Origin: Patescibacteria group bacterium
Lineage (GTDB): Bacteria; Patescibacteriota; Patescibacteriia; 2-01-FULL-39-33
Assembly: GCA_041650895.1 (NCBI GenBank)
Contig: JBAZKF010000001.1
Coordinates: 145,685 to 209,684 of the forward strand
Direction: 5' to 3'
Length of the DNA: 64,000 nt
Under the pieces are notes generated by a model. It ran no database searches. It had not been told where the DNA came from and saw only the letters and a list, made by a program, of their open reading frames with translations. Position 1 is the stretch's first letter. Each line of letters begins with the position of its first letter. This document shows positions 1 through 64,000 of this stretch, piece by piece. The position numbers and the translations under genes were made by a program.

Positions 1-2108
1 CGCAGTTTGACTTTGCTCCCAATCTCCGGCGGCAAGCCTTCAGCTTCTGCCGGCTCAGTGATTCTCCGAGCGACCAAACAACAGATTTCCTCAAACTCGG
101 CTTCGGTCATCTCGCCGGAGTCAACCAGCGCCTTGAGCTCGTCAAAGCTCATATACTGGCGATCGGGCAACTCAAAACGAGCATCCTCCAAAGTCAAAAC
201 CAACGAACACGAAATACTGTTAGATTCCCAACGCCAATTGTAACGTTGGATCTTCGCGCAATGCGGAGCATGGCGCACGACTATCTGCGGGTCACTGATG
301 ATCGTCGCCATAGTCAGGAGCTTCAATATCTTTGGGAGGTCGAACCGTCCTTTCACGGTGAGGTCGACCGGTTCCCCGACCACTAATTGGCCGGACGACG
401 AACTCGAGATGACCGAACGGTTGCTCAACTGCCTCTGTTCAAACCCATACATGGGATAACTTTCTCGGCCAGTGCTGACTTTGGCGCTAAGACCATCAGA
501 AACCATGTGAAGCTTGTCCAACATGCCGCTAACCACCAGCTCGGCCATTAGGTCATCGTTAATGTCGGGAGATTTGTTCTGTCCCCTGTCATCAGCCGAC
601 AGATATTGCAGTTTGCGCTCTATCTCTTGAACGCGCCGATAATGCTTCAAAGACAGTCCATGGTCAGAGAACGTCTGTGGATCCTTCCGTAAACCGTCTG
701 CGAAACAGCAATAATGATATTGCGCAACCGCGTCAGAAATCCCGACGTAAGGCGGCAACTTTATCCAGCTATCCTTGACCCGCGACTGGATTCCGCCCAC
801 CTCCCTACAAGCAACAATACGACGCATGGCCGGCAACTGGCCGACTTTCTTTGCCAACACTAATGATTTTGCTGAGTTCACAGAAACCGGCCACCGGGAT
901 ATTAATTCACCCAGCGACGACGCCGTGCCATCAGCCATTACTGCTCCCAGAATTCGCAGAGTCCGATAAGACTCGGCCATAGCAGATCTGTTCGGCTGAT
1001 GGAAGAATTCCAACTCCATCACATTAATACCATGGCAGGCCAGGCGTAGGATGAGTTGATCCAGACGAACCCGCTCAATCTCCGCCTTGGGAAAATCTTC
1101 TTGGTCCTCCCAACCGCTATAACAATTGATATATACCCCTTCCGAGTCCCTACCGGCTCGTCCCCTGCGTTGATCGACTTGAGCCTTGGAAATACGGCGT
1201 AGATAAAGCCCCTCTACGCCATCCTTGGTTTCGATGCGCTTTTCCAATTGCGTATCAAGTACCCCGTTAATTCCGGGTACTGTGACCCCGGATTCAGCTA
1301 TATTAGTGGTTACGATAATTTTCGGTTTGCCGTAATCCACAAAAACCAAATCTTGTTCCTCCGGGGGCAAGTCCCCATGGAGGGGTAGAATTACCGCATC
1401 AGTATCAACGCCCATTTGGCGCAATCGATCAATACAATCATAAACTTCCCTTTTACCGGGCTGGAACAACTTGATAGTGCGGCCCTCCTTGACTAACAGT
1501 GCCGCTTCTTCTTCAATTGACCCTGTTGTCATGGGACGATCCACTACCGGAAACAACCTGCCTTCAACGCTCAATACGGGCGCATTGTCAAAATATTCCG
1601 ACAAGCGCTCAGCTTCAAGCGTTGCTGACATAATGACCAAACGAAAATTAGCTCCTTCCTTCAGGCGCTTTTTGGCCCAGGCCACCAAGGCCTCGGTCTC
1701 CACGCCCCACTCATGGACCTCGTCAATAATCAAGACTTCCGGTTGCCAGTCAAAGACGATCTCACGAATCGACTCCGCTCCATCAGTGCTATACAGCAAT
1801 CTGGTATCTGCGGAGCAATTCCGTTCAAATCCGGTACGGTAACCAATTTCCCCGCCTAACTTGCAACCATTCTGTCGCGCCACATAACACGCGACCGAAC
1901 GAGCAAGGAAACGCCGTGGCACAGTGCATACCACTTTGAATCCGGCCCGCCAAAACATTGGCGGTATTAAGGTGGTTTTACCGGAGCCGGTCTTCGCCGT
2001 AATAATAACCACCGGGTTATCCAAAACCAACTCAGTAATCTCTGCTTCACGAGCCGCGACCGGCAGGGTTGATGGATTAACTAAAGAGATCAATATCTTA
2101 TCCTCCAT
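1..2108 (-). CDS. ATP-dependent DEAH-box RNA helicase (HrpA/HrpB family), partial. The C-terminal part runs off the window start.
   Basis: Reverse-strand translation from the ATG at about 2108 gives MEDKILISLV...ITAKTGSGKTTLIPP (Walker A), ...LIIDEVHEW (DEVH box) and ...MSATLEAE (SAT motif III). The in-frame codon just upstream is TGA. The reading frame is open to position 1, so the gene is truncated by the window edge, which is why no complete minus ORF appears in the track. The plus-strand ORFs 7..243, 775..969, 1471..1842 and 1924..2205 are antisense to it. Confidence 0.75.
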   Translation of the reverse strand, partial: MEDKILISLVNPSTLPVAAREAEITELVLDNPVVIITAKTGSGKTTLIPPMFWRAGFKVVCTVPRRFLARSVACYVARQNGCKLGGEIGYRTGFERNCSADTRLLYSTDGAESIREIVFDWQPEVLIIDEVHEWGVETEALVAWAKKRLKEGANFRLVIMSATLEAERLSEYFDNAPVLSVEGRLFPVVDRPMTTGSIEEEAALLVKEGRTIKLFQPGKREVYDCIDRLRQMGVDTDAVILPLHGDLPPEEQDLVFVDYGKPKIIVTTNIAESGVTVPGINGVLDTQLEKRIETKDGVEGLYLRRISKAQVDQRRGRAGRDSEGVYINCYSGWEDQEDFPKAEIERVRLDQLILRLACHGINVMELEFFHQPNRSAMAESYRTLRILGAVMADGTASSLGELISRWPVSVNSAKSLVLAKKVGQLPAMRRIVACREVGGIQSRVKDSWIKLPPYVGISDAVAQYHYCCFADGLRKDPQTFSDHGLSLKHYRRVQEIERKLQYLSADDRGQNKSPDINDDLMAELVVSGMLDKLHMVSDGLSAKVSTGRESYPMYGFEQRQLSNRSVISSSSSGQLVVGEPVDLTVKGRFDLPKILKLLTMATIISDPQIVVRHAPHCAKIQRYNWRWESNSISCSLVLTLEDARFELPDRQYMSFDELKALVDSGEMTEAEFEEICCLVARRITEPAEAEGLPPEIGSKVKL

Positions 2109-2313
2109 TAATCATGAGAGAAATTTGAGTTCTCTCCGACAATGGAGAGAACGACCGTTGGGCCGTCAAATTTTATCTCCCTACTTTAAAGTATTCAATT
2201 TTTAGGTACGCCGCTAACTTTTAAGTTGAGCGGTTAACTCTGACTTTAACCGTCTATACATCCGATTAAAAACAGGCAAAAACCGTTCAAATTAGACATA
2301 AATTCAATATGTA

Positions 2314-2342
2314 ATTATATCACACATTAATTATTTTGTCAA
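2314..2342 (-). promoter_or_regulatory. Sigma70-like promoter on the minus strand (TTGACA-17-TATAAT) upstream of the helicase gene. It is copy A of a duplicated promoter module.
   Basis: The reverse complement of 2314-2355 reads GTGGATAACTATCTTGACA-aaataattaatgtgtga-TATAAT. This is a perfect -35 and -10 with a 17-nt spacer. A near-identical module is found at 16178-16218. Confidence 0.45.
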
Positions 2343-2487
2343 GATAGTTATCCACAATATAAAACATGACTTCTGGTGTATGGTTTATAATATCTAAATT
2401 TAGATAAAAAAATATGATAATTTAGCCAATATATTTGCTTTAAATGCTCAATAATGTTATTATTAAACTAATAAATACTTATTTTAT

Positions 2488-3741
2488 ATGGAAAAATACA
2501 TCATCGAAGGCGGGCATAGATTGTCCGGCGAAATTAGCGTCCCCGGCGCCAAGAATCAAGTAGGCAAAATGCTGGCCGCCAGCATCCTCTCCTCCGAACC
2601 ATGCGAGCTGACTAATGTACCGGCGATTGAAGACGTAACGCACATGCTGGAGCTTTTGGAAGATATCGGCGCCAAAATTGAACGGAGCGAAGGCCGCCTA
2701 ATAATTGATCCGTCAGGCGTCAATAAATCAGAACCGTCGGCCGAGCTGGTCAAACGTCTCAGATCTTCGGTTATGCTGGCCGGGCCGCTTCTGGCGCGCT
2801 TCGGCAAAGTGACCATGGCGCATCCCGGAGGCTGCGTCATTGGCAAACGTCCGATTGATATGTTTCTTGCCGGCTTCAAAGCTTTAGGAGCCAAAATTGA
2901 AGAAAACGAAAACCACTACACCCTACACGCCAAAAAATTAATCGGTGCTAAAATCGTCATGCCTTGGATAGCTGTTACCGCCACTGAGTCACTGATGATG
3001 ACTGCAACTTTAGCTGAAGGCGTCACGCAAATCATTAACGCGGCCATGGAACCGGAAATCCCGGCTTTGGCTGATTACCTTAATTCCTGCGGCGCCAAAA
3101 TCACCGGCGCCGGCACGCCAGTTATCACAATTGAAGGTGTAAAAAAAATCAGCGGCGGCAAATGCCAACTAATCCCCGACCGCATTGAAGCGGGAACTTT
3201 CGTCATCATGGGACTTCTGACTGGCAGTGAAATTACAATCACTAATTGCGAGCCCAAGCACTTGGACGTGGTTCTAGCCACACTGGAAAAAGCCGGAGCC
3301 AAATTGGATGTGGGAGAAAATTACATCAAAACCAAACGCAGCAAAGTAAAAGCGGTGGAATTACGCACCCATGAGTATCCGGGTTTTCCTACCGACCTGC
3401 AAGCGCCTTTTACCGTGCTTATGACTCAAGGCGAAGGATTATCTTTGATCCATGAAGTAATTTATGAAGGCCGGCTGTTTTATACCGACAAGCTTAATGC
3501 CATGGGAGCTAACATTATTATGTGCGACCCTCATCGAGTAATTGTCTCCGGGCCGACAACTTTACACGGCAAAAAACTGGAATCGCCTGACCTGCGCGCC
3601 GGTATGGCCTTAGTCTTAGCCGGCCTTGCCGCCCAAGGGAAAACTACGATTGACAATATTTATCAAGTTGAACGAGGCTATCAGGATCCGATCGGCCGCC
3701 TGCGGGCATTAGGCGCCAAAATTGAAAAAATCAAGGAGTAA
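2488..3741 (+). CDS. murA: UDP-N-acetylglucosamine 1-carboxyvinyltransferase (MurA)
   Basis: 417 aa. The N-terminus MEKYIIEGGHRLSGEISVPGAKN is typical of MurA. The active-site Cys lies in HPGGCVIGKRPID. The length and EPSP-synthase-like repeats fit. Confidence 0.9.
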   Translation: MEKYIIEGGHRLSGEISVPGAKNQVGKMLAASILSSEPCELTNVPAIEDVTHMLELLEDIGAKIERSEGRLIIDPSGVNKSEPSAELVKRLRSSVMLAGPLLARFGKVTMAHPGGCVIGKRPIDMFLAGFKALGAKIEENENHYTLHAKKLIGAKIVMPWIAVTATESLMMTATLAEGVTQIINAAMEPEIPALADYLNSCGAKITGAGTPVITIEGVKKISGGKCQLIPDRIEAGTFVIMGLLTGSEITITNCEPKHLDVVLATLEKAGAKLDVGENYIKTKRSKVKAVELRTHEYPGFPTDLQAPFTVLMTQGEGLSLIHEVIYEGRLFYTDKLNAMGANIIMCDPHRVIVSGPTTLHGKKLESPDLRAGMALVLAGLAAQGKTTIDNIYQVERGYQDPIGRLRALGAKIEKIKE

Positions 3742-3742
3742 T

Positions 3743-5071
3743 ATGACCTTATTATATCGTCGTATAACTTACATTTCCTTCATTATAATTTTCCTGATTA
3801 TTACGCCTCTTATCATCGCCTATACGGCCGGTTATCGTTATAATTTCAGCAAAGGCCGGGTGCAAAAAACCGGCATCCTGCGCATTACTTCTATTCCTCG
3901 TGGCGCCAACATCTACCTGAATAGCCAAATACAAAACACACAGACTCCGGCCAAAATCCAATATCTGATGCCGGGTGATTACGAGATTAAACTAACCAAA
4001 GAGGGATATTTTGATTGGCAAAAAAAACTGCCGATTACAGAAAATAATACCACCTTCGCTGAAAAAATAATCCTCTGGAAAAAACCAGCGGCAAAAAAAT
4101 TAAACGCCACCACCAGCGTCTCCTCTTGGCTTATTTCACCCGATAAAAACATTATCGCCTTCAGCCAGCTGGACGGATCTATTGGTATTATTGACGTCAA
4201 TTCCGGCTTATTCGGCGAGCTATCAGGCGGTTCACTGGAAATAATCACTAAAATTTCTGATTACGGCGAAGTTAAGTTAATCAGCTACTCCCCAACCGGC
4301 CGTTATCTGATCGCTGAAAGTGGTAAAAGCAACGCTAAAACCTATTTCCTCATCGACGCTTTTTTAAAAAAATACGATAAATTGCCGATAAAAAACTATT
4401 CTGCCATTAAATGGGACAGAAACTCCGACACGCTTTATGCCAACGATAAAACAAGTTTGTGGCAAATTAATGTTTCCAACTCAACAGCCAAACAATTATT
4501 AAAAAGCTTTACCGGCGATTTTTATTTTGATAATCAAAACTTTTACATCTTTAAAAATTCCATTTTAAGCCGAGGCACTCTGACTAATGCTAATATCAGC
4601 GATATAGCAGCTATCACCTGCGATGCTTGCCGAATTGAAACGATTAAAGGCAACCGCCTGTATCTTTTTAACCGGCTCAGCGGCGACTTGCGTATTATTG
4701 ATTTATCCGGCAAAACCAAATCCGCCAGCCTGAAAGCCAAGTCTTTTGATTTTCTAGCTAATAATTCAGCTTTGATTTATAATGATTTTGAACTATCAAT
4801 TTATAACAGCGCCAAAGATGAACCAGAACTTATCACCCGGCTGGGCCAGCCTATTTCCGCCGCCGCCTGGCACCCAACCGGACGCTATATTTTCTTTGTT
4901 ACTGAAGGACAATTAAAAGTCATTGAATTGGATAACCGCGAATTGCGCAATATCATTACTATAATTGACGCCCCTGCTGATTTCATCCAATTGGATCGTG
5001 CCGGCAATAATGTTTATTTCAGCGGGTTAATAGACAAACAGGAAGGCATTTACAAACTGGACATCCAATAA
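3743..5071 (+). CDS. PEGA-domain protein with an N-terminal membrane anchor and a C-terminal beta-propeller-like repeat region (TolB-like)
   Basis: The ATG at 3743 follows the murA stop directly. AAGGAG lies 4 nt upstream. There is one N-terminal TM helix. A PEGA motif is present (LMPGDYEIKLTKEGYFDWQ). Repeats such as SPDKNIIAF, SPTGRYLIA and WHPTGRYIFF resemble TolB/WD-like blades. Confidence 0.5.
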   Translation: MTLLYRRITYISFIIIFLIITPLIIAYTAGYRYNFSKGRVQKTGILRITSIPRGANIYLNSQIQNTQTPAKIQYLMPGDYEIKLTKEGYFDWQKKLPITENNTTFAEKIILWKKPAAKKLNATTSVSSWLISPDKNIIAFSQLDGSIGIIDVNSGLFGELSGGSLEIITKISDYGEVKLISYSPTGRYLIAESGKSNAKTYFLIDAFLKKYDKLPIKNYSAIKWDRNSDTLYANDKTSLWQINVSNSTAKQLLKSFTGDFYFDNQNFYIFKNSILSRGTLTNANISDIAAITCDACRIETIKGNRLYLFNRLSGDLRIIDLSGKTKSASLKAKSFDFLANNSALIYNDFELSIYNSAKDEPELITRLGQPISAAAWHPTGRYIFFVTEGQLKVIELDNRELRNIITIIDAPADFIQLDRAGNNVYFSGLIDKQEGIYKLDIQ

Positions 5072-5103
5072 TCCCTAAAATCATAAGGCAAATTAATAAT
5101 AAA

Positions 5104-5131
5104 CCGCCACTATTGACAAATGGCGGTTTTT
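5104..5131 (+). terminator. Rho-independent terminator for the PEGA-domain gene
   Basis: CCGCCA-ctattgacaaa-TGGCGG is a 6-bp GC stem followed by TTTTT. It lies 33 nt after the stop codon. Confidence 0.5.
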
Positions 5132-5141
5132 GAGTTATCAT
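5113..5141 (+). promoter_or_regulatory. Candidate sigma70 promoter (TTGACA-17-TATCAT) embedded in the terminator loop, followed by a tandem 10-mer
   Basis: TTGACA lies at 5113-5118. The 17-nt spacer is aatggcggtttttgagt. TATCAT lies at 5136-5141. It is immediately followed by ATCATAGAAC-a-ATCATAGAAC, and GGAGA sits 7 nt before the ATG at 5219. Confidence 0.4.
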
Positions 5142-5218
5142 AGAACAATCATAGAACTTTAAAAACAATAAAAAATTGTCTCGGTCAGTGCCTCGACCAA
5201 ACAAGAAGGAGAACCCAG

Positions 5219-5806
5219 ATGGATTCATCGCCAGAATTAGTGGAAGAAATAAAAAGATTCAGAGTGGGATTTGCTTATCTAATGGATGTTATGTATTCAT
5301 GTGCGGCGAAGAGCAATGATCCGGACACGCATATCGGAGCAGTTATAGTTCGACCCGAGTTTAATAAAACTGTTTTAACGGCCGATTTGCGTAGAAGCAT
5401 AGTTTCCACCGGCTGTAATCATTTTCCTCGCAACATAAAAATTACTCCGGCAATGCTGGAGCGCCCGGAAAAACACCTTTGGACTGTTCATGCCGAAACT
5501 GATGCTATTTGTTGCGCCGCCCGTTACGGCGGATCTTTACAGGGTTGCCACCTTTTTACCAATGGCCTGCCCTGCTCCGAATGCGCCAAAGTGATTGTTG
5601 AGAGTGGCATCGCTTCAATTTATATTGACCGAGGCTGGGAATCATTCGGTGATCCCGGTTTCCAGAAGACCTGGGCGGAAAAATTTAGGGTCAGTAGAAT
5701 CATGCTTGATGCGGCCAATATTCCGGTTATTCCTATCCCTTACCTCCATAACATCTGCAGTGAAGTACGAAGAGTGCCACGCTTCAAGCGCGGCCAATGG
5801 TTTTAA
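5219..5806 (+). CDS. dCMP (deoxycytidylate) deaminase, ComEB-like
   Basis: Zinc-binding cytidine/dCMP deaminase motifs are present: HAETDAI and PCSECAKVI. The N-terminal region VGFAYLMDVMYSCAAKSNDPDTHIGAVIV is typical of dCMP deaminases. Confidence 0.75.
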   Translation: MDSSPELVEEIKRFRVGFAYLMDVMYSCAAKSNDPDTHIGAVIVRPEFNKTVLTADLRRSIVSTGCNHFPRNIKITPAMLERPEKHLWTVHAETDAICCAARYGGSLQGCHLFTNGLPCSECAKVIVESGIASIYIDRGWESFGDPGFQKTWAEKFRVSRIMLDAANIPVIPIPYLHNICSEVRRVPRFKRGQWF

Positions 5807-5833
5807 AAGGATCAATGATCTTAAACCGATAAA

Positions 5834-6269
5834 GGAAAATACCATGAGAAAATTACTCTTGATAGAATTTGACAAAGAAGCCAGATCGGCGCTAGGACGA
5901 ACACTTGGCGATGCCGGCTACATCGTACACGCCAGCGATATGTCGCGAGCTGAGCTGGGAACAGCCAGGGAAGCGTTACTCGGAGATAAGTTTGACGCCA
6001 TCGTTATTGAGCCGGAAATGCCCTTGGATGAATTGGCTAAGGGCCCGGAAGCGTTGAGCGGGATAAAACTCTTAGCAAAATGGCGAGAACAAGGTCTGAC
6101 CCTGCCACCGATAGTCGCCTTGACCTGGCGCAATTACAGTTATTTTTTTGGCGACGAGAAACTATACCAACACGGCATTGGTTGCGTGGTGGATAAGATT
6201 GGCGGTTCAGATTCATTGCTTAATGCGCTTGAATGCCTGTGGGAGAAAGAAGAAGAGGAATTTGATTGA
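5834..6269 (+). CDS. Stand-alone receiver-like (CheY-like) domain protein with an atypical acidic pocket. It may be a pseudo-receiver.
   Basis: Translation from the ATG at 5834 (AGGAAA RBS) gives MRKLLLIEFD...AIVIEPEMP...IVALTW...VVDK. This aligns to a receiver fold. The phospho-acceptor Asp is Glu (VIEPEMP). The usual DD pair is EF. The Thr and Lys positions are retained. There is no output domain. The longer track ORF 5595..6269 overlaps the dCMP deaminase gene and is probably not the real start. Confidence 0.45.
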
Positions 6270-6276
6270 ACAAAAC

Positions 6277-6308
6277 AACGCCCCCTATTAAGGGAGCGTT
6301 TTAATTTT
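6277..6308. terminator. Bidirectional terminator hairpin between the convergent receiver-like and HIT genes
   Basis: AACGCCCCC-tatta-AGGGAGCGTT is an imperfect 9-bp stem. It is flanked by T-rich tracts on both strands: ttaatttt downstream on plus, and tgttttgttc on minus. Confidence 0.4.
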
Positions 6309-6312
6309 GCCT

Positions 6313-6720
6313 TTAAGTTATTTGCGTTTTAATTTTCTCCGCTAATTCCTGTTGCCGGCCTGGTTCATATTCTTTACCCGGCCAGAGCTTGAGGCCATCA
6401 CCCTCAGACCGGGGCACAATATGAAAATGCACATGGCCGACAACCTGACCTGATGCCCCGCCATTATTAAGCATCAAATTGAAAGCATTGGTTCCGGTGG
6501 CGGATAGAACCGCCGGCGCAATCTTCTGCGCCAAACCCAAAAGCTGGCAAGCGTCATCAGCCGGCAAATCCAGCAAAGTTTCATAATGGGCCTTAGGAAT
6601 GATCAAGGTGTGACCCGGGTTGACCGGCGCAATATCCAAAAAAGCCAAAAACTTATCATCCTCATAAACTTTGGCTGAGGGGATTTCTCCGGCAATGATT
6701 TTACAAAAGATACAGTCCAT
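6313..6720 (-). CDS. HIT-family (histidine triad) nucleotide hydrolase
   Basis: The protein MDCIFCKIIAGEIPS...GHVHFHIVPR carries the HxHxHxx triad. It is encoded on the minus strand: the reverse complement of 6691-6720 is ATGGACTGTATCTTTTGTAAAATCATTGCC. The ORF track labels this entry plus, but the plus strand has no ATG there. Confidence 0.8.
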   Translation of the reverse strand: MDCIFCKIIAGEIPSAKVYEDDKFLAFLDIAPVNPGHTLIIPKAHYETLLDLPADDACQLLGLAQKIAPAVLSATGTNAFNLMLNNGGASGQVVGHVHFHIVPRSEGDGLKLWPGKEYEPGRQQELAEKIKTQIT

Positions 6721-6757
6721 ATGGTTTGATTATAAATTAAAAATAACAAGTTAATGA

Positions 6758-8620
6758 TTATTTGCTGCAAATAATATTATTAGTTGTCTCCTGAAACTCC
6801 TTGGCAGAGACAGCTTCCAAAGACAAAATTATCGGCAAAGACTCTTTGATGCATGGCCTTTCGGGCAAGTCCTTTATTTCTTGCCAGACAACTTGCGCTT
6901 TCTGCCAATCGGCATCGGTTATCACCAAGTCCATGACCGGCCCGGAATAGTAGTTGGCCACAATCAACAAGGAAAGAATAACCACGGCTAATTCCGCCTG
7001 ATGGCGCCTTTTAATAGCCGAGATGATCAACTGGCAAAACAATAAAAGCAAAGGCAGAATGGCAAAAAGCGTCAAACGACGCGCCAAGGAGTGCTCGCCC
7101 GATAAAAATCCCCAGCTAATAAAGTAAGCGCCGAGAGTGATCAGAGAAAAATAAGAGACTAAGCGCCACGCCGCGTCATTGCGTTGCCAGGCGACAATCA
7201 AGGAAACCAAATAAACTAAGATAAAAATTGTAGCCACGGCTAAATCAAAGATTTTGGGCATCAAACCCCACTGCGGCCATAACTTCAAACCGGAATTAAA
7301 ATACCATAAATTGCCGGCGGTCCAGGCCTGATATAAACCGCCTAAATGAAAACTGACTTGCCGGCTGGAAACAAAATCCAGAGCTACCAATCCTATTATC
7401 GCCAACAAAGCCACGATTGCCGACCAATCGCGTTTTCTGGCAGTCAATGTTAATAAACCAAAAATTATCAGCAAAATAAAGGCCAACGAATAATTAAAAT
7501 AATTAAGTGCCGTAAAAGCCAAGGCCAATAAGGCCATTTTATTATTCGGGCGCCTCAAATAGGCCAGCCAAAGCATGACGCCGAAAGCAAAATTGAGCAA
7601 CCCCCAACTTGCCGGCAAACCCTGTCCGCCATAATACTGCCATAAATAAAAACCGGAACTTAAAACGGCTGCCAGCAGGGCAAACTGCCGATTAGGGTAT
7701 AATAACGAAGCAATAACAAAAATAATTAACGGCAAAAATAAAGACCAAAGAAACGGTAAAAGAAAACGATTGAGCTGAAACACATCAATTGAAGTTATCT
7801 TGGAAACAACAGCCTCCAGCGACCATTGGGCGCCATAAGACAACTTGGCCGGATCCGCTAAGGCTTGCGGAACTTTTATTCCACTAACAGCAACGTACCA
7901 GACATCACCGGCCAATAATGTCGGCTGATATTCCAAACCCGATAATAAGCGGTATTCCGATCCAAGATGACGGAAACGATCACCACCAAAACCATTCGGA
8001 TAAACCAATAAATAAGAATGGATTAATAAAGAAAAAATAATAACGGAAAATAATGCCACCGCCAAAGATATGCGACTCTGCGACAAATATAGGGCAGCCA
8101 AAGAGCAGACAAAAACGATTACTAAAAACAACGGACTGAGAGTTTGCCAGGGACTGACTAATCCACTGCTATTTATACCAGCAAAAACAAAATAACCGCC
8201 GATAACAGCCAAGACCAATAGGATAGCGGCATAACCGAAATAAGCGGGCAAAAACGGCTCGCTCGAGTAACTTCCGGCGCCGCAGGCAGGCAATTTAGCA
8301 TAATAAAAATACAAAACAACAATAAAGACTAAAGAGATGATGAAAGCGGCAATAATGAAAATGTTAGAAAAAGACAACCAAGCCGTGAAAATATTAGTTA
8401 CCAACGACAAAATAGCCAAACTAAAAAAAATCCCCAACGCCATGGCCAATTGCCTATTGACGGGCAGGATTCTCAAAAGGACTCTACCTGCGAAGTAAGT
8501 TGAGATAAATAACCAGACAAAGGATAAAATAAGATAGAGAATCATAAATAACAAATCATAAATATCAAATACCGAATAATTCTTTGGCATTTTTGGTTGT
8601 GGCTTCGGCCACTTCGCCAT
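6758..8620 (-). CDS. Large polytopic integral membrane protein of unknown function (about 14 or more TM helices). It may be a GT-C-like membrane glycosyltransferase.
   Basis: A 620-aa ORF with hydrophobic helices throughout and no soluble catalytic motif that I recognise. The annotated start overlaps the tatD 3' end by 56 nt. Internal Met starts near 8590 or 8545 are possible. Confidence 0.45.
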   Translation of the reverse strand: MAKWPKPQPKMPKNYSVFDIYDLLFMILYLILSFVWLFISTYFAGRVLLRILPVNRQLAMALGIFFSLAILSLVTNIFTAWLSFSNIFIIAAFIISLVFIVVLYFYYAKLPACGAGSYSSEPFLPAYFGYAAILLVLAVIGGYFVFAGINSSGLVSPWQTLSPLFLVIVFVCSLAALYLSQSRISLAVALFSVIIFSLLIHSYLLVYPNGFGGDRFRHLGSEYRLLSGLEYQPTLLAGDVWYVAVSGIKVPQALADPAKLSYGAQWSLEAVVSKITSIDVFQLNRFLLPFLWSLFLPLIIFVIASLLYPNRQFALLAAVLSSGFYLWQYYGGQGLPASWGLLNFAFGVMLWLAYLRRPNNKMALLALAFTALNYFNYSLAFILLIIFGLLTLTARKRDWSAIVALLAIIGLVALDFVSSRQVSFHLGGLYQAWTAGNLWYFNSGLKLWPQWGLMPKIFDLAVATIFILVYLVSLIVAWQRNDAAWRLVSYFSLITLGAYFISWGFLSGEHSLARRLTLFAILPLLLLFCQLIISAIKRRHQAELAVVILSLLIVANYYSGPVMDLVITDADWQKAQVVWQEIKDLPERPCIKESLPIILSLEAVSAKEFQETTNNIICSK

Positions 8621-9440
8621 AAGTCAGATCCTTTAGTTGTGCAACTTTTTTAGCCACAAATTCCACGTATTGCGGAACATTCCTGGCTCCGCGGTGCGGC
8701 TCCGGAGACAGGAAGGGCGCATCGGTTTCAATCAAAATCCTATCAAGCGGCGTCTCCCGAACTATCTGTTGGAGTTCTTCGGATTTTTTCTTGAATGTTA
8801 TAATGCCGGTAAAACCCAAATATAAACCGAGTCGCAAAAATTGCTTGGCTTGTTCGGCATTACCGCCAAAGCAATGCACTACTCCTTTGACTTTCCTATC
8901 GGAGCCAATCTTGTCTTGTAAAATGCGCAAAATATCATCATAGGCATCAGTCGGGTTAGCAACAGAGCCTCGGCTGTGGATAACCAAGGGCAGATTAAGT
9001 TCTTCAGCCAAAGCGATAAAACCACGGAAGGCCTGCTCTTGTTTAATCTTCAATTGCGCGATCTCCGCAACAGAAAATTTACCGAAATAAAAATAATCCA
9101 ATCCGGTTTCGCCGACAGCCACGACTTTCTTGGATGATCGGGCTAACTGGCGGTATTTATTAGCATCAAAATCCTCTTGCGCGGTCTTAAAAGTCTGCGG
9201 TTTGCCTTCAATAATAATAGTTTCTTCCCCCGCTTCAATTAAATGAAGCGGGTGCAATCCGACTACGGCATAAACCCCGCGCGGAAATTTTTCCGCCAAA
9301 TTAATCGCCCGTTCGGAAGTGGAATATTGCGCGCCCACATTCAATAAGGCGTAATTAGACGATAAAAAATCAGCCGCCACTTTAGTGGCGTCATCTCTAA
9401 AGGAAATGAAGTTTAGATGGCAATGAGAGTCTACCAACAT
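8565..9440 (-). CDS. tatD: TatD-family metal-dependent hydrolase / DNase
   Basis: The N-terminus MLVDSHCHLNF is the TatD signature. Other motifs are GLHP, ETDAPFL and HCFGG. Confidence 0.85.
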   Translation of the reverse strand: MLVDSHCHLNFISFRDDATKVAADFLSSNYALLNVGAQYSTSERAINLAEKFPRGVYAVVGLHPLHLIEAGEETIIIEGKPQTFKTAQEDFDANKYRQLARSSKKVVAVGETGLDYFYFGKFSVAEIAQLKIKQEQAFRGFIALAEELNLPLVIHSRGSVANPTDAYDDILRILQDKIGSDRKVKGVVHCFGGNAEQAKQFLRLGLYLGFTGIITFKKKSEELQQIVRETPLDRILIETDAPFLSPEPHRGARNVPQYVEFVAKKVAQLKDLTYGEVAEATTKNAKELFGI

Positions 9441-9443
9441 ACA

Positions 9444-9968
9444 TTAAAATATTGACTGTATTCTATTAAACGCCTCGGGCAAAAGCTTAGTCAGCCAAGT
9501 GGCCGACAAAACCAGCCAATAAGCTATCTGGGAATTGCCCAAAAAATTCTTAACTAAAGAAATATCTGGAGCAATTTTGGCTAAAACGAATATTATAATG
9601 CCGGAAGTCAAAACACCTTCCACTAACCCCAATAGCGCGCCGCCCAGCCGATTCAAAGAACCCAAAAAAGGAATAATGGAAATCAACTTAAAGCCACGAT
9701 CAACCAGATAAAATAATAAAACCGTCAAACGGTTTACTGCAATAAAAACAAATAAGAAGGCAACGATTCTAGCGGCGATAGCATGGCCCATCAGCACCGG
9801 CGTCAGCCAATCGGCTACCGGCATAAAATAATGGCCGGCCACCCAAGTGCCAAAGATCATGCCGACCAAAGCGCCAATCGTGCGTATCAGTCCCATAACA
9901 AAGCCCCACATCACGAAAATTAAAACAATAATAATCAAAATGACGTCGACAAGCGTAAAAACCATCAT
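9444..9968 (-). CDS. cvpA: CvpA-family membrane protein (colicin V production protein-like)
   Basis: 174 aa with 4-5 TM helices. The N-terminus MMVFTLVDVILIIIVLIFVMWGFVMGLIR matches the CvpA pattern. Confidence 0.6.
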   Translation of the reverse strand: MMVFTLVDVILIIIVLIFVMWGFVMGLIRTIGALVGMIFGTWVAGHYFMPVADWLTPVLMGHAIAARIVAFLFVFIAVNRLTVLLFYLVDRGFKLISIIPFLGSLNRLGGALLGLVEGVLTSGIIIFVLAKIAPDISLVKNFLGNSQIAYWLVLSATWLTKLLPEAFNRIQSIF

Positions 9969-9993
9969 ATAGATAGCTTATGATTAATATTTA

Positions 9994-11490
9994 CTATATC
10001 CTGGGGAATAAGCCAGTGATCTTCTCTACTTTACTCTGGGGCTCCAAAAGACCCCAAACAGTCAAGGTTTTATAATCTTGGCCAAAAAAGCCTGCTTGAC
10101 CCAAGGCGGTCATAATCCTTTCTCCACTTTCCGGCATAATCGGCCAAAGCAAGACACCGACATGACGCAATAACTCCAGTAAGTTATAGATTACTTCTTC
10201 TAATCTTTTAACATCGGTCTTAGCCAGTTCCCAAGGCTTATTTTTTTCCACATAAGCGTCACCCAAAGCGACTAAGCCCTTAACCGCTTCAATGCCGTTA
10301 TCAGGCAGGAAATCACTCATAGCTTGATTATATTGCCCGATGAGCTTTTCAGTTTCCGCTTTCAATTCGTTATCGCGATTCGGCACTAAACCAGCAAAAT
10401 ATTTTTCGGCCATGGCCGTAACGCGGGAAGAAAAATTACCGATACCATTGGCCAAATCTGAATTATACTGAATAACAAACTTATCCGCCTTGATATCTCC
10501 GTCCTGTCCGAACGGAAATTGCGACAGCAACAAATACCTGATAGCGTCAACGCCAAATCCTTTAGCTAATTCTAAGGGGTCAATAATATTACCCAAAGAT
10601 TTGCCCATCTTATGCCCGTCAACCGTAAAGAAACCATGGGCAAAAATAGTCATGGGGGGTTGGATTTCCGCGGCCAATAGCATGGCCGGCCAAAAAATAC
10701 AATGAAACTTAATAATGTCCTTGCCGATAACGTGTACATCAGCCGGCCAAAACTTATCCAGCTTAGCTTCGTCGCCGGAACCATAACCCAAAGCATTAAT
10801 ATAATTACTTAGAGCATCGGCCCAAACATAAGTAACTTGTGTCGGATCCCAAGGCAAAGGTATGCCCCATTTGAGATTTTGACGAGAAATGGAAAAATCA
10901 GACAACTCCTGTTTGAATAAGCCCAGCACTTCTTTCTTTTTGCTGGCAGGCAGGATCCTAATTTTATCCGTATCAATTAATCGCTCTACTTCCGGCAAAT
11001 ACTTCTTCAAATTGAAAAAGTAATTCTTTTCTTCAATAAGCTCCGGCTTGGTTTGGTGCACCGGACATAAACCGCCGACCAAATCCTTTTCTGTCACAAA
11101 AGCCTCACAACCCTTACAATAATAACCCTCATACTTGCCCTCGTAAATCGCTTCGGCCTCTTTTAACCTTAACAGCAGTTTAGTGACGCCATCCTTGTGG
11201 CGGTCGGAAGTAGTGCGAATAAAATCATCATTAGAAATATTAAGCGCGTCCCAAGCGAATTGCCATTTAGCCGCCATAGCGTCGCAGAATTCCTGCGGCG
11301 ATGCATTAGCGGCCGCAGCCGAATCTGACATTTTCTGGCCATGCTCATCCACACCGGTTAGATAGTAAACTTCATCGCCGAGTAAACGATGATAACGTGC
11401 CAGAACATCAGCAGCGATTGTCGGATAAGCCGAGCCGATATGCGGTTCGGCGTTAGAATAATAAATTGGGGTGGTTATGTAAAACTTCAT
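9994..11490 (-). CDS. metG: Methionyl-tRNA synthetase
   Basis: Class I aaRS with a HIGH motif (PHIGSAY), a KMSKS motif (KMGKSLGN) and a zinc knuckle (CKGCEAFV...CPVH). The N-terminus MKFYITTPIYYSNAEPHIGS is typical of MetRS. Confidence 0.9.
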   Translation of the reverse strand: MKFYITTPIYYSNAEPHIGSAYPTIAADVLARYHRLLGDEVYYLTGVDEHGQKMSDSAAAANASPQEFCDAMAAKWQFAWDALNISNDDFIRTTSDRHKDGVTKLLLRLKEAEAIYEGKYEGYYCKGCEAFVTEKDLVGGLCPVHQTKPELIEEKNYFFNLKKYLPEVERLIDTDKIRILPASKKKEVLGLFKQELSDFSISRQNLKWGIPLPWDPTQVTYVWADALSNYINALGYGSGDEAKLDKFWPADVHVIGKDIIKFHCIFWPAMLLAAEIQPPMTIFAHGFFTVDGHKMGKSLGNIIDPLELAKGFGVDAIRYLLLSQFPFGQDGDIKADKFVIQYNSDLANGIGNFSSRVTAMAEKYFAGLVPNRDNELKAETEKLIGQYNQAMSDFLPDNGIEAVKGLVALGDAYVEKNKPWELAKTDVKRLEEVIYNLLELLRHVGVLLWPIMPESGERIMTALGQAGFFGQDYKTLTVWGLLEPQSKVEKITGLFPRI

Positions 11491-11554
11491 AAATTAATAT
11501 TTATTTCTTCCATTTTTATAATTCGTAGTTCGTAATTATTGATTCATAATTGGC

Positions 11555-12241
11555 CTACTTTCCTTCCACTACCACAACAAACTCGCCTTTGGTAGTATCG
11601 GACTTTAATTGATCTAAAATTTGCTTGATATTGCCGCGATAAACGGTTTCAAATTTCTTCGTCAGTTCGCGACCCACAACGATTCGCCTGCCATTATCCG
11701 CCCCGGGGGGCATCATCTCGTTTAACTTTTCCAAAGATTTGATAATCCGATGAGTAGATTCATAAAACACTGTCGTCTCTCCACTGTCAATTATTCTTTT
11801 CAGTATTGTCTCCTTGCCTTTCTTATGAGGCAAAAAGCCCAAGAACAGAAAACGATCGGTCGGCAAGCCGGAAATAGACAAAAGGGCGACAATAGCTGAC
11901 GGACCGGGAATAGGGATAATCTCGCACTGACTGCCAAATCTTTTGACTGCCGCTTCCACCAACAAATTGCCCGGATCGGAAATTCCCGGAGTCCCTGCGT
12001 CAGTAATAACCGCCATCTCCCCCGTCTCGGCCAGCTTATCCAACAAAAAATCCACCTTGCCGGCTGAGCTATGCTGGTGATAGGAAACTGTTTTGGTTTT
12101 GATATCGTAAGCCGCTAAAAGCTTGCTGGAAACACGCGTGTCTTCGCAAGCAATCAAAGGCACGGACTTGAGTACCTCCAAAGCCCGGAGAGTTATATCT
12201 TTTAAATTTCCCAGCGGCGTCGCGACAATATAGAGTTTCAT
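11555..12241 (-). CDS. rsmI: 16S rRNA (cytidine1402-2'-O)-methyltransferase RsmI
   Basis: MKLYIVATPLGNLKDITLRALEVLKSVPLIACEDTRVSSKLL is a classic RsmI (tetrapyrrole-methylase fold) N-terminus. Confidence 0.85.
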   Translation of the reverse strand: MKLYIVATPLGNLKDITLRALEVLKSVPLIACEDTRVSSKLLAAYDIKTKTVSYHQHSSAGKVDFLLDKLAETGEMAVITDAGTPGISDPGNLLVEAAVKRFGSQCEIIPIPGPSAIVALLSISGLPTDRFLFLGFLPHKKGKETILKRIIDSGETTVFYESTHRIIKSLEKLNEMMPPGADNGRRIVVGRELTKKFETVYRGNIKQILDQLKSDTTKGEFVVVVEGK

Positions 12242-12286
12242 AAAAAAACTATACCATTTTTAAGCAAAAAAAGCAACTTTAATTAT

Positions 12287-12320
12287 AAAACCCGCACGAC
12301 GATATGGCGTACGGGTTTTT
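12287..12320 (-). terminator. Rho-independent terminator downstream of the thioredoxin-like membrane protein gene
   Basis: AAAA-CCCGCACG-acgatatgg-CGTACGGG-TTTTT is an 8-bp stem with one mismatch. A-tract and T-tract flank it, so it can function on the minus strand. Confidence 0.5.
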
Positions 12321-12346
12321 AACTTTTCAATAACTGTAATACCTGT

Positions 12347-13270
12347 TTATTTGGTGGTTGCCGTAGTCTGGGTTGTGGCCGAACCGGAAGCCTTAGTCGC
12401 ATCCGCTTTCACCTCTGTACCGGTCGTCAGATCCTTATAATCTCCCATCAGATCTAAATTAGTGAAGATATAAGTACCGTCATCAGCGACAATTCCCACA
12501 TCCGCCCAAGCCTGAGTGAACACCAGGTACTCGCTGACTTCTCCGCTGATTAATATTGTCGGCGCTTTGGTTATCTTGTACTTCTCAACCAAATCTTTGC
12601 CGGCAGGCGAAGAAATATCTACAGTTTTAGCTCGGTTAGTCGGCACGCCTAAGTTTTCCAAAGCCGTTGCATGAGTCTTGACATCATAACAAGTCTTGCA
12701 AGATTCATCAGTCAAATAAGTAACCAATATTTCTCCTTTGAGTTTATTTAAAGCCAAGTCATAATACGGCGCTAAAATTTTGGTCAAGACAAATTGATTA
12801 TCAACAGTATTACCCAAAGTGCTGGTGAAAAAAGCAGCTAAATCAGGATTTTTGCTAAAATCTGTTTCTACTACGACAGTCGGGACTTTGGTTACTTGTA
12901 ACTTCTTAGCTAACGCCTTGCCTTTACTCCAGGGCCACCAACCATCAACCTTGAGGGTTTCCACATCGGTGATTTTGATGCTTCTGCTTTTTAAAGCGTC
13001 AATAAATAAGCTAGTATCCCAGCATTTATTACCACAATGCGTAGAAGTTAAAACAATCACTTTGGCTTCAGCAATAGGATTAGCCGGTTGGGAATCGTCT
13101 TTCTTTCCGTCCCACACGCCGGATAGCCACAAGACCAACACCAAAATAACAATAATGACTAAAGCAATGGCCAAACCGATTATCAAACCGCGCTTGAAAT
13201 TGCTTTGCCCTTCGCGTTTAGCGCAAACATTCTTGCACCAGTCAGAAATTTTAGAAATAATTTTCTTCAT
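12347..13270 (-). CDS. Membrane-anchored protein with two tandem thioredoxin-fold domains
   Basis: The start is probably MKKIISKISDW at 13270, which avoids overlap with the upstream gene. There is one TM helix. Two repeats follow. Each has a Cys motif (HCGNKCWD and CKTCYD) and a downstream cis-Pro loop (TKVPTVVV and TKAPTILI) typical of the thioredoxin fold. Confidence 0.5.
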   Translation of the reverse strand: MKKIISKISDWCKNVCAKREGQSNFKRGLIIGLAIALVIIVILVLVLWLSGVWDGKKDDSQPANPIAEAKVIVLTSTHCGNKCWDTSLFIDALKSRSIKITDVETLKVDGWWPWSKGKALAKKLQVTKVPTVVVETDFSKNPDLAAFFTSTLGNTVDNQFVLTKILAPYYDLALNKLKGEILVTYLTDESCKTCYDVKTHATALENLGVPTNRAKTVDISSPAGKDLVEKYKITKAPTILISGEVSEYLVFTQAWADVGIVADDGTYIFTNLDLMGDYKDLTTGTEVKADATKASGSATTQTTATTK

Positions 13271-13302
13271 ATTTTTTAACGATAAATATATAATCTGATT
13301 AA

Positions 13303-14454
13303 TTAACAGCAAAATAGCTCATCTGGTGTAGCACCTTCTGGGACTTCGCCGAAAGGATTGCCGTAGTGCTTTAAGTTTTTAAGCATTTTGGCATTAACCT
13401 CGCTAATCTTGCCTTCGGCGGTAAATTTCTCGCGATAAACTCTGGTAATATTCTGCCAATCAATCTTGGCCGGACAGTTGACTGTGCAATTCTGGCACAG
13501 AGTGCAAGTAGAATTAGTTTTATTGTTTGAGACCTTGGGCATGGTCAAAGTCAGATTCCAAGCCGGGCAAAGGTTATAACAAGCTCCACAATGGATACAG
13601 TATAACATACTTTCCAACTCGGTGCCAACTTTTTTATAGGATTGCCCTTCAATCAGAATTACCGCCAAATCCTGAGCTCCTTGCACACCGGTAATTAACT
13701 CGTTTTCAATATCGGCTGTTTGCGACGGTCCGCCAATAAACGACACGTAAGACGTCCAACTCTGACCGGTCCCCCAAACCGCAGCCGCCTTGGCAATTTT
13801 AATCGCGTCGTCATACGAGGCCACGACTTTTTCCACGTTAGCCACAGCAATATGCAGCTTGGGCAAACGAGTGATCAGAGAAATATTGCCTTCGTTCTCA
13901 AGTAGCATGATTTGCCCGTCGGCGGTAACGGCGTTAACGCCGGTCAACCCCACTTCGGCGGATAAGATCTTCTCCCTGATAACAGTTTTCAATTTATTCA
14001 CTAATTCTTTAGGGTTAGCCGGCAAATCAATCCCTTTCTGTTTGAATCTCGCAACGATTTCTTCCACCCGTAAATCAATAGCCGGCAAAACCGGATGATC
14101 GCTGTCACCGCCGATTTGCGAGACAATATAAGCACCCAAATCGGTCTCTGTCAATTTATCGCCCAGGATTTCTTTTAAACTTAATTTATCCAAAGTGTTG
14201 GACTTGCTTTTGACTGCCTGGCTTGAGCCGACTAACTCTTTAATTAATGCGGTAGCGGCAATATTGTCCTTGACCACATAAACCTTAGCGCCGGCTTGCT
14301 CTAATTTGTTCTTGGCCTTTTCTACTAATTCTGCCAGCCTGGCTGCTGCATTTTTTTTCAAATCAAAAATCTGATCGCGCAGCTTCTCCTGATCTTCACG
14401 GCTTAAGGCGGTATCTCGCTTGCTAAGATAATTGTAAACAAAATCGCGATTCAT
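13303..14454 (-). CDS. LUD-domain iron-sulfur protein (LutB/YkgF-like) with two 4Fe-4S ferredoxin motifs
   Basis: CIHCGACYNLCPA and CTLCQNCTVNCPA are CxxCxxCxxxCP motifs. The N-terminal region resembles the DUF162/LUD domain. Confidence 0.55.
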   Translation of the reverse strand: MNRDFVYNYLSKRDTALSREDQEKLRDQIFDLKKNAAARLAELVEKAKNKLEQAGAKVYVVKDNIAATALIKELVGSSQAVKSKSNTLDKLSLKEILGDKLTETDLGAYIVSQIGGDSDHPVLPAIDLRVEEIVARFKQKGIDLPANPKELVNKLKTVIREKILSAEVGLTGVNAVTADGQIMLLENEGNISLITRLPKLHIAVANVEKVVASYDDAIKIAKAAAVWGTGQSWTSYVSFIGGPSQTADIENELITGVQGAQDLAVILIEGQSYKKVGTELESMLYCIHCGACYNLCPAWNLTLTMPKVSNNKTNSTCTLCQNCTVNCPAKIDWQNITRVYREKFTAEGKISEVNAKMLKNLKHYGNPFGEVPEGATPDELFCC

Positions 14455-14456
14455 AA

Positions 14457-15209
14457 TTATATTTTTCCTAATAGCACTTCGGAAAACTCTACGACTTTAA
14501 TTTTATCGCCCACGCCATTGCGCAAATTATAGGTACACATAGGGCAAGGCGTAACTAAATATTCGGCAGCTGTGTCCACGGCTTGACTCACTCGCTCGGT
14601 TGCGATCTTTTCCGCCAATTCCTTATGATTGGATTGCACTCCCCCGCCCGCTCCGCAACAAAAAGCATGTTCGCGGTTCAGTACCATCTCTTGCAAATCA
14701 ACGCCCAGAAGTTTAAGCAATTCCCGCGGTTCCTCATAAATCCGGCCATGCCGCCCCAAATGGCAGGGATCATGGTAAGTGGCTTTGATTTTTGCTGCCG
14801 GCAAATTCAGTTTCCCACTTTTCAATTTCTTCAGTAGATAAGTAGTCATGTGCTCAACCTCAATATCCCACAAGTCTGACAGAATTTTAGGATATTCATG
14901 GCTGAATACGCGATAGCAAGCCGGACAGCCCGTAATGATTTTTGTAATATTATACTGCTTGAACAATTGCAGATTTTTCTCGGCTAAAGATTCGGCCTCG
15001 GCCTTAAAACCGGCATTAATGGCCGGCGAACCGCAGCAAACCTCCTTATCCGGCAGAACAATGGGATCCTCTCCGCACATTTCCAATAGTTTTTTGTAAT
15101 TATCAAAAATATCCTTAGCCACGTATTTGGTCAGGCAGCCGGGATAATATAAGGTATTGCCGGAAGATTTTAAGACTTTATCTAAAAAAGACATAATTTT
15201 AACTGGCAA
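14457..15209 (-). CDS. Cysteine-rich CCG-domain Fe-S oxidoreductase subunit (LutA/GlcF/HdrD-like)
   Basis: Two CCG-type motifs are present: VCCGSPA...CPACY and FCCGAGGG...CPMCTYN. The gene sits 3 nt downstream of the LutB-like gene. Confidence 0.6.
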   Translation of the reverse strand: MPVKIMSFLDKVLKSSGNTLYYPGCLTKYVAKDIFDNYKKLLEMCGEDPIVLPDKEVCCGSPAINAGFKAEAESLAEKNLQLFKQYNITKIITGCPACYRVFSHEYPKILSDLWDIEVEHMTTYLLKKLKSGKLNLPAAKIKATYHDPCHLGRHGRIYEEPRELLKLLGVDLQEMVLNREHAFCCGAGGGVQSNHKELAEKIATERVSQAVDTAAEYLVTPCPMCTYNLRNGVGDKIKVVEFSEVLLGKI

Positions 15210-15409
15210 TTATGTAAATATCTTATCAAAAATATGTTAATTTGGCAATTTGGCCCTGTAAATTATGAAGTTAAAACCATCCGGCTGGAATTAACAAATT
15301 ATCATCAAAATAAAAGCCGCGCGACAACATACGTCATCGCACGGAAAATTCAAGGGATTAAGGTTCAGGGATCCAGGGAGCCAAGGATCCAAGGTGTCAG
15401 ATTGTCTAC

Positions 15410-16099
15410 CTACCGGCAAGCAGGCTCGCGGACAACCGCAAAACACCAGTCGCTACTGAAGTTACCCCCGAGCTTATCCATATCCAAACAGCGCCCCAAA
15501 CCAATCATACGAAGACAAGCAAAACCACGGCCGAAGGTAAACTCCAAAATTGAGCCCAAAGCGGCAATGGGAAATAGCCGTTGGAGTCCGGGTTGAGCCG
15601 CGCCCAACGCCAGGAGTTCTTCAATCTGAACGAAACGATAACGATAACCCGCTCCCCGACGCAACAACAAATCATTAACTTCTTTCAATTTGTCGATAAC
15701 CTGTTCGCCATTGTCAAAATTCTGACCAAAACAAAGCAACTCAACTATAATTTTTCGTTTGCCTGGTAGTGATCCCTTAATAATGCGTAACTGCTTGATG
15801 TCCGAATCTTCCCTGTCATAATGGCCAGCATAAATCATCTGTTCAATATTCTGACTAAGATCCACAACCACCTCGTAGCTGTTGACTGTATAAAGCAATA
15901 TAGCTTGCTTTGCAACGGTCTTAGCGTCACACACTTTGGCCATAACCAATTCGGCGATTTGCCGTCGCAGGCCACTGTCCGTCTCAATGAGACGAATCGC
16001 CTCGTCATCACCACCCAAGGACAGAATTTCGTCCGTCAGAGACTTCCAAATTTGCCACATAGTACCCAAGGCGCCCAAAAACTCACTCTTCTTTTTCAT
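15410..16099 (-). CDS. Hypothetical soluble protein
   Basis: The ORF track gives 15410..16177. An internal start MKKKSEFLG at about 16099 has a good RBS (GGGAGAAAGACC ATG). It also lies the right distance downstream of the candidate promoter at 16178-16206. I recognise no domain. Confidence 0.45.
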   Translation of the reverse strand: MKKKSEFLGALGTMWQIWKSLTDEILSLGGDDEAIRLIETDSGLRRQIAELVMAKVCDAKTVAKQAILLYTVNSYEVVVDLSQNIEQMIYAGHYDREDSDIKQLRIIKGSLPGKRKIIVELLCFGQNFDNGEQVIDKLKEVNDLLLRRGAGYRYRFVQIEELLALGAAQPGLQRLFPIAALGSILEFTFGRGFACLRMIGLGRCLDMDKLGGNFSSDWCFAVVREPACR

Positions 16100-16177
16100 G
16101 GTCTTTCTCCCATGCTGCGGCTTACCTCCTACTAGAGAACTATTCTCCAGCCTAAGGCCTACCAATGTACTGCACAC

Positions 16178-16206
16178 ATTATCTCACAATATTAATATTT
16201 TGTCAA
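16178..16206 (-). promoter_or_regulatory. Sigma70-like promoter on the minus strand (TTGACA-17-GATAAT). It is copy B of the duplicated promoter module.
   Basis: The reverse complement of 16178-16218 reads GTGGATAAATATCTTGACA-aaatattaatattgtga-GATAAT. It is about 36/42 identical to the module at 2314-2355. Confidence 0.45.
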
Positions 16207-16256
16207 GATATTTATCCACTTCACTGAGCAAATAATATTTTTATCTAATTTTGAAC

Positions 16257-16293
16257 AAAAAAATACGTTAAATCTGGAGTTTGACGTATTTTT
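16257..16293 (-). terminator. Rho-independent (bidirectional-type) terminator downstream of the thioredoxin-CcdA gene
   Basis: AAAAATACGT-taaatctggagtttg-ACGTATTTTT is a perfect 10-bp stem. An A-tract precedes it and a T-tract follows. Confidence 0.5.
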
Positions 16294-16331
16294 AACTGAC
16301 AGCGATAAAAATATAAAAACAACAACTAAAT

Positions 16332-17402
16332 TTAAAACAAAAAGATCAAACTCAGGCCCAATGCCACCAACACTAATCCCATAATGAGCCGTAGCCACTT
16401 GCGTTTAGACGTACGCCAGGATTCCAGCTGTTGGGGCGATACGCCCTTATAAACAATCGCCAGAATAATAAACAAGGGCGCCACAAAAACAACGTTATAA
16501 AACAGCAAATAAACCACCCCGCTCCAATAAGTGGTTTCTTGCGCCAGTAGCGCCAGAATGGCCAAGTAGAATCCGCCAGTGCAAGGCAACTCAAACAGGG
16601 CGACCAAAAATCCTAAAACAATTGCCGCCGGCAAGGAAGCGTGTTTGATATATTTTTCTAATAATGACCTCTTGCCTTCGGGAATAGCCAGAGTGATCCC
16701 CTGGCCGTACCAAAAAAAATCTTTGATATTAATAAGTCCGGCAATAATCGCCAGCCCCGCCGCCAGCCACAAAACATATTTACTAATAACGCTAAGCCAC
16801 TGAAGGGCTGCCAAAAGACCCAGCCCCGCCGCCAAATAAACGACATAAACAGTAATAACATAAGTAATACCGACCTTAAGCATCCGCTTCTTGGCGCCAA
16901 TGGCCAGAAGTGACAGCATCAAAAAGATCATAACCGAAAAGGCGCAGGGATTAATAGAATCAGCCAAGGCCGCCACAGTTACCGCCCAGACAGTCAGCTT
17001 GTGCGGACTATTGGTTGATACGGCAACGGTTTTAGACGAATCATCGCCAATCAAACCCAATTTAACTTTAAAAAAATCAATGATCGGCTGATCCCCGGAC
17101 AAGCACTGGCCCTCAAAATGCAAATAAGGCACGCCGATATCTTCGGGCGGCACGCTCTTTGCCACGCACAAATCATAAAACTCCTTGGCATTTTTGGGAT
17201 TTTGCGATACTTCCTTCTCTATGATGTTGTATTTTTTTAATATATCATATTGATCAAAAAACTCGTGGACCTTAAGGCAATGCGGGCAAGTGGCTGAATA
17301 ATAATAAATATTCTGATCATCACCGACCGGCGAATATTGAGCCAGCGTCAAGGCCGGCCAAAACATTGACAGCAAAACAATCAGATATATGATTTTTTTC
17401 AT
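16332..17402 (-). CDS. Fusion of a thioredoxin-like domain and a CcdA/DsbD-type disulfide-reductant transporter (cytochrome c biogenesis CcdA family)
   Basis: Signal peptide MKKIIYLIVLLSMFWPALTLA. A thioredoxin-fold CxxC is present (SATCPHCLKV). The following polytopic domain has the CcdA/DsbD conserved cysteines (INPCAF... and ELPCTGG). The start at 17402 avoids overlap with the ZIP gene. Confidence 0.65.
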   Translation of the reverse strand: MKKIIYLIVLLSMFWPALTLAQYSPVGDDQNIYYYSATCPHCLKVHEFFDQYDILKKYNIIEKEVSQNPKNAKEFYDLCVAKSVPPEDIGVPYLHFEGQCLSGDQPIIDFFKVKLGLIGDDSSKTVAVSTNSPHKLTVWAVTVAALADSINPCAFSVMIFLMLSLLAIGAKKRMLKVGITYVITVYVVYLAAGLGLLAALQWLSVISKYVLWLAAGLAIIAGLINIKDFFWYGQGITLAIPEGKRSLLEKYIKHASLPAAIVLGFLVALFELPCTGGFYLAILALLAQETTYWSGVVYLLFYNVVFVAPLFIILAIVYKGVSPQQLESWRTSKRKWLRLIMGLVLVALGLSLIFLF

Positions 17403-17433
17403 AGTTTTGTTTGGTGGTATTAGGGGAAAAAGG

Positions 17434-18183
17434 TTACTCAAACAGCACTTTCATAAAGTACATAAAAATCAAAGCCAGGATGAATAGAACATAAGATAGG
17501 ACGGCGCGGGTCAGATTTTTATCCTTATGCAATTCGGGAATCAAATCCGAGGAAGCGATATAAATAAAACCACCGGCAGCAAAAGGCAAAAGCAAGGCGG
17601 AAATCAATTCGCTTTGCCGGTAAAACATCCAGCCCAATAATATGCCGATAAAAGCCATGCAGGCGGAAAGTAGATTATAGAATAAAGCGCGTTTTTTGGT
17701 GAATCCGGAATACAACAGAACGGCAAAATCACCCAGCTCTTGAGGAATCTCATGAAGGATGATTGACAGGGTTACAGGTATGCCCAGAGCCGGACCGCCC
17801 AAAAAAGAAGCGAATATCACCATACCGTCAATCATGTTATGGAAACCGTCACCGATAAGATTGAGCCAACCCAAATGGCTGTGTGTTTCGCATTCTTCAT
17901 TATGGCAATGATGCCAACGCAGAAATCTTTCCAAAACGAAAAAAAGCGAAAAGCCGACTAGGACGGCAATAAAAACATCTAACGAAGGGATAGTTTCCAA
18001 AACTTCAGGCAACAGATGGAAAAAGGCGGCGCCGATCATTGATCCGGCCGCGAAAGATACAAAATAAATCAAAATCTTGTTCAACCGCTTTTCATTAAGA
18101 AACAGACTGAGCGCGCCGGAAAATGACAATAAACTGACAACGGCTACTGCCAAGATTGACCATAAAAGATTTGATACAACCAT
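17434..18183 (-). CDS. ZIP-family divalent metal transporter (ZupT-like)
   Basis: 8 TM helices. His-rich loop HHCHNEECETHSH. ZIP signature HEIPQELGDFAVLL. Confidence 0.8.
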   Translation of the reverse strand: MVVSNLLWSILAVAVVSLLSFSGALSLFLNEKRLNKILIYFVSFAAGSMIGAAFFHLLPEVLETIPSLDVFIAVLVGFSLFFVLERFLRWHHCHNEECETHSHLGWLNLIGDGFHNMIDGMVIFASFLGGPALGIPVTLSIILHEIPQELGDFAVLLYSGFTKKRALFYNLLSACMAFIGILLGWMFYRQSELISALLLPFAAGGFIYIASSDLIPELHKDKNLTRAVLSYVLFILALIFMYFMKVLFE

Positions 18184-18201
18184 AAGGATAAAATGATAAT
18201 G

Positions 18202-18275
18202 TGGACATTACAGGATTCGAACCTGTGACCTTTCGAATGTGAATCGAACGCTCTAACCAACTGAGCTAAATGTCC
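18202..18275 (-). tRNA. tRNA-Val (anticodon CAC)
   Basis: The reverse complement is GGACATTTAGCTCAGTTGGTTAGAGCGTTCGATTCACATTCGAAAGGTCACAGGTTCGAATCCTGTAATGTCCA. It has a 7-bp acceptor stem. The anticodon stem is TTCGA/TCGAA and the loop TTCACAT gives anticodon CAC. The T-loop is TTCGAAT. CCA is not encoded. Confidence 0.8.
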
Positions 18276-18280
18276 ATTAT

Positions 18281-18351
18281 TGGACCTAGGCGGAATCGAA
18301 CCGCCGCCTCTACAATGCGAATGTAGCGTCGTACCACTAGACTATAGGCCC
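18281..18351 (-). tRNA. tRNA-Ala (anticodon CGC)
   Basis: The reverse complement is GGGCCTATAGTCTAGTGGTACGACGCTACATTCGCATTGTAGAGGCGGCGGTTCGATTCCGCCTAGGTCCA. G3:U70 is the Ala identity pair. The anticodon loop TTCGCAT gives CGC. The molecule is compact (71 nt, short D-stem and variable loop). Confidence 0.75.
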
Positions 18352-18353
18352 TT

Positions 18354-18376
18354 AAAGGGGATGTTTTGGCAACATC
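18354..18376. terminator. Perfect 9-bp hairpin between the SIMPL gene and the tRNA pair
   Basis: GGGGATGTT-ttggc-AACATCCCC, with tgaaaaatttatttt following on the plus strand and tttaaggg on the minus strand. It may terminate the minus-strand SIMPL gene or act as a processing element next to the tRNA 5' end. Confidence 0.35.
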
Positions 18377-18387
18377 CCCTGAAAAAT

Positions 18388-19164
18388 TTATTTTAATCTG
18401 TAATTTACATTCATTTCCACTACGATTTCGTAACTGCCGGTCGGAATCGTGGCACCGCCACTACTACTGCCGCCGCCCAGTCCGCCTTTATCGGCATAAT
18501 AAGAAGCGCCTTGTCCCGGACCTTGCACATAATTCTCCCACCAGCCAGTAATCTTTCCTAATTTAACTTCGGCCACAGAAGCCATTTTGATTGCTTTATT
18601 ATTGGCATCACCTAAAGCTTCCACTCTAGCCTGTTGTTTTAAATCATCCACATTGGAAACATCAAAAGAAATTCCCAAAACCTGATTGATGCCGGCCTTA
18701 CTGGCTTCGGCCAAAACCTTACTAACCTTATCCGGGCTGGCTTTGATATCCCTCACCTTAACGGTAATTTGTTGATTAGCGTTATAGCCAGATAAGCTAC
18801 TGGTGTTGTTAATATAATCGTACTGCGGATACAAAGAATAATTCTGTGTAACAATATCTTCCGGCGCTATGCCCAAAGCTTTGATGACCGCAACGATCTT
18901 GGTGATTTTATCATTCAATTGGTTTAGAGCTTCATCCGGCTTAGCTACCTTGTCAATCTGGACGCCCAAAGTGACGATAGCGATATCCGGCTGGTAAGTC
19001 ACCTTACCTTGACCGGTAACGGAAACCGAGTTCTGCGGATAATTGACGATACGATCACGCACGATAGAAACAACGGCCACGGAGGCTAGCGCCAGGATTA
19101 AAATGATGTAAACAGCGATCTTGCCGCCGCCCATTCTCTTAATCGGCTGTGTAATTTGATCCAT
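18388..19164 (-). CDS. SIMPL-domain (DUF541) membrane-anchored periplasmic protein
   Basis: N-terminal TM anchor. The sequence pattern (VSVTGQGKVTYQPDIAIVTLGVQ..., ...QQITVKVRD..., ...VEALGDANNKAIKMA...) matches SIMPL/YggE-type proteins. A Gly/Ser-rich segment lies near the C-terminus. Confidence 0.6.
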   Translation of the reverse strand: MDQITQPIKRMGGGKIAVYIILILALASVAVVSIVRDRIVNYPQNSVSVTGQGKVTYQPDIAIVTLGVQIDKVAKPDEALNQLNDKITKIVAVIKALGIAPEDIVTQNYSLYPQYDYINNTSSLSGYNANQQITVKVRDIKASPDKVSKVLAEASKAGINQVLGISFDVSNVDDLKQQARVEALGDANNKAIKMASVAEVKLGKITGWWENYVQGPGQGASYYADKGGLGGGSSSGGATIPTGSYEIVVEMNVNYRLK

Positions 19165-19257
19165 AATTTTTACCCTTCTTTATCACTGTATTATGTTTAA
19201 ATACGGTGAATTTTGTGTTTTTAATTATAATGTAAAATTAAGAAAAAATCAAGCCCC

Positions 19258-20310
19258 CTACCAAAAAACAACTAACCGGACTAACAAGAAATAAGCTTCC
19301 AAAAGCGGATTTGCCACCCAAGACAATAACTTATTCTCTACTTCCTGATTGGTAATCGGACCGACAAACAAACTAAGGATCTCCCGATCAGAAACTCGCC
19401 GTAAATCCTGGATTTTCCGACGCTCGCTCATAATATAACCGAAGTTTTTTATCAGCCACAACCAACCTTTGAACTTTTCCTTAGACCACTCGTTCTTGAT
19501 AGAAAAAGCCGTAATGCCCACTTCCATTATCAGTAACATGGGTGCTAACAAAACTATGGTCGCCAAACGGTAGTTCTTCAGTAAGACAATCCAACGATTG
19601 CGATCCATGTAATAAAACTTGTATCTGGCCTTGGAATAACTGTATTTATGATAAACCACGGAAAGCGGGTCAATAACCACACGATAACCCGATAGCCGTA
19701 AACGCCAACCCAAATCCACATCCTCGTGATACATGAATAATTTTTCATCAAACAAGCCGATTTCCTGAAGCGCCGACAATTTTAACAGTACGGCCGCACC
19801 CGAGGCGTAAGGCAAATCAAACAAAGCCGTATAAGCATGGCTATCCGGCTCGCGGTAATGATCGCAAAAGGCGAAGCCTAAGAATTGGAGGGAATTACCC
19901 AAGCTATTAATCAGGTTCTTCTCCGGATAAAGCAATAGTTTTGATTGCACAGCGGCGATTTTCTCATCGCCGGAAACAGCATTAACCAAGCGCGACAGCC
20001 AATACGGCTCCACAATCGTATCATCATTAAGCAAAACCAGATAATCCGCCTGGTCTTTAGCCCAGGAATAAATCTGGTTATTAGCCGCGGCAAAACCCGC
20101 GTTTCTATCATTGGCGATAACCGTTACTTGCGGCCAAACTTCGGCCAGATATTCTTTGGTTGAATCATGACTGCTGTTATCCACTACCACTACCTGAACC
20201 AACTCGCGCGGATAATTCTGCCGGTTGACGCTATCAAGACAATCAGCGATCTTATGGCGTGAGTTATAGGTAACAATGCCAATGACAACTTTTTTATGAG
20301 GATGAATCAT
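19258..20310 (-). CDS. GT2-family glycosyltransferase with a C-terminal membrane segment (rhamnosyl/glucosyltransferase-like)
   Basis: KVVIGIVTYNSRHKIADCLDSV...VVVVDNSSHDST has the GT2 DxD-region architecture. One or two TM helices lie near the C-terminus. Confidence 0.8.
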   Translation of the reverse strand: MIHPHKKVVIGIVTYNSRHKIADCLDSVNRQNYPRELVQVVVVDNSSHDSTKEYLAEVWPQVTVIANDRNAGFAAANNQIYSWAKDQADYLVLLNDDTIVEPYWLSRLVNAVSGDEKIAAVQSKLLLYPEKNLINSLGNSLQFLGFAFCDHYREPDSHAYTALFDLPYASGAAVLLKLSALQEIGLFDEKLFMYHEDVDLGWRLRLSGYRVVIDPLSVVYHKYSYSKARYKFYYMDRNRWIVLLKNYRLATIVLLAPMLLIMEVGITAFSIKNEWSKEKFKGWLWLIKNFGYIMSERRKIQDLRRVSDREILSLFVGPITNQEVENKLLSWVANPLLEAYFLLVRLVVFW

Positions 20311-20629
20311 CTTTTTCCTTTAAGGCTTCGGCCCGAACGACTTTGGTCAGGTCTTTTTCCAATCTCTCAATGCGCCAAAACAAACGAGATAAAATATAAA
20401 ACAAAAAAACCAAAGCCAAATAAACCACCAAGTCAGAACCGCGGCCCACGCCCACGCGATTGGCGATGTCCACTGTCAACTGAGGCCAAATAACAGCCAG
20501 CCCGGCCAAAAACCACAATAACAACCAGCCGATAAATTGCTTGCCTGGCAATTCTTTGGCACGATACTTGGCTGCCAAACGCAGGACAATAACAGCAATA
20601 ATGATTAAAAGAATAATTTGTATAAGCAT
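20294..20629 (-). CDS. Small 3-TM membrane protein, DUF2304-like (a common partner of DPM1-like GT2 enzymes)
   Basis: 111 aa. The GRGSDLVVYLALVFLFYILSRLF motif and the position between two GT2 genes match the DUF2304 context as I recall it. It overlaps the downstream GT2 by 17 nt. Confidence 0.45.
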   Translation of the reverse strand: MLIQIILLIIIAVIVLRLAAKYRAKELPGKQFIGWLLLWFLAGLAVIWPQLTVDIANRVGVGRGSDLVVYLALVFLFYILSRLFWRIERLEKDLTKVVRAEALKEKDDSSS

Positions 20630-20704
20630 ATTTTGTCTGATGATAATGATTAATTGTTAATTGATAGATAATCAAGGCTACCGGCAAAAACCAACTATTG
20701 ATGA

Positions 20705-21367
20705 CTACTTAATCAGCAAATCCCATAAAATACCAAACGCATTCCAAATGCTTTGGCCTTTCTTGATGGAATAATCGGTATAATGAATTGTTACCGGCAC
20801 TTCACAATATTTGAGTTTGAGACGCTTAATCTCATGCAACACCTCACTGGCATAGGCCTGCCGATCCTGTCCTAAATCCAGAAGTTTTAAAGCTGTTCCG
20901 GCCCAGGCCTGAAAGCCGTTATGCGTATCGGTCAGTTTTAAACCGGTAGTCCAGCAGGTAAAATATAAAGCCAGCTTTTTAGTGATTCTTTTCATTAACG
21001 GCATATTCAAGGCGCGACCCAGATTCCTGGAGCCCAACACCGCGTCATAACCTTCAGCCAATTTAGCGGCCAATAATTTAATCTCTTGCGACTCCATCTG
21101 CCCGTCCGCGTCAAAAAAAACAGCCGCGTCAACGTGGCGGCGAAGAGCATACTCAATTCCGGTTTTAAGCGCCGCTCCCTGGCCACGATTAATTTTGTGC
21201 CGTAAGACATCGGCGCCGGCCGAAGCGGCTAGTTCAGCCGTCGCGTCGCTTGAGCCATCGTCAATAATTACAATCAGAGATTCAGGCTGAGCGGCCTTGA
21301 CTGCCAAAACAACAGAACTGATTTTTTCCGCTTCATTGTAAGCCGGAATAATTATCGCCAATTTCAT
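20705..21367 (-). CDS. GT2 polyprenyl-phosphate sugar synthase (DPM1/GtrB-like, soluble type)
   Basis: MKLAIIIPAYNEAEKISSVVLAV...VIIDDGSSDAT...INRGQGAALKTGIEYA. 220 aa, DPM1-like size. Confidence 0.8.
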   Translation of the reverse strand: MKLAIIIPAYNEAEKISSVVLAVKAAQPESLIVIIDDGSSDATAELAASAGADVLRHKINRGQGAALKTGIEYALRRHVDAAVFFDADGQMESQEIKLLAAKLAEGYDAVLGSRNLGRALNMPLMKRITKKLALYFTCWTTGLKLTDTHNGFQAWAGTALKLLDLGQDRQAYASEVLHEIKRLKLKYCEVPVTIHYTDYSIKKGQSIWNAFGILWDLLIK

Positions 21368-21370
21368 AAG

Positions 21371-22411
21371 CTAAACCATCTTGACGGAACCAAGGGTTGT
21401 TTCCGGACGCCTTATTCCCTTTTGCGCGCTTAAATAATCAATGGTTTTCTGCAAGCCTTCATCCATCAGAATTATCGGGAACCAGCCCAACTTTTCTTTG
21501 ACCAAAGAGATATTGGCTAAAGGCTGAACCTCAAAATGAGCCGGGCGATTTTTAAATTCAATAATTGACTTGGAGTTAGTCAGGGTGATTATTTTTTTAG
21601 CGATTTCATTGATGCTCATTTTCCATTCCGACGCCATATTGACCGGGCCGCTCTCCCCGCTTTCCATTAACTTCATTAAACCGCGGATTAAATCTGTAAT
21701 ATAAAAATAAGAAGCAAATTCGCTTTCGCGGCCGTAGATGGTAATGGTTGTCCCGCTGTAAGCGGCAGAAATCATTTCTGGAATCATTCGACCGTCAGTT
21801 AAGCTTAGACGCGGACCGTAACAATTGAAAATCCTGGCGATTTTGGTATTAAGCTTATGAGCTAAGCGGTAATTATTAACCAAGGCTTCGCCAAAACGCT
21901 TAGCCTCGGCATAGCAGGCGCGGGGGCCAAATTGATCAACCGGGCCGACATAATCTTCTTTGATCGGCATAGGGCCAGTACCGGCACCGTAGACCGCAGG
22001 CGCCGAAGCGAATAAAATTGAAGCTTCGTATTTAACCGCTAAATCCAAAGCATAACGTAAACCAACCGAGTTTACCAACAGTGTCTCCACCGGATGAGCC
22101 ATATAAGCTTTGGGTGATGTCGGGGAAGCCAAAAAATAAATTTCTTGCACTCCCTGAAAAGCGACTTTGAACTCGGCTAATTCCGGACGACTCTCCAATT
22201 CAATAGGATTTATAATATCATGATTAATAAACTTGAAATCAGGATTGGCCAGCAAGTGGGCGATATTGGACTGATCGCCGGTAAGAAAATTATCAAGACA
22301 GATAACCTTAGCGGTTTTGACCAGCTCATCGCAAAGGTTAGAACCGACGAATCCGGCTCCTCCAATGACTAAAATATTCTTTTTATCAAATATCGCCTTT
22401 TTGACGGGCAT
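21371..22411 (-). CDS. NAD-dependent sugar-nucleotide epimerase/dehydratase (UDP-glucuronate decarboxylase / UDP-hexose 4-epimerase family)
   Basis: Rossmann motif VIGGAGFVGSNL. Catalytic YxxxK (YAEAKRFGE). 346 aa, extended-SDR length. Confidence 0.75.
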   Translation of the reverse strand: MPVKKAIFDKKNILVIGGAGFVGSNLCDELVKTAKVICLDNFLTGDQSNIAHLLANPDFKFINHDIINPIELESRPELAEFKVAFQGVQEIYFLASPTSPKAYMAHPVETLLVNSVGLRYALDLAVKYEASILFASAPAVYGAGTGPMPIKEDYVGPVDQFGPRACYAEAKRFGEALVNNYRLAHKLNTKIARIFNCYGPRLSLTDGRMIPEMISAAYSGTTITIYGRESEFASYFYITDLIRGLMKLMESGESGPVNMASEWKMSINEIAKKIITLTNSKSIIEFKNRPAHFEVQPLANISLVKEKLGWFPIILMDEGLQKTIDYLSAQKGIRRPETTLGSVKMV

Positions 22412-22524
22412 ACAGTTAAAAGTTACAAATTACTAATTACTTAATTAATTCAATCAAATACGTTACTGCCTTAATCTAATATTCACTCCCTTATATTATA
22501 CCACAAAATAATAACCCCAGACAA

Positions 22525-22992
22525 CTATCTCTTGAAAGTCCAGAAACGATTTAAACTGAAATTAAAAATAGCGACAATAAACGAAGAGACGGCTTTGGCC
22601 AACAAGTCTGGAATATGCACCAATTCGATCAATAAGCTCAAAAGGCATAAATTCAATGACAAACTTATAATATTGGCAACAAAAAATTTAGCATACTGCC
22701 ATTTCAAACCAGCGCTATGATGACGGAAGGTCCACTTGCGATTCAACTCAAAACTCCAGGTTACAGCCACAGCAAAAGAAATAATGGAAGCGACAAGATA
22801 GTGCAGACCGAATAGGCGGGTCATCAGCCAATAGACGCCCAAATCAACCAAAAAATTAGATGTGCCAACCAGGCAGAATTTGATAAACTGCCGGAACAGT
22901 GACTGTTTGAATAACGGCAACTGATAAATCCTTTCTTTTATCATTTTTAACATAAAAGTCAGAACCATTAACTTTATTCCATTATAACACAA
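22525..22992 (-). CDS. GtrA-family small membrane protein (polyprenyl-P-sugar flippase-associated)
   Basis: 4 TM helices. The GtrA signature FIKFCLVGTSNFLVDLGVYWLM is present. The real start may be the internal MIKERIYQ at about 22941. Confidence 0.65.
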   Translation of the reverse strand: MCYNGIKLMVLTFMLKMIKERIYQLPLFKQSLFRQFIKFCLVGTSNFLVDLGVYWLMTRLFGLHYLVASIISFAVAVTWSFELNRKWTFRHHSAGLKWQYAKFFVANIISLSLNLCLLSLLIELVHIPDLLAKAVSSFIVAIFNFSLNRFWTFKR

Positions 22993-23050
22993 ATCAAATT
23001 AAGTCAAAACTTGTTTTTTCTCCTTAAATATGGTATAAATAGTTCTGTAA

Positions 23051-24400
23051 TTGATTAATATTATGACCAGTTTTATTATAAAAACCAAAAAATTACTTCT
23101 AATTTTAGGCGATATCGGCTGTCTTTATCTGGCGCTCTACCTGACTCTTTGGCTCCGTTACGGCTCGAGTTTCGACGCCAATTCCTGGCAAATCCACTAT
23201 CGCGCCTTGACTTTTATTTTTATTTTGTGGCTATTGGTTTTTTACATCAGTGATTTTTATGATCTAAAAACCAGCTATAATAACTTTTCCTTATTTTCCA
23301 TCTTATCCAAGGCCACAATAATCAACGGCATTATTGCGGTTTTAGCTTTTTATTTTCTAACTCCGTTTTTCCCCGCCATCAAACCGCAGAAAGTCTTGAT
23401 TATTGATTTGGTTATTACCTTCGCTATACTTTTTGCCTGGCGCAAAATTTTTTACGGCTTGATTAAATCGCCACAGATCGCCAACCATCTTTTGGTCATC
23501 GGACAAAAAAACCTAGCCGAAGAATTAATGAGAGAGCTGGCGCGCCGGCCCCAGTTAGGTTATAGAGCGACGCACCTCAACCAAGTTCCGGAAAATCTAA
23601 AAAAATACTGCCTGGACAGCAACATTGACATCGTTATTGCCGATAATAGCCTGCACACTGACGCCGTTACGGCAAAAAAAATCTTTGATTGTTTGTCTTT
23701 GGGCATTGATGTGCATCAACTGACTGACTTCTATGAAATCATTACGCAAAAAGTGCCGGTGGAATCGATTGAACTAGGATGGTTTCTGGAAAATCTAACT
23801 GAGAATTCCAAAAAATCATACGAGATACTCAAGCGTCTGATAGACATACTCCTATCCGGCATCGGCTTAATCGTAACAGCACCTTTCGTACCCCTTATCG
23901 CTCTCATCATTAAATTAGAAAGCCCCGGACCGATTCTCTTCCGACAGATTAGGGTGGGCAAAAACGGCAAAGAGTTTTTAGCCATTAAATTCCGCTCAAT
24001 GATTGAAAATGCAGAAAAAAACGGCGCTCAATGGGCGACAAAGAATGATTCCCGCGTTACCCGTTTCGGACGCCTAATGCGTAAAACCAGATTAGATGAA
24101 ATTCCCCAGTTGCTTAATATCCTCCGTGGCGAAATGTCCCTAATCGGTCCCAGACCGGAACGGCCGGAATTCATCCAGTCTCTCTCGCAGGAAATCCCCT
24201 TCTATAGCGAACGACTCTTAGTTAAGCCGGGTTTAGCCGGCTGGGCACAACTGCTGGGTCCAGCCTATGGCGGTTCCAAAGAAGAAACATTAGAAAAACT
24301 CAAATATGACCTATACTACGTCAAAAACCGCTCTCTGCTTCTTGATTTAAGTATTATTTTAAAGACAATTAGAGTTGTCTTAGGCGGTAGAGGCCAATAA
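23051..24400 (+). CDS. Polyprenyl-phosphate sugar phosphotransferase (WbaP/CpsE/WcaJ-type initiating 'bacterial sugar transferase')
   Basis: N-terminal 4-5 TM helices. The C-terminal domain has the family hallmarks: KRLIDILLSGIGLIVTAPF...ESPGPILFRQIRVGKNGKEF...FRSM...DEIPQLLNILRGEMSLIGPRPERPEF. Confidence 0.9.
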   Translation: MINIMTSFIIKTKKLLLILGDIGCLYLALYLTLWLRYGSSFDANSWQIHYRALTFIFILWLLVFYISDFYDLKTSYNNFSLFSILSKATIINGIIAVLAFYFLTPFFPAIKPQKVLIIDLVITFAILFAWRKIFYGLIKSPQIANHLLVIGQKNLAEELMRELARRPQLGYRATHLNQVPENLKKYCLDSNIDIVIADNSLHTDAVTAKKIFDCLSLGIDVHQLTDFYEIITQKVPVESIELGWFLENLTENSKKSYEILKRLIDILLSGIGLIVTAPFVPLIALIIKLESPGPILFRQIRVGKNGKEFLAIKFRSMIENAEKNGAQWATKNDSRVTRFGRLMRKTRLDEIPQLLNILRGEMSLIGPRPERPEFIQSLSQEIPFYSERLLVKPGLAGWAQLLGPAYGGSKEETLEKLKYDLYYVKNRSLLLDLSIILKTIRVVLGGRGQ

Positions 24401-24413
24401 AACATTTTACTTT

Positions 24414-25292
24414 ATGAATACATTCCCGGCTTTATCAATAATCATCCCTAATTTCAATGATGGCGAAGCCCTTCCCAAAGTCATTGATTCTTTAGTTAAA
24501 GAATTAACCGAAAACCAGATAACCCACGAGATTATCATTGTTAATGACGGCTCGACCGATCAAAGTGGAGAGTTATTAAGATCAGACAATAGAGTGCGGC
24601 TGCTTAATCATCCCTATAACAAGGGCTACGGCGCCAGCTTGAAAACCGGAGCTAAAAATGCTCGCCACGAATGGCTGGCATTCTTTGACGCTGATGGACA
24701 GCATCAAGCCGAGGATATCAAAAAAATGCTTGCTTATACGGAGAACTTTGACTTGATTTCCGGTGAACGAACCGGTTACCAAGGACCCTGGATTCGCCAA
24801 CCCGGGAAAAAATTGATCCACTTATTGGCTATATATTTGTTAGACAAAAAGATAACTGACTTCAACTGCGGTTTAAGAATCATCAAAAAGAAAGATTTTT
24901 TAAGATTTGTCCATATTTTACCTAATGGTTTTTCCTGTTCAACTACAACATTATTCGCTTTTTTAAGGGAAGGATTGAATGTCAAATTCGTGCCAATTCA
25001 AATAAATAAGAGGGAAAGTGGACAAAGCATGGTCAAACCGAAGGAGTTCATAACTTACTTATTCTTAATCTTGCGGCTAATCATGCTTTTTTCACCCTTA
25101 AGGATATTTCTGCCTATCGGCCTATTATTATTTTTATTAGGCGGAAGTTTATTGGCATTTGACGTTATTAATCAGGGCCGGATTAGCGCCAGTACGGTAT
25201 TAGTCTCATTATCTTCAATATTAATATTTTTCTTCGGCCTGATAGCCGACCAGATTTCCGCCCTCCGAAGAGAGATTAATAACCGTCAATAA
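24414..25292 (+). CDS. GT2 polyprenyl-phosphate glycosyltransferase with two C-terminal TM helices (ArnC/GtrB-like)
   Basis: LSIIIPNFNDGEALPKV...IIIVNDGSTDQS...YNKGYGASLKTG, followed by C-terminal hydrophobic helices. Confidence 0.8.
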   Translation: MNTFPALSIIIPNFNDGEALPKVIDSLVKELTENQITHEIIIVNDGSTDQSGELLRSDNRVRLLNHPYNKGYGASLKTGAKNARHEWLAFFDADGQHQAEDIKKMLAYTENFDLISGERTGYQGPWIRQPGKKLIHLLAIYLLDKKITDFNCGLRIIKKKDFLRFVHILPNGFSCSTTTLFAFLREGLNVKFVPIQINKRESGQSMVKPKEFITYLFLILRLIMLFSPLRIFLPIGLLLFLLGGSLLAFDVINQGRISASTVLVSLSSILIFFFGLIADQISALRREINNRQ

Positions 25293-25306
25293 AACATCAC
25301 GCATTT

Positions 25307-26011
25307 ATGCCAACCGGAGATCTGCAAGAAAAATTCTGGAGCCAAGACAAATCAGCGCGTCGCTCTCCAGAACATCCCATTGTGAACTATATTTTCAAAG
25401 ATAAAGCGAAAAAAGTAAAAAATATATTGCCGAACGATATTGGCAGTATTCTTGATTGTGGCTGTGGCAACGGCTTTTTCCAAAAAGCCCTATCCGATAT
25501 CTTTCAGATAGAATGTGTGGGGATAGATTATTCAAAAGAAATGATTGATAACAACCCCAATCCGCAAAAAATGGTTGCTTCAGTTACGGCCATACCTTTT
25601 CCGGACAACTCCTTTGATTTAGTAACCTGCAGTGCGTTGCTTCACCATATGAACAAGCAAGAAAGGATTGAAGCCGTAAAAGAAATGTCCAGAGTGGCAA
25701 AAAAATATATTTTCTTATGCGAACCGAACGGAAAAAATCCGGCGGTAGCGGTCTTCTCTCTCCTAAATCGAGAAGAGTTGGGTGGCCTTGATTTTTCCTT
25801 GGGTTACTTAAAAGGATTAGGTAGGGCAGCCGGATTACAGCCGACAAAAGCCTTTATTGACGCCATGGTTCCACCCAATAAAACACCGTTATGGGCTTTC
25901 CCTGTCATACGGTATCTGGACCAAACAAAACTCAATTCGCTTCTAGGATTAGACGCGAATGTGTTATTTGAAAAAATATACTTAAACGATCCGCATAATG
26001 AACGACAATAA
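25307..26011 (+). CDS. Class I SAM-dependent methyltransferase
   Basis: Motif I ILDCGCGNGFF. Motif II region DLVTCSALLHHM. Confidence 0.7.
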   Translation: MPTGDLQEKFWSQDKSARRSPEHPIVNYIFKDKAKKVKNILPNDIGSILDCGCGNGFFQKALSDIFQIECVGIDYSKEMIDNNPNPQKMVASVTAIPFPDNSFDLVTCSALLHHMNKQERIEAVKEMSRVAKKYIFLCEPNGKNPAVAVFSLLNREELGGLDFSLGYLKGLGRAAGLQPTKAFIDAMVPPNKTPLWAFPVIRYLDQTKLNSLLGLDANVLFEKIYLNDPHNERQ

Positions 26012-26837
26012 GCCCAAAATTATTCTTTCCTTTGATTTGGAATATTGGCATTCAAGCAAATTTTTGGAAAAATATTTAGCCGGAAAACAGGCTGACACTC
26101 CGCTACTGAACATAACTCTCTTGGAAAAAATTCTATCTCGGCTTAGCGACTATCCGAATGCCAGTGCCACTTTTTTTGTTCTGGCTGATTTAATGGATCG
26201 CTTCCCCGACTTACTGAAAAAAATCAAAGCTAGCGGCCAAGAAATCGCATTGCATGGTCTTAATCACACACCGATAGATCGCTTAAGCCCCGATGAATTC
26301 CAAAGGGATATAACCAAATCAACGGAAATCTTCCAACGTGTAATTAATGAAGCGCCAAAGGGATTCAGGGCGCCTAATTTTTCAATAAACAAAAGCAACA
26401 AATGGGCCTGGGAAACACTGGGGAAAAACGACTTTGTTTATGATTCAAGTTATTTCCCGTTCTCCTCTGATCCGACAGGGTTAACGCCGATCCAACCCTA
26501 CAAATTAATGACTGAAGCCGCACTCTTAGAATATCCCATTTCAACTTTCCGCTGGCTCGGGATCAATTGGCCAATATCGGGCGGTCTTTATTTCCGCCTG
26601 TTGCCTTATCCGATTTTCTCTTACTTGTTAAAGAAAAAAATCTCAAAAAACCAATTAGTGGTGCTTTATTTCCACTTAATGGATTTGGATGAATCAATAC
26701 CAAACATAAAAATCCCTCACTGGCGCAAAACTTTAAAATATTTCGGCGTCAAAAAAAGTTGGAATAAATTCAACCGACTGCTGAATGATTTTTCCGTTGA
26801 GAGCATTGAACAACATAGGATTAACCATGGCCATTAA
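25998..26837 (+). CDS. Polysaccharide deacetylase-like protein (CE4-related with a DUF3473-like C-terminus; resembles the PEP-CTERM-locus subfamily)
   Basis: KIILSFDLEYWH at the N-terminus is analogous to the TFDVEDY start of that subfamily. The pattern ...FFVLADLMDRFPDLLKKIKASGQEIALHGLNH fits. Confidence 0.5.
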   Translation: MNDNKPKIILSFDLEYWHSSKFLEKYLAGKQADTPLLNITLLEKILSRLSDYPNASATFFVLADLMDRFPDLLKKIKASGQEIALHGLNHTPIDRLSPDEFQRDITKSTEIFQRVINEAPKGFRAPNFSINKSNKWAWETLGKNDFVYDSSYFPFSSDPTGLTPIQPYKLMTEAALLEYPISTFRWLGINWPISGGLYFRLLPYPIFSYLLKKKISKNQLVVLYFHLMDLDESIPNIKIPHWRKTLKYFGVKKSWNKFNRLLNDFSVESIEQHRINHGH

Positions 26838-27828
26838 AGAGCTGACAAAAGACCAAGAACAAGCTTGGGAAAATTTCTTAAACAATTGCGAAGAATCTAA
26901 CTTCTCCCATAGTCTTAGAATGCGAAAAATTATCCGCGACAATTATGGATTCGCTGATAATTACCTGGTTAGCACCAACGACCGAGGATTAATCGTCGGG
27001 ATTCTGCCGCTTTTTAAGATCAACAAGAAAAAGTCAGTCTCATTGCCCTTCACTGACTCAGCCGGCTTTATCGGCAATGAATCAGCCTTATCGGAATTTG
27101 CTGATTACCTGATGAGACAAACTGCTAAGGATAGCAAGGAATATGAATTACGCCAAGCTGAGGCGAGAAACTTTAGCCAGGCATCGCTAAGCACCGACAA
27201 TATATCTTCGATGATTGATTTAAAAGAAGATTCAGACAACTTATGGAAGAGAATTGATAAAAAAGCCAGAAACCAGGTGCGCAAAGCCGAAAAATACAAT
27301 CCGGAATATTTAAGACAAAAAGAATTATTAGCCGATTTTTACCTGCTCTATCTCAAATCAATGAAACGGCACGGCACGCCAGCCCATAAAGTGACTTTCT
27401 TTGCCAACATAATGGAACAATTTGACGGCATCATCTGCGCCGTTAAATACAATAATCAGACAGTCGCCGCCGCTTTGACTTTTATCCATAAGAATATATT
27501 GCATATTCCTTGGGCGGCCTCTGACAGAAAGTTTAAATCATTAAATTTTAATGACTACCTCTACTGGCGGATGATTTCTGAATCATGCGACAGGGGGCTT
27601 GACGGAGTAGATCTCGGCAGATCGCAAGTTGATTCCCCTGTAGCCAAATTCAAAAATCAATGGGATTGCCGCGATACCGTTCTGCAATACTATTTAATAT
27701 CATCAAAAAGAAAAAATAATAAAGCACCACAAAAATCCGGGTTACGTTATTTAGCAAAGATTTACCGTTTATTGCCATTAAATATCACTGCCCTAATCGG
27801 TCCCCGACTAAGGAAATACCTGCCCTAA
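26827..27828 (+). CDS. FemAB-family / GNAT-fold acyltransferase-like protein
   Basis: Translation from the ATG at 26827 gives MAIKELTKDQEQAWENFL... It shows the bipartite FemAB-like organisation with ...FKSLNFNDYLYWRMISESCDRGLDGVDLGRS. It overlaps the upstream stop by 11 nt. The track ORF from 26785 is probably too long. Confidence 0.5.
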   Translation: MAIKELTKDQEQAWENFLNNCEESNFSHSLRMRKIIRDNYGFADNYLVSTNDRGLIVGILPLFKINKKKSVSLPFTDSAGFIGNESALSEFADYLMRQTAKDSKEYELRQAEARNFSQASLSTDNISSMIDLKEDSDNLWKRIDKKARNQVRKAEKYNPEYLRQKELLADFYLLYLKSMKRHGTPAHKVTFFANIMEQFDGIICAVKYNNQTVAAALTFIHKNILHIPWAASDRKFKSLNFNDYLYWRMISESCDRGLDGVDLGRSQVDSPVAKFKNQWDCRDTVLQYYLISSKRKNNKAPQKSGLRYLAKIYRLLPLNITALIGPRLRKYLP

Positions 27829-27832
27829 AACT

Positions 27833-29251
27833 ATGACAAAAAAAATACTGCTAATTAACCCTGCCCAGTTTCAACCGATCGCCGCCAATCAGCCAGAAAT
27901 CTACGACAAAGAAATAGATTACCTGCCGTCATTGGGAATTTTATATTTGGCTTCCTATTTGAAAAAATTCGGTAATCATGAAATCAAAATTGCGGATTGC
28001 GGCGTAGAAAATATCAGTTACGACGGAATTGGCGATATCGCCAAAGATTTTAAACCGGATATAGTCGGTATAACCGCTTTAACTTTCGTCCTATTAGACG
28101 TCATAGCCATTATTAAAGCGATCAAAACGTCATTTCCCGGGACTTTAATCGTTCTAGGCGGTCCTCATCCGAATTTATACCCCAATGAAACCATTAACCT
28201 GCCCGGAGTGGATTTCATTGTCCTGGGCGAAGGCGAAAAACCGTTTAAGGAGTTGATTGATAATATTGATGATCGCGAAAAATTAAAAACAACACCTGGA
28301 TTGATCTTTAAACTTAATGGAGAAATAATCAACACCGGCCATTGCGAATTAATCAGCAATTTGGACGAATTGCCTTTTCCAGCTCGACAACTGACAAAAT
28401 ATGACAAGTATTTTTCTATCATCGCGCAAAAATCTCCGGTTACCACTATGTTCACTTCTCGCGGCTGTCCTTACCGCTGCCTGTTTTGCGATCGGCCGTA
28501 TTTAGGGAAAATTTTCCGCGCTCGCAGCGCCAAAAACGTCGTTGATGAAATGGCAGAGATTAAAAAAATGGGGATTGAAGAAATCTTCATCTATGACGAC
28601 ACCTTCACCATTAATCGCCAGAGAACTATCGACATTTGCCACGAAGTAATTAACAGAAAATTAGAAATCAATTGGGATATCCGCGCTCGCGTCAATACGG
28701 TTGATGAAGAGGTGCTTCACTGGCTAAAAATAGCCGGCTGCCGGAGAATCCATTTCGGCGTTGAAGCGGGAACTCAAAAGATACTTGATATACTCAAAAA
28801 AGATATCACGCTGGAGATGGTGGAAAAAGTAATCGGCTGGACAAAAAAAGAGGGCATTGAAACCCTCGCCTACTTCATGATCGGCAATCCTTCGGAAACC
28901 TTGGCCGACATTGAACAAACAATAGCATTCGCCAAAAAGATTGATCCGGATTATATTAATGTTTCTATTACCACTCCTTTCCCGGGCACCCAGTTATACG
29001 ATCAGGCTCTGGAAACAGGCATCATCAAAAGCGATGTCTGGAGGGAATTCGCGGCCAACCCTTCAACGCAATTCATTCCGCCGTTATGGACGGAGAATTT
29101 CTCCCGCGACGAGCTGATCGGCTTAATGCGTCAATTCTACGGTTCTTTCTACCGACGCCCCAAATATATCATCAAAAAACTTCTGGCCGTCAAATCCTGG
29201 GGCGAGTTAGTCAGAAAAGCCAAGGCCGGCTGGCAAGTATTAAAATTCTAA
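27833..29251 (+). CDS. B12-binding-domain radical SAM protein (class B rSAM), paralog 1
   Basis: N-terminal cobalamin-binding domain (KILLINP..., LGILYLASYL, GGPHPN). Radical SAM cluster motif TSRGCPYRCLFCDRP (CxxxCxxC). Confidence 0.85.
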   Translation: MTKKILLINPAQFQPIAANQPEIYDKEIDYLPSLGILYLASYLKKFGNHEIKIADCGVENISYDGIGDIAKDFKPDIVGITALTFVLLDVIAIIKAIKTSFPGTLIVLGGPHPNLYPNETINLPGVDFIVLGEGEKPFKELIDNIDDREKLKTTPGLIFKLNGEIINTGHCELISNLDELPFPARQLTKYDKYFSIIAQKSPVTTMFTSRGCPYRCLFCDRPYLGKIFRARSAKNVVDEMAEIKKMGIEEIFIYDDTFTINRQRTIDICHEVINRKLEINWDIRARVNTVDEEVLHWLKIAGCRRIHFGVEAGTQKILDILKKDITLEMVEKVIGWTKKEGIETLAYFMIGNPSETLADIEQTIAFAKKIDPDYINVSITTPFPGTQLYDQALETGIIKSDVWREFAANPSTQFIPPLWTENFSRDELIGLMRQFYGSFYRRPKYIIKKLLAVKSWGELVRKAKAGWQVLKF

Positions 29252-29254
29252 AAC

Positions 29255-30682
29255 CTATTTAAGGACGTTTTTAAAAATGTTAAGTCCCAGCAGAATATCT
29301 TTCAAGTCTGCCAGGGACTTGATTTTTTTTAGCCGATAAATAATATATTTCGGACGTAAATAAAACTTAATAAAGGCTTTGCGTTTTAATTTCAGCAGGG
29401 TATCACTGCTTAAATCGGGCAAATCCATCGGCGGTATATGATTGGAGACTGAACAAAAATCACTCCAATCAAAATCTTTCCTGATGTATCCGCGAGCCTT
29501 TGCTTCTTCATACATGGGAGTTCCCGGATAAGGAATGGCAACAAAAAAGGCTGCTGTGTCCAGATCCAAGCTACAAGCAAAATCAATCGTCTGATTAACC
29601 GTCCAAGGATCTTCGTCAATATAACCAATAATGAATGCTCCGGAAACCAAGATGTCGTTTTTACGGCATAAGTCAACGGCTATTCTAGCTTGTTCCAGTG
29701 TGGCGCCCTTGCACATCTTATCTAAAATTCTCTGCGAGCCCGATTCAAAACCAAAACCGATCCTTTTACAGCCGGCCCGTCTCATTAACTTGAGCATTTC
29801 ATTATTTACCGAATCAACTCTGGCCATAACCACCCAAGAGATATCCAGCTTCCGCCGGATAATCTCTTCACAAAATTCCTTCACTCTATCTTTATTAGCC
29901 GTAAAGAGTTCGTCATGGAAATTAAAAGAAGTAGCCTGGTAATTTTTCATGCATTCTTCAATCTCGGCCAAAACATTACTCACACTCCTAGTACGATAGC
30001 GCCTTTTCCAAACTGATTCCGCCATGCAAAAACCGCAACGATAAGGACAGCCGCGGCCGGATATGATATTAATCGCCTGCCCCGAGTCCGTCGTTCTGGT
30101 CGGCGGCAAGTAATACTTTTCAACCGGCAATAAATCACGAGCCGGGAACGGTATGGTATCAAGATTATCAATCAGCGGGCGGGGTTCTGTTATTAATATT
30201 TCAGCATTATCGCGATAAGCGATGCCTTTAATCACCCCGAAATCGACTTGCTCGGATATTAAGGCGCGGATTAATTCCAAAAAAGTGACTTCCCCTTCGC
30301 CCAAGACGCAAAAATCTATTGCCGGCATACCCCGCATTGTTTCTTCGGCGGCAATTGTCGGATGTGGCCCGCCGACAATGATTTTTATTGCGGGATTAAT
30401 GACTTTTATCCGCCGCGTAATTTCTTTGAGTTGTTTATAGACAGGCGTGGGGAAAGTCAAAGCGATAAATTGCGGCATGATTTCCTTAATCTTTTCATCT
30501 ATCTGATCATAGGACATTTCCAATGCCTCACCGTCAAGAATTGTTATTTCTACTTCCTGTTCATATTGGCGCAAATAAGCCGCCAGATAAGCCAAATTAA
30601 GCGGAGCGGTTTTCCCACCCTGCCCTTCGATACCGTCATAATTAGTGAAAGGCGGATTAATCAATAAAAGTTTATACTTCAT
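29255..30682 (-). CDS. B12-binding-domain radical SAM protein, paralog 2
   Basis: MKYKLLLINPP..., LNLAYLAAYL, GGPHPT, SGRGCPYRCGFCMAE. It is convergent with paralog 1, with 3 nt between the stop codons. Its start overlaps the upstream stop (ATGA). Confidence 0.85.
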   Translation of the reverse strand: MKYKLLLINPPFTNYDGIEGQGGKTAPLNLAYLAAYLRQYEQEVEITILDGEALEMSYDQIDEKIKEIMPQFIALTFPTPVYKQLKEITRRIKVINPAIKIIVGGPHPTIAAEETMRGMPAIDFCVLGEGEVTFLELIRALISEQVDFGVIKGIAYRDNAEILITEPRPLIDNLDTIPFPARDLLPVEKYYLPPTRTTDSGQAINIISGRGCPYRCGFCMAESVWKRRYRTRSVSNVLAEIEECMKNYQATSFNFHDELFTANKDRVKEFCEEIIRRKLDISWVVMARVDSVNNEMLKLMRRAGCKRIGFGFESGSQRILDKMCKGATLEQARIAVDLCRKNDILVSGAFIIGYIDEDPWTVNQTIDFACSLDLDTAAFFVAIPYPGTPMYEEAKARGYIRKDFDWSDFCSVSNHIPPMDLPDLSSDTLLKLKRKAFIKFYLRPKYIIYRLKKIKSLADLKDILLGLNIFKNVLK

Positions 30683-31653
30683 AAGTCGGTCTTTTTAAAA
30701 AAATTCTTTACGGGTAAAAAAATAGCAATTAAAATTAATAAATAAGCGAGACTAAACAAATGTACTATGAAACCAGAAATAATAGACGCTTCCTTATTTA
30801 AGCCTAATAGTCCGAAGCTGATAGCCCAACCTGTTTCATAAGTTCCGAAGTCCCACAATCCCTGGATAGGCAAAAAACTTATTAATTGACTAAAAATCAA
30901 ACCCAGAGTTACTTTAAGCCAGTTAAAATCTATATTTAGGGCACGGAAAAAAACTACGATCATTAAAGAAGCGGACGCCAGCCACAAGAACGAAATCAAC
31001 AAATTAGTCAAGTAAACGGGCCAGGAACGAATTGTTTTGACGCTTGTTGCAACCTCTTCCAACTTAGTAGCCAGCTTAGCGCCAAATTGAAATTTAGTCA
31101 ATCTTGCCCAATGCATTAAAATAACAACCGCTTTAACCAGCCAATCAAGGTAGAATAATATGGCAATCGTGGCTAACCCAAGCATAAAACAGCTTAGATA
31201 GATTCTATTAGGCGGAATGTAGCCGGGGTTAAGCAAAATAAAACCGATCAGAAAAGAAAAAGCCACTGCCAAAAGATCAAAAAATCTGGCTACCAACAGG
31301 ACACTAAGCCCTTCTGCTATGGCTACATTCTCACGTTTTTTTATGAAATAAACAAAACTTAACTCACCGCTTCTAAACGGCATTAAATTACAAAAAAAAG
31401 TATAACCCAAAGTAATTTTCAAGGAACTCAAAAAACTTATTTTCTTAGAAAGAATCAAGACTTGCCAGCGCCAAGCCCGCAAACAAACGCCGATAAAATA
31501 AAAAATAAACGCGATTAAAGCGTAAGTCCATGATATATTTGAAATAATATCCCTGGCTTGAGTGAAATCAATCTGAGTTAAAAGCAAACACAATAAAATT
31601 ATGGTTACGGCCAAGGAGATTGTTTTTTTGCGCTTGGTTATCTTTTTCAACAT
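30679..31653 (-). CDS. Flippase-like TM-domain protein (lysylphosphatidylglycerol-synthase TM region / UPF0104-like)
   Basis: 324 aa with about 8 TM helices. The N-terminal region ...IDFTQARDIISNISWTYALIAFIFYFIGVCLRAWRWQVLI resembles PF03706-type proteins, which are often coupled to GT2 enzymes. Confidence 0.45.
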   Translation of the reverse strand: MLKKITKRKKTISLAVTIILLCLLLTQIDFTQARDIISNISWTYALIAFIFYFIGVCLRAWRWQVLILSKKISFLSSLKITLGYTFFCNLMPFRSGELSFVYFIKKRENVAIAEGLSVLLVARFFDLLAVAFSFLIGFILLNPGYIPPNRIYLSCFMLGLATIAILFYLDWLVKAVVILMHWARLTKFQFGAKLATKLEEVATSVKTIRSWPVYLTNLLISFLWLASASLMIVVFFRALNIDFNWLKVTLGLIFSQLISFLPIQGLWDFGTYETGWAISFGLLGLNKEASIISGFIVHLFSLAYLLILIAIFLPVKNFFKKTDL

Positions 31654-33488
31654 TATTTTATCAAGTTAAGAAACCACATCTTGCCGGGACTGGTTTCAGC
31701 TTCTATTATTCCCGCCTGAGGCCAATCGACAATGTTTATCGCTTGGCTACTGGAGGAAATCTGCCCCGCTAATTCAGCATCATAACCAATTATATATTTT
31801 ACATTATAAACGTCAAAAGCCGACTGAAGTTTTTGCTCCTGCAATAAATGGTTGATAGTATTCGGAGAAAAATAGACAGTTGATACTCCGGTTAAATAAT
31901 TCAACAGAGGATGCAATGACCTATTGCCTACGGCCACCGCCTCTTCCGGTTTGATGGCGACACCCCAAGAACTGATTTGCTCAGCTGAATAAGCAATTTT
32001 CAAATTTATATTATTATCATATCCCCGGCCCCAATAGACATGATTAGCCTGGACTAAGCCATAAATGATTAAAAGAATAATCACCCCGCCGGCCAGCCGA
32101 CTAAATCTCTTTGCAACATAATAATCGCTGATCATCTTAGCTAAGCTCATCAAGCCCAGACTGATAAAAAGAGCAATCACCCAACCCCAATCCATTAAAT
32201 GATTGCGTGAGGCCAGAACGACGTAACTGGAAATAAAAATAGAAAACACCAGCCAACTGACAAAAAGATTGGTTAGATTCTTGTCTCGACGACTCAAGTC
32301 TTTAATACCCAATAACATTAAAATAAAAAACAGTGATCCGCCAATATACTCCAAGGCGAGAAATCGAGAAAGATGCGCCAGCAGATTATTGGATCCGACA
32401 AGAGCCCGCTCCGCCAAATTGATGGGGCGTATGCCGATATTGGCCCCCACCTTAATCAAGTCAATGCTCTTCAATAATCCTCGACCAGCTATGTCGGAAT
32501 TAAATTTGTCTAAAACCGTTTTCTGATCAAAATAAAAAGTATAGGGATCGGGGAAAAGATGGCCGTAAAAATTAAACTCAGACCAATTATTGGTTTGCGT
32601 CTCGCTGGCAAAAAACACCCTGAAATAATCATTATTACCGCTAAAACCGAATATCGCCGGCAACCAGAAAAAAGCTAATATTACAAAAAAAGGAACAAAC
32701 ACCAAACTGATGTTTCCAAGACTGCTTTTGACGGCATTGTTCCTTAAACCGGTTAAGACGGTTTTAAAACGTAACCAAATCAATCGGAAAAAAGACAAAT
32801 CCGTACGGGAATCGATAATAAGGGGTTGCTCTGAGGACTGAAAAATCAACCAAAAAAATAAAACTGGCGGAAATAAGAACATCACTTCCCGCGACAGGCA
32901 AGCTAGCGACAAAAAGACTCCGGACAAAGGCAGAAAAAAATATCTGCCCTTGACTTTACGGCCGATAAAAAACAAAACGCAAAAAACTGAAAAATACAGC
33001 ATCGCGAATTCGTAGGTGCCGATAGTTTGAACCATCTGGGAATTAAACGGCAATAAGATATAAACCAAAGAAAATATTGCGGCTATTTCCCAATCAAACA
33101 AATAAAACACGACGGCCGCAAATAAAACCAAAGCCAATGCCTGAATAATTACGGCAATGACTATTAAAGTGTTGAAATCTGGCAAGCCGATCAACTGAAA
33201 TAATGCAGCATAAGACCAGGTAGTAAACTTATTGCCCTGGGTACTGAGCTGAGCCCGCTGGCTGACTAAAGACGGCGCCAAAACGACATTGCGGCTGTCC
33301 TCCATGCCGTAAACCCCCGTTTGGACAAGATTCCTGGCCAAAATAAAATTCTCCGCTTCGGCCGGTTGGGCAGTACTGCCCTTAAAAAAAACCGGAAAAT
33401 ACCAAAAACCGGCTGCAACAAAAAAAACTACGGGCAATAAAACAAAAAGAATCGAGCTCTTAAACCTAAAATTTGGCTGTTGCGACAT
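31653..33488 (-). CDS. Large polytopic membrane protein, possibly a GT-C-fold (ArnT/PMT_2-like) glycosyltransferase
   Basis: 611 aa with more than 12 TM helices. The N-terminal AENFILARNLVQTGVYG resembles the conserved start of COG1807-type GT-C enzymes. The assignment is tentative. Confidence 0.4.
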   Translation of the reverse strand: MSQQPNFRFKSSILFVLLPVVFFVAAGFWYFPVFFKGSTAQPAEAENFILARNLVQTGVYGMEDSRNVVLAPSLVSQRAQLSTQGNKFTTWSYAALFQLIGLPDFNTLIVIAVIIQALALVLFAAVVFYLFDWEIAAIFSLVYILLPFNSQMVQTIGTYEFAMLYFSVFCVLFFIGRKVKGRYFFLPLSGVFLSLACLSREVMFLFPPVLFFWLIFQSSEQPLIIDSRTDLSFFRLIWLRFKTVLTGLRNNAVKSSLGNISLVFVPFFVILAFFWLPAIFGFSGNNDYFRVFFASETQTNNWSEFNFYGHLFPDPYTFYFDQKTVLDKFNSDIAGRGLLKSIDLIKVGANIGIRPINLAERALVGSNNLLAHLSRFLALEYIGGSLFFILMLLGIKDLSRRDKNLTNLFVSWLVFSIFISSYVVLASRNHLMDWGWVIALFISLGLMSLAKMISDYYVAKRFSRLAGGVIILLIIYGLVQANHVYWGRGYDNNINLKIAYSAEQISSWGVAIKPEEAVAVGNRSLHPLLNYLTGVSTVYFSPNTINHLLQEQKLQSAFDVYNVKYIIGYDAELAGQISSSSQAINIVDWPQAGIIEAETSPGKMWFLNLIK

Positions 33489-33497
33489 AATTTAGAG

Positions 33498-34586
33498 TTA
33501 CTTTAAATGAAAATTCCCAAAAACCGCCCTAAACAAATGCCAAGGGCTCATCATAATATTAGGAAGTTGATAACAATAATGAGTACACCAACATTTCTTA
33601 TTCTTAATATCTAACCGTTGCTGTTTCGCAAGGGATGACTGCCAGGCCTTTCTAAAATCATAATCATAATCCCGCAGATTACCTATCTTGGGCAACATTT
33701 CGCAATTATACATATTACCCCAAGCGTCAATAACGGGGAAAAATAAAGCTGAGCGGCAAGGTAGGATTTGTTTTTTTTGCTTCATTATTTTTAATGCTAT
33801 CTTATGGTAATAAGCATAAAACAGCTTATTGGCCAAATCATTGGCCAATGTCTTACTCTTGAATAAAACACGGCTAAGCAATTCCTCATATTGCCCCAAA
33901 TCTACGGGTGCGATTTTTTGCGGGTCAAACGAACCGCGGATTACTTCAATCGTATGATATGTGATGCCGGGATGCTGATCAACAAAATCAATCACCGCGG
34001 CGATATTATCTTGGTTTACATTAGAAATAGTGGTATTAACACTGACCTGCAACAACTCATTAGTCTTAGCGATAGCCGTCAATTTCTCATACGTATCCAA
34101 AAAAAGCTTAAAGTTTCCAGCTATTCCTCTTACCCGATCATGCACCTCTCCGATTCCGTCCAGAGATAGGACTACTTTTAGTTTTATTGGCACGCGAACC
34201 AGTATCCTTTCGACTTGATCCGCTATCTTATCCGGCAAAAGACAATTAGTCGGTATGGCAATTTTTCTAGTGGCGCTGCAACGGTAAAAAATCTCGCAAA
34301 TTTCCGGCAAATCCGGCCGCAAAAACGGTTCACCTCCACCCAAAGTAACGCTTCTTATGTCGCCAATGGTTTGGGTAAATTTTTCTATTTCCGCTAAAGA
34401 AAGCTCCTTAGTTTCCGTGTTTATCACTTGCCAGTTAAAACACATTAGACAACGGGAGTTGCACTTGTTGGTTACTTGAAAAATTAATCCGTAAAGCGGC
34501 CATTCCCTTTTTGATAAAGAATAGAAATAGAACTTGCTTACAGGAAAATATTGTTTAATTATTTTTAATCGTTTAATAAAATCCAT
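33498..34586 (-). CDS. Radical SAM protein (non-B12) with a C-terminal Cys pair (SPASM/twitch-like)
   Basis: FQVTNKCNSRCLMCFNW (CxxxCxxC), GGGEPFLRPDL, SLDGIGEVHDRVRGIAGNFKLF, and C-terminal KCWCTHYCY. It is paralogous to the rSAM domain of the 45035..47599 fusion. Confidence 0.75.
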   Translation of the reverse strand: MDFIKRLKIIKQYFPVSKFYFYSLSKREWPLYGLIFQVTNKCNSRCLMCFNWQVINTETKELSLAEIEKFTQTIGDIRSVTLGGGEPFLRPDLPEICEIFYRCSATRKIAIPTNCLLPDKIADQVERILVRVPIKLKVVLSLDGIGEVHDRVRGIAGNFKLFLDTYEKLTAIAKTNELLQVSVNTTISNVNQDNIAAVIDFVDQHPGITYHTIEVIRGSFDPQKIAPVDLGQYEELLSRVLFKSKTLANDLANKLFYAYYHKIALKIMKQKKQILPCRSALFFPVIDAWGNMYNCEMLPKIGNLRDYDYDFRKAWQSSLAKQQRLDIKNKKCWCTHYCYQLPNIMMSPWHLFRAVFGNFHLK

Positions 34587-34589
34587 AAA

Positions 34590-35546
34590 TTAATCTAGAT
34601 TAAATAACTGCTCTAATTGGTTATTGCTGATCTTTTTTAATCGGCTATTCCTCATTCTGGCATGAAAAATATCAAATGAATTAATAATTATGGAGACAAG
34701 GCTTTTCATAAAGGGCTGGAGATCGGCGGGTTGTCTAAGGCAATGGGCGATATTAAAACGGATATTAAGAGGCAATGATCTGATCAAAAGCAATGCCGGA
34801 TAATTCCTTAGCATAATCAATAGCCGATTACGCATCCACAGGTAGACCGTCCGCTTATTGCCTATTGTCTTATTTACGGTCACGCTCAAACCATGATAGC
34901 TAACGCTGTTTGGCTGATAAACAACTTGATATCCGGCAATATTAACCCTCAACGACAAATCAGTATCTTCATAACCATGATAATATTTTTCGCAGAAACC
35001 ACCGATTTTCTCCAAAACACTGCGCCTGATAATCATGGAAGCGCTACAGGCATAAAGAACCTGCCGACGCTGATTATATTTTGGATCGCTTGATTCTGCG
35101 CCAATACCAATATCATAGCCTTTACCGCGAAACAATATACTACCGCCGGCAGCAGCGATTTTTTCCGGCATACCAGCGAAAAGAATCTTACCTACAGCCT
35201 GGCCGACATTACCATTTGAATCCATTAATCGCACCATCTCAGCCAACCAGGTTTTAGAAAGAACGGCGTCATTATCCATAGTCACTACATATTCAGCTCG
35301 GCCGGAATCAATCCCTTTATTACGCGCCGCCGCCGGACCCAGGTTAGCCTTATTCTCAATAACGGTAATTCCAGGATAGTGCCGTCGAAAATAATCCACT
35401 GAGTCATCCGGAGAATGGTCATCAACCAAAATAATATTATAGTCAATATACGTTGAATCCAACAAAGAGTCAAGGCATTTCGCGGTCAATTCCTTGTTCT
35501 TGTAATTACAAACCACAATATCAATTTTGGGATTAATTTGATTCAT
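34590..35546 (-). CDS. GT2-family glycosyltransferase
   Basis: IDIVVCNYKNKELTAKCLDSL...IILVDDHSPDDS...NLGPAAARNKG. Confidence 0.8.
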   Translation of the reverse strand: MNQINPKIDIVVCNYKNKELTAKCLDSLLDSTYIDYNIILVDDHSPDDSVDYFRRHYPGITVIENKANLGPAAARNKGIDSGRAEYVVTMDNDAVLSKTWLAEMVRLMDSNGNVGQAVGKILFAGMPEKIAAAGGSILFRGKGYDIGIGAESSDPKYNQRRQVLYACSASMIIRRSVLEKIGGFCEKYYHGYEDTDLSLRVNIAGYQVVYQPNSVSYHGLSVTVNKTIGNKRTVYLWMRNRLLIMLRNYPALLLIRSLPLNIRFNIAHCLRQPADLQPFMKSLVSIIINSFDIFHARMRNSRLKKISNNQLEQLFNLD

Positions 35547-35550
35547 AAAA

Positions 35551-36975
35551 TTACGACGGTTTCCTGTGACCTTTAAATAATTTAGGAATCGCCCTTAGCA
35601 ATTTTCGCCATAAAACTTGCGGAGCGTATAACAGTAAAAAATACGCCATCTTCAATCTGAATATAGTCGGACTTTTCGGTATCTTAAAAACAGCAGAGTA
35701 TGATTCAGTGGATAAATTAGCTATTTTCCAAGCCTTCAACCGATCCTTAGCGCTAAAATCAGCGGTTTCAAAAATCGGAATAATCTTATCCCCTGTTTTG
35801 GAAAAATGGCGGCCGAGCGCAAAATCATTCAATAATTTACCATTGTTTTTAACCCAGTCCCATAACTCCGTATGAGGATAGGGAATCAAAAAATTCCACT
35901 TAATGCCGCCGTTTAATTTTAATTGATCAAAAAACTTCACTGTTTCCCTGGTATGTCTAAGATTATCACCGGGTAGGCCGACAATAAAAAATCCCGTAAC
36001 TTTGATGCCGCTTCCCATTAATATTTTAGTGGCCCTGACAATATCTTCTAGTTTCTCACCTTTTTTTATCCGATCAAACACTTCAGGCACGCCGCTTTCT
36101 ATGCCTAAGGAGACATGACGGCAACCAGACTCATACATAGCAACGGAAAGTTCTTGGGTAATCCTGTCGGCCCTGACGCCATTGGGGCAGCCCCAGACAA
36201 GCTCCAATTTTTGGCCGGCTAATGACCGGCAAAATTGCAAAGCCCGGTTGATATCCATAGTGAAATTATCATCAACCAGTTCAAAGCTATTTATCAGGTA
36301 TTTCTCCTTGGCCAGAACTAATTCTTTAATAATATTTTCTACACTTCGGGATCTCCAATTGCGCCCACTGACAAATTTAACCGAACAATAAACGCAGTTG
36401 TAAGGACAGCCGCGGCTGGTTAGAAGCGGATAAGGTCGATCTTTAAAATATTCCCGAGGATCCAATTCTGAAAAATGATCATAATCGGGAAAACTTAATT
36501 TATCCAAATCAGTAACAAAAGAATAATGATTAACCCGGCATTCGCCACCGACTCGGTAAACCAACCCGGGAACTTCGTTGATTTGCTTTTTGCCGGATAG
36601 AAAATCAAAAAAAAGCGGCAAGGACTGTTCGGCCTCAAACTGCAAGCCATAATCAATATCGGGATTCGTCTGCAAATATTCCACCCCCAATAAACTGACA
36701 TGGGGTCCGCCGACGATAATTAAACTGTCAATCTTGCCTTTTAATTCGGCAATAAAATCGCCAATTACCGCTACGTTAGTAGACTTTACGGAGAAACCCA
36801 AAACTCTGGGATTAATTGCAATAATAAAATCTTTCAAATGATCAGGCGACCAAGCCAAAAAGTTCAAATCAATAATGTTAAAAGAGAGGCGCCCGGCAAG
36901 CGAACCGCCTAAATAGGCCAAGCCATTATTGATGTATTTATTTGTCCCCCTAACTTCAATAAGCAACAAATCCAT
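35551..36975 (-). CDS. B12-binding-domain radical SAM protein, paralog 3
   Basis: GGPHVS, TSRGCPYNCVYCSVK, and the B12-domain-like N-terminus. Confidence 0.85.
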   Translation of the reverse strand: MDLLLIEVRGTNKYINNGLAYLGGSLAGRLSFNIIDLNFLAWSPDHLKDFIIAINPRVLGFSVKSTNVAVIGDFIAELKGKIDSLIIVGGPHVSLLGVEYLQTNPDIDYGLQFEAEQSLPLFFDFLSGKKQINEVPGLVYRVGGECRVNHYSFVTDLDKLSFPDYDHFSELDPREYFKDRPYPLLTSRGCPYNCVYCSVKFVSGRNWRSRSVENIIKELVLAKEKYLINSFELVDDNFTMDINRALQFCRSLAGQKLELVWGCPNGVRADRITQELSVAMYESGCRHVSLGIESGVPEVFDRIKKGEKLEDIVRATKILMGSGIKVTGFFIVGLPGDNLRHTRETVKFFDQLKLNGGIKWNFLIPYPHTELWDWVKNNGKLLNDFALGRHFSKTGDKIIPIFETADFSAKDRLKAWKIANLSTESYSAVFKIPKSPTIFRLKMAYFLLLYAPQVLWRKLLRAIPKLFKGHRKPS

Positions 36976-36983
36976 AATAATAA

Positions 36984-38213
36984 TTATTTATCTATAAACT
37001 TATTATACCAGTCAAGAGTTTCAGCCACCTGTTTATCAAGAGAAAATTCCTTTACCACTCTTTGTCTGCCGGCTTGACCAAATTTTTTTGCCAAATCCGG
37101 ATGCTTTAACAGATCAATAATCTTGCCTGCCAGCTCCTCAGTCTTCAATGGGTTGACTATATAACCGGTCTCACCGTCAACTACGATTTCCGAAGTCCCG
37201 CCGAAGCATGTTCCCACGACCGGCTTGCCAGCTGACATGGCTTCAATATTAAACAAATTAAACGGATCAAAATAAATTGATGGCGTAACACAAACTTCCG
37301 CTGAAAAAAAAGCCAAGCCCATTTCCGAACGACTCAGCCAGCCCGTAAATAAAACCTTGTCCGTGAGCTTGGCGGCATTGCTTTTATCCATTAAGTACTC
37401 TGCGTAGCCGGTCATTTCCCCGACTATCATTAGTACCGCATTGTCAACCTCCTTTACCACCTGAATCATGGCTTCAATAATGGCGCTGCCGCCCTTGGCT
37501 TCGCTCAAACGTCCGCCGAACATAATTACTCTTTTGCCGATTAATTTGAATTTTTCCTTAAACGCTTCAATTGCCGAATCGTCCTTCTGCCAATAATCGC
37601 CGGCAATGGCGTTATGAATAGTGGCGGTGTTGGTAATGCCATTCAAAGCCAAGACATCTTTTTGTATATTAGTGATACAAAAAATCTTGTCTATATATTT
37701 GAGATAATGCCTAATCAGAACATTGCGCAAGGGGTTATATCTTTTTTTGGCGTTCCTTAAATTATCCCAGAGAGTGACTTTATAATTACAAGCGCCATTT
37801 TTTAAATTAAGTTTACCGTAATTAAAAAGCATCATATCGTGCGCCGTCAAAAAAACCGCTCGAGAATACCGACTACCGAGAAAAAACGTGTGGTAAGATA
37901 TGTGGCCGTGGACATTATGAAAATGACAAACATCGGGCTTAATCCGACTAATTATCTTTTTAAACTCAAAAATGGTTTGGGGATTGAACAAGCTAAGATA
38001 ACTAATCCAGCGATCCGGATAATGGGCGTAAATCCGATGAACTTCTATACCATCGTAAACCCCCACACCGGCCTGCTGCTTATCCTGAACGCTAGCGATA
38101 ACAAAAACACTATGGCCTAATTTTATTAAACCCTGAGCTAAATTATAAACCACTATGGACGGACCGGTATGCGTTATGGGAGGAAAATCATCAGAAACGA
38201 ATAGTATTTTCAT
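36984..38213 (-). CDS. GT4-family (GT-B fold) glycosyltransferase
   Basis: MKILFVSDDFPPITHTGPSIVVYNLAQGL. C-terminal EAMSAGKPVVGTCFGGTSEIVVDGETGYIVNP. Confidence 0.85.
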   Translation of the reverse strand: MKILFVSDDFPPITHTGPSIVVYNLAQGLIKLGHSVFVIASVQDKQQAGVGVYDGIEVHRIYAHYPDRWISYLSLFNPQTIFEFKKIISRIKPDVCHFHNVHGHISYHTFFLGSRYSRAVFLTAHDMMLFNYGKLNLKNGACNYKVTLWDNLRNAKKRYNPLRNVLIRHYLKYIDKIFCITNIQKDVLALNGITNTATIHNAIAGDYWQKDDSAIEAFKEKFKLIGKRVIMFGGRLSEAKGGSAIIEAMIQVVKEVDNAVLMIVGEMTGYAEYLMDKSNAAKLTDKVLFTGWLSRSEMGLAFFSAEVCVTPSIYFDPFNLFNIEAMSAGKPVVGTCFGGTSEIVVDGETGYIVNPLKTEELAGKIIDLLKHPDLAKKFGQAGRQRVVKEFSLDKQVAETLDWYNKFIDK

Positions 38214-38216
38214 AGT

Positions 38217-39551
38217 TTAGTTTAGTTTAGAAAAGTATCCTCTCAAATAAGAAAAATGGGCTACTAAACTGAAAAATGACCAATAAACTATCAATGAGAT
38301 AATGGCATTCAACGGGGAAGTCAACTTCAAAACAAAAAATATCAGAATAAACCCAGAAACAAGATTGACGAGGTTTATAGCAATAGCATAGATATTTTTA
38401 TTGATTGTCCGATAAACTGACCCCAAACCAATCGTAAAACCGGAAAAAATAATGCTTAATGACAGCGGATAAACCAGCTTAATGCTTAAATTAAATTCCG
38501 GGCCATAAACAATTCTAATAAGGTAAGGAGCGACAGCCAAAGACGCTAAGACAATGAAAAAAAATATAAACCCGGCAAAAAGCGACGATTTATAAAAATT
38601 GGCTTTTAGATCTTTAATCCCGGCAACCTTGGCTTTAGGCAACTGCACCTGCAATAAACGACTGATCGGGGTCAGAAAAACATTAGACAAAGCCAAATAA
38701 GCCAAGGCTATTTTCAGGTTAGCCACCTCCGCCGATGAAGCCAAGTAACCAAGGATTAATAAAGGCAGAATATTAAACAAACTAGCGATATTTTTATCCA
38801 CAGCCATGACAAAACCGAAATTAAAGTATTTCTTAATTTTGACCTGATAAAAATTAGATAGAATCTCACCAAACGCTGGTACTAATTCATTGCGACGAGA
38901 AAAATTACGATAGACTAAAATAGAAAAAACCATGGATCCGATAATCGTTAATAAATAACCCCAAACGATTCCGGCTAAGCCAAAACCCATAAAAACAAAA
39001 ATCACCGGTAAAAACACGGCAAAAAATTTATTAATATTCTCTGCAATAGTCAGATATTTTATCTTTCGCATGACTTGAAGCAGGTTCACTAATAAACCAA
39101 AAAATATTTGGAAGATGTAGCCGACGATTATTAATCTGGCTAATTCGCCGATCAAGCGGTTATGATAAAACCACTGGGCTAAGGCGGGAGCTAAAATAAT
39201 AGCGGCCAAGCCGAAAGTAAAGGAGATGATTAAGTTCAATTTAAAAAAATAGGTGATGATATCCTTGATATCCTGACGGCTTCTTCTGGCGTAAGCCTCA
39301 GCCAAAAGCGTCAAAGTAGCATAACCGGTGCCCCAATCCATAAATAACCCGGCAAAGCTGGCTAAAGCAAAAATCAAGGCGTAATCACCGTACGTGCCGA
39401 CGCCCAAAACCCTGGCATAAATAACAGAGGCGATCAGCGACAGACCCAAATCCCAAAAGGAGCCCCATTGCAAAACCAATAGGTCACGAAAAAATTTCAG
39501 CTTCCATAAATATTGCCAACCGGAGATGATTTTTTCTTTAATTACTTTCAT
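38217..39551 (-). CDS. Polysaccharide/oligosaccharide flippase (Wzx-like, MOP superfamily)
   Basis: 444 aa, about 12-14 TM helices. Architecture and length are typical of O-antigen/EPS flippases. No soluble domain. Confidence 0.5.
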   Translation of the reverse strand: MKVIKEKIISGWQYLWKLKFFRDLLVLQWGSFWDLGLSLIASVIYARVLGVGTYGDYALIFALASFAGLFMDWGTGYATLTLLAEAYARRSRQDIKDIITYFFKLNLIISFTFGLAAIILAPALAQWFYHNRLIGELARLIIVGYIFQIFFGLLVNLLQVMRKIKYLTIAENINKFFAVFLPVIFVFMGFGLAGIVWGYLLTIIGSMVFSILVYRNFSRRNELVPAFGEILSNFYQVKIKKYFNFGFVMAVDKNIASLFNILPLLILGYLASSAEVANLKIALAYLALSNVFLTPISRLLQVQLPKAKVAGIKDLKANFYKSSLFAGFIFFFIVLASLAVAPYLIRIVYGPEFNLSIKLVYPLSLSIIFSGFTIGLGSVYRTINKNIYAIAINLVNLVSGFILIFFVLKLTSPLNAIISLIVYWSFFSLVAHFSYLRGYFSKLN

Positions 39552-39561
39552 TGTTTTAATA

Positions 39562-41058
39562 TTAGAAATTAATCATCTTTTTAATGCAAATCAAAGCTTT
39601 GACTAAGGGTTTAGGAATTTTATTTTTCTTAACGAAAAATAGATGCAAAATAGAAACACCTAAACGCACAATAGGATTCCTGCGATTTTTTATCAAGAAT
39701 TCAATCTGGATCTTCTTAAGTCGGGGAATAAGATAAATAACCTTATTCAAATAGCCTTTATTCAACAAGTGGAACTGTTTCTTTAAGTATGCTTGCCCAT
39801 CGGTCAGATGACCGTCAGCGATGGCTCGACGGTATAATTCCGTGCCAGGATAAAAAGTCAAGGAGAAAAGCGATAAATGAAATGGCTTTCTAATTCGATT
39901 AAGAATGTCAATGGTTAAAAGCAAATCATCCTCGGTCTCGTAAGGATTATCCAAAATTACATCAATAATGACATTTAATCTCCCCCGATATTTATCCAAA
40001 AGCGACATGGCCGTTAAAAATTGGCTGGATTTGGCATGCCTCAGATAGATATCCTGATTTACTCGATCGCTACCGCTCTGCAGACCCATTTGGATCATAT
40101 CTAATCCAGCATCAACTAACAGTTCTAATTTAGCGGCATCAATAGTGGTGGGACTAGCCAAACAGAAAAACGGCAAATCAATCTCTGCCTTATAGCGCCG
40201 ATTAAATTCCCTGATCCAATCCAAATCATTGACAGCAAAGCTGTCATCCATGATTTTAAATGATCGAATAAAAGGGAATTTATTTTTTATCATTTTCATT
40301 TCCGTGACCAATTGATCAACGGAACGTTTTCTCAAAAAAATACCGCTATAGATGTTACGAAAAACAGAATTGCAGCAGTAGGCGCAGGCATGGGGGCAAC
40401 CGCGCGAAGATAATAAACGATGGTCGCCCCGCGCCGCCGGATAATACTGCCGAAAAACACTTTCCGTCATAGGCAGTAATTCGCCCTGATGAATAATGTA
40501 ATGGTCGAAAAAATCATAGTCTGGAAAAGGCAATTCATCAATCGCGCTGATTAGAATTGATTTTCCGCCACTAATAATTTGACTGCCATTCTTATGCCAT
40601 AAGCCGGGAATATTAACGTTCTTATAATTAAGCCAATTATCATTCTCTGTTAATTGCAAAAGGGCCGACTCGCCCTCTCCAACGCAAACCAAGTCGGCGT
40701 AAACCAAACAATTTTCCGGATCAATGGTGGGATGAATTCCGCCCCAAATTACCGGCACGCTTGGAAAATTATCTTTGATTGACTTAGTGATATTTTTTGC
40801 GCGGAAGAAATGGTTGGACATCAAACTCAAACCAATTAAATCTGGTTTATATTTATTGATCAACTCTGCAATCTGTTTTAATTCCTGTTCATTCTCCAAC
40901 TCGCCATAAGGTTTGGCCAAAAATAAAATCGCCACATCCCGGCCGAATTTTTTTAAATAAGAAGAAAGATACCTGACGCCTAAAGCGCTGATATCGGTCG
41001 GAGCCTTTTTGAATTCCTCCACATCCTGCTGATTGAGTGAAATTAACAGAATCTTCAT
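39562..41058 (-). CDS. B12-binding-domain radical SAM protein, paralog 4
   Basis: MKILLISLNQ..., GGIHPT, SSRGCPHACAYCCNS. Confidence 0.85.
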   Translation of the reverse strand: MKILLISLNQQDVEEFKKAPTDISALGVRYLSSYLKKFGRDVAILFLAKPYGELENEQELKQIAELINKYKPDLIGLSLMSNHFFRAKNITKSIKDNFPSVPVIWGGIHPTIDPENCLVYADLVCVGEGESALLQLTENDNWLNYKNVNIPGLWHKNGSQIISGGKSILISAIDELPFPDYDFFDHYIIHQGELLPMTESVFRQYYPAARGDHRLLSSRGCPHACAYCCNSVFRNIYSGIFLRKRSVDQLVTEMKMIKNKFPFIRSFKIMDDSFAVNDLDWIREFNRRYKAEIDLPFFCLASPTTIDAAKLELLVDAGLDMIQMGLQSGSDRVNQDIYLRHAKSSQFLTAMSLLDKYRGRLNVIIDVILDNPYETEDDLLLTIDILNRIRKPFHLSLFSLTFYPGTELYRRAIADGHLTDGQAYLKKQFHLLNKGYLNKVIYLIPRLKKIQIEFLIKNRRNPIVRLGVSILHLFFVKKNKIPKPLVKALICIKKMINF

Positions 41059-41121
41059 GAATATTTAAAAATTATAAAACCGATTTAATGTGTTTAATTA
41101 TAACAGAAAATACACAATTAA

Positions 41122-42258
41122 TCAATGGCCTATTAATTCTCGGCAAGCAACTAAAACCTGTTCTGGCTTTATAGCCGAGAAGCAAATTTCCACCTCAGCA
41201 ATATCAATGTCACCGTTATACAACATCTTGCATTGTGGCCGGCAAACCCGACGATCAGTGACTAAACGATAATTATTTTCCGGCCGCTGGTTGTTATCGT
41301 CGCAAGGGCCCAGGATATCAACTACGGGGACTGACAGAGCATCGGCGATATATAATAAACCAGTGTCAACGCCAATAAACAAACGGCATTTCTTCAGGTA
41401 GTATGGCAAGATATTCAGATTTTTACCCAAAATCAAATAACTTTCTCCGCCCGCTTCTTGCCTAATTTGCTCTAAGTATTCCTCTTCATCCTTGAGGCCA
41501 AAAATAAAAAAAATCGGTTGATACTCGGCATTTATCTTCTGTATTAATTCAATCCAATAATCTTTAGGCCAGACTTTATAGTCTTTGCCGGATGAAATAA
41601 CGGCACCGAAAATCATTTTATCGTCTAAGGAATTGATATGAAAAAAATCCTCTACTTCCGGGCAAGTCGCGAAGAAAAACAGCTGATTGCTTTTATTCTC
41701 AACGCTGAAACCAGCTTCCCGCAATAATTCAAAATAAAACTCCTTAATTGAGCGGTCAAATTTGTAATCTTTAGTTTTGTAATACGGATAAAGCAGACGT
41801 AATGATCTGCCGTCTAATCGCGTGGCAACCGAATAAGATTTGGCAGCATTTAAAGATAAACCTAAAATGCCGCCCTCAAAATTATTCACTAAATTAAAAT
41901 AAGCTGTAAGCTCAAATCGGCTTAAATATAGCCACTGCTTAAGCAGCCATTTCAGGCTACCTGCCTCCCGCTCATGGACAAAGCCAATTCTCTCATCAAT
42001 AAAGGGATTGCCTTGCCAAATATCCAAAAATTTATTCCTCGCAAAAACAATCAGTTTCGTTCCCTGGTTAGCTTTTTTTAAGGCCTCTAAAACCGGCGTT
42101 AAACAAACCATATCGCCCAATTTGCCCGTATAAAAAACCACTATCGCCCGACCGATTTTTCTCCCCCGATAAAACCGTCCCAATAAGCGTAGCAATAAAG
42201 CCAGAGGCAATAAAAATATTTTTCTGATTGAGTCAAATGAATAAACCCTCATAATCAA
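41122..42258 (-). CDS. GT9-family glycosyltransferase (heptosyltransferase-like)
   Basis: RAIVVFYTGKLGDMVCLTPVLEALKK matches the GT9 N-terminal signature (rILvir.g.lGD.v..tP.l.aLk). The C-terminal GVDTGLLYIADALSVPVVDILGP is also GT9-like. Confidence 0.65.
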   Translation of the reverse strand: MIMRVYSFDSIRKIFLLPLALLLRLLGRFYRGRKIGRAIVVFYTGKLGDMVCLTPVLEALKKANQGTKLIVFARNKFLDIWQGNPFIDERIGFVHEREAGSLKWLLKQWLYLSRFELTAYFNLVNNFEGGILGLSLNAAKSYSVATRLDGRSLRLLYPYYKTKDYKFDRSIKEFYFELLREAGFSVENKSNQLFFFATCPEVEDFFHINSLDDKMIFGAVISSGKDYKVWPKDYWIELIQKINAEYQPIFFIFGLKDEEEYLEQIRQEAGGESYLILGKNLNILPYYLKKCRLFIGVDTGLLYIADALSVPVVDILGPCDDNNQRPENNYRLVTDRRVCRPQCKMLYNGDIDIAEVEICFSAIKPEQVLVACRELIGH

Positions 42259-43670
42259 GAAGTTTTAGTGGTAAACCATTTTATTATATTTTTCCTATTT
42301 TTCCATAGCTTACGCGTTGAGAAAAACGGGTGCGACAAATAATATTCTATTTTGGCTCGCCGGGCGAACTGAAAAATCTTTTCATAGCTTAAATCCGGCT
42401 GCTCAAAAATCGGCACATTAGCGCAGGACACTAATGGAGGATACGATCGTTTTTCTTCATAAAATTCCGCCCAGGAAAAATCATTTGGCAGGGTGCCGAT
42501 TTTTTTGGCCTCCAGCTCAATCGCAGTATGAGGATAAATCATCGTTAGGGTTTGAGTTGTCTCATCAACGCCCAGTTTGTTCTCCAAGTACCGACTCAAA
42601 AAAACAGTCTTCTTGATATCCGCGTAAGTTTCTCCCGGCAAACCATGCATGAAAAATACTTTTAATTTTATCCCCGCCCCCTTGATTATTTTTATAGCCT
42701 CAATCACCTGGCTGACGGTAATGGCCTTCCTGATATTCTTTAAAATTTCATCACTGCCTGACTCCGCCGCCATGGCAATATGCTCGCAACCGGCTCGCTT
42801 CATCCAATCAACCAACTCGGCATCAATATTATTGGCTCGAGCCTCGCACCACCAACTGACCTTTAATTCTCTGGCGATTATCTCCTGGCAAATTTCAATG
42901 ACACGCTGTTTATTCATCGTAAAACAATCATCAAAAAATCCAACGCCATCAAGTTTGTAAGTATTTAGCAGGAACTGTATTTCATCCACGACATTTTTAG
43001 CGCTCCGATAGCGGATGTTATGGCCCCACTGCTCCGCTGTGGAACAATAAACGCAATTATACGGACAGCCGCGACTACTGATAACACTGGTACAAATCTT
43101 CGTTGATAATGGTATAGTCTGGCGATATTCATTAATCGGAAGCAAGTCTCTGGCTGGCAACGGCAAACTGTCTAAATCGGCAATTGCTTGACGGTTGGCA
43201 TTATGGATTATCTCCCCCTGATTATTGCGATAAGATAAACCATTAACGCCAGATAGATCTTCCTTATTCGCAATAGCTTTAATTAATTCTAAAAAGGTCA
43301 ACTCCCCCTCTCCCCTGACAATCATATCAATTGACTTAATATGCTTTAGAGTATCACCGGCGGTCAGTGTTGGATGAGGTCCGCCGGCCACAATCGGCAC
43401 TGCCGGCAGATTGTTTTTAATCAGTTCGGCCAACTCAAAAGCATAAAAACGATTTTGCGTGCCAAACGACAACCCGACAATATCAGCGCCTTGTTCTTCT
43501 AGGATTTCAATAATCTTTTTGTTGTCGTACCTGTTGATAACACTATCAATAATATAAACATCATTAAAACCGTTTTCCCGCAAAACCGCAACTAACCACG
43601 CCAAACCGAGTGGCGGCATGGTTTCTTTTGTTTGATAAAGGGAGGGAGGAAAAATTAAAGCTATTTTCAT
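42255..43670 (-). CDS. B12-binding-domain radical SAM protein, paralog 5
   Basis: MKIALIFPPSLYQ..., LGLAWLVAVL, GGPHPT, SSRGCPYNCVYCSTAE. Confidence 0.85.
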   Translation of the reverse strand: MKIALIFPPSLYQTKETMPPLGLAWLVAVLRENGFNDVYIIDSVINRYDNKKIIEILEEQGADIVGLSFGTQNRFYAFELAELIKNNLPAVPIVAGGPHPTLTAGDTLKHIKSIDMIVRGEGELTFLELIKAIANKEDLSGVNGLSYRNNQGEIIHNANRQAIADLDSLPLPARDLLPINEYRQTIPLSTKICTSVISSRGCPYNCVYCSTAEQWGHNIRYRSAKNVVDEIQFLLNTYKLDGVGFFDDCFTMNKQRVIEICQEIIARELKVSWWCEARANNIDAELVDWMKRAGCEHIAMAAESGSDEILKNIRKAITVSQVIEAIKIIKGAGIKLKVFFMHGLPGETYADIKKTVFLSRYLENKLGVDETTQTLTMIYPHTAIELEAKKIGTLPNDFSWAEFYEEKRSYPPLVSCANVPIFEQPDLSYEKIFQFARRAKIEYYLSHPFFSTRKLWKNRKNIIKWFTTKTS

Positions 43671-43671
43671 A

Positions 43672-45021
43672 TTATTTTTTAAAAATCACTTCCTGCCAAA
43701 AAACCGGTTTATACCAATATCCTCGGCCGTATTTAAGGCGATTCTTATAATCCCTTAAGAACAATAAACTCCAAAAAGGCTTCAATTCGGTATTAATCAA
43801 TCCCGCATATTTTTCAATATTATTCCAATGCAACCTTTTACCGGGGAATTTATTTTTTATCCGCTCGAATAAAACGGTTCCAGGATAAGGGATAACGGGC
43901 AAAAATTGTTTAACTTGCAAATTATTTTCGACAATAAAATCTATAGTTTCTTTAATGGTCTGCCGATTTTCTCCCGGTGCGTTCAATAAAACACAATACC
44001 CTCCGGCTACGCCGTTCTCTTTTAAGATATCAATCGCCGATCGTAAATCTGCCGAAGTTATTTTTTTATTAATTTCAATTAAAACCCTGTCACTGGCGGA
44101 CTCCATGCCTAAATTTACATTAATACATCCGGCTCGCTTGACTAAAGGCATAATCCCCCTACTCTTAATGATATCAGTCGCCCGGGCATTGGCGCCCCAA
44201 GAAAACCTGAGGCCTCGATCAATGATAGCTGAACAAATCCTCTCTACCCTGTCGCCATCAATAAAAAATTCCCAGTCCTGAAAAAAAACTGATTTAATTT
44301 GAAAATTATTTATCAAGTACTCAATCTCTTCTATTACTTTTTCAACACTCCTAACAATATAACGTCCGGGCATCATGGCCTTAAGGCAGAAAACACAATT
44401 GTAAGGGCAGCCGCGCGAAGTCATTATGACAGAAAAAGGCTTCTCATAATCATTGCTGGAATATTTATCCATCGGCAACAGATCATAGGCCGGCAAAGGC
44501 AAAACATCCAGATCAATGATTCTCTCACTTGGATTATTCACGATTTTGCCGCCTTGACGATAAGACAAGCCGGAAACTTTCGAAAATGCCTGCTCTGCGG
44601 CCAGGGTAACAATCAAATCAGACGCGGATAATTCTGGCTCACCCCTGATAATAAAATCAACTTGGCAATTATCAAACACCCATTCTGGCATAGTGGTGCC
44701 GTGACTGCCGATCAATATTTTGTACTTAACCTTTACCCGGTCTATAATCTTAAAAATGTTTTCAATATGGGAATTAGGGCACTCCCAGCGGTCAATCGGC
44801 GTAGAGGTAATAATGAAGGCCTCGGGACCGAAATCATTGACTGCCTGGTAAATGGATTCTAACGGCAAATTCAAAACATTGGCATCCAATAATTTGATAT
44901 CGTGGCCGGCCTGCCTTAAAATAGAGGCGATAATAGCCATCGACAACGGCTGCCTGGCCCTGACATTCATAATTGACTTCTTCTCCTGGTTAAAATTAGG
45001 AATTAATAAAAATATTTTCAT
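43672..45021 (-). CDS. B12-binding-domain radical SAM protein, paralog 6
   Basis: TSRGCPYNCVFCLKAM. The start is probably MKIFLLIPNF at 45021 (or MINLIDK at 45042). The longer track ORF up to 45207 would overlap the upstream gene. Confidence 0.8.
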   Translation of the reverse strand: MKIFLLIPNFNQEKKSIMNVRARQPLSMAIIASILRQAGHDIKLLDANVLNLPLESIYQAVNDFGPEAFIITSTPIDRWECPNSHIENIFKIIDRVKVKYKILIGSHGTTMPEWVFDNCQVDFIIRGEPELSASDLIVTLAAEQAFSKVSGLSYRQGGKIVNNPSERIIDLDVLPLPAYDLLPMDKYSSNDYEKPFSVIMTSRGCPYNCVFCLKAMMPGRYIVRSVEKVIEEIEYLINNFQIKSVFFQDWEFFIDGDRVERICSAIIDRGLRFSWGANARATDIIKSRGIMPLVKRAGCINVNLGMESASDRVLIEINKKITSADLRSAIDILKENGVAGGYCVLLNAPGENRQTIKETIDFIVENNLQVKQFLPVIPYPGTVLFERIKNKFPGKRLHWNNIEKYAGLINTELKPFWSLLFLRDYKNRLKYGRGYWYKPVFWQEVIFKK

Positions 45022-45034
45022 TTTATCGATTAAG

Positions 45035-47599
45035 TTAATCATTGATATAAACCGCTTTGCAACATCTGGAACAAATCGGTAACGAATGCTTGAATAAATA
45101 TTGACGGAATTTTTGGTAATCATTGGACAGCCAAATCTCATCAGGAGTCTTATCCAATAAGCTCCCGAAAGATTTTTCAATGATATCGCACCAAACAACT
45201 TCGCCACGCTGATTAATGCGCAACTCGGGCTGCAATAATTTCAAACAAAAAGGCCGGGACGGTTTCTGACCCAAATACTGCGGTAAGTTATGATAATAAT
45301 TCAACGGAGAGAAATTAACAAAACAGCCAGTCTTAAGTCCGTACAATCTGATTTTAGCCAATTTTTTCTTCAACTCTACGGCGTCAGTATCAGGAGGAAA
45401 AATAGGATCCCTAATCTGCGTATTAAGGCGGTAATCGCGGCCCTCTTCCCAGCCAAACTCCCGATTAAAAATACTCTTGGCTTGAGCTACGTCGGCAGAT
45501 GAATAAACTTGCTCAAATAAGACATTAATTGTTGTAATGCCTAATTTTTTAGTGGTATCAATCAATTCAAAAAATTTATCTACATTATCATTAATTAACA
45601 AGGTGGCGAAAATGGTAATAGGAACTTTAGGCATTTTGGCCTGCAAAAGCTTAATGGCCCGCTCCAACCGATCAAAAGTACCCGGTACGCCCCTAATAGC
45701 GTCATGTAACTCCTTGGGACCGTCCAGCGAGGTTAGAATATCAGTCAGATGCTTATAACCCGCTAATTGATCAATATTACGCTCATTAATAAGCGTACAG
45801 TTAGTTTGAAGGATTACCCGTTTACCGAGAGAATCCCAAAAAGCAATAAGCTGCAAAATATCTTGGCGGGCGAATGGTTCGCCGCCGACTAATTTTATTT
45901 CTTCCACCTGGCTGGACATTTTTTTAAACACCTCAAGAATCTGTTCAGCTGACAATTCCTGCTGGCGTAAATTCCTATTCTCTCCTTGATAACACATCTT
46001 ACAACGCAAATTGCATCTGATGGTCGGTTCATAGCCGACTTCATAAACTAGCGGGGACTCGGTTTGAAAAGGCAGAGCCGGCGCTTGAATAAATTTTTTA
46101 ACCCTGATAATCGCCAACCTATTCCGCCGCCAATCATAAAATATTTTTGCCAGCGGAGAGATTATTGGCACGGCTTTTACCGCTTTTTTAAGCTGATGCT
46201 TATTATTTTTCAAATAAGTTAAGAATAATCCGCAATCATAAACTAAAGGCGAAAAGAAAAAGACATAAACCGGCAGGCGATAACGCGCCAAGACAAAGGG
46301 CGAGACCATCAAAGCGGTATACAGAATTATCATCACTGCAAAAATGAAAAATAGCAGTTTATCCCGATCTTTAAAATAAGAATAAATTAAGGCGATAGCC
46401 AAGGCCAGAGAACTAATACCCCATAAAGCAACACCGGCCAAATAAGTTAATAGTTTAAGATTAATCTGTTTGATGAAGTCAAAAATTCCCTGCCAGTTGC
46501 CATTCAAGATAAATCCGGTGATATCCGGTTTAGAAAACTCCCCAGTGCAAGCCGACCACATCTCGAAGTATCCGGGCTGAAAAAAGAAAGGTATTGTCCT
46601 AATCAGATGAACCTTAAGATAGCCGCCCAGATTGCCTAATATATAAGCCTTGGCCGTTTGACTGTAATAATCCAGCTCGCGATTGAATTCAGATAAGCTG
46701 ACTGACAGGCAATCGCCTTGATTGCCGATATTTTTCCCCAGAGCGCTATCGGCTTGCCGGACAATAAGATTATAAGCATCAGCGTAAGGAATTTGTCTCT
46801 GATAAGAGATCAGCGCTGGCAGATTATAAAAATAAATATTAGTATCAAATAGATTGACCAAAGCCGGCCGATTATAAACAACCTTATTCCTAATAATGAT
46901 CGGCGAAATCACCGCAAAAAATACAATCATGAAAGCAACACAACTTAACAAAATCTTGCGCCAACTCAACTTCGCCAATCCGCCGGTCGGTACGAGTTTC
47001 CGAACCAAATAAACTAAAACAAGACCGGCTGGAAATATTAAAAGCAAGGGGGAAGTATTTTGCCTAGCTAATGTTGAAATGCCGAGCCAAAAAGCGCTCA
47101 GCAACAAATCCCTGCTCTTAGCGCTGGAGAAAAATTTCAAAAAATAATATGTGCCGCCTAAAAATAACGGGATGGCCAAATTCTCGCTGACCAACAAAAA
47201 ATTATGCCAAGCCCAATAAGGTTCAATGGCAATCAAAAAAGTAACCAACAAAGAAATCTTCTCGTTAAAAAACAAGCGAACCAGCTTATAGCCGATGATT
47301 AAGGTCACGAAAGCCAAAACTACTTGCGCCAAATAAATCGTCCATTCCCCTCCCAACCAATGCAATAAGACCGAAGTCGTCAAGTAATACAATGGCGGAT
47401 GCCAATCACAGTAATCGTGAAAAATACCCAATAAAACAGAAACAGCCGGCTGAGCCTGGTTATAAAAATTCTGCCAACCGCCTTTATTTAAGCTGGCCTG
47501 CCAAAAAGTGATAAAAATTGAAATACGCACCGCCAGAAAAGCGGCGACAATGACCAGCCATGACCGATATTTAAAAACGATATTTCTTATATTTGACAT
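45035..47599 (-). CDS. Fusion protein: N-terminal polytopic GT-C-like membrane domain (ArnT/PMT_2, COG1807-like) plus a C-terminal radical SAM domain with a terminal Cys pair
   Basis: 854 aa. The N-terminal ~470 aa have about 12 TM helices and the DWHPPLYYL motif, which is characteristic of PMT_2/ArnT-like GT-C enzymes. The C-terminal domain carries YEPTIRCNLRCKMCYQGE (CxxxCxxC), LVGGEPF, SLDGPKELHDAIRGVPGTF and ...LPICSRCCKAV. Confidence 0.7.
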   Translation of the reverse strand: MSNIRNIVFKYRSWLVIVAAFLAVRISIFITFWQASLNKGGWQNFYNQAQPAVSVLLGIFHDYCDWHPPLYYLTTSVLLHWLGGEWTIYLAQVVLAFVTLIIGYKLVRLFFNEKISLLVTFLIAIEPYWAWHNFLLVSENLAIPLFLGGTYYFLKFFSSAKSRDLLLSAFWLGISTLARQNTSPLLLIFPAGLVLVYLVRKLVPTGGLAKLSWRKILLSCVAFMIVFFAVISPIIIRNKVVYNRPALVNLFDTNIYFYNLPALISYQRQIPYADAYNLIVRQADSALGKNIGNQGDCLSVSLSEFNRELDYYSQTAKAYILGNLGGYLKVHLIRTIPFFFQPGYFEMWSACTGEFSKPDITGFILNGNWQGIFDFIKQINLKLLTYLAGVALWGISSLALAIALIYSYFKDRDKLLFFIFAVMIILYTALMVSPFVLARYRLPVYVFFFSPLVYDCGLFLTYLKNNKHQLKKAVKAVPIISPLAKIFYDWRRNRLAIIRVKKFIQAPALPFQTESPLVYEVGYEPTIRCNLRCKMCYQGENRNLRQQELSAEQILEVFKKMSSQVEEIKLVGGEPFARQDILQLIAFWDSLGKRVILQTNCTLINERNIDQLAGYKHLTDILTSLDGPKELHDAIRGVPGTFDRLERAIKLLQAKMPKVPITIFATLLINDNVDKFFELIDTTKKLGITTINVLFEQVYSSADVAQAKSIFNREFGWEEGRDYRLNTQIRDPIFPPDTDAVELKKKLAKIRLYGLKTGCFVNFSPLNYYHNLPQYLGQKPSRPFCLKLLQPELRINQRGEVVWCDIIEKSFGSLLDKTPDEIWLSNDYQKFRQYLFKHSLPICSRCCKAVYIND

Positions 47600-47610
47600 A
47601 GTATTTTCTG

Positions 47611-49050
47611 TTATTGCTGCTTTTTACCGCTAAGGATCCACTCGCACAGTGCTAGAAATCCTAAAAAATAAATTTTAACGTGTTTCGGGCTTCTTAGACG
47701 TTTCACATAATTAAGGATAATCCGCGGACGAAAATAAAATTTACGGAAAAACAAGCGATTAGAAGCTATAAGTTCCTCCCGCGTCAAGCCGAACGGCACG
47801 AAAACCGGCTCCCATTCGTTCATTTTTTTCCAATCCTTATCAAAAGTCCCATACTGGGAATAATTGCCGCTGATTTCCGAACCGGGCAATGGCGTCATTA
47901 GAGTGCAATGGAATTCGTCAATTTTAAGTGACAGCGCAAAATCGATCGTTTCTTTGATCGTCTCGCGGGTTTCCCCGGGATGGCCCATGATAAAAAACGC
48001 GCCCACATCAATTCCTGCCCCCTTAGTCCAGTTGATAGCGCTTCTAATCTGCTCCTTAGTGGTGTTTTTCTTAATTAATTTTAAAATGTTTTCATTGCCT
48101 GATTCCACGCCATACCAAACCTGCCAACAGCCCGCCTCCTTCATTACTTTAAACATTTCCGGCTCAACCATATCAACGCGGGCTAAGGCTGTCCAGACCA
48201 AATCCAATTTTTTTTCTTTCAGCAGTTCGCAAAATTTGTAAAGACGCGGCTTAAAAACCGTAAAATTATCATCGCGAAACTGAATCTCCCTGATGCCGTA
48301 TTTATAATAAAGCAACAAGACCAGCTCCATCATATATTCCGCAGAATGAGCCGACAGGACGTTGCCATAAACGCTTCTAGTGCAGAATGTGCACTGACCA
48401 GGACAACCTCTTGAAGTAACTAAAGTTGAAGCGGGAAATTTTTTAACCGTATGAACCGGCGGAGAATATTTGACTAAATCGGGCAATAAATCAAAAGCCG
48501 GTTGAGGTAAGGCGTCAAGATCAATAATTCTGGCACGCGGCGCTGTAATAATAAATTCATCCGACACATCAGATTTAAAAATCAATCCATTAACCTGTCT
48601 TAACTGATCCTTGCTCAAGCCGTTTTGAGATAATATCGATAATAACTCAACCAAGGTCCTCTCACCCTCGCCGATAATCCCCAAATCGAATTTGGGATAA
48701 AGCTTCAGGGTTTCTTCCGGCGCCGTGCTCAAATGATGGCCGCCGATCAAAGTGATTATGCCAGGTTTGATCTTTTTAATTTCCCGAGCAACCGCCGCCG
48801 CGTTATCAATAGAGATAGTAACTGCCGTAAAACCAACAATGGCGGGATCGGCTGCCAAGACTCGTTCTGTAGTTGCAACGGTGCCCAAATCCATAATTTC
48901 CGCATCAATAATACTAACCTCATGACCCGCCGCCCTGACGGCAGCCGCCAAATATACCAGTCCCAAAGGAATAGACTCTCCCCCGCTTTTGCTTTTTATC
49001 CCATATCTTTCTTCTAAAGTTAATGGGGGTTGGACTAAAATTATTCTCAT
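47611..49050 (-). CDS. B12-binding-domain radical SAM protein, paralog 7
   Basis: MRIILVQPPLT..., LGLVYLAAAV, GGHHLS, TSRGCPGQCTFCTRS. Confidence 0.85.
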   Translation of the reverse strand: MRIILVQPPLTLEERYGIKSKSGGESIPLGLVYLAAAVRAAGHEVSIIDAEIMDLGTVATTERVLAADPAIVGFTAVTISIDNAAAVAREIKKIKPGIITLIGGHHLSTAPEETLKLYPKFDLGIIGEGERTLVELLSILSQNGLSKDQLRQVNGLIFKSDVSDEFIITAPRARIIDLDALPQPAFDLLPDLVKYSPPVHTVKKFPASTLVTSRGCPGQCTFCTRSVYGNVLSAHSAEYMMELVLLLYYKYGIREIQFRDDNFTVFKPRLYKFCELLKEKKLDLVWTALARVDMVEPEMFKVMKEAGCWQVWYGVESGNENILKLIKKNTTKEQIRSAINWTKGAGIDVGAFFIMGHPGETRETIKETIDFALSLKIDEFHCTLMTPLPGSEISGNYSQYGTFDKDWKKMNEWEPVFVPFGLTREELIASNRLFFRKFYFRPRIILNYVKRLRSPKHVKIYFLGFLALCEWILSGKKQQ

Positions 49051-49068
49051 AATAGAAAATACTAAAAA

Positions 49069-49764
49069 TTAAAAACGATATTTAATCAGGGTCCAAATAG
49101 CAATTAAACCGTCGCGAAGTTTTATCTTTTTACCTTCTTCTTGCGAGCGGGGAATATAGGAAATCGGCACTTCATGAATCTTAACGCCCTGCCGAGAAAT
49201 CTTGGCTGTTATTTCCGGACAGAATTCAAAACCCTTGGCTTCAATATTTATCTTATCCAAAACTTGTTTGCTGACCATTTTATAGCAAGTCGCCTCATCT
49301 GTTATGGCAGTGCCGTAAAGAAAATTAGTCAACCAAGTCAGATAGACTCCACCCAAATAATAAAACCAGCCGGCCTTAGGACTTTTCTTTCTGGTCAATC
49401 CTAAACGCCTAGAACCATAAACCGCTTGAGCGCCGCATTCTTCTGCTTCATTTATCAATCTTTTCAGATCATTGGGATTATATTCTAAATCAGCATCCTG
49501 AACGACAGCATAATCGCCGGTTGACACTTTGTAACCGGCAGCTACGGCCGCGCCCTTGCCTTGATTTTCAGGCAGATGGATAATGATATATTTATCCTGA
49601 TAGCGATCAAGCACTTCTCGGGAATTATCGGTGGAACCGTCATTGACTATAATAATTTCTTTGTTAACGCCTAAATCAGCTTCCGACAATTTTTGTAAAA
49701 TAGCCCCGATGGTTTTTGCTTCGTTGTAGGCCGGAATAACAATGGAAAGTTTATTGATTTTCAT
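49069..49764 (-). CDS. GT2 polyprenyl-phosphate sugar synthase (DPM1-like), duplicate-module copy A
   Basis: KLSIVIPAYNEAKTIGAIL...IIIVNDGSTDNS...ENQGKGAAVAAG...QDADLEYNP. 231 aa, clearly paralogous to 57163..57858. Confidence 0.8.
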   Translation of the reverse strand: MKINKLSIVIPAYNEAKTIGAILQKLSEADLGVNKEIIIVNDGSTDNSREVLDRYQDKYIIIHLPENQGKGAAVAAGYKVSTGDYAVVQDADLEYNPNDLKRLINEAEECGAQAVYGSRRLGLTRKKSPKAGWFYYLGGVYLTWLTNFLYGTAITDEATCYKMVSKQVLDKINIEAKGFEFCPEITAKISRQGVKIHEVPISYIPRSQEEGKKIKLRDGLIAIWTLIKYRF

Positions 49765-49768
49765 AATA

Positions 49769-50425
49769 TTATTTCTTTTTGCAAACTAAATAATAACCGC
49801 TAGTTAAAATGCCATTTTCCGGCCGGGAATGCCTGATATCGCCGAACTCACTCTTTATCGGCGAAGGCAGCCAAACCAATAATTTAACTAATAAAAATAA
49901 CGGGATTTTCATTAAGCGACCGCCGAATAAATTGGCTTGAAAACCTATTCTTTGTAATAAAGCGGCCAAAGTATCCTTAGTTGACAACTCATTGCGCAAT
50001 TCGATTATTTCCCAGCCGTCACTAAATAAAAACCTTAGGCCATACTTGGTAAAACGATAGTAATCATTGGGAATATCATGAAGAGGAAAAATAAACCTGG
50101 TAGTCAAAAGCAACACTCCGCCTGATTTCAGGACTCTTTTCATCTCGGCGACGGCTAAGTGAGGCGAATGCAAATGCTCCAGCAATTCAGTACATAAAAT
50201 CAGATCGAATTTATCATCGGTAAAAGGCAACTGATGAGCGTCGCCCACCACATCAACATTAATCCCCGGCCGATGGTCAAAACCGATGCGGTTGGGAAAT
50301 AAACTTTTGTAAGAACCGTCACCACAACCCAAATCAAGCACCAATTTTTCCGTTGACTGGTACTGGGCGATGAAAGCATCGATTTTTTTTCTGGTTATTT
50401 TGGCAGTTAGAAATTCTTTAATCAT
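49769..50425 (-). CDS. Class I SAM-dependent methyltransferase
   Basis: Motif I VLDLGCGDGSY. Motif II FDLILCTELLEHL. Confidence 0.75.
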   Translation of the reverse strand: MIKEFLTAKITRKKIDAFIAQYQSTEKLVLDLGCGDGSYKSLFPNRIGFDHRPGINVDVVGDAHQLPFTDDKFDLILCTELLEHLHSPHLAVAEMKRVLKSGGVLLLTTRFIFPLHDIPNDYYRFTKYGLRFLFSDGWEIIELRNELSTKDTLAALLQRIGFQANLFGGRLMKIPLFLLVKLLVWLPSPIKSEFGDIRHSRPENGILTSGYYLVCKKK

Positions 50426-50434
50426 TTTTGCCGT

Positions 50435-51553
50435 TTATGAATTAATGAAAGAGACGATTTTTTCAGCGCGCTTCTTCCAAGTATATTTTTCCGCATCGCT
50501 CCGGGCGCAACGAGAGATATTCTCGGCTAATTGCCGTTGCGTCAAAGCCCGGTTAATGCCCGCCGCTAAAAGATCAGAATTATCCGGCTCAACTAAAATA
50601 GCATTATTATCATTTAAAATTTCCCTCAAAGAAGGCAAATTAGAAGCGACTATAGGTACGCCACTGGCTAAATATTCAAAAAGTTTAAGCGGTGAAGTAT
50701 AAAATTGCGATATTTTTTCCTGCCCGGAATTAGGCAAAACCAAAACATCAGCGGCCTTCAGATAGAACGGGATTTGCTTATGCGGCTGATGGCCGAGAAT
50801 TAAGACATTAGCGCTATTGACATTTTTTTTCTTAAAAGCTTCAACATCTTCCTTAGTACCGCCGATAAAAACAACCAGGGATTCATTAGACAGATACCGG
50901 GCGGCTTCAGCCAAAACCTGCGCTCCTTTCCAACCATAAAGATGGCCGGTGTAAACAATCAATTTTTTATCCAACGGCAAATTAATTTTTTTCCTGGACT
51001 CCGTGGCGGTAATATTCAGATCAAACTCAGCCAAATCAACGCCATCGGGAGCAATTAATATTTTATCAGCAGCGATTCCGTTGCTGGCCAGAGCGGATTT
51101 AATAAAATCAGTCAGAACAACAATCCGTTGAAAACACCGCCAAAAAAGACGATGATACGATTTGATTGTTGCAGGCAAGGAGTGAAGTTCCAAAAAAGAC
51201 GATTTAAAAAATAAGCCGAACTGTTCTTCGCGTGTATATATAATATCATACTCCCTGAAAGACACGTAGATTCTGCTGGCTAACAAAAAAGTTGCAGTCG
51301 CCAGCCAAAAAGCCAGATTACCAATTGTTTTATCCAAAAAAATCAAATCTAAACAGGGTAATTCGGTAATCTTAAAATTAGCCGGTAAACCGTAATAGTT
51401 GAAGGGATCGGCTTTAAGATTATTAGAACGCCGCGGTACCACCAATTCAACTTGATGACCCAAAACAGAGAAAGTCTCGCACATTTTCATGATTTGCCAG
51501 CCATGAGCCTTCTCGGTCGGTATTCTGATGTTTGCCAAATAAATTATTTTCAT
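50435..51553 (-). CDS. GT4-family glycosyltransferase
   Basis: The start is probably MKIIYLANIRIPTEKAHGWQIMKMCETFSVLGHQVELVVPRR at 51553, a 4-nt overlap with the upstream stop. The C-terminal half is GT-B fold. Confidence 0.75.
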   Translation of the reverse strand: MKIIYLANIRIPTEKAHGWQIMKMCETFSVLGHQVELVVPRRSNNLKADPFNYYGLPANFKITELPCLDLIFLDKTIGNLAFWLATATFLLASRIYVSFREYDIIYTREEQFGLFFKSSFLELHSLPATIKSYHRLFWRCFQRIVVLTDFIKSALASNGIAADKILIAPDGVDLAEFDLNITATESRKKINLPLDKKLIVYTGHLYGWKGAQVLAEAARYLSNESLVVFIGGTKEDVEAFKKKNVNSANVLILGHQPHKQIPFYLKAADVLVLPNSGQEKISQFYTSPLKLFEYLASGVPIVASNLPSLREILNDNNAILVEPDNSDLLAAGINRALTQRQLAENISRCARSDAEKYTWKKRAEKIVSFINS

Positions 51554-53709
51554 TTTTTTGTTTTTACTAAATAACACATTTGATGGCCGAACATATTAGG
51601 CCAAATATCTTTAAGACGAAAACCATTAGACGATTTAAATCTAACAACATCTAGACCCAAATCATTCAGCCAAATCAAAAAATCCTTATGGCTCCAAAAC
51701 CGCAGGTGTTCTGACGGATGTGTCATCCATTGGGTAAAAAATCTTCCTCCAAACATTAAGCCGAAACGATAACGGTAAAAAGCGGAATTAGGAACTGAAA
51801 TTGCCAAATAGTCGGCATTATCTTTTATTTTAGAGATTAAATCCTCGGGATATTTGATGTGTTCCAAAACCTCTGAAATCACAATGTAATCATATCGGTC
51901 GTCCAAATTAAAATCAGCGCTCTCGATATCGGCTTTTACTCCGTCAATGCCGGCTTGCTTTAAGTTATTGATTACTAATCCGGAAATATCCAAACCACTG
52001 ACCCGGCAACCCTTCTTTTCTTTTAATTCATAAGGCAGACGCGAACTGCCACAGCCAAGATCCAGAATTTTAGCTCCGGGCTTAATCCAATCCATAAAAA
52101 TCACTTCCCTTTCCATTAATTTGCTACGCATCTTGAAGCCGCGCTCTGACCAATACTGATCATAATCAAGTTGTTTGGTGATATTTTTGAAATCAGGGCG
52201 ACGCGTACCCTCAAAGAAGAACGATTTCGAGACGCGAGCTATGATTTTGTCAAAATAATACTTAAGCGCGCGCTTGACTTTGAATAATATAAAATCTAAA
52301 CGCTCTTTTTTGTTACCCAACTTAAGCCAGATTTTTGCCAGCTTCAAAAAGTGGGTTAAGCCTCTCTTTTTTACGCCCTCAAATATCTCCTGACGCCAAC
52401 TCTCAAATAATTTTCCCAACTCCTGGGAATCACTGACGCCAGAACGATTGAATTTGTCCTGGCTTTGGAAAAAAGAGAAATTACAATAATCGGAGGTATT
52501 GATACGACCCTTAAAAAAATCATTAAAAAGCTTCGTCCCTGGCAGGGCGGTAAAGATACTGAAAGAATAATGATCAGCTTTGATTTTCTTGGCGAATTCA
52601 AAGGTTTGCCGCATTTCTTCTTTAGTTTCGCCGGGCAGGCCGATCATAAAGCCGGCTTCGCGACGGATGCCGTGTTTCCGGCAAAGTTCCAGGGCTTTTT
52701 CCACATCGGATAATTTTATCCTTTTATTAATGATTTCATCTAAAACGCGCTGATTACCCGATTCAACGCCAAAATCAAGCTGTAAACAGCCACTTTCGGC
52801 CATTAACTTGATGATTTCTTCATTAACCAAATCCACTCGCGATTGAGCCCCCCAATACAGACCGGCTTCCTTCATAATCTGGCAAACCTTCCTAACATGA
52901 TCGTAATTAGCCGTTAAGGTATCATCAGCAAACCAAATTCCTTCAACGCCATATTTATCCCTTAAAAGATAGATTTCTTTTTTGATGTTTTCCAAACTGC
53001 GATAACGCACCTGACGCCCAAAAACCTGATTGCAGGCGCAAAAAGTGCAGCTGTAGGGACAGCCCCGGGAAGCCATAACCATCACCGCTTTCATAGGGAT
53101 GCCTCGGATAATATCGTCCCAGATCTTAGTATAGTAGGTCATATTCACCTTATCATAAGCCGGCAAGCTTAAATCAGTCAGATCCATATACTCCCGCCGT
53201 TCATTGATGACAACTTCATTATTCTGATCCGGCCAGGCGATGCCCTTCACCTTCCTTAGATCGGGCGACTCCTGCTGTAATTCCTTAATTAATTCAAAAG
53301 TAGTTTGTTCGCCTTCGCCGATAATGGCGGCATCAAAGCCGGAATTAACTACGCCAATCGGATCGGCTGTAGCTTGAGGCCCGCCGATAATCGAAAAAAC
53401 TTTGAGTTCTTTTTTAATCCTCTGATTCATTTCCACAGCTTCGGCAATTTCCATGGTCGTGGCAGTAAAACCGATTACTTGCGGCTTAAACTCTAAAACA
53501 GCCTTAATGATCTCCTCCTTGGCTCTTTCACGATTATCGTATTGATAGCCTCTGTCCGCGAATATTTTCCCGTCGATAATCAAATTATCAAAACCATGAT
53601 CCCGCAAATATCCGGAAATATACATCAAACCCAAAGAATAACGATGCTCCTTGAGCCGTTTAGGGGGAAGAATAAAAATCAAATCTTTATCTTGGCTAAT
53701 TTTTATCAT
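51550..53709 (-). CDS. Fusion: B12-binding-domain radical SAM protein (paralog 8) plus a C-terminal class I SAM-dependent methyltransferase domain
   Basis: 719 aa. Residues 1-470 contain IIGGPQAT and ASRGCPYSCTFCACNQ. Residues ~480-719 contain ILDLGCGSSRLPYEL (motif I), GLDIS and DYIVISEVLEHIKYP (motif II). Confidence 0.8.
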   Translation of the reverse strand: MIKISQDKDLIFILPPKRLKEHRYSLGLMYISGYLRDHGFDNLIIDGKIFADRGYQYDNRERAKEEIIKAVLEFKPQVIGFTATTMEIAEAVEMNQRIKKELKVFSIIGGPQATADPIGVVNSGFDAAIIGEGEQTTFELIKELQQESPDLRKVKGIAWPDQNNEVVINERREYMDLTDLSLPAYDKVNMTYYTKIWDDIIRGIPMKAVMVMASRGCPYSCTFCACNQVFGRQVRYRSLENIKKEIYLLRDKYGVEGIWFADDTLTANYDHVRKVCQIMKEAGLYWGAQSRVDLVNEEIIKLMAESGCLQLDFGVESGNQRVLDEIINKRIKLSDVEKALELCRKHGIRREAGFMIGLPGETKEEMRQTFEFAKKIKADHYSFSIFTALPGTKLFNDFFKGRINTSDYCNFSFFQSQDKFNRSGVSDSQELGKLFESWRQEIFEGVKKRGLTHFLKLAKIWLKLGNKKERLDFILFKVKRALKYYFDKIIARVSKSFFFEGTRRPDFKNITKQLDYDQYWSERGFKMRSKLMEREVIFMDWIKPGAKILDLGCGSSRLPYELKEKKGCRVSGLDISGLVINNLKQAGIDGVKADIESADFNLDDRYDYIVISEVLEHIKYPEDLISKIKDNADYLAISVPNSAFYRYRFGLMFGGRFFTQWMTHPSEHLRFWSHKDFLIWLNDLGLDVVRFKSSNGFRLKDIWPNMFGHQMCYLVKTKK

Positions 53710-54775
53710 ATTTGTTTTTGGGGCCTAATAACTCTTCAATAAGACCGCCATCTAACAATTGTTTGACTAAAATTTCCGGCCGGCATAATCGGCAATAAAT
53801 CTCATAACCATTATCGGCGATTTTTTCATAATTTATTCTACCCTCTTTCAGCGCTAAGATTTTAGACGCCAAATCCTGGGCATCGGCCAAACGGCAAAAA
53901 ACCGCATCTTGGCCGTCCGTAAGCAATTCCCTGATAGCCGAAGAATCACCGGTCAAAACCGGCCGCTTGGCCGCTAAGCCCTCATAAACCTTATTAGGGA
54001 TAACTCTTTTAGCTTTATCAGTATGGCCGAATATACCTAGGCAAACATCAGCCTCCGCCAAATAGCCCCTTAAATTATCAATGGACACGGGCTCTATAAA
54101 ATTAACATTACTGACTTTAAGCCGGCTCGCCAAGTCAATTATTTCCCGGTAAGTCTGACCGTGGCCGATAATATTAAATTTGATATTTTCCCCCTCTAGA
54201 ATTTTCGTCGCTTCAATAATATACTCTATGCCCTGTAAAGGAATAAAACTGCCATGAAAATGAACCAAAAAATAATCTTTTTTCTTAGGAGTAATAGGAA
54301 AAATAACCTTATCATCACAACCGACTAAAACCCGATAAAACTTTTTTCTCTCCAACTTTAATTCTTTTACAAAATAGTCAATCTGGGCATTGGTATCCAA
54401 TAAAATTTTATCCGCCAAACGGCAGGATAACCAATCCAATAACCAGTAATACCTTCCTTTAAGGCTTTGCGCTTTAACGATTTTCCTATCTTCAACCATG
54501 GAATCAAAAAAAGAGTAAAAAGCGTCAAAAACAATCGGTTTAACGGTTAAAAGCCTGGCCAAAATCATGGCCTGAAACCCCGGAAAACCAACGATCATAA
54601 TATCATATTTCTTACGGATTGACCAGTGTTTTTTAATTAAATCCCAATACTTCAACGGCCCTTTGACGCTTGTTCGGCATTCAATCACATCAACGCCGTT
54701 TAACTTAAAACCGCCAAGCAAAATCCTATTGCGGCTATAATCAGGATCATAAATTCCGAAATAACAAATAATCAT
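53696..54775 (-). CDS. GT-B fold glycosyltransferase (GT4-like)
   Basis: MIICYFGIYDPDYSRNRILLGGFKLNGVDVIEC is an N-terminus typical of a GT4 subfamily. A Rossmann-like C-terminal half follows, with EGLAAKRPVLTGDSSAIRELL. Confidence 0.55.
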   Translation of the reverse strand: MIICYFGIYDPDYSRNRILLGGFKLNGVDVIECRTSVKGPLKYWDLIKKHWSIRKKYDIMIVGFPGFQAMILARLLTVKPIVFDAFYSFFDSMVEDRKIVKAQSLKGRYYWLLDWLSCRLADKILLDTNAQIDYFVKELKLERKKFYRVLVGCDDKVIFPITPKKKDYFLVHFHGSFIPLQGIEYIIEATKILEGENIKFNIIGHGQTYREIIDLASRLKVSNVNFIEPVSIDNLRGYLAEADVCLGIFGHTDKAKRVIPNKVYEGLAAKRPVLTGDSSAIRELLTDGQDAVFCRLADAQDLASKILALKEGRINYEKIADNGYEIYCRLCRPEILVKQLLDGGLIEELLGPKNKYDKN

Positions 54776-54779
54776 AATA

Positions 54780-55514
54780 TTATAGTTTGCCGAATTTAAT
54801 CATGGCTCTGAATTGAACCGGGCTGACGGCAGAATCGACGGCATTGCGTTTGAGCAACCATCGGTCGCTCTTAGGTCTGACAACGCCCTTAGCCACAGTC
54901 AAAGCCGCCTTAAAGCCGCTAGCTTTCAGTAACCCAATGATTTGCTGGTTATAGCGACCATAGGGATAGGCAAAATAAGACACCGGTTTGCAATATTCCC
55001 GTTCAATGAAGGCTTTGGACTCGATAATTTCCTGCCTAGCCTCAGTCAAACTGATTTTAGTCAGCTTGGCATGGCTGACGGTGTGGGGTTCAAAATCAAT
55101 CAAACCGGAAGCGGCCATCTCCGAAACCTGATCCTTGTCCAACAATGGCAGATCAATAGACGGCAAACCGGTCGCTAAAAAAATCGTAGCGGGAAAATTA
55201 TATTTTTTCAATAAAGGAAAAGCTATGGAATAATTGTCTGTATAACCGTCATCAAAAGTAATGGCGACTGTCCGAGGTGGAATTTTACCTGCCGTAAGAT
55301 AGTCCAATAATGCAGACAAAGAAACAATATTATATCGCTGTTGTTTCAGATAAGCCAACTGAGCTGAAAAATCCTGGGACTCAACGGTGAAAAATCTGCC
55401 ATTATCGCCTACGGAATGATACATCAAAATAACTGCGCGATTAGGCAGGGCGGGGAGAAAGGCCAGTAAGCTAGATAAAATATTTTTTAAAAAAAACTTA
55501 ATTCTCTTCGCCAT
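54780..55514 (-). CDS. Polysaccharide deacetylase (CE4 / NodB homology domain)
   Basis: AVILMYHSVGDNGRFF...VAITFDDGYTDNYSIAFPLLKKYNFPATIFLATG is the NodB motif set. Confidence 0.8.
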   Translation of the reverse strand: MAKRIKFFLKNILSSLLAFLPALPNRAVILMYHSVGDNGRFFTVESQDFSAQLAYLKQQRYNIVSLSALLDYLTAGKIPPRTVAITFDDGYTDNYSIAFPLLKKYNFPATIFLATGLPSIDLPLLDKDQVSEMAASGLIDFEPHTVSHAKLTKISLTEARQEIIESKAFIEREYCKPVSYFAYPYGRYNQQIIGLLKASGFKAALTVAKGVVRPKSDRWLLKRNAVDSAVSPVQFRAMIKFGKL

Positions 55515-56589
55515 AGGCTTTTTTGATATTAACGACTAAATTTTTAATACTATAAGAAGCTACGACAATGCGACGCAACTCAACAGCCATAACCTGCTTC
55601 TCGGATGAATCCAATTCAGACAATTTCTTTATTTTGACCGCCAATTCCCGACTGTCAGCTTTTTCCAATAATAACAAATCTTGGTAGTCGCCCAGGATCA
55701 CGGAAAAAGTTTGATTATAAACTACGGCCGGCACGCCACAGGCCAACGATTCCAAAACCACTTTGTCCAATCCCCCGGTGGGGCACAAGTTAATGCTTAA
55801 ATCGGCTTGCTGATAATAATAAGGCAGGTCCTTATTGGGGATATTGCCTATCCAATCAATATAATCTTCCAGTCGGCGTTTTTTTATTTCCTCTTTCAAT
55901 AAGGCAGCGTATCTCAAACCATCAAGATTCGGCGGTGAGCCGATAAAAGACAAGGTGATATTTTTTATTCCTAATTCATGCACCAAAATATCAACAGCTT
56001 TAATCAATAATAATTGATTTTTTATTTCGCTGATCCGGCCGACGCTGACGATTTGTAATTTATCCTGTCGAGCCGTCGCCCAATCTTTAAGACAGAATTT
56101 ATCAATATCAATGCCATGGCCGACGATTTTCACTTTGGCACTAGCAAGCCGGAAACTTTCGGGCGAGGCGGTAAAAATAATATCAGCCAACAATTCAGCT
56201 AATCTTAATTTAAAATTAACCGCTTTATGCGCATACCAGAGGCCGATAATTTTGCCCTGCAAACGCCAGATCAAACCAGCCAGAATGACATAAACAACAT
56301 TCATGTGAACAAAAACAGCATCATAATCATGGCGAACCAACCATAAATATTTATAAAAACGCCACAAGTAACGCCAACGCGACGGCCTGTCTTCCTTGCC
56401 CAAAGATAAAACCCTGACATTGGCAGGCAAATCATACTTACCTTTATATAGGCAGATAACAGTCACTTGAGAAAAATTATTGGCAAACTCTTTAAGCCAA
56501 TCATGAAAAAATCCCAACAGACCGTCGGCGTCATCCACTTTCTGAGTCAAGATTAATAATTTCAATTTTTTATTTTTTGGCAATGGCAT
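55498..56589 (-). CDS. GT4-family glycosyltransferase
   Basis: ILTQKVDDADGLLGFFHDWLKEF N-terminus. C-terminal ESLACGVPAVVYNQT. Confidence 0.7.
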   Translation of the reverse strand: MPLPKNKKLKLLILTQKVDDADGLLGFFHDWLKEFANNFSQVTVICLYKGKYDLPANVRVLSLGKEDRPSRWRYLWRFYKYLWLVRHDYDAVFVHMNVVYVILAGLIWRLQGKIIGLWYAHKAVNFKLRLAELLADIIFTASPESFRLASAKVKIVGHGIDIDKFCLKDWATARQDKLQIVSVGRISEIKNQLLLIKAVDILVHELGIKNITLSFIGSPPNLDGLRYAALLKEEIKKRRLEDYIDWIGNIPNKDLPYYYQQADLSINLCPTGGLDKVVLESLACGVPAVVYNQTFSVILGDYQDLLLLEKADSRELAVKIKKLSELDSSEKQVMAVELRRIVVASYSIKNLVVNIKKAYGEEN

Positions 56590-57172
56590 ATAAATTCAAA
56601 CCTAATTCGAAGCTGCCGCCGGTGATTTTATCGGCCGCAAAGCCGGTGGCGGAAAACTGTTTAAATAATTCCTGTCGACTATAGAACTGCTGATGCTCAC
56701 CGATCTCATCCGGTGAAACTATTTTAAACGCGGCCAATAACGACAGCAGACCCTTAGTTTTTCCCCAGGGAGTCGTCACTATAAGCAACCCGCCGGGAAC
56801 AAGCGCTCGATAAGATTGAGCCAGAATATTTAAAGCCGCGGTTTCATCCAAATGTTCCAAAACTGCCAGCATGGTTACAACATTAAAACAACTGGGACTG
56901 ACCGGCAAATTATCGCCGGTTTTGAATTCGTATTTTTTTAAGCTAACTCCGTCGATCATTCCTTCGCTGACCGATTTATCCAATCCGACTTTGGCCGAAA
57001 ACTTAACCTGCGCCAAAAAATAAGGATAAGAACCGCAGCCGATATCAAGAATAGCTCCCGACCTTAAATCAGCAGGAATCAACCTGTCAACTTTATTAGC
57101 CCGACGCCGGGCCAAGTATTTCTCTAAGACGCCATACCCCCTGGTAGGAGCGGCGGAACCGGTTATTTCCAT
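56570..57172 (-). CDS. Class I SAM-dependent methyltransferase
   Basis: Motif I ILDIGCGSYPYF. VVTMLAVLEHL. Confidence 0.75.
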   Translation of the reverse strand: MEITGSAAPTRGYGVLEKYLARRRANKVDRLIPADLRSGAILDIGCGSYPYFLAQVKFSAKVGLDKSVSEGMIDGVSLKKYEFKTGDNLPVSPSCFNVVTMLAVLEHLDETAALNILAQSYRALVPGGLLIVTTPWGKTKGLLSLLAAFKIVSPDEIGEHQQFYSRQELFKQFSATGFAADKITGGSFELGLNLYAIAKK

Positions 57173-57858
57173 AAGTTAAACTTAATAATATACCAAATCG
57201 CCGCCAAACCATCTTTCCAGCTTATTTTCTTGCCCTCTTCATAAGTGCGGCCGGCATAAGAAATACCGACTTCATAAATCCGGAATTTACCCCTGGCTAT
57301 CAGGGCGGTAATCTCCGGTTCAACGCCGAATCGATTGGCAGTCAGGCGAGTTTTCAGATAATCAATAACCGGACGATTGAACGCCTTATAGCAAGTCTCC
57401 ATATCTGTTAAGGTCAAATTACTCATAATATTGGAAAAAATAGTCAAAAAAGTATTACCCAGATAATGCCAAAAAAAGAAAACACGGTGAGGTTTGCTGG
57501 TAATGAAACGAGAACCATAAACAACATCAGCCTTGCCGTCAATTATCGGCCCCAATATTTCCTGGTACTCTTGCGGATTGTATTCTAAGTCAGCGTCTTG
57601 AATAATCAATAGATCGCCGGTTGCCACATTAAGGCCACGTTTGATGGCCGAGCCTTTGCCCTCGTTCTTATCCTTTAGAATTACGACGCATTTATCCCGC
57701 GGGCTTGAAATAATATCTCTAGTGCCGTCGGTGGAACCATCATCAATAATAATAATTTCCTTCTCTACGCCGGCAAGCGGCGCTGCCTCCACCTGGCGCA
57801 GTAGTTCCAAGATAGTTTTATGTTCATTATAGACTGGTATGATAACTGACAATTTCAT
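57163..57858 (-). CDS. GT2 polyprenyl-phosphate sugar synthase (DPM1-like), duplicate-module copy B
   Basis: KLSVIIPVYNEHKTILELL...IIIIDDGSTDGT...KNEGKGSAIKRG...QDADLEYNP. 231 aa, paralog of 49069..49764. Confidence 0.8.
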   Translation of the reverse strand: MKLSVIIPVYNEHKTILELLRQVEAAPLAGVEKEIIIIDDGSTDGTRDIISSPRDKCVVILKDKNEGKGSAIKRGLNVATGDLLIIQDADLEYNPQEYQEILGPIIDGKADVVYGSRFITSKPHRVFFFWHYLGNTFLTIFSNIMSNLTLTDMETCYKAFNRPVIDYLKTRLTANRFGVEPEITALIARGKFRIYEVGISYAGRTYEEGKKISWKDGLAAIWYIIKFNLWK

Positions 57859-57873
57859 AAAAATAATTAATAT

Positions 57874-59346
57874 TTAATCGCGTTTAGTATTGATGTCCGG
57901 AGATTTAGGCAAGAAAAAAGAGACTAAAGCCATAAAACCATCAAACAAAATTTTTATATCGTCTAATGATCTAATGCTAAAAATCTTCTTAAGGATGAAT
58001 TTCGGACGAAAATAAAAACTGCGATACATGATTTTATATAAATTCTTTATTTCTTCCGCTGAAAGATTCTCCAATCTCATAACCGGCTTAGCCAAATTAA
58101 AATCATCCCAATTTTCGCTCAACAACAAATCACGTTCCTTGGCCCAATTAAACATGGCCGTGCCGGGAAACGGCGTAGTAATATTGACGATCAGCAAATC
58201 GGGATTTATTTTCTTAACAAAACGGATGTTCTTTTCAATCACTTGGCGACTGTCGCCGGGATTGCCGACCATGAAAGCCAGACGGCATTCTATCCCCGCC
58301 TGCTTAGTCCATTTGACGGCATTGATCACTTGCGGCAAATTGATTTTTTTATTGATATTCTTCAATACGGCCTCATCAACATTTTCCACCCCATACATGA
58401 TCTGATGACAACCGGCGTCTGACATTTTCCGCAACATGGCCTCGTCAACATAATCAACTCGGGCAAAACACGTCCAAGACAAATCCATTTTATTTTTTAT
58501 CAGCAGATCGCACAAGTCAATGACGTTCTGACGAAAAACAGTAAAAGTATCATCATAAAACATGATCTGCCTGATACCGTAATTATCGGCCAAGTATTTT
58601 ATCTCGGCAAAAATCCCGGTGGCCGACTTAAAGATCATCTGATCACCCAAGGTTTTATTGCAGAAAGTGCAACGCCCCGGACAACCTCGGCTAGTCATTA
58701 AACTCATGGCCGGCAACTTCTTATACGAGCCCTTAGCCGGCCGATATTTATCAATCGGCAATAAATCATAAGCCGGCAAAGGCAGATCATCCAAATTGGC
58801 AATCCGCCGACGCGGCGCGTTACGGATTATTTGTTTTTCGCCATTCAATTCTTTCTTATAAACCACGCCGTCAATCTCTTCAATCTTCTTGCCGGATAAT
58901 ATTTCTCCCAAAGTAATCTCCCCTTCGCCGATAACCACCGCATCAACAAATGGTTGATTAATAACCTCATCAGTAACAAAGGTTGCATGAACGCCACCGA
59001 AAATAATCAAAGCATTAGGATAATATAATCGGCAAATTTCCGCCGCCTGATAAGCCTTTTTAATTTGTCCGGTGGTGGCAGTAAAGCCGATCACTCTAAT
59101 ATCCCTGTGATGATCAACAAAATTTTCCTTTAGATAATCGCCGAAGGCCTGGACCGAGGGGCAGGAAACTTCACAATCAATTATCTCTACACTTTGATCC
59201 TGTTGACGGACATAGCCGGCAATGGAAGCCAGCCCCAAAGGAGGGAAATTTGAGTTAATCTCACGCCAAATATTATTCTCATCGCCATAATAATCAGGCG
59301 GAGCGATCAACAAACAATCCAAATTTTTTTGATTATCTTGCGACAT
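57874..59346 (-). CDS. B12-binding-domain radical SAM protein, paralog 9
   Basis: LGLASIAGYV, GGVHAT, TSRGCPGRCTFCNKT. Confidence 0.85.
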   Translation of the reverse strand: MSQDNQKNLDCLLIAPPDYYGDENNIWREINSNFPPLGLASIAGYVRQQDQSVEIIDCEVSCPSVQAFGDYLKENFVDHHRDIRVIGFTATTGQIKKAYQAAEICRLYYPNALIIFGGVHATFVTDEVINQPFVDAVVIGEGEITLGEILSGKKIEEIDGVVYKKELNGEKQIIRNAPRRRIANLDDLPLPAYDLLPIDKYRPAKGSYKKLPAMSLMTSRGCPGRCTFCNKTLGDQMIFKSATGIFAEIKYLADNYGIRQIMFYDDTFTVFRQNVIDLCDLLIKNKMDLSWTCFARVDYVDEAMLRKMSDAGCHQIMYGVENVDEAVLKNINKKINLPQVINAVKWTKQAGIECRLAFMVGNPGDSRQVIEKNIRFVKKINPDLLIVNITTPFPGTAMFNWAKERDLLLSENWDDFNLAKPVMRLENLSAEEIKNLYKIMYRSFYFRPKFILKKIFSIRSLDDIKILFDGFMALVSFFLPKSPDINTKRD

Positions 59347-59351
59347 AGCTT

Positions 59352-61559
59352 TTAAAGGAATCGACTAAAAAACGCTCTGAATCCGTCACTGGTCAACAAC
59401 CATAAATAGTCAACCAAAACAATAACGATAACGACCGCAACCCGACTCGGCCAGCGGTAAAAATATTTTCTTAACCCGTTAACGGCCAACAAGGTTAATA
59501 GCAAAGCCAGGACAAAATACAAACGAGATGACACACCGGTCCAAAGCAAAAACATAAACGACGGCAGAATCAGGCACTTAACCAGGAACCTCTGATCGGC
59601 GGTAAACTCCCGCCATTTAATCAATCCTAACGGCACCAAAAGCCAAGCAGCCAGATAAACGCCGACGATACTCTTAACAACAAAAAACGGCTGATATTCG
59701 GAACCGCTGGGAGCGCTAATGCCCAGTTTATACCAATCCAAATATGAATAATGATAAATGAAATAAACCACGATTTGCCAAGCGATTAAGGGCAAGCCGA
59801 CCGCTAAGGTTGATAAAAATAATTTTTTGAGTTTTTCGGCTCGAGGCAGTTGCGGATGGAAACATATCACCAGATACAGGAAAGCCATACCCAAACTGCT
59901 ATATTCTTTCCATAACATGCCAACAACAACCATCAACGAAGTTAAAAATAAATTAAAGTTGTTAGGCCGTTTATAAAATCTAATGACGCCGATAGCGGCC
60001 AAAACCCAGAATAATTGGGCGCCCGACTCGGTAAACAAATCCAAGCCATACTTAAGTAACGGATAGGAAGAAATATAAATCAACGCTCCCAGAAGCGCCA
60101 TTCCTCTATTTTTAAAAAACAAATAAAATAAAACGTAAACGGCTAAAGCCAAAAAAACATAAAATATAATCGCCTCTATCTCAAAAGCTAACGATAGATT
60201 GCCACCGGTTAAAAACGACAGTCCGGCAATACCCATAGGCCCCAACGGTTTTAAAATTCTGGAAGGAAAACTCTCCGCCATTTGTCCCATAAACAGCTTA
60301 GCCGTTTCCATATACTGATAAGCATCGCCGTTAATGCTAAAACCGACAAAATTGAGCCGAATAAACACGTTCAACGCTACCGCGGTTAAGATTAAAAGAA
60401 TCGGCCAAAAATGATTATTGGTCGACTTGGTCGGCCGGCACTTTTTGTCTATGGCTGTTTGCCAGCTTTTCAGATAAAGCGCCAAATTTTCCTCTCGGCC
60501 GGGCAAAATGTTAATCGCCGATTCGGCCGACTGGCTGAGTTGCCGGCGCAAGCCAATATTCTGAATAATCTTTTTCATGGCGTCAGCTAATTTTTCTTCG
60601 TCGCCAACGGGCGTGATTAATGCGCTGACTCCGTCTTTCAACACCTCACCGGCGCAACCGACATCAGTCATCACTACCGCCAAACCGCAACTGGCGGCTT
60701 CTATTATCACCATCCCCCAACCCTCATAATCAGAACTCAAAACATAACTATCGGCTGAGTTGTAATAATCATAAATATTGTCAGTCCAACCGATCAAAAA
60801 GATTTTATCCTCCAAGCCGGATTCTTTTATTTGTTGGGCGAGTTTGTCTTTTTCCGGACCGCGACCGACTATAAGCAAAACCGCCTCCGGCAATTGCCGG
60901 GCAACCGTGGCGAAAGCTCTGATCAGCAACGGCAGATTTTTCTGTTTTACCAATCGAGCCATAGTCAAAAAAACAGTTTTGCCGACTAAGCGGCCGAAAA
61001 TCTCCGGCTTAGTTTCGCTGAATTGCTTCTCGGGCTTAACATAGACAGGAACAACAACAATTTTATCTTCGGCTATATGCAAATCATTAACCAAAGTATC
61101 CTTTATCCGCTCACTGACTGCGCGCACGCTGTCGGCTCGCTTAATCAGCCAGCGCCCCAGATAATAACGGCAAAAGTTAATAGGATTTTCATTGCGCCAA
61201 TAAGTCGCGCTAAAAAAATCGCCATGTTCCTGAATATTCAAAGCGCTCTTGAATTTCCTAGCCAGCAATAATCCCATCAGCGACAATTCAAAAGGATCTT
61301 GAACCGTTATGACATCATAATTATTCTGGCGGAACAGTTTTTTCGCTAACCGATACATATTGAATAGTGCCGCTAATCGGTTGCCGCCACCCGTGCCGTA
61401 AGCCGTTACTTTTTCTGATAATTTAATTTCTTGCGCTGGCGTAGCGGGCACGATAATATCATAAGCGTCCGTCATAACGCCATACTCAATCAAACGCCGA
61501 GTTACGGGTGATGAGGAAACGAATACGCCTTTATCGGTGCCTAAGTTTAATACTTTCAT
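59352..61559 (-). CDS. Fusion: N-terminal GT4 (GT-B) glycosyltransferase plus a C-terminal ~350-aa polytopic membrane domain
   Basis: 735 aa. Residues 1-380 form a GT-B fold with EAASCGLAVVMTDVGCAGEVLKDG. Residues ~385-735 contain about 10 predicted TM helices (NHFWPILLILTAVALNVF...). Confidence 0.7.
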   Translation of the reverse strand: MKVLNLGTDKGVFVSSSPVTRRLIEYGVMTDAYDIIVPATPAQEIKLSEKVTAYGTGGGNRLAALFNMYRLAKKLFRQNNYDVITVQDPFELSLMGLLLARKFKSALNIQEHGDFFSATYWRNENPINFCRYYLGRWLIKRADSVRAVSERIKDTLVNDLHIAEDKIVVVPVYVKPEKQFSETKPEIFGRLVGKTVFLTMARLVKQKNLPLLIRAFATVARQLPEAVLLIVGRGPEKDKLAQQIKESGLEDKIFLIGWTDNIYDYYNSADSYVLSSDYEGWGMVIIEAASCGLAVVMTDVGCAGEVLKDGVSALITPVGDEEKLADAMKKIIQNIGLRRQLSQSAESAINILPGREENLALYLKSWQTAIDKKCRPTKSTNNHFWPILLILTAVALNVFIRLNFVGFSINGDAYQYMETAKLFMGQMAESFPSRILKPLGPMGIAGLSFLTGGNLSLAFEIEAIIFYVFLALAVYVLFYLFFKNRGMALLGALIYISSYPLLKYGLDLFTESGAQLFWVLAAIGVIRFYKRPNNFNLFLTSLMVVVGMLWKEYSSLGMAFLYLVICFHPQLPRAEKLKKLFLSTLAVGLPLIAWQIVVYFIYHYSYLDWYKLGISAPSGSEYQPFFVVKSIVGVYLAAWLLVPLGLIKWREFTADQRFLVKCLILPSFMFLLWTGVSSRLYFVLALLLTLLAVNGLRKYFYRWPSRVAVVIVIVLVDYLWLLTSDGFRAFFSRFL

Positions 61560-61567
61560 CTCAATAA

Positions 61568-63013
61568 TTATTTAGTAATAAATTTCTTGGCCAATTTAAA
61601 TTCCACCGGCCAGAAAAAAAATTTCAATTTCCAACGCAGTTTACATAAACAAATAAAACAGAATTTGAGTAATTTATTGGAAGAGACAGTTGAATTCATC
61701 GCGCTCTTGAATGACAAGGCGCCGAATCTGACATAGGCCTCCATTGATTCCACAAAGTCCTTGTCCTTAACCCAAGGAAAATTCTCTACTGACATGTAGC
61801 TCAACTCGTTCTCTGAAACCTTTTTCCATTCCTCAAGCGACTGCGGTTCCCGCCAGCCGGCCTTGACGCATTCCTCATATAACTCTGATCCGGGGTAGGG
61901 GCGAAACGCTTGAGGGCCCAAAATCTGGACCTCGTCGCTTAAGGCGATTAAGCGATCAATCAACCTCAGGGTTTCCTGCATATCACTCCGCGACTCGCCA
62001 GGCAAACCAATCATGAATGAATACTGAGGTATGATGCCATGCTTGAGGCAGGCCTTAGCGGAAGCGACTATGTCATCGGCGGTAACGTCTTTTTTGATCA
62101 TTTTTAAGATACGGCTACTGCCGGATTCGGCGCCGAAAGACAACAAATAACAGCCGGACTGCTTTAACTTGGCTAAAAGTTCATCATCCACCATCCCCGG
62201 CTTAAGGTAATCGGCGCGAATAGTGGTTTCCCAAGGCAAAACCAGATCTTCCCTAATCATGCCGTCAATGATCGCCTTAGCGCGGCTGATATCCACAAAA
62301 AAGTTCTCGTCCCAAAAACGCAATTTCTTGCCCTGGAAATACTCCTTGGCCTTAATTATCCGTAAATCCTCAAGCACCTGCTCGGTCGTCCGAGCGCGCC
62401 AATGATTTTTCAAAATCGCATTAATGCAAAAAGTACAACGATGCGGACAACCGCGCGAAGTTAGAGAAGGAATCAAATATAGATGCTCTCTGATTTCCTG
62501 AGGCACTAAATCCCAATTAAATAACGGCATGGCTTGGGGTTGATGCAGGGGTTGCGGCTGATTGACAATAACTCTCCCGTCAGCGCAATAAGCGAGGCCT
62601 TTGATTTCTGCCAGGGATCGGCCTCGCGCCAACTGCAACATGGTTTCTTCGCCTTCGCCGATAACTACTATATCAATCAGCGGATTTTTGGCTGTCTGCT
62701 CAATAAAAAAAGTCGGATGCGATCCGCCCCAAACAATTTGGGCGGCGGGATTGATTCTTCTGGCCAACTCGGAGATTTTCAAGGCATTGGAGATCTGCAT
62801 GGTCATAACTGAAACACCGATCAAATCAAAATCCTTAATCGCTTGCTCCAATAAGCTCAAATAATCCTTCTGCCTGACGCCGTCTATCATCTTGACCTCC
62901 ACTCCTTGACTATCTAAGTAGGTGGCAATACTCAACAAACCGACAGAAATAGAGCTGTCGTAATTATCTTTAACTATATTAAATTCGGGATTGATCAGTA
63001 AAACTTTTTTCAT
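61568..63013 (-). CDS. B12-binding-domain radical SAM protein, paralog 10
   Basis: MKKVLLINPEFN..., GGSHPT, TSRGCPHRCTFCINAI. Confidence 0.85.
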   Translation of the reverse strand: MKKVLLINPEFNIVKDNYDSSISVGLLSIATYLDSQGVEVKMIDGVRQKDYLSLLEQAIKDFDLIGVSVMTMQISNALKISELARRINPAAQIVWGGSHPTFFIEQTAKNPLIDIVVIGEGEETMLQLARGRSLAEIKGLAYCADGRVIVNQPQPLHQPQAMPLFNWDLVPQEIREHLYLIPSLTSRGCPHRCTFCINAILKNHWRARTTEQVLEDLRIIKAKEYFQGKKLRFWDENFFVDISRAKAIIDGMIREDLVLPWETTIRADYLKPGMVDDELLAKLKQSGCYLLSFGAESGSSRILKMIKKDVTADDIVASAKACLKHGIIPQYSFMIGLPGESRSDMQETLRLIDRLIALSDEVQILGPQAFRPYPGSELYEECVKAGWREPQSLEEWKKVSENELSYMSVENFPWVKDKDFVESMEAYVRFGALSFKSAMNSTVSSNKLLKFCFICLCKLRWKLKFFFWPVEFKLAKKFITK

Positions 63014-64000
63014 TGCATTTTTTTCAATAAATCAACGGTTTGATCCACTGTCTGCCGCCAAGAAAAATCTTTCAGCTTGACTGTTGCCGCTTCGGTCAGC
63101 TTTTGAGCCAAAGGACGGTCAGTCAATAGTCGGAAAATCGCTTCAATTAATTGTTTTTGATTATTGTAGTTTACCAGCAAGCCGTTCTGGCCGTCTGTAA
63201 TAACCTCGGGATTGCCGCCGACGTCAGTGGCGATTACCGGCGCCCCGGCTTTTATGGCTTCCAATAATGTATGGGACAGGCCTTCATAATTGGTGTTTAA
63301 AACAAAAACATCGGCGTGACTGAAATATTCCAAAACTTTTTCATGCGGTACGCGATCAAGAAACTTTATTTGCTCGGCCAGTTTCAAAGACTGAGCCAGG
63401 TTCTGCAGATTCTCTAACTCCGGACCATCGCCCAAAACGATCAAATAGGCCCGACCCAAACGCTTGATGATTTCCGGCATCGCCCGGATTAATTGATCCA
63501 CGCCCTTCCATTTGGTTAACCGGCAAGCCGTCATAATTATGGAACCGTCGTTAGGCAGATTAATGGGGGCTGATTTATTAACGCTAACCTCATCGCCAAA
63601 ATCAATCGCATTATATATGACATTTATTTTGGCTAAGTCAACGCCGATCAGCTTGGCCAAATCGCCCATAAAATTGCTGACGGCAATAATCGCATCGGCT
63701 TCCAATAATATCCGGCGGCGACGCGCTTTCATTCTTTCAATTTGTTGATTATAAATATTCTTTTCAAAGTCGGTGATGTAATCGGTTGTCCAGCCGTTAG
63801 CGGTGGCTGTTTCCCAGGCGGCATCGCCGGCAAACCTGACTAAATATTTTTTCTTGGTTATTTTTTTTATCAAATTGGCAAACCAGCCGACACTGTAGAT
63901 ATCGGTTACATAAATCAGGTCGGCGTTAAAAGACAGGAAAAGCATAGCCAAAAAATAATGCAACCGACTGAAAACTTTATTTTTTGCCACTCGATAAACG
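63010..64000 (-). CDS. GT4-family glycosyltransferase, probably partial. The N-terminus likely extends beyond the window end.
   Basis: The C-terminal half ...FVLNTNYEGLSHTLLEAIKAGAPVIATDVGGNPEVITDGQNGLLV is GT4. The reading frame is open to position 64000. The Met at 63990 gives only 326 aa and lacks the usual GT4 N-terminus. Confidence 0.7.
   Translation of the reverse strand, partial: VYRVAKNKVFSRLHYFLAMLFLSFNADLIYVTDIYSVGWFANLIKKITKKKYLVRFAGDAAWETATANGWTTDYITDFEKNIYNQQIERMKARRRRILLEADAIIAVSNFMGDLAKLIGVDLAKINVIYNAIDFGDEVSVNKSAPINLPNDGSIIMTACRLTKWKGVDQLIRAMPEIIKRLGRAYLIVLGDGPELENLQNLAQSLKLAEQIKFLDRVPHEKVLEYFSHADVFVLNTNYEGLSHTLLEAIKAGAPVIATDVGGNPEVITDGQNGLLVNYNNQKQLIEAIFRLLTDRPLAQKLTEAATVKLKDFSWRQTVDQTVDLLKKMQ

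Follow-up and report, generated by a model that had tools for sequence, protein, structure and literature searches.

A probable surface-glycan assembly locus of about 45 kb in a Patescibacteria (Candidate Phyla Radiation, CPR) bacterium close to Ca. Buchananbacteria (GCA_041650895.1, contig JBAZKF010000001.1) carries twelve radical SAM (rSAM) enzymes, ten of them with a vitamin-B12-type domain. In the 64,000-nucleotide stretch of DNA that was analysed (positions 145,685 to 209,684 of the contig; hereafter the window), the locus runs from about position 19258 to beyond position 64000. The observation of the first-pass annotation, ten genes combining a B12-binding and a radical SAM domain among glycosyltransferase genes, was confirmed. 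Its interpretation was partly supported: assignment of these genes to a glycan or glycoconjugate pathway was supported, whereas cobalamin use and C-methylation are not established.

Radical SAM genes of the locus

All ten ORFs exist at the coordinates given in the first-pass annotation. Profile searches, which could have refuted the observation, showed that all ten proteins carry PF02310 (B12-binding; 40.7-89.9 bits, cut-off 32.1) and PF04055 (Radical_SAM; 61.7-109.8 bits, cut-off 29.5). Each contains exactly one CxxxCxxC motif inside an invariant RGCPxxCxxC block. As claimed in the first-pass annotation, the ten are paralogues at the protein level only, with pairwise identities of 21-37% (mean 29%). 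None reached a curated NCBIfam cut-off; the best-scoring named families were HpnJ, BchE and AprD4, with HpnJ and BchE scoring best.

rSAM#1 (27833-29251, + strand, 472 aa; PF02310, 83 bits; PF04055, 94 bits; motif CPYRCLFC at residue 212) is full-length HpnJ-like (252 bits versus a cut-off of 577.6). The other nine are encoded on the - strand. rSAM#2 (29255-30682, 475 aa; PF02310, 80 bits; PF04055, 80.4 bits) matched BchE (243 bits) and HpnJ (238 bits), both below cut-off. rSAM#3 (35551-36975, 474 aa) scored 76.6 bits for PF04055 and 40.7 bits for PF02310. rSAM#4 (39562-41058, 498 aa; PF02310, 82.1 bits; PF04055, 61.7 bits) is the most divergent, with 21-27% identity to the other nine. rSAM#5 (42255-43670, 471 aa) scored 91.5 bits for PF04055 and 77.3 bits for PF02310. 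rSAM#6 (43672-45021, 449 aa; PF04055, 83.9 bits; PF02310, 44.1 bits) was scored on a longer, mechanically called 511-aa ORF with a GTG start (43672-45207), but the ATG start at 45021 ("MKIF...") used in the first-pass annotation is supported by a 451-aa orthologue in the related metagenomic locus L002. rSAM#7 (47611-49050, 479 aa) scored 89.9 bits for PF02310 and 89.6 bits for PF04055. rSAM#8 (51550-53709, 719 aa; PF04055, 109.8 bits; PF02310, 57.2 bits) is fused to a C-terminal MetW-like class I methyltransferase (PF07021, 72.2 bits), a fusion that is conserved in the related loci L001, L002, L010 and L013. rSAM#9 (57874-59346, 490 aa; PF04055, 74.9 bits; PF02310, 65.2 bits) is paired with a small GT2, and rSAM#10 (61568-63013, 481 aa; PF04055, 78.1 bits; PF02310, 75.7 bits) lies between two GT4 genes.

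The two radical SAM domains without a B12 domain were also confirmed. A 362-aa enzyme (33498-34586, -; PF04055, 54.7 bits) has the motif CNSRCLMC at residue 42, and its best NCBIfam hits, AhbD, MoaA and NirJ, were far below cut-off. A fusion protein (45035-47599, -) combines an N-terminal GT-C (PMT_2) membrane glycosyltransferase (PF13231, 33.4 bits), whose membrane topology in the fusion could not be settled, with a C-terminal radical SAM/SPASM domain (PF04055, 85.1 bits; PF13186, 30.4 bits; motif CNLRCKMC).

Glycan-assembly genes and gene order

The locus starts earlier than the first-pass annotation indicated, with four - strand genes: a GT2 glycosyltransferase (19258-20310, 350 aa; PF00535, 85.5 bits), a small GT2 (20705-21367, 220 aa; PF00535, 77.3 bits), an NDP-sugar epimerase/4,6-dehydratase-like SDR enzyme (21371-22411; hits to dTDP-glucose 4,6-dehydratase, LegB and GalE, all below cut-off) and a GtrA-family small membrane protein (22525-22992; PF04138 GtrA_DPMS_TM, 112.9 bits, cut-off 26.1), a candidate flippase for polyprenyl-P-sugars. 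These are followed by a six-gene + strand operon (23051-29251), which encodes a priming polyprenyl glycosylphosphotransferase (23051-24400; TIGR03025, 376 bits, above the cut-off of 295.55), a GT2 with two C-terminal TM helices at residues 231-249 and 259-277 (24414-25292; GtrB/ArnC/PpgS-like polyprenyl-P-sugar synthase type, with best NCBIfam hits PpgS, PgfS and ArnC all below cut-off), a class I SAM methyltransferase (25307-26011; NCBIfam methyltransferase hits below cut-off), a CE4 polysaccharide deacetylase with DUF3473 (25998-26837; PF11959, 96.2 bits; PF01522, 64.8 bits; TIGR03006, 188.6 bits, below the cut-off of 276.2), a FemAB-like acyl/aminoacyl transferase (26785-27828; PF13480 and PF02388; TIGR03019, 184 bits, below the cut-off of 260) and, as its last gene, rSAM#1.

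This operon converges, with a 3-bp gap, on a - strand array of 27 genes in the window. The first-pass annotation had described a single co-directional array of 26 genes; in close relatives the - strand array has one more GT4 beyond position 64000. Next to rSAM#2 lie genes for a flippase-like polytopic membrane protein of the LPG_synthase_TM family (30679-31653; PF03706, 111 bits; TIGR00374, 53.5 bits, above the cut-off of 43.2) and a 611-aa polytopic membrane protein (31653-33488; about 10 hydrophobic segments) that is only weakly GT-C-like (PF13231 PMT_2, 18.9 bits, below the cut-off of 26.1). Further along the array are a soluble 318-aa GT2 (34590-35546; PF00535, 100 bits), a GT4 (36984-38213; PF00534, 108.5 bits), a Wzx-type flippase (38217-39551; PF01943, 61.1 bits; PF13440, 57.4 bits) and a GT9 (heptosyltransferase-family) glycosyltransferase (41122-42258; PF01075, 62 bits).

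Beyond rSAM#7 lie GT2_b, a small soluble, polyprenyl-P-sugar-synthase-like GT2 (49069-49764, 231 aa; best NCBIfam hits AglJ, ArnC and PpgS, below cut-off), a class I SAM methyltransferase (49769-50425; PF13489 and PF08241) and a GT4 (50435-51577; PF00534, 91.8 bits). These are followed, after rSAM#8, by a GT4 (53696-54775; PF13692 and PF00534), an IcaB/PgaB-like CE4 polysaccharide deacetylase (54780-55514; PF01522, 95.8 bits; IcaB, 109 bits, below cut-off), a GT4 (55498-56589; PF00534, 74 bits), a class I SAM methyltransferase (56570-57172; PF13489, 50.8 bits) and GT2_c, a second small soluble GT2 that is AglJ/ArnC/PpgS-like (57163-57858, 231 aa; PF00535, 111.7 bits; AglJ, 112 bits, below cut-off). 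rSAM#10 is flanked by a GT4 (59352-61559; PF00534, 138.9 bits at residues 184-346) fused to a C-terminal polytopic membrane domain of about 8 TM helices (hydrophobic segments at residues 387-725), a C-terminal half without any Pfam hit, and by a GT4 (63010-63990; PF00534, 148.4 bits) that overlaps it by 4 bp. Six GT4 genes were counted within 27833-64000, rather than the seven previously listed.

Gene packing is very tight, with gaps of -53 to +63 bp and several 4-bp overlaps; the radical SAM genes are translationally packed between glycosyltransferase genes, and no gap is large enough for a precursor peptide. No Wzy polymerase or chain-length regulator was found in the window; a Wzy_C+TPR protein was seen only in the related locus L011. 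The window also has no cobalamin riboswitch, transporter or biosynthesis gene.

Collinear loci and conserved modules

Ten such genes among about 33 contiguous genes is far beyond chance, and recurrence of the arrangement in independent assemblies excludes an assembly artefact. The whole array is collinear at 74-91% amino-acid identity in Ca. Buchananbacteria contigs (L001/L011, L010) and at 50-82% in L002/L013, which has gained and lost radical SAM genes.

Two modules are widely conserved. For rSAM#10, 174 metagenomic relatives were found; a GT4 resembling the one at 63010-63990 lies directly upstream in 54 of 62 loci, and a GT4_e-like gene lies directly downstream in 36 of 63. The second module consists of a small GT2, rSAM#7 and a GT-C. 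Orthologues of rSAM#7 lie next to PMT/PMT_2 genes in five lineages; at 48-72% identity, and usually with a GT2 gene (most often small), this holds in Terrybacteria, Elusimicrobiota, a Woesearchaeota archaeon and a Thermoguttaceae MAG. The module is found across CPR, Elusimicrobiota, a DPANN archaeon and a Planctomycete. Homologues of the GT-C fusion occur as PMT_2 alone, GT2+PMT_2 (about 700 aa), PMT_2+rSAM/SPASM and, in other CPR genomes, GT2+PMT_2+rSAM/SPASM (about 1080 aa). The GT2 domain of these fusions is 55-60% identical to GT2_b, so the two genes that flank rSAM#7 here are a single protein elsewhere. In addition, a GT2–rSAM#9-like pair recurs in the metagenomic loci L016, L040 and L058.

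The AF2 model of rSAM#7 (pLDDT 93) matched OxsB, CysS, TsrM, TokK and MgmA at query-normalised TM-scores of 0.65-0.73. The closest solved structure, however, was AprD4, a sugar dehydratase with the same architecture but without cobalamin (PMC12931638), so the "B12" label is only a fold-level assignment.

Inferred pathway and chemistry

Taken together, these results are best explained, with moderate confidence, by a cell-surface glycan or glycoconjugate assembly pathway that works on polyprenyl-phosphate carriers. In this view, a priming phosphoglycosyltransferase and cytoplasmic GT4, GT2 and GT9 enzymes would build a lipid-linked oligosaccharide that is flipped across the membrane by Wzx. In parallel, small DPM1/AglJ/ArnC-like GT2 enzymes would make polyprenyl-P-monosaccharides, which would be flipped by GtrA or the flippase-like protein and attached outside the cell by GT-C (PMT_2) enzymes. 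Consistent with such a side branch, the small GT2 enzymes score best against polyprenyl-P-sugar synthases (AglJ, ArnC, PpgS, Dol-P-hexose transferase), although below cut-off. The ten anciently diverged enzymes of class-B architecture, the two further radical SAM domains, at least five class I methyltransferase domains and two CE4 deacetylases would tailor individual sugars while these are still lipid-linked on the cytoplasmic face, each at a defined step between two glycosyl transfers.

Domain content, the organism, collinearity, conserved modules and gene fusions are shown by the analysis, whereas the lipid-linked substrate stage, the cytoplasmic location of tailoring, cobalamin use and the reaction types are inferred from sequence, predicted structure and gene context, without experimental data. 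Moreover, gene context cannot separate action on lipid-linked sugars from action on nucleotide sugars. The nearest families do act on sugars: HpnJ acts, on genetic evidence, on a lipid-linked glucosamine after a glycosyltransferase and a deacetylase (PMC13459092), and AprD4 acts on an aminoglycoside sugar. The first-pass annotation proposed extensive C-methylation or other radical modification of the glycan. Methylation of unactivated carbons remains possible, but the best-scoring named families (HpnJ, BchE and AprD4) are not methylases, and HpnJ/Cds-like ring contraction, AprD4-like deoxygenation, or SPASM-type oxidation or epimerisation could also be involved. The evidence supports assignment of the radical SAM genes to a glycan or glycoconjugate pathway and not to a RiPP cluster or a known antibiotic or hopanoid cluster.

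Literature searches turned up no description of such a system, and two 2026 reviews list no polysaccharide-tailoring B12 radical SAM enzyme. That a CPR bacterium with a genome of only about 1 Mb devotes this much sequence to the locus makes the finding more striking, and points to sugar chemistry in a cell-surface glycan that has not yet been described.

Gene content of the radical SAM-rich glycan locus

Analysis of open reading frames (ORFs) placed all ten genes for B12-domain radical SAM proteins (numbered here #1 to #10 in order of position) at the coordinates reported in the first-pass annotation. In all ten encoded proteins, Pfam detected both PF02310 (B12-binding; 40.7-89.9 bits, cut-off 32.1) and PF04055 (Radical_SAM; 61.7-109.8 bits) above gathering score, so that the observation, for which absence of these domains had been set as a refuting outcome, held. 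The ten proteins aligned over their full length and shared an invariant RGCPxxCxxC block, within which each had exactly one CxxxCxxC motif. A GGxH motif at the end of the Rossmann domain was nearly invariant, with only the first Gly varying, and a GEGE motif was also largely conserved. Pairwise identity was only 21-37%, with a mean of 29%. The product of 51550-53709 carried an additional C-terminal MetW-like class I methyltransferase domain. Two non-B12 radical SAM domains were also confirmed, at 33498-34586 and in the C-terminal radical SAM/SPASM half of 45035-47599, whose N-terminal half is a PMT_2 GT-C glycosyltransferase. The remaining genes were as previously annotated, with small corrections: six instead of seven GT4 genes were found in the range, the - strand carried 27 instead of 26 genes, and the first radical SAM gene (27833-29251), which had been included in a single co-directional array, is on the + strand and ends a six-gene operon that converges on the - strand array with a 3-bp gap. 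Gaps between genes ranged from -53 to +63 bp, and these near-zero distances argue for co-transcription.

The + strand operon starts with a priming polyprenyl glycosylphosphotransferase (TIGR03025, 376 bits, above the cut-off of 295.55), followed by a GtrB/ArnC/PpgS-like GT2 with two C-terminal TM helices (24414-25292), a methyltransferase, a CE4/DUF3473 deacetylase and a FemAB-like protein. Immediately upstream and divergent lie a GtrA-family protein (22525-22992; PF04138, 112.9 bits), an NDP-sugar epimerase/dehydratase and two more GT2 genes. The glycan locus therefore spans about 19258 to beyond 64000. A Wzx flippase was identified by PF01943 (61.1 bits) and PF13440 (57.4 bits), both above cut-off, and the GT-C half of 45035-47599 by PF13231 (33.4 bits, cut-off 26.1). 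A flippase-like LPG_synthase_TM protein also lies in the operon. No Wzy polymerase or ligase and no chain-length regulator was identified in the window, although no assignment was obtained for a 611-aa membrane protein or for the C-terminal part of 59352-61559 (-). The latter gene encodes a GT4 fused to a polytopic membrane domain of about 370 aa, with about 8 hydrophobic segments and no Pfam match, which could be an unrecognised polymerase, ligase or GT-C-like module; in several related loci its orthologue is a plain GT4 of about 370 aa. The DUF3473 deacetylase and the FemAB-like gene suggested an XrtA/PEP-CTERM exopolysaccharide system, but TIGR03013 (369.7 bits, cut-off 393.35), TIGR03006 (188.6 bits, cut-off 276.2) and TIGR03019 (184 bits, cut-off 260.35) all scored below cut-off and the window holds no exosortase.

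The rest of the window is housekeeping (MurA/AroA-like, MetRS, TatD, LutAB-like, a ZIP transporter and two tRNAs). The adjacent tRNA-Val(CAC) and tRNA-Ala(CGC) genes (18201-18351, -), just before the start of the glycan locus, were the only Rfam matches in the window, and no cobalamin riboswitch or other B12-related gene was found in it. A 228-aa, RsmI-sized TP_methylase (11555-12241) is a housekeeping-type gene beside MetRS and was not taken as a corrin pathway gene. Envelope-related genes outside the cluster encode a membrane protein of the SfLAP (sulfolipid-1-addressing protein) family (16332-17441, -) and a PEGA-domain protein with weak beta-propeller matches (3722-5071, +). ORFs of 620 aa (6758-8620, -) and 255 aa (15410-16177, -) had no Pfam match at E <= 1e-4, and the 620-aa ORF had none at E <= 0.05. 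A partial ORF of more than 700 aa (1-2111, -), which runs off the window start, has a GSGKT P-loop and looks like a DEAH/HrpA-type helicase; the first 2 kb had a clearly higher G+C content (51.6%) than the rest of the window (37-45%).

Conservation, recurrent modules and gene fusions

The GT-C::radical SAM fusion had 81% and 52% identical relatives in two Ca. Buchananbacteria MAGs. The array was collinear, gene for gene, in the related loci L001/L011 (one 262-kb contig) and L010, at 74-92% amino-acid identity. In L002/L013, a related Buchananbacteria cluster, it was collinear at about 50-82% identity, but rSAM#7 and #9 were missing and three other B12-type radical SAM genes (L002 1734-3173 and 16534-17994; L013 4948-6303), only 29-34% identical to any of the ten in the window, were present instead. 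These results indicated that the cluster is real, is under selection and turns over its radical SAM genes, and the locus seems to be a hot spot for their gain and loss. In these relatives, the operon starts one GT4 gene beyond the end of the window. Further out lie a UDP-glucose/GDP-mannose-dehydrogenase-like gene, a divergent GT4, a 746-aa Wzy_C (O-antigen ligase/polymerase family) protein with a weak, sub-threshold TPR match and a MacB-type ABC transporter. In L011, the closest relative, the Wzy_C protein (3213-5453) lies about 5 kb beyond the operon start and the transporter at 347-2260. The Wzy_C protein could be the polymerase, the ligase or a PglL-like protein O-oligosaccharyltransferase for this glycan.

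Two modules were widely conserved. In the first, GT4–rSAM#10–GT4, rSAM#10 had at least 174 relatives in metagenomes, of which the 80 retrieved were 63-90% identical; orthologues were abundant in groundwater of the Hainich wells. A GT4_f-like gene (resembling the GT4 gene upstream of rSAM#10 in the window) was located immediately upstream in 54 of 62 informative loci, while a GT4_e-like gene was located immediately downstream in 36 of 63 and another B12-type radical SAM gene in 9 of 63. Loci of at least 15 kb carried one to four such radical SAM genes, and of the 296 neighbour slots around 148 B12-type radical SAM ORFs, 150 were occupied by GT4.

In the second module, small GT2–rSAM#7–GT-C, rSAM#7 (47611-49050) had orthologues at 48-72% identity well outside CPR, located next to a PMT or PMT_2 GT-C, usually with a GT2 gene that was most often small. 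The gene orders were GT2(231 aa)–rSAM–PMT_2 in Terrybacteria, GT2–PMT–rSAM–rSAM–GT9–rSAM–PMT_2–methyltransferase in Elusimicrobiota, GT2–GT2–rSAM–PMT_2–Wzx-like in a Woesearchaeota archaeon and rSAM–PMT_2 in a Thermoguttaceae MAG. A Nitrospirota contig showed rSAM–GT2–methyltransferase. The Terrybacteria-like contig L005 (1-21437) carried two B12-type and four SPASM radical SAM genes, five methyltransferases, an asparagine synthase, a GT47 (exostosin-family) glycosyltransferase and two small ORFs (65 and 71 aa), a different mix of radical enzymes around the same GT2–rSAM#7–GT-C core.

Homologues of the GT-C in 45035-47599 occurred in four architectures: PMT_2 alone (about 470 aa), GT2+PMT_2 (about 700 aa; Falkowbacteria and Parcubacteria), PMT_2+rSAM/SPASM (about 850 aa) and GT2+PMT_2+rSAM/SPASM (1076-1084 aa). 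In the three triple fusions (P0128, P0129 and P0130), the N-terminal domain is a DPM1-like GT2. The GT2 domain of the fusions was 55-60% identical over its full length to GT2_b (49069-49764), a small GT2 of the window. As the order in the window is GT2_b, rSAM#7, GT-C::rSAM/SPASM, the radical SAM gene sits between two genes that form one polypeptide elsewhere. GT2_b and GT2_c, the second small GT2, scored best against AglJ (100-112 bits), ArnC, PpgS and Dol-P-hexose transferase, which are polyprenyl-phosphate sugar synthases, although all these scores were below cut-off.

Relationship to characterised enzymes and systems

Relatedness to named families was judged from NCBIfam bit scores, and none of the ten proteins reached a curated cut-off. 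HpnJ (TIGR03471, cut-off 577.6) was the best-scoring named family for six of the ten, with 252 bits for #1 and 87.8-238 bits for the others. BchE (TIGR02026, cut-off 481.35) scored at most 243 bits (#2), and there is no chlorophyll gene context. AprD4 (NF033070, cut-off 500) scored at most 129.9 bits (#1). Other best-scoring families were ApyD, PhpK-like families and rSAM_ladder_B12. A profile of the ten proteins retrieved AprD4 (6fd2, top hit), MgmA (9ccb), OxsB, TsrM, CysS and TokK from the PDB. AprD4 aligned only to the radical SAM core (query 161-430), whereas the cobalamin binders also aligned across the N-terminal domain (query positions 20-64 onwards). An AlphaFold model of rSAM#7 was confident (pLDDT 93.2, pTM 0.91). 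Its top structural hit was AprD4 (Foldseek E = 2.4e-26, query-normalised TM-score (TMq) 0.72), while MgmA, OxsB, CysS, TsrM and TokK matched at TMq 0.65-0.73, and this comparison did not separate cobalamin binders from AprD4-like non-binders. The architecture is therefore class B, but since AprD4 has this architecture without cobalamin (PMC12931638), cobalamin use by the ten proteins is, on present evidence, only predicted. No sequence motif is diagnostic of cobalamin binding, because known members bind the cofactor base-off/His-off.

In the hopanoid HpnI–HpnK–HpnJ system, a glycosyltransferase adds GlcNAc to a lipid-bound acceptor and a deacetylase removes the acetyl group, after which HpnJ, a B12-domain radical SAM enzyme, is genetically required to convert the lipid-linked glucosamine into a cyclitol ether, a reaction proposed to be a ring contraction (PMC13459092). 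The locus likewise pairs glycosyltransferases with CE4 deacetylases, but it has ten paralogues instead of one enzyme, its inferred carrier (from the priming transferase, Wzx, GtrA and GT-C) is a polyprenyl phosphate and not a hopanoid, and no squalene-hopene cyclase (shc), hpnH, hpnI, hpnK or other hpn gene was found among the window ORFs of at least 150 aa that were scanned. Calditol synthase (Cds) of Sulfolobus, a single radical SAM enzyme in the context of archaeal tetraether lipids, is proposed to ring-contract a lipid-linked glucose head group (PMC13459092) and is a precedent for radical remodelling of lipid-bound hexoses. AprD4, the radical SAM 1,2-diol dehydratase of apramycin biosynthesis, acts on a sugar ring, although its substrate is a soluble aminoglycoside. 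GenK, GenD1, Fms7 and MoeK5 are class B C-methyltransferases that tailor antibiotic sugars within glycosyltransferase-containing clusters (PMC12931638); they belong to small-molecule pathways of Actinobacteria, with one or two such enzymes per cluster and no lipid-carrier glycan machinery.

The same logic is found in three-component extracytoplasmic glycosylation systems (GtrA/GtrB/GtrV type; ArnC–ArnD–ArnT; polyprenyl-P-pentofuranose systems, PMC11127046). A GT2 makes a polyprenyl-P-sugar, an enzyme modifies the sugar while it is still lipid-linked, a small flippase moves it across the membrane and a GT-C transfers it outside. The window encodes small GT2 enzymes, GtrA, a flippase-like protein and PMT_2 GT-C proteins. 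The known modifying enzymes in such systems are a CE4 deformylase (ArnD) or, reportedly, an epimerase, whereas here the sandwiched or fused modifiers are radical SAM enzymes. To our knowledge, no GT2–GT-C–radical SAM fusion has been described.

Literature searches found no description of B12 radical SAM enzymes in polysaccharide, O-antigen, polyprenyl or GT-C contexts, or in CPR. Two 2026 reviews, on B12-dependent radical SAM enzymes (PMC12931638) and on radical SAM enzymes in lipid modification (PMC13459092), list no polysaccharide or carrier-lipid example. The only CPR-related paper found to mention B12-binding radical SAM genes describes clusters next to nitrogenase paralogues in Elusimicrobia, an explanation that was rejected because no NifH/D/K-like genes are present here. 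The component proteins belong to known superfamilies, while the radical-tailoring load and the GT2–GT-C–radical SAM fusions appear to be undescribed.

Proposed pathway, alternative explanations and implications

What the sequence analysis showed is a carrier-lipid glycan assembly locus with twelve radical SAM domains, in which two modules are conserved across phyla and are linked by gene fusion to the GT2 → GT-C route. It is inferred that the radical SAM enzymes act, possibly with cobalamin, on polyprenyl-P/PP-linked sugars at the cytoplasmic face, each between defined glycosyl-transfer steps, and that the modified sugars or oligosaccharide are then flipped by GtrA, the flippase-like protein or Wzx and transferred by GT-C enzymes or ligated outside the cell, with radical SAM enzymes as the middle component of an ArnC–ArnD–ArnT-like scheme. 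Since radical SAM and GT2 domains need cytoplasmic SAM, reductant and nucleotide sugars, the fusions imply that both termini of the GT-C are cytoplasmic; this too is an inference, as a crude hydropathy count gave about 8 merged segments for the GT-C::rSAM fusion, too uncertain to place the C-terminus. The chemistry may be C-methylation, at which the fused and neighbouring class I methyltransferases hint, but may equally be non-methylating radical chemistry. The earlier interpretation of the locus, as a pathway for an extensively C-methylated or otherwise radical-modified glycan, was partly supported.

A serious alternative for the chemistry, though not for the pathway, and on balance an unlikely one, is that some or all of the ten are AprD4-like enzymes whose N-terminal Rossmann domain does not bind B12 and which catalyse dehydration/deoxygenation or other non-methylating reactions on the sugars. 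Consistent with this possibility, AprD4 was the top hit in both sequence-profile and structure searches, and AprD4 and ArsL homologues sit inside B12-rSAM similarity networks without binding cobalamin (PMC12931638). In addition, the host is a CPR bacterium with an inferred genome size of about 1 Mb, such genomes generally lack cofactor biosynthesis, and the window has no B12-related gene or riboswitch. However, the N-terminal alignment of the cobalamin binders, the PF02310 scores and the low NF033070 scores argue against it, as does strong conservation of the N-terminal domain among rSAM#7 orthologues, with an invariant GGxH and many invariant Gly/Pro residues.

Modification of the lipid part rather than the sugars, with the polyprenyl carrier, or scavenged membrane lipids that the glycosyltransferases then glycosylate, as target and a tailored glycolipid or lipoglycan as product, is improbable. 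Sub-threshold hits to lipid-acting class B families were observed (rSAM_ladder_B12 was the top hit for #4, and HpnR also appeared), the non-B12 radical SAM protein hit Tes, the operon contains the LPG_synthase_TM protein and many radical SAM enzymes modify lipids (PMC13459092). However, all lipid-family scores were far below cut-off, the conserved neighbours are glycosyltransferases and not lipid-synthesis genes, rSAM#10 lies between two GT4 genes in most loci, and ten different enzymes are hard to reconcile with a single lipid tail.

Even less likely is modification of a protein or peptide encoded elsewhere (a RiPP-like product, an S-layer protein or a pilin) that is then glycosylated by the glycosyltransferases, including the PMT-type GT-C. 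Sub-threshold hits to the RiPP enzymes ApyD and rSAM_ocin_1 and to SPASM peptide maturases, the membership of PMT_2 in the protein O-mannosyltransferase family, the small ORFs and four SPASM radical SAM genes of L005 and the Wzy_C+TPR protein of L011, whose family also contains PglL-type O-oligosaccharyltransferases, are compatible with this view. However, no intergenic gap in the cluster exceeds 63 bp, so that it holds no precursor gene, the window holds no protease, leader-recognition or ABC-exporter genes, RiPP-family scores were far below cut-off, and the GT2–GT-C–rSAM/SPASM fusions tie the radical SAM domain to the lipid-linked sugar donor. A cluster for a small aminoglycoside-like or moenomycin-like (phosphoglycolipid) product, the setting of all characterised sugar-acting class B enzymes of the GenK, GenD1, Fms7 and MoeK5 type (PMC12931638; PMC4340712; PMC5819394), is the least likely alternative, because no aminocyclitol or prenyl-phosphoglycerate genes are present, the locus carries hallmarks of envelope glycan assembly (priming phosphoglycosyltransferase, Wzx, GtrA and GT-C) and its modules are widespread in minimal CPR genomes and in a DPANN archaeon.

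A more far-reaching reading, possible but held only tentatively, is that CPR bacteria and, through shared modules, some Elusimicrobiota, Planctomycetes and DPANN archaea make surface glycans in which several residues are C-methylated, ring-contracted to carbocycles, deoxygenated or C–C linked while still bound to the polyprenyl-phosphate carrier. The enzymes would be a previously unrecognised set of HpnJ/BchE-like radical SAM subfamilies that work as the middle component of GT2 → radical SAM → GT-C assembly units, sometimes fused into a single polypeptide. This would be a new class of glycan chemistry, would add polyprenyl-linked sugars as a substrate class for class B radical SAM enzymes and would imply an unexpected corrinoid demand in minimal symbiotic genomes.

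No class B radical SAM enzyme has been shown to act on a polysaccharide or on a carrier-lipid-linked sugar, and known sugar-acting members work on antibiotics or on a hopanoid head group. Ten distinct subfamilies in one locus, together with the GT2–GT-C–radical SAM fusions, give a set of directly testable enzyme–substrate hypotheses. C-alkylated or carbocyclic residues in a polymer would be new building blocks and could resist hydrolysis. The cell envelope of CPR episymbionts is largely unknown. If the 957,791-bp source contig is close to the whole genome, as is inferred, the locus occupies about 4-5% of it, a commitment which implies that the product matters to the cell, for example in attachment to the host or resistance to degradation. 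Such a locus would also require scavenged corrinoids, SAM and low-potential electrons.

Follow-up and report, generated by a model that had tools for sequence, protein, structure and literature searches.

A conserved fusion of a GT-C membrane glycosyltransferase domain to a radical SAM/twitch domain points to a possible radical step in cell-surface sugar building in Patescibacteria

The window, i.e., the whole stretch of 64,000 nucleotides of Patescibacteria DNA that was analyzed, contains at 45035-47599 a gene with an ATG start and a TAA stop (stop codon 45035-45037 included) that encodes a protein of 854 residues. It lies on the minus strand, which the first-pass annotation had not specified. 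The three motifs on which that annotation was based were all found in the translation where it had placed them, i.e., CDWHPPLYYL at residues 64-73 (DWHPPLYYL, residues 65-73, at 47381-47407), CNLRCKMC at residues 529-536 and CSRCC at residues 843-847. From the N terminus, and all on the minus strand, the gene encodes a GT-C membrane domain of the PMT_2/ArnT-like type (residues 1-465; 46205-47599), a basic helical linker (residues 466-518; 46046-46204), a radical SAM core (residues 519-780; 45260-46045) and a twitch-like accessory Fe-S domain (residues 781-854; 45038-45259). In Pfam, PMT_2 (PF13231) matched residues 67-218 with 33.4 bits against a curated cut-off of 26.1, while Radical_SAM (PF04055; residues 523-681, 85.1 bits) and SPASM (residues 790-846, 30.4 bits) also scored above their curated cut-offs. 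Pfam, NCBIfam and Foldseek were concordant on the identity of both domains.

The extent of the membrane domain was set from helices in AlphaFold2 (AF2) models, Lys/Arg charges, Foldseek matches and invariant residues. The models show ten transmembrane helices (residues 12-39, 86-108, 113-132, 139-159, 162-178, 185-198, 213-242, 381-409, 412-432 and 438-465); in addition there are juxtamembrane helices, and the earlier count of about 12 was right about a polytopic membrane domain but not about helix number. Helix reading and the charge rule gave an N-in/C-in orientation, with a first outside loop at residues 40-85, a large one at residues 243-380, and 18 Lys/Arg residues in the cytoplasmic loops versus one in the short outside loops. 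An independent check on the topology comes from tri-fusions of the form GT2::GT-C::radical SAM, in which both ends of the GT-C domain must therefore be cytoplasmic. The radical SAM domain is thus placed on the cytoplasmic side, as the topology check proposed in the first-pass annotation had anticipated, and one polypeptide would carry an enzyme on each side of the membrane, with the catalytic loop of the GT-C domain (D65-W-H-P-P) facing outside.

When the N-terminal domain was modeled alone (pLDDT 88.9) and compared with the PDB using Foldseek, the best 31 matches were all GT-C enzymes, most at a probability of 1.00, although E values were modest (1e-4 to 0.2) and TM-scores were 0.3-0.5. They included AglB, ArnT, STT3, Pmt1/2/4, Emb, ALG9/12, PglB, AftB and PimE. 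A profile of the N-terminal family run against PDB sequences returned no GT-C enzyme and one spurious match only, and with the full-length fusion the best 50 Foldseek matches were radical SAM structures only. The PMT_2 model scored higher (54.1 bits) with a fused orthologue, P0272. Profile and fold analysis together place the domain in the GT-C group, as claimed. Its invariant residues are H61, C64, D65, W66, H67, P68, P69, Y71, Y72, E126, P127, R179, N181, C297, K357-P-D359 and R439-Y-R-L-P443; D65, W66, H67, P68, P69, Y71 and Y72 were invariant in 32 of 32 family members. D65 lies in the loop between TM1 and TM2 and is the conserved acid of the first extracytoplasmic loop; comparison with ArnT, PMT and OST and their EL1 acids makes it a candidate catalytic or metal-binding residue.

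The linker, delimited by junction alignment, secondary structure and charge count, forms helices at residues 467-476 and 480-505 and contains 11 Lys/Arg residues. Its equivalent is a conserved N-terminal extension of stand-alone radical SAM orthologues (KKIIKKIP....AK..YDWR.EKKL), and it may dock on either the GT-C domain or the membrane. The full-length AF2 model had a pLDDT of 93.4 and a pTM of 0.83, a value suggesting, in a chain of two domains, that these have a defined position relative to each other.

The radical SAM core has alternating β/α elements over residues 519-764 of the model, the cluster motif C529-x3-C533-x2-C536 (CX3CX2C; 45992-46015), GGE at residues 572-574 and S624/D626/G627. 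Its cysteines and SAM-motif residues were invariant in 66-67 sequences. The accessory domain contains C785-x13-G799-x4-C804 followed by C843-x2-C846-C847, and the protein stops seven residues further on; these five cysteines were invariant or nearly so (66/67 to 68/68). A SPASM domain is defined by seven cysteines (CX9-15GX4C - CX2CX5CX3C - C) binding two auxiliary clusters, and a twitch domain by CX9-15GX4C and a distant CX2C, providing four ligands for one [4Fe-4S] cluster. The half-motif CX2CX5CX3C was absent from the accessory domain, whereas motif spacing and conservation fit a twitch domain. The module is therefore twitch-like, with a predicted single auxiliary cluster site, rather than "SPASM-like" as labeled earlier; the Pfam SPASM model matches nonetheless because it also covers twitch domains. 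NCBIfam matches of the radical SAM region were all far below equivalog cut-offs, and N_Twi_rSAM scored 65.9 bits, under its cut-off of 170. With CX3CX2C, GGE and the five twitch cysteines (nearly) invariant, the domain looks catalytically competent.

Foldseek matches of this domain to radical SAM structures, at E values of 1e-9 to 1e-5, included SuiB, SkfB, DesII, anSME, BlsE, viperin and MoaA; its best structural neighbors comprise both RiPP maturases and sugar/nucleotide enzymes. The best PDB matches by E value (SuiB, SkfB, anSME, CteB and PqqE), and the label "AslB" given to relatives in some sources, would suit a protein or peptide maturase of the anSME, sactipeptide or RiPP type, with a peptide or the GT-C enzyme's acceptor protein as its substrate. 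We rejected this role, which is most improbable: no RRE or other peptide-binding domain, precursor-peptide gene, sulfatase or other target neighbor was found in the contexts examined, and anSME and sactisynthases have two auxiliary cluster sites, compared with one in this accessory domain.

The 854-residue protein is a real, conserved fusion. Its fused orthologues are P0001, P0002, P0004-P0010 and P0272. Fused proteins with 45%-84% identity were found in ENA, JGI, Logan and NCBI assemblies from different samples, and because these assemblies are independent, mis-assembly is excluded. Many relatives do have separate genes that overlap in different frames, and the exact 854-residue product is absent from the gene catalogue, as might be the case if an assembly error or frameshift had joined two adjacent genes. 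We nevertheless give this idea practically no weight, since, in addition to the fused orthologues, a junction-spanning fragment of 508 residues (P0003) that is 100% identical occurs on a separate JGI contig, and the alignment across the GT-C/radical SAM junction is a clean end-to-start join with no gap.

In other Patescibacteria the true split counterparts are a 470-residue PMT_2 gene and a 385-residue radical SAM gene that overlap, including one in a syntenic cluster. In L001 the PMT_2 gene (6614-8032) overlaps the radical SAM gene (8001-9167), and in L002 a GT2::PMT_2 gene (5938-8004) overlaps the radical SAM gene (8001-9158); L003, L014, L017 and L018 have the same arrangement of adjacent, overlapping genes. 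Eight PMT_2 and radical SAM matches came from contigs of equal size. The three tri-fused orthologues (P0008-P0010; 1076-1084 residues) carry a GT2 domain N-terminal to GT-C::radical SAM. In a neighbor-joining tree the fused forms were scattered among split forms, and this scatter suggests that the fusion arose repeatedly. The proposed Rosetta-stone argument is therefore valid, and stronger than first stated, since the same two proteins are products of adjacent, overlapping genes in many Patescibacteria and the survey of architectures recovered fused, split and tri-fused forms. Coupling is frequent rather than obligatory, because five radical SAM orthologues (L011, L013, L015, L016 and L025) have no GT-C gene of the family within 4 kb. 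When clustered at 90% identity, the radical SAM family still numbers over 100 clusters. More distantly, a 36%-identical radical SAM protein of a Sphingomonadaceae MAG lies between two PMT_2 proteins, and acidobacterial relatives adjoin a glucan phosphorylase and an epimerase instead. For relatives of the radical SAM domain at about 30% identity, the fusion partners are a Wzx flippase, a GT4, a GT28 and a GFO/IDH/MocA sugar oxidoreductase, and because these are glycan enzymes, the general substrate of the family is probably a glycan.

A third partner, which the first-pass annotation had missed, is encoded on the minus strand at 49069-49764. This GT2 protein of 231 residues is 58% identical to the GT2 domain of the tri-fusion P0008, and its gene is syntenic in L001, L004, L010 and L017. 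Its best PDB matches were DPMS (5mlz), ArnC (9hwj/9bhc/8vxh) and GtrB (5ekp), and its best NCBIfam matches were AglJ, ArnC, PpgS, PgfS and dolichyl-P hexose transferase, all below equivalog cut-offs. Judged by sequence, it belongs to the DPMS/ArnC/GtrB/AglJ type, i.e., the polyprenyl-phosphate sugar synthases, and is the third member of the module. A DPMS/ArnC/GtrB-type GT2 is fused to the GT-C domain in many relatives, and this fusion and adjacency suggest indirectly that the GT-C donor may be a polyprenyl-phosphate-linked sugar. Between GT2 and fusion genes lies a gene for a B12-binding radical SAM protein of 479 residues (Pfam; 47611-49050, minus strand), in a position that is occupied likewise in L001 and L004 and is equally spaced in L017. 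Another B12-binding radical SAM gene (Pfam; 43672-45021, minus strand) is directly downstream of the fusion, and its orthologue in L004 encodes 449 residues. The open reading frame 43672-45207, which seems to overlap the fusion, was rejected as over-extended; judging from the junction sequence, the true ATG is at 45021, 13 nt after the fusion stop.

Pfam and NCBIfam outline a glycan-assembly cluster of about 41 kb around the fusion (23051-63990). It includes genes for an initiating polyprenyl glycosylphosphotransferase (23051-24400, plus strand) and a Wzx-type flippase (38217-39551, minus strand), as well as GT4, GT2 and GT9 genes, deacetylases, SAM methyltransferases and ten B12-binding radical SAM genes. 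At 22525-22992 on the minus strand is a small membrane protein of the GtrA/DPMS_TM type (Pfam GtrA_DPMS_TM, 112.9 bits), which, by analogy with the GtrA/GtcA family, is a candidate polyprenyl-P-sugar flippase. In L002 the module lies in a teichoic-acid-type cluster with a Glyphos_transf gene and without B12-binding radical SAM genes. Across the whole window, scanning for tRNAs gave two genes only, at 18201-18351, and an Rfam scan of its GC-rich left end found nothing.

A complete Wzx-type pathway (initiating phosphotransferase, many GT4/GT2 enzymes and a Wzx flippase) raises the possibility that the radical SAM domain tailors a polyprenyl-PP-linked oligosaccharide repeat unit or another cytoplasmic intermediate, the fusion serving as a membrane anchor while the GT-C domain adds an unmodified sugar outside. 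This would fit the distant relatives whose fusion partners, Wzx and GT4 proteins, handle PP-linked oligosaccharides, and also the orthologues without an adjacent GT-C gene. We consider it somewhat unlikely, however: it is the GT-C protein and the polyprenyl-P-sugar-synthase-type GT2, rather than Wzx or GT4 proteins, that are linked to the domain most tightly and most often, and the module also occurs in the differently composed cluster of L002.

The first-pass annotation had also pointed to a pair of genes in the window, i.e., a stand-alone radical SAM gene beside one for a large membrane protein, as a split counterpart of the fusion. Both genes exist, within a distinct four-gene set on the minus strand (30679-35546) defined by Pfam and NCBIfam that encodes a GT2 of 318 residues (34590-35546), a radical SAM protein of 362 residues (rSAM362; 33498-34586), a GT-C-like polytopic membrane protein of 611 residues (31653-33488) and a flippase-like LPG_synthase_TM protein (30679-31653). 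They are not the split orthologue, however. rSAM362 shares 28% identity with the fused radical SAM domain, over the core only, and belongs to a separate orthologous group whose constant neighbor is a GT2 of 317-328 residues, a pairing conserved in L008, L009 and L027. In relatives another GT gene separates rSAM362 from the membrane protein (566-611 residues). The 611-residue protein had no BLASTP similarity to the N-terminal half of the fusion, its PMT_2 score (18.9 bits) was under the cut-off, and a profile of its family matched nothing among PDB sequences; hhalign against the GT-C family gave a partial match over TM3-7 (84.6% probability, E = 6.8e-6). The 318-residue GT2 had no polyprenyl-P synthase matches and is not of that type.

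It might also be proposed that the substrate of the fused radical SAM domain is a soluble nucleotide sugar, converted before the GT2 step in the manner of DesII and BlsE, with tethering serving only to channel the product. DesII, BlsE and viperin are among its Foldseek neighbors, BlsE was the second-best PDB sequence match, and in one distant relative the fusion partner is a soluble sugar oxidoreductase. Yet even stand-alone orthologues retain, at the N terminus, about 55 conserved residues that form a basic helical extension equivalent to the linker, their genes overlap the GT-C gene and not the GT2 gene, and fusion to a membrane protein is recurrent, all of which makes a soluble substrate clearly unlikely. 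The membrane location, together with weak profile and structure matches to HpnH (72 bits) and GDGT-MAS, could alternatively suggest that a lipid, i.e., the polyprenyl carrier or a membrane lipid, is modified, as by HpnH, Tes/GDGT-MAS and ladderane-type enzymes. This is highly improbable, because dozens of other SPASM/twitch families matched at least as well, every genomic context examined is a glycan cluster and relatives are fused to glycan enzymes.

GT2 synthase, flippase and GT-C enzyme form a widespread bacterial system for decoration of lipid A, O-antigen, teichoic acids and proteins. One close parallel is ArnC/ArnD/ArnE-F/ArnT of the lipid A aminoarabinose pathway, in which a GT2 makes an undecaprenyl-P-sugar that is tailored in lipid-linked form at the cytoplasmic face, flipped and transferred outside by a PMT_2-family GT-C enzyme; the GT2 and GT-C proteins of the module match ArnC and ArnT structures, respectively. 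However, the tailoring enzyme of the module is a radical SAM/twitch protein rather than a deformylase, and it is fused or translationally coupled to the GT-C protein. ArnT, moreover, has 13 transmembrane helices and a C-terminal periplasmic domain, whereas the GT-C domain studied here has ten helices and no such domain. CsbB(GtlA)/GtcA/YfhO(GtlB) and GtrB/GtrA/GtrV likewise combine a GT2 synthase with a small flippase of the GtrA family and a GT-C enzyme, all three of which the window encodes. These systems decorate teichoic acids or O-antigen, which the teichoic-acid-type surroundings of the module in L002 recall. To our knowledge, they have no radical SAM component, and GT2::GT-C and GT-C::radical SAM fusions are undescribed there.

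Redox tailoring of a polyprenyl-P-sugar has a precedent in mycobacteria, where DprE1/DprE2 epimerize the sugar on decaprenyl phosphate, the product then being the donor for the GT-C arabinosyltransferases Emb/Aft; that chemistry uses flavin and NADH rather than radical SAM, and the enzymes are separate from the GT-C proteins. BtrN, HygY, NeoN, DesII and BlsE share the CX3CX2C core with the fusion; in BtrN, moreover, a CX9-15GX4C...CX2C twitch motif carries just one auxiliary cluster, and DesII and BlsE are among the structure or sequence neighbors. Unlike the fused domain, with which they share 14%-20% identity, these enzymes are soluble, act on aminoglycoside or nucleotide-sugar intermediates and have no membrane tether or link to GT-C.

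The best reading of the module is that it adds a cytoplasmic radical tailoring step to lipid-linked glycosylation of the ArnC/ArnT or CsbB/YfhO type, although its substrate and chemistry are inferred. To the full explanation, i.e., a dual-face enzyme forming a three-part module with the GT2 and carrying out radical tailoring of a lipid-linked sugar, we assign a probability of about 45%. The GT2 would first move a sugar from an NDP-sugar to polyprenyl phosphate on the cytoplasmic face. The radical SAM domain, with one putative auxiliary [4Fe-4S] cluster of the twitch type and presumably tethered via the basic helical linker, would then abstract hydrogen from the lipid-linked sugar and tailor it, the likeliest reactions being oxidation/epimerization (as with BtrN/HygY/NeoN) or dehydration/decarboxylation (as with DesII/BlsE). 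The tailored product might be flipped by one of the GtrA-like or flippase-like proteins encoded in the cluster, after which the GT-C domain would pass the sugar to a cell-surface polymer or protein outside.

The first-pass annotation was aware of no described fusion between GT-C and radical SAM domains. Our literature search likewise found no description of such a link, or of a radical SAM step in lipid-carrier-based glycosylation, and among twitch carbohydrate epimerases it returned only the neomycin C epimerase NeoN, with no GT-C/radical SAM link. The neighboring or fused genes in many relatives point to an undescribed radical step in the building of cell-surface sugars. More tentatively, and at clearly less than even odds, a membrane-anchored twitch radical SAM enzyme acting on a polyprenyl-P-sugar in obligate complex, whether fused or not, with the GT-C enzyme that consumes its product may represent an undescribed enzyme class, and the presence of ten cobalamin-type radical SAM genes may indicate a CPR-specific, heavily C-modified surface glycan.

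For a large uncharacterized radical SAM family, the recurrent fusion provides a concrete, testable substrate hypothesis, and the existence of stand-alone orthologues of 385 residues provides an experimental handle. The fusion is also a natural case of one protein chain whose active sites lie on the two sides of a membrane. Finally, it bears on the barely known cell-envelope chemistry of Patescibacteria, organisms in which the episymbiotic lifestyle is presumably mediated by the surface.

The fusion gene (45035-47599, minus strand) encodes, on translation of the ORF, a protein of 854 aa in which three Pfam domains all exceed their curated cut-offs: PMT_2 at aa 67-218 (33.4 bits, cut-off 26.1), Radical_SAM at aa 523-681 (85.1 bits) and SPASM at aa 790-846 (30.4 bits). 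The motifs quoted in the first-pass annotation were all found, i.e., CDWHPPLYYL at aa 64-73, CNLRCKMC at aa 529-536 and CSRCC at aa 843-847. In public databases the protein is annotated merely as "radical SAM protein". The radical SAM (rSAM) half matched many SPASM/twitch families in NCBIfam, including AhbD, NirJ, HpnH and PqqE, all below threshold, and is thus not a member of any named equivalog. The gene lies within a tight operon on the minus strand, separated by 11 nt from an upstream gene, and by 13 nt from a downstream gene, for B12-binding rSAM (B12-rSAM) enzymes. The downstream gene actually begins with the ATG at 45021 rather than the GTG at 45207, giving a product of 449 aa as in the related locus L004; a mechanical ORF list (43672-45207, minus strand) runs it up to the GTG, 173 nt into the fusion gene.

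Full-length homologues with PMT_2, rSAM and SPASM domains (P0001, P0002, P0004-P0007) were 84, 81, 52, 51, 48 and 49% identical to the fusion, respectively, and proteins of 1076-1084 aa (P0008-P0010) carry an additional GT2 domain N-terminal to these three, forming tri-fusions. P0002 is encoded on assemblies from ENA, Logan and NCBI and P0010 on assemblies from ENA and JGI, while the fused gene also occurs in the species-representative genomes of two Candidatus Buchananbacteria MAGs (L010, L012). P0003, a fragment spanning the junction and 100% identical to the fusion, lies on a separate JGI contig. These independent fused homologues, together with P0003, exclude a mis-assembly of two genes, which had been raised as grounds for doubt, and we consider it almost inconceivable that the fusion is an artefact.

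The full-length fusion was modelled by AF2 (88-sequence alignment) with a pLDDT of 93.4 and a pTM of 0.83, and the N-terminal domain alone with values of 88.9 and 0.89. The best 31 Foldseek matches of the latter model were all GT-C enzymes (AglB, ArnT, STT3, Pmt1/2/4, EmbA/B, ALG9/12, PglB, AftB and PimE), which, with the PMT_2 score, bears out the GT-C-like nature of this half. Ten transmembrane (TM) segments, rather than the approximately 12 first suggested, can be read from the model helices, with both termini inside; there are 18 K/R residues in the cytoplasmic loops versus one in the short outside loops. An independent parity check comes from the tri-fusions: both of their soluble domains need cytoplasmic substrates, which supports an N-in/C-in GT-C domain. 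In the GT-C family, the invariant positions are H61, C64, D65, W66, H67, P68, P69, Y71, Y72, E126, P127, R179, N181, C297, K357-P-D359 and R439-Y-R-L-P443. C64 and C297, each located in an outside loop, may be linked by a disulfide. The rSAM half has invariant C529/C533/C536 and GGE and carries the accessory motif C785-x13-G-x4-C804 ... C843-x2-C846-C847; the protein ends seven residues further on. This pattern rules out a 7-Cys SPASM domain and, at the level of sequence, identifies a predicted twitch-type site for one cluster.

Using the rSAM half alone as query, we found more than 100 stand-alone rSAM proteins of about 385 aa, with 45-68% identity, in Portnoy-, Falkow-, Paceibacter- and Parcubacteria-type genomes; eight lie on contigs of the same length as those with stand-alone PMT_2 matches. 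At locus L001, whose cluster is syntenic with the window over its whole extent, a 472-aa PMT_2 gene (6614-8032) overlaps a 388-aa rSAM gene (8001-9167). At L002, where the cluster has teichoic-acid-type genes and no B12-rSAMs, the rSAM gene (8001-9158) shares 4 nt with a 688-aa GT2::PMT_2 gene (5938-8004). A custom HMM scan of all fetched loci revealed split-adjacent pairs also in L003, L014, L017 and L018. A junction alignment shows a clean join: stand-alone GT-C proteins stop directly after the last TM helix, and the first 55 aa or so of stand-alone rSAMs form a conserved, basic helical extension that corresponds to the linker of the fusion. A neighbour-joining tree of rSAM domains (without support values) has fused forms at no fewer than four positions among the split ones, and a split protein, P0033, lies closest to the window's clade, suggesting that fusion arose repeatedly. 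At the 50%-identity level there were only two fused representatives among 1.84 billion proteins, which makes the fusion itself rare, in contrast to the common gene pair. Coupling is not found in every case: five rSAM orthologues (L011, L013, L015, L016, L025) had no GT-C of the fusion's family within 4 kb, acidobacterial relatives (34-37% identity) have a different genomic context, and a Sphingomonadaceae relative (36%) has two PMT_2 proteins flanking it.

A second rSAM in the window, of 362 aa (33498-34586, minus strand), beside a 611-aa membrane protein (31653-33488, minus strand), had been taken as a split counterpart of the fusion. The theme of an rSAM with a glycan-type membrane protein does recur here, yet the pair does not represent the fusion in split form. 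The 362-aa protein is only 28% identical to the fused rSAM domain, over the core only, and has its own large orthologous group, with a different constant neighbour, a GT2 of 317-328 aa immediately upstream; BLASTP found no similarity between the 611-aa protein and the N-terminal half of the fusion. In relatives, an additional GT gene lies between the rSAM orthologue and a 566-572-aa homologue of the 611-aa protein, with a gene for a flippase-like LPG_synthase_TM protein nearby. The 611-aa protein scored 18.9 bits against PMT_2, under the Pfam threshold, and its profile-profile match to the GT-C family was partial, covering TM3-7 only (hhalign probability 84.6%, E 6.8e-6); it is a plausible candidate for a distant GT-C. 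The genes belong to a second conserved module (30679-35546, minus strand), also present in L008, L009 and L027, in which a 318-aa GT2 overlaps the 362-aa twitch-like rSAM (CX18C...CWCTHYC), accompanied by the membrane protein of about 570-611 aa, without a Pfam family, and the flippase-like protein.

The third partner of the fusion is a 231-aa GT2 (49069-49764, minus strand), which shares 58% identity with the GT2 domain of the tri-fusion P0008 and is syntenic in L001, L004, L010 and L017; in about ten other clusters the GT2 and the GT-C are fused. Among solved structures, the closest relatives of the 231-aa protein are dolichol-P-mannose synthase, ArnC and GtrB, and its best NCBIfam neighbours, all below equivalog cut-offs, are AglJ, ArnC, PpgS and PgfS; every one of these is a polyprenyl-phosphate sugar synthase. 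A GtrA-family protein (22525-22992, by family match) and a flippase-like protein are likewise encoded in the window. The layout is the same as in the ArnC/ArnT, GtrB/GtrA/GtrV and CsbB/GtcA/YfhO systems, except that the window adds a radical enzyme.

We propose that the GT2 would make a polyprenyl-P-sugar, which the tethered rSAM would tailor at the cytoplasmic face via H-atom abstraction (oxidation, epimerisation, dehydration and decarboxylation being candidate reactions), before the lipid-linked product is flipped across the membrane and the sugar transferred outside by the GT-C domain. ArnD and DprE1/E2 are precedents for tailoring a sugar on its lipid carrier. Our tentative assignment of the polyprenyl-P-sugar as rSAM substrate has a probability of roughly 0.45. 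Action on a PP-linked oligosaccharide is possible though unlikely, and an NDP-sugar is a doubtful candidate; the lipid itself would be a distinctly improbable substrate, and a peptide or protein more improbable still. The superfamily of each domain and the three-component logic are already known. Our literature search found no description of the radical SAM component, nor of the way in which it is repeatedly fused to, or coupled with, a GT-C and a polyprenyl-P-sugar synthase.

The organism, a CPR bacterium close to Buchananbacteria, has a genome of roughly 1 Mb. The surrounding glycan cluster contains, at 27833-63013, ten B12-rSAM genes (27833 on the plus strand; 29255, 35551, 39562, 42255, 43672, 47611, 51550, 57874 and 61568 on the minus strand), a layout kept in L001, L004 and L006. 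One of them (51550-53709, minus strand) encodes a 719-aa fusion to a MetW-like class I SAM methyltransferase, kept in L004. At the cluster edge, a DUF3473-domain polysaccharide deacetylase adjoins a FemAB/GNAT-like protein (25998-27828, plus strand), a hint that the glycan may carry peptide or aminoacyl branches. AbiEii-type toxin genes lie beside, or are inserted upstream of, rSAM/glycan clusters on two unrelated Patescibacteria contigs (L002, 1252-1980; L015, 3171-3947). Elsewhere in the window, GC content is 51.6% at 1-2000 versus about 41% in the remainder, no Rfam families were found in 1-6000, and the only tRNAs are Val and Ala (18201-18351).

The ten B12-rSAMs and the two twitch-type enzymes bring the number of rSAM domains to 12 within about 36 kb, which implies that the surface glycan is unusually heavily modified (perhaps C-methylated) and that cobalamin has to be scavenged. 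More distant rSAM relatives (about 30% identical) occur as fusions with a Wzx-type flippase (P0322, 792 aa), a GT4 (P0325, 769 aa), a GT28 (P0355, 744 aa), a B12-rSAM (P0332, 821 aa) and a GFO/IDH/MocA oxidoreductase (P0399, 737 aa). The wider rSAM clade is thus glycan-associated, and these proteins represent a wider, unexplored set of fusions between rSAM and glycan enzymes.

Follow-up and report, generated by a model that had tools for sequence, protein, structure and literature searches.

INTRODUCTION

Judged by analogy, the closest characterised counterpart of the gene described here appears to be the GenD1/GenN pair of gentamicin X2 biosynthesis, in which GenD1 is a cobalamin-dependent radical SAM (rSAM) C-methyltransferase, GenN a SAM N-methyltransferase and GenS2 an aminotransferase, and in which GenD2, GenS2, GenN and GenD1 provide one sugar ring first with an amino group, then with an N-methyl and last with a C-methyl group (PMC4340712). 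There, an rSAM enzyme with a B12-binding domain (B12-rSAM) and a class I methyltransferase serve neighbouring positions of one sugar that is already attached. Two further systems bear on the rSAM chemistry: MgmA/QCMT, the MCR glutamine C-methyltransferase (9CCB), has a B12-binding domain, an rSAM core and a small C-terminal domain and acts on a protein; AprD4, the apramycin rSAM 1,2-diol dehydratase (6FD2), acts on an aminoglycoside sugar and, like ArsL, has similar domains without binding cobalamin (PMC12931638). According to the same 2026 review, non-methylating B12-rSAMs are indistinguishable from alkylating ones by structural features, and every B12-rSAM group with a characterised member includes C-methyltransferases (PMC12931638).

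Our literature searches returned nothing relevant on rSAM/class I methyltransferase fusions, on rSAM C-methylation of capsular polysaccharides, or on rSAM enzymes together with glycosyltransferases in Patescibacteria, CPR or Parcubacteria. Here we describe a gene from a groundwater-type genome of a Candidatus Buchananbacteria-like member of Patescibacteria that joins both kinds of enzyme in one polypeptide and lies in a surface-glycan locus, unlike the Gen enzymes, which are separate proteins of an actinomycete antibiotic pathway.

RESULTS

A single open frame with predicted rSAM and methyltransferase halves

The fused gene of the window (the whole 64,000-nt stretch of DNA that was analysed; Table 1) is one open frame of 719 aa with an ATG start and no internal stop, as seen in the ORF list and by reading the junction DNA, and its product is identical to the NCBI protein MFA5124393.1. 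The preliminary description had seen in it a single polypeptide uniting a B12-domain/rSAM module with a class I methyltransferase, and had proposed domain annotation as a check; the uninterrupted frame and Pfam confirm it. PF02310 (B12-binding) matched at aa 25-137 with 57.2 bits (gathering cutoff 32.1), PF04055 (Radical_SAM) at aa 214-373 with 109.8 bits (cutoff 29.5), and PF07021 (MetW) at aa 538-715 with 72 bits (cutoff 21; 5.6e-20). The C-terminal domain also matched Methyltransf_23/11/12/25/31, each over its own cutoff (PF13489 at 3.1e-16), so that six Pfam methyltransferase models passed their cutoffs there. The motifs quoted earlier (IIGGPQAT, ASRGCPYSCTFCACNQ with its CxxxCxxC, ILDLGCGSS and DYIVISEVLEHI) were all found, so the C-terminal domain does carry the SAM-binding motifs and profile matches whose lack had been named as grounds for refutation.

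Table 1. Coordinates of the fused gene, its domains and the surrounding features in the window
Feature	Position	Strand	Basis or remarks
Fused gene	51550..53709	-	B12-binding domain, radical SAM core, helical C-terminal domain and MetW-like class I methyltransferase (predicted)
B12-binding (Rossmann) domain, aa 25-137	53298..53637	-	PF02310; GGPQAT and GEGE motifs inside
Radical SAM core, aa 214-373	52591..53070	-	PF04055; C217-x3-C221-x2-C224
MetW-like class I SAM methyltransferase domain, aa ~497-719	51553..52221	-	Motif I LDLGCGSS, motif II DYIVISEVLEHI
Fusion junction, aa ~489-503 (DKIIARVSKSFFFEG)	52201..52245	-	Alignment, DNA read, low-pLDDT linker 497-503
GT1-family glycosyltransferase, upstream	53696..54775	-	Pfam; stop 14 nt inside fused gene
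GT4/GT1 glycosyltransferase, downstream	50435..51577	-	Pfam; likely ATG 51553
Free-standing class I methyltransferase, after GT4 gene	49769..50425	-	Pfam
Other free-standing methyltransferase	56570-57172	-	Pfam
Other free-standing methyltransferase	25307-26011	+	Pfam; divergent transcription unit
Enclosing surface-glycan locus	19258..64000	.	Pfam scans; runs off window, at least 45 kb
Bac_transf	23051-24400		Pfam
Polysacc_synt (flippase)	38217-39551		Pfam

In the rSAM half, the motif reads C217-P-Y-S-C221-T-F-C224 (CPYSCTFC), its three cysteines are invariant across an alignment of 20 orthologues, and a Rossmann-type B12-binding domain N-terminal to the core, the class B feature, is present. 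The AF2 model of the fused protein (mean pLDDT 90.1, pTM 0.71) superposes with its N-terminal and rSAM part on MgmA, TsrM, OxsB, CysS and TokK; by CxxxCxxC motif, PF04055 match and predicted fold, this half can be placed in the radical SAM superfamily. LDLGCGSS, VSGLDIS and DYIVISEVLEH were all located in the methyltransferase domain, whose block-mean pLDDT, mostly >83, falls to 53-63 at aa ~641-670, and whose modelled fold matches the class I methyltransferase 3CC8 with a TM of 0.70. Motifs, Pfam matches and predicted fold together assign it to the class I (Rossmann-fold) SAM-dependent methyltransferases. The only segment with pLDDT <50 is aa 497-503; with this disordered linker and the pTM of 0.71, the model gives no sign of a fixed interdomain interface.

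The fusion is genuine and conserved

In the alignment, free-standing rSAM orthologues end and free-standing methyltransferase orthologues begin at aa ~489-503. The domain boundary, formerly estimated near nt 52270, is placed at aa ~497 (nt ~52,220). A frameshift, missed stop or merging of two adjacent genes had been raised as a possible source of the fusion. That a sequencing or assembly error joined two neighbouring genes can, however, be excluded: the unfused state of most orthologues is all we found in its favour, while an independent JGI metagenome contig of 6,158 bp, differing from the window by 4 nt, encodes the identical protein, four other assemblies carry fused orthologues of 719-722 aa at 77-88% identity, and five divergent fused orthologues are free of indels. 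Compared with the 87% identical orthologue (L010), both genes have 719 codons with no indels, and the codon differences comprise 230 synonymous versus 95 non-synonymous ones. Across the junction (codons 471-530) the substitutions are mostly synonymous and biased by codon position, with 33 changes at third, 12 at first and 6 at second positions, indicating that the junction is under purifying selection. The proteins fused at the C-terminus share 77-89% identity with one another and at most 66% with the unfused orthologues, and so form a monophyletic clade. An artefact was thus rejected, and by these sequence comparisons the fusion is genuine, conserved and maintained by selection.

The two halves occur separately, and are fused repeatedly, in related loci

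The rSAM-half orthologues are usually unfused proteins of ~495 aa, and those of the methyltransferase half are usually separate genes of ~225 aa that lie in loci of this type; more than 100 of the latter were found (222-230 aa, 50-73% identity), covering 97-100% of the segment. In relatives, methyltransferase-half orthologues (53-73% identity) share operons with a B12-rSAM. One locus (L007) has a true rSAM orthologue (57%) alongside the methyltransferase-half orthologue, and in two others (L009, L090) the latter is accompanied by rSAM paralogues. L090 was considered as a freshly split fusion and rejected, its rSAM being a different paralogue (26% identity). Elsewhere the rSAM orthologue occurs with no methyltransferase of the MetW-like subfamily nearby (L004/L013, L012), or a methyltransferase of another subfamily adjoins or overlaps it on the upstream side (L001, L093). 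The pairing of the two halves is accordingly loose, as the methyltransferase orthologue also stands beside the non-orthologous rSAM paralogues of L009 and L090.

A search for the same architecture, also suggested in the preliminary description, yielded more than the fused orthologues. In a sister lineage (P0009/L006) a different methyltransferase subfamily is fused to the N-terminus of a member of the same rSAM orthogroup, and among the best 150 cluster representatives we saw at least four more fusions of a B12-rSAM with a class I methyltransferase, independent of these and in both orders. Four such proteins (P0087, P0244, P0293, P0299) represent independent events, with rSAM halves 29-36% identical to that of the window protein; they and P0009 are uncharacterised and contain methyltransferase subfamilies other than that of the window protein, and the gene that follows P0087 encodes a polysaccharide deacetylase. 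The fusion is an uncharacterised variant of known, ordinary domain kinds, and proteins of like architecture are found elsewhere in databases. Scanning GTDB genomes with an orthologue profile returned ~5 true orthologous loci, the rest being distant B12-rSAMs, many of them archaeal, with no fusion to the MetW-like family among them.

These patterns also bear on whether the fusion has any function of its own. Compaction of the operon might have produced it as a neutral side effect, for instance when genes in between, such as the DegT aminotransferase gene of relatives, were deleted, with independent domains acting on different glycan residues. The gene order rSAM-DegT-(MT)-MetW-MT-GT of L007 and L009, in which loss of the middle genes would join the ends, is in keeping with this, as are the differing rSAM paralogues that accompany the methyltransferase orthologue in L009 and L090, the disordered linker and the moderate pTM. 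We nevertheless regard it as unlikely, since the fusion has been kept in a clade diverged to 77% identity with its junction under purifying selection, and the orthogroup contains another, independent fusion beside the at least four in unrelated B12-rSAMs; recurrent independent fusions argue for a selective advantage. Joint action of the two halves is plausible, and is strengthened by the separate but co-located orthologues, the reverse-order fusion and the unrelated fusions.

Family and probable chemistry of the two halves

No NCBIfam equivalog was reached by the rSAM half, all scores being under cutoff: the best were ApyD (181 versus 750), BchE (158 versus 481) and MgmA (TIGR04014; 136 versus 360), and the AprD4 model NF033070 scored 115 versus 500. 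The window protein thus falls outside TIGR04014, and it also differs from MgmA/QCMT in carrying a methyltransferase fusion. In the PDB, the best sequence match was MgmA/QCMT 9CCB (E 2e-29; TM 0.74, over aa ~1-440), whose domain layout the window protein shares in this part, followed by AprD4 6FD2 (E 5e-28) with an equal fold match (TM 0.75). Assignment to a named family was accordingly abandoned, and because a methylase and a dehydratase tie in both searches, these favour neither type of rSAM reaction. The site GGPHVT of the orthologues is GGPQAT in the fused clade and GGPVSM in MgmA, a variation that makes it uninformative on cobalamin binding; the rSAM half is a putative cobalamin binder on account of its domain.

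The rSAM half might then be non-methylating, catalysing AprD4-like 1,2-diol dehydration, epimerisation, oxidation or C-C bond formation within the same fusion and glycan role, with the C-terminal domain as the only methylating one. We consider this possible, though not the favoured reading. The sugar-modifying, cobalamin-free AprD4 is one of the top two PDB matches, the BchE, HpnJ and AprD4 models score on par with methylase models, non-methylating members are not distinguishable according to the review (PMC12931638), and the ten paralogues in one locus (see below) suggest diversified chemistry. On the other hand, the AprD4 likeness is limited to the rSAM core, where alone its sequence and model align; the N-terminal domain, by contrast, resembles genuine B12 domains, and the alignments to the BchE, ApyD, MgmA family, HpnJ and PhpK models span it; C-methyltransferases, moreover, occur in every characterised B12-rSAM group (PMC12931638). 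We infer that C-methylation is the most probable chemistry of this half.

For the other half, JGI names the protein "MetW" because the PF07021 threshold is passed, and the match indeed extends over the full model length. MetW (PF07021/TIGR02081) is the methyltransferase-fold partner of the homoserine O-acyltransferase MetX, while the fused gene has a glycan-biosynthesis setting: its neighbours are glycosyltransferases, with no metX beside it, and the score with the MetW equivalog TIGR02081 was 69.9 versus a cutoff of 189.5. On these two grounds a true MetW of methionine biosynthesis was ruled out, and the domain is best described as a MetW-like fold subfamily, not MetW.

The fused gene lies in a large surface-glycan locus

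The likely ATG of the downstream glycosyltransferase overlaps the stop of the fused gene as ATGA and the upstream one ends inside it, so that the fused gene appears translationally coupled to glycosyltransferase genes on both sides; the order GT1-rSAM-GT4 is kept in L001, L004, L006, L092 and L093. The position after the GT4 gene is taken by a methyltransferase in the window and likewise in L004 and L092, where the enzyme belongs to another subfamily. Three more stand-alone methyltransferases had been reported from the same operon; all exist, but the one at 25307 is transcribed divergently, from the other strand, and therefore belongs to the same locus, not the same operon.

The enclosing locus contains a Bac_transf initiating transferase, a Wzx-like flippase, ~15 GT1/2/4/9 genes, two polysaccharide deacetylases, ten B12-domain rSAM paralogues, one plain rSAM and one PMT_2-rSAM-SPASM fusion. 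With an initiating phosphoglycosyl transferase, a flippase and multiple glycosyltransferases, its predicted gene content is that of a Wzx/Wzy-type surface polysaccharide locus; no Wzy-type polymerase was identified in Pfam scans of the window. An LPG_synthase_TM gene is also present in the locus.

In several relatives a DegT-type sugar aminotransferase and a methyltransferase stand beside the rSAM orthologue, in L093 with an SDR as well, which is the enzyme set of GenD2, GenS2, GenN and GenD1. The likeness is one of gene sets, and in the window genome the GenS2/GenN analogy is incomplete because Pfam found no DegT aminotransferase among the ORFs scanned in the window.

This setting weighs on the nature of the substrate. 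What is modified in the locus might be not a sugar but a lipid or carrier, for example a polyprenyl phosphate or a lipid of the membrane, or else a peptide or protein, as the top-scoring models include the lipid and peptide B12-rSAMs HpnJ, HpnR, the ladderane lipid rSAM, ApyD and MgmA, and as the LPG_synthase_TM gene may hint. Yet these scores are far under the family cutoffs, glycosyltransferases are coupled to the gene on both sides, and NDP-sugar genes (DegT, RmlA-D-like) adjoin the rSAM orthologue in relatives, which makes a non-sugar substrate very unlikely.

DISCUSSION

Since the fused gene lies inside a large locus for a surface sugar polymer, both of its halves probably tailor one sugar residue successively. 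We put at roughly 0.5 the probability that the protein is truly bifunctional and has a tailoring role in a surface-glycan pathway, performing C-methylation and then polar methylation on one residue. Its gene would have arisen by end-to-end fusion, with a linker of at most ~10 aa, of a gene for a ~495-aa B12-domain rSAM enzyme, always flanked by two GT-B glycosyltransferase genes, and a gene for a ~225-aa MetW-like class I SAM methyltransferase, which is separate in the loci of related genomes. In the proposed sequence, a glycosyltransferase would place a sugar on a lipid-linked oligosaccharide, whereupon the rSAM half would act, reductively cleaving SAM at a [4Fe-4S] cluster and taking hydrogen from an unactivated sugar carbon, to which, most probably, the methyl group of methylcobalamin would be transferred. 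The methyltransferase half would then pass the methyl group of a second SAM, by SN2 transfer, to an adjacent hydroxyl or amino function on that sugar residue, and the fusion would hold the two activities at 1:1 and allow the intermediate to be handed over directly. We infer that both halves act on one substrate and in this order, with O or N as the target of the polar methylation; the "dual-chemistry methylation" put forward in the preliminary description is plausible.

A bolder reading, which we offer tentatively and hold to be doubtful, is that this is the first dedicated "double methylase", adding a radical C-methyl and a polar O- or N-methyl group to one sugar after glycosyl transfer, and that the locus is an undescribed modular system in which units of a glycosyltransferase, a B12-radical SAM enzyme and an optional methyltransferase, repeated ~10 times, would build a heavily carbon-branched, methylated surface polymer in an ultra-small bacterium with scavenged cobalamin. 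To our knowledge, cobalamin synthesis is not known from Patescibacteria, which weighs against the favoured reading, as do the failure to reach an equivalog model, the equal closeness to AprD4, the loose pairing of the halves and the incomplete likeness to the Gen set.

The fusion connects two large, poorly characterised families, and implies that the B12-radical SAM orthogroup and the MetW-like methyltransferase share one pathway, in surface-glycan tailoring. The rSAM chemistry of bacterial polysaccharides is nearly unexplored, and both activities on one soluble polypeptide would be a handy biochemical entry point. Of a contig of ~1 Mb, at least 45 kb is given to the surface, together with ten enzymes that are putatively cobalamin-dependent, and the locus thus bears on how episymbiotic ultra-small bacteria may interact with their hosts and depend on them for cofactors.

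Anatomy and authenticity of the fused gene

The gene joining a radical SAM (rSAM) enzyme to a methyltransferase (MT) is one ORF with an ATG start and no internal stop, and its junction DNA was inspected directly. Three Pfam modules lie in this uninterrupted frame, so the preliminary description of a B12/rSAM module and an MT domain on a single polypeptide held, and all the motifs it cited were found in the 719-aa protein. In the C-terminal region five generic MT models also scored above their cutoffs, and the fold matched 3CC8 (TM 0.70); motifs, profiles and modelled fold identify a standard class I MT, disposing of the suspicion that SAM-binding motifs would be missing on profile search. MetW proper was rejected as its identity (TIGR02081, 69.9 versus 189.5; no metX neighbour).

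Unfused orthologues of the N-terminal part, mostly 490-500 aa, end in "...KRAIKYLLNKFGFKFAIN", aligned to aa ~480-495 of the fused protein, while free-standing orthologues of the C-terminal part (222-230 aa, 50-73% identity, >100 cluster representatives) start at "FYFRGTRKPNF", aligned to aa ~498, so that the two parts are fused end to end, with at most about 10 aa of linker between them. The AlphaFold2 model, with 51 input sequences, was confident (mean pLDDT 90.1, with aa 497-503 as the only stretch below 50), but its pTM of 0.71 does not fix how the domains are oriented to each other. The nearest free-standing MT, P0121 (73% identity), carries an N-terminal extension of ~25 aa (FFKLKYYWGKLVKKINQP) that looks like the rSAM tail at the fused protein's junction and may be a relic of a fused ancestor or of inter-module recombination; it nonetheless sits after another rSAM paralogue (26% identity). 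The motif GGPQAT (aa 109-114, nt ~53368-53385) was read in all C-terminally fused proteins and in the library protein P0044; most unfused orthologues have GGPHVT or GGSHAT there, and the aligned stretch of MgmA reads GGPVSM.

The exact protein is public as NCBI MFA5124393.1, "radical SAM protein [Patescibacteria group bacterium]", from a contig of 957,791 bp, and is also encoded by a second, independent JGI contig of 6,158 bp differing from the window by only 4 nucleotides. Fused orthologues (719-722 aa, 77-88% identity) occur in four more assemblies, several named Candidatus Buchananbacteria. Compared with the 87% orthologue on the related contig L010, the gene showed no indels over 719 codons, with 230 synonymous and 95 non-synonymous codon differences, and junction codons 471-530 had 33 third-, 12 first- and 6 second-position changes. 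Thus the independent contig, the fused orthologues and the junction codon pattern rule out an artefactual merger of two adjacent genes, and they indicate a frame that is translated through the junction and under purifying selection.

Recurrence of the rSAM-methyltransferase pairing

Proteins with the C-terminal fusion group into a single clade (77-89% mutual identity, ≤66% to other orthologues). Another sub-clade of this rSAM orthogroup has a second MT subfamily (29-34% identity to the fused MT domain), which in L001 is encoded by its own gene directly upstream; in P0009 of L006 (727 aa) the second subfamily is joined to the rSAM N-terminus by a read-through linker ahead of the rSAM's original Met; and in L093 a third subfamily overlaps the start of the rSAM orthologue. 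True MT-domain orthologues follow the rSAM orthologue two genes downstream in L007 and about 5 kb downstream in L011, and in L009 and L090 they come immediately after B12-rSAM paralogues that are not orthologous; none was seen near the rSAM orthologue at loci L004/L013 and L012. The architecture search suggested beforehand, run on a 1.84-billion-protein library, yielded four further B12-rSAM/class I MT fusions, in both orders, among the best 150 representatives (P0087, P0244, P0293, P0299). Neighbouring and fused MTs across orthologues and libraries therefore speak for a recurrent association of the two domain kinds, yet for no strict one-to-one partnership. Four other library proteins of 1,900-2,300 aa (P0246, P0247, P0249, P0254), each with four or five separate B12-rSAM module matches, look like concatenated radical SAM enzymes.

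The surface-glycan locus

The fused gene's ATG lies 14 nt within the upstream glycosyltransferase (GT1) gene, and its TGA shares ATGA with what is probably the ATG of the GT4 gene downstream; it is thus coupled translationally to both neighbours. A rival to the joint action of the two domains proposed below is a neutral fusion through operon compaction, the domains acting independently. The order GT1-rSAM-GT4 is kept in L001, L004, L006, L092 and L093, and a small MT gene follows GT4 in L004, L092 and the window. The three further MT genes that had been placed in this operon are real; the one at 25307 is on the + strand and hence belongs to this locus but lies outside the operon.

The locus encodes a Bac_transf initiating transferase, a Wzx-like flippase, about 15 glycosyltransferases, two polysaccharide deacetylases, a FemAB-like acyltransferase, ten B12-domain rSAM paralogues, one plain rSAM and one PMT_2-rSAM-SPASM fusion. 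Over window 27833-63013 the B12-rSAM paralogues are interleaved with glycosyltransferase genes, a large investment for a Patescibacterium whose contig measures only 958 kb and which presumably does not synthesise cobalamin. The 854-aa ORF, whose N-terminal PMT_2 region is a GT-C type membrane glycosyltransferase, adds another unusual radical SAM fusion to the locus. As listed, it overlaps the 511-aa B12-rSAM by 173 nt; the latter's GTG start was probably called too far upstream, given that Pfam places the start of its B12 domain only at aa 87. Pfam matched neither the 611-aa ORF nor the C-terminal ~390 aa of the 735-aa GT1/GT4 protein; similar ~580-aa proteins without Pfam hits adjoin PMT_2 genes in L004 and L006.

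Features of the window, the fused protein and related loci
Feature	Position	Strand	Details
Surface-glycan locus	about 19.2 kb to window end		Pfam
B12-rSAM paralogue	27833-29251	+	
B12-rSAM paralogue	29255-30682		
ORF	31653-33488	-	611 aa, zero Pfam matches
Plain rSAM	33498-34586		
B12-rSAM paralogue	35551-36975		
B12-rSAM paralogue	39562-41058		
B12-rSAM paralogue	42255-43670		
B12-rSAM paralogue	43672-45207	-	511 aa, GTG start as listed
PMT_2-rSAM-SPASM ORF	45035-47599	-	854 aa; PMT_2 aa 67-218, Radical_SAM 523-681, SPASM 790-846
B12-rSAM paralogue	47611-49050		
Fused gene (B12-rSAM paralogue)	51550-53709	-	719 aa
B12-rSAM paralogue	57874-59346		
GT1/GT4 protein	59352-61559	-	735 aa; C-terminal ~390 aa without Pfam match
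B12-rSAM paralogue	61568-63013		
B12-binding	aa 25-137		Fused protein; Pfam, 57 bits
Radical_SAM	aa 214-373		Fused protein; Pfam, 110 bits; C217-x3-C221-x2-C224
Class I MT	aa 538-715		Fused protein; Pfam, MetW model best, E 5.6e-20
Aminotransferase beside B12-rSAM and MT	L007 1432-5687; L009 2358-5669; L092 3453-6034; L093 810-7482		
Free-standing MT P0121	L090 2414-3166		
VTC-domain + DUF4956 pair	L001 8802-10248; L092 10433-11935; L093 10482-11991		

Proposed function

No curated NCBIfam equivalog was reached by the rSAM half, the best scores against cutoffs being ApyD 181/750, BchE 158/481, HpnJ 151/578 and the MgmA family 136/360. Its nearest solved structures by sequence were MgmA/QCMT (9CCB, E 2e-29) and AprD4 (6FD2, E 5e-28), and by fold MgmA (TM 0.74) and AprD4 (TM 0.75), then TsrM, OxsB, CysS and TokK. 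We propose that the fused protein is a bifunctional glycan-tailoring enzyme, in which the rSAM half would radically modify a sugar carbon and the class I domain would add an O- or N-methyl on the same sugar residue. For the rSAM half the most probable reaction is C-methylation mediated by cobalamin, with a likelihood of roughly 50-60% on the premise of a role in glycan tailoring. The rSAM half might instead run a non-methylating radical reaction, since AprD4, which dehydrates a sugar 1,2-diol and binds no cobalamin (PMC12931638), is as near as MgmA by fold, and no features separate non-methylating B12-rSAMs from alkylating ones, according to a 2026 review (PMC12931638). However, AprD4 aligns over the core only, unlike the BchE, MgmA, PhpK and HpnJ models, with whose B12 domains the N-terminal domain aligns; this speaks for genuine cobalamin binding.

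The nearest characterised functional analogue of the proposed bifunctional enzyme is the gentamicin set GenD2/GenS2/GenN/GenD1 (A2 to X2), in which neighbouring positions of a single sugar are modified, one by a SAM N-methyltransferase and the other by a cobalamin-dependent radical SAM C-methyltransferase (PMC4340712). In relatives, a DegT/DnrJ/EryC1 sugar aminotransferase repeatedly adjoins the rSAM orthologue, with an SDR in L093 and RmlA-D-like genes in L008/L009. Aminotransferase, B12-rSAM and MT, joined by the SDR in L093, mirror the gentamicin set, whereas Pfam scans of the window ORFs found no sugar aminotransferase. A substrate other than a sugar is a further rival to the proposed function. 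The VTC-domain/DUF4956 pair of three relatives sits just downstream of the rSAM/GT block, beside a Wzx-like flippase, and did not turn up in the window.

Neither domain is of a new kind, public databases already list the protein with a generic name, and its architecture is found repeatedly. Characterised or described B12-rSAM/MT fusions and rSAM-rich Patescibacteria glycan loci were not found in the literature searched, an absence of evidence only, coverage being incomplete. Arguably the glycan locus, where a genome of ~1 Mb interleaves ten B12-domain rSAMs with glycosyltransferases, is more striking than the fusion.
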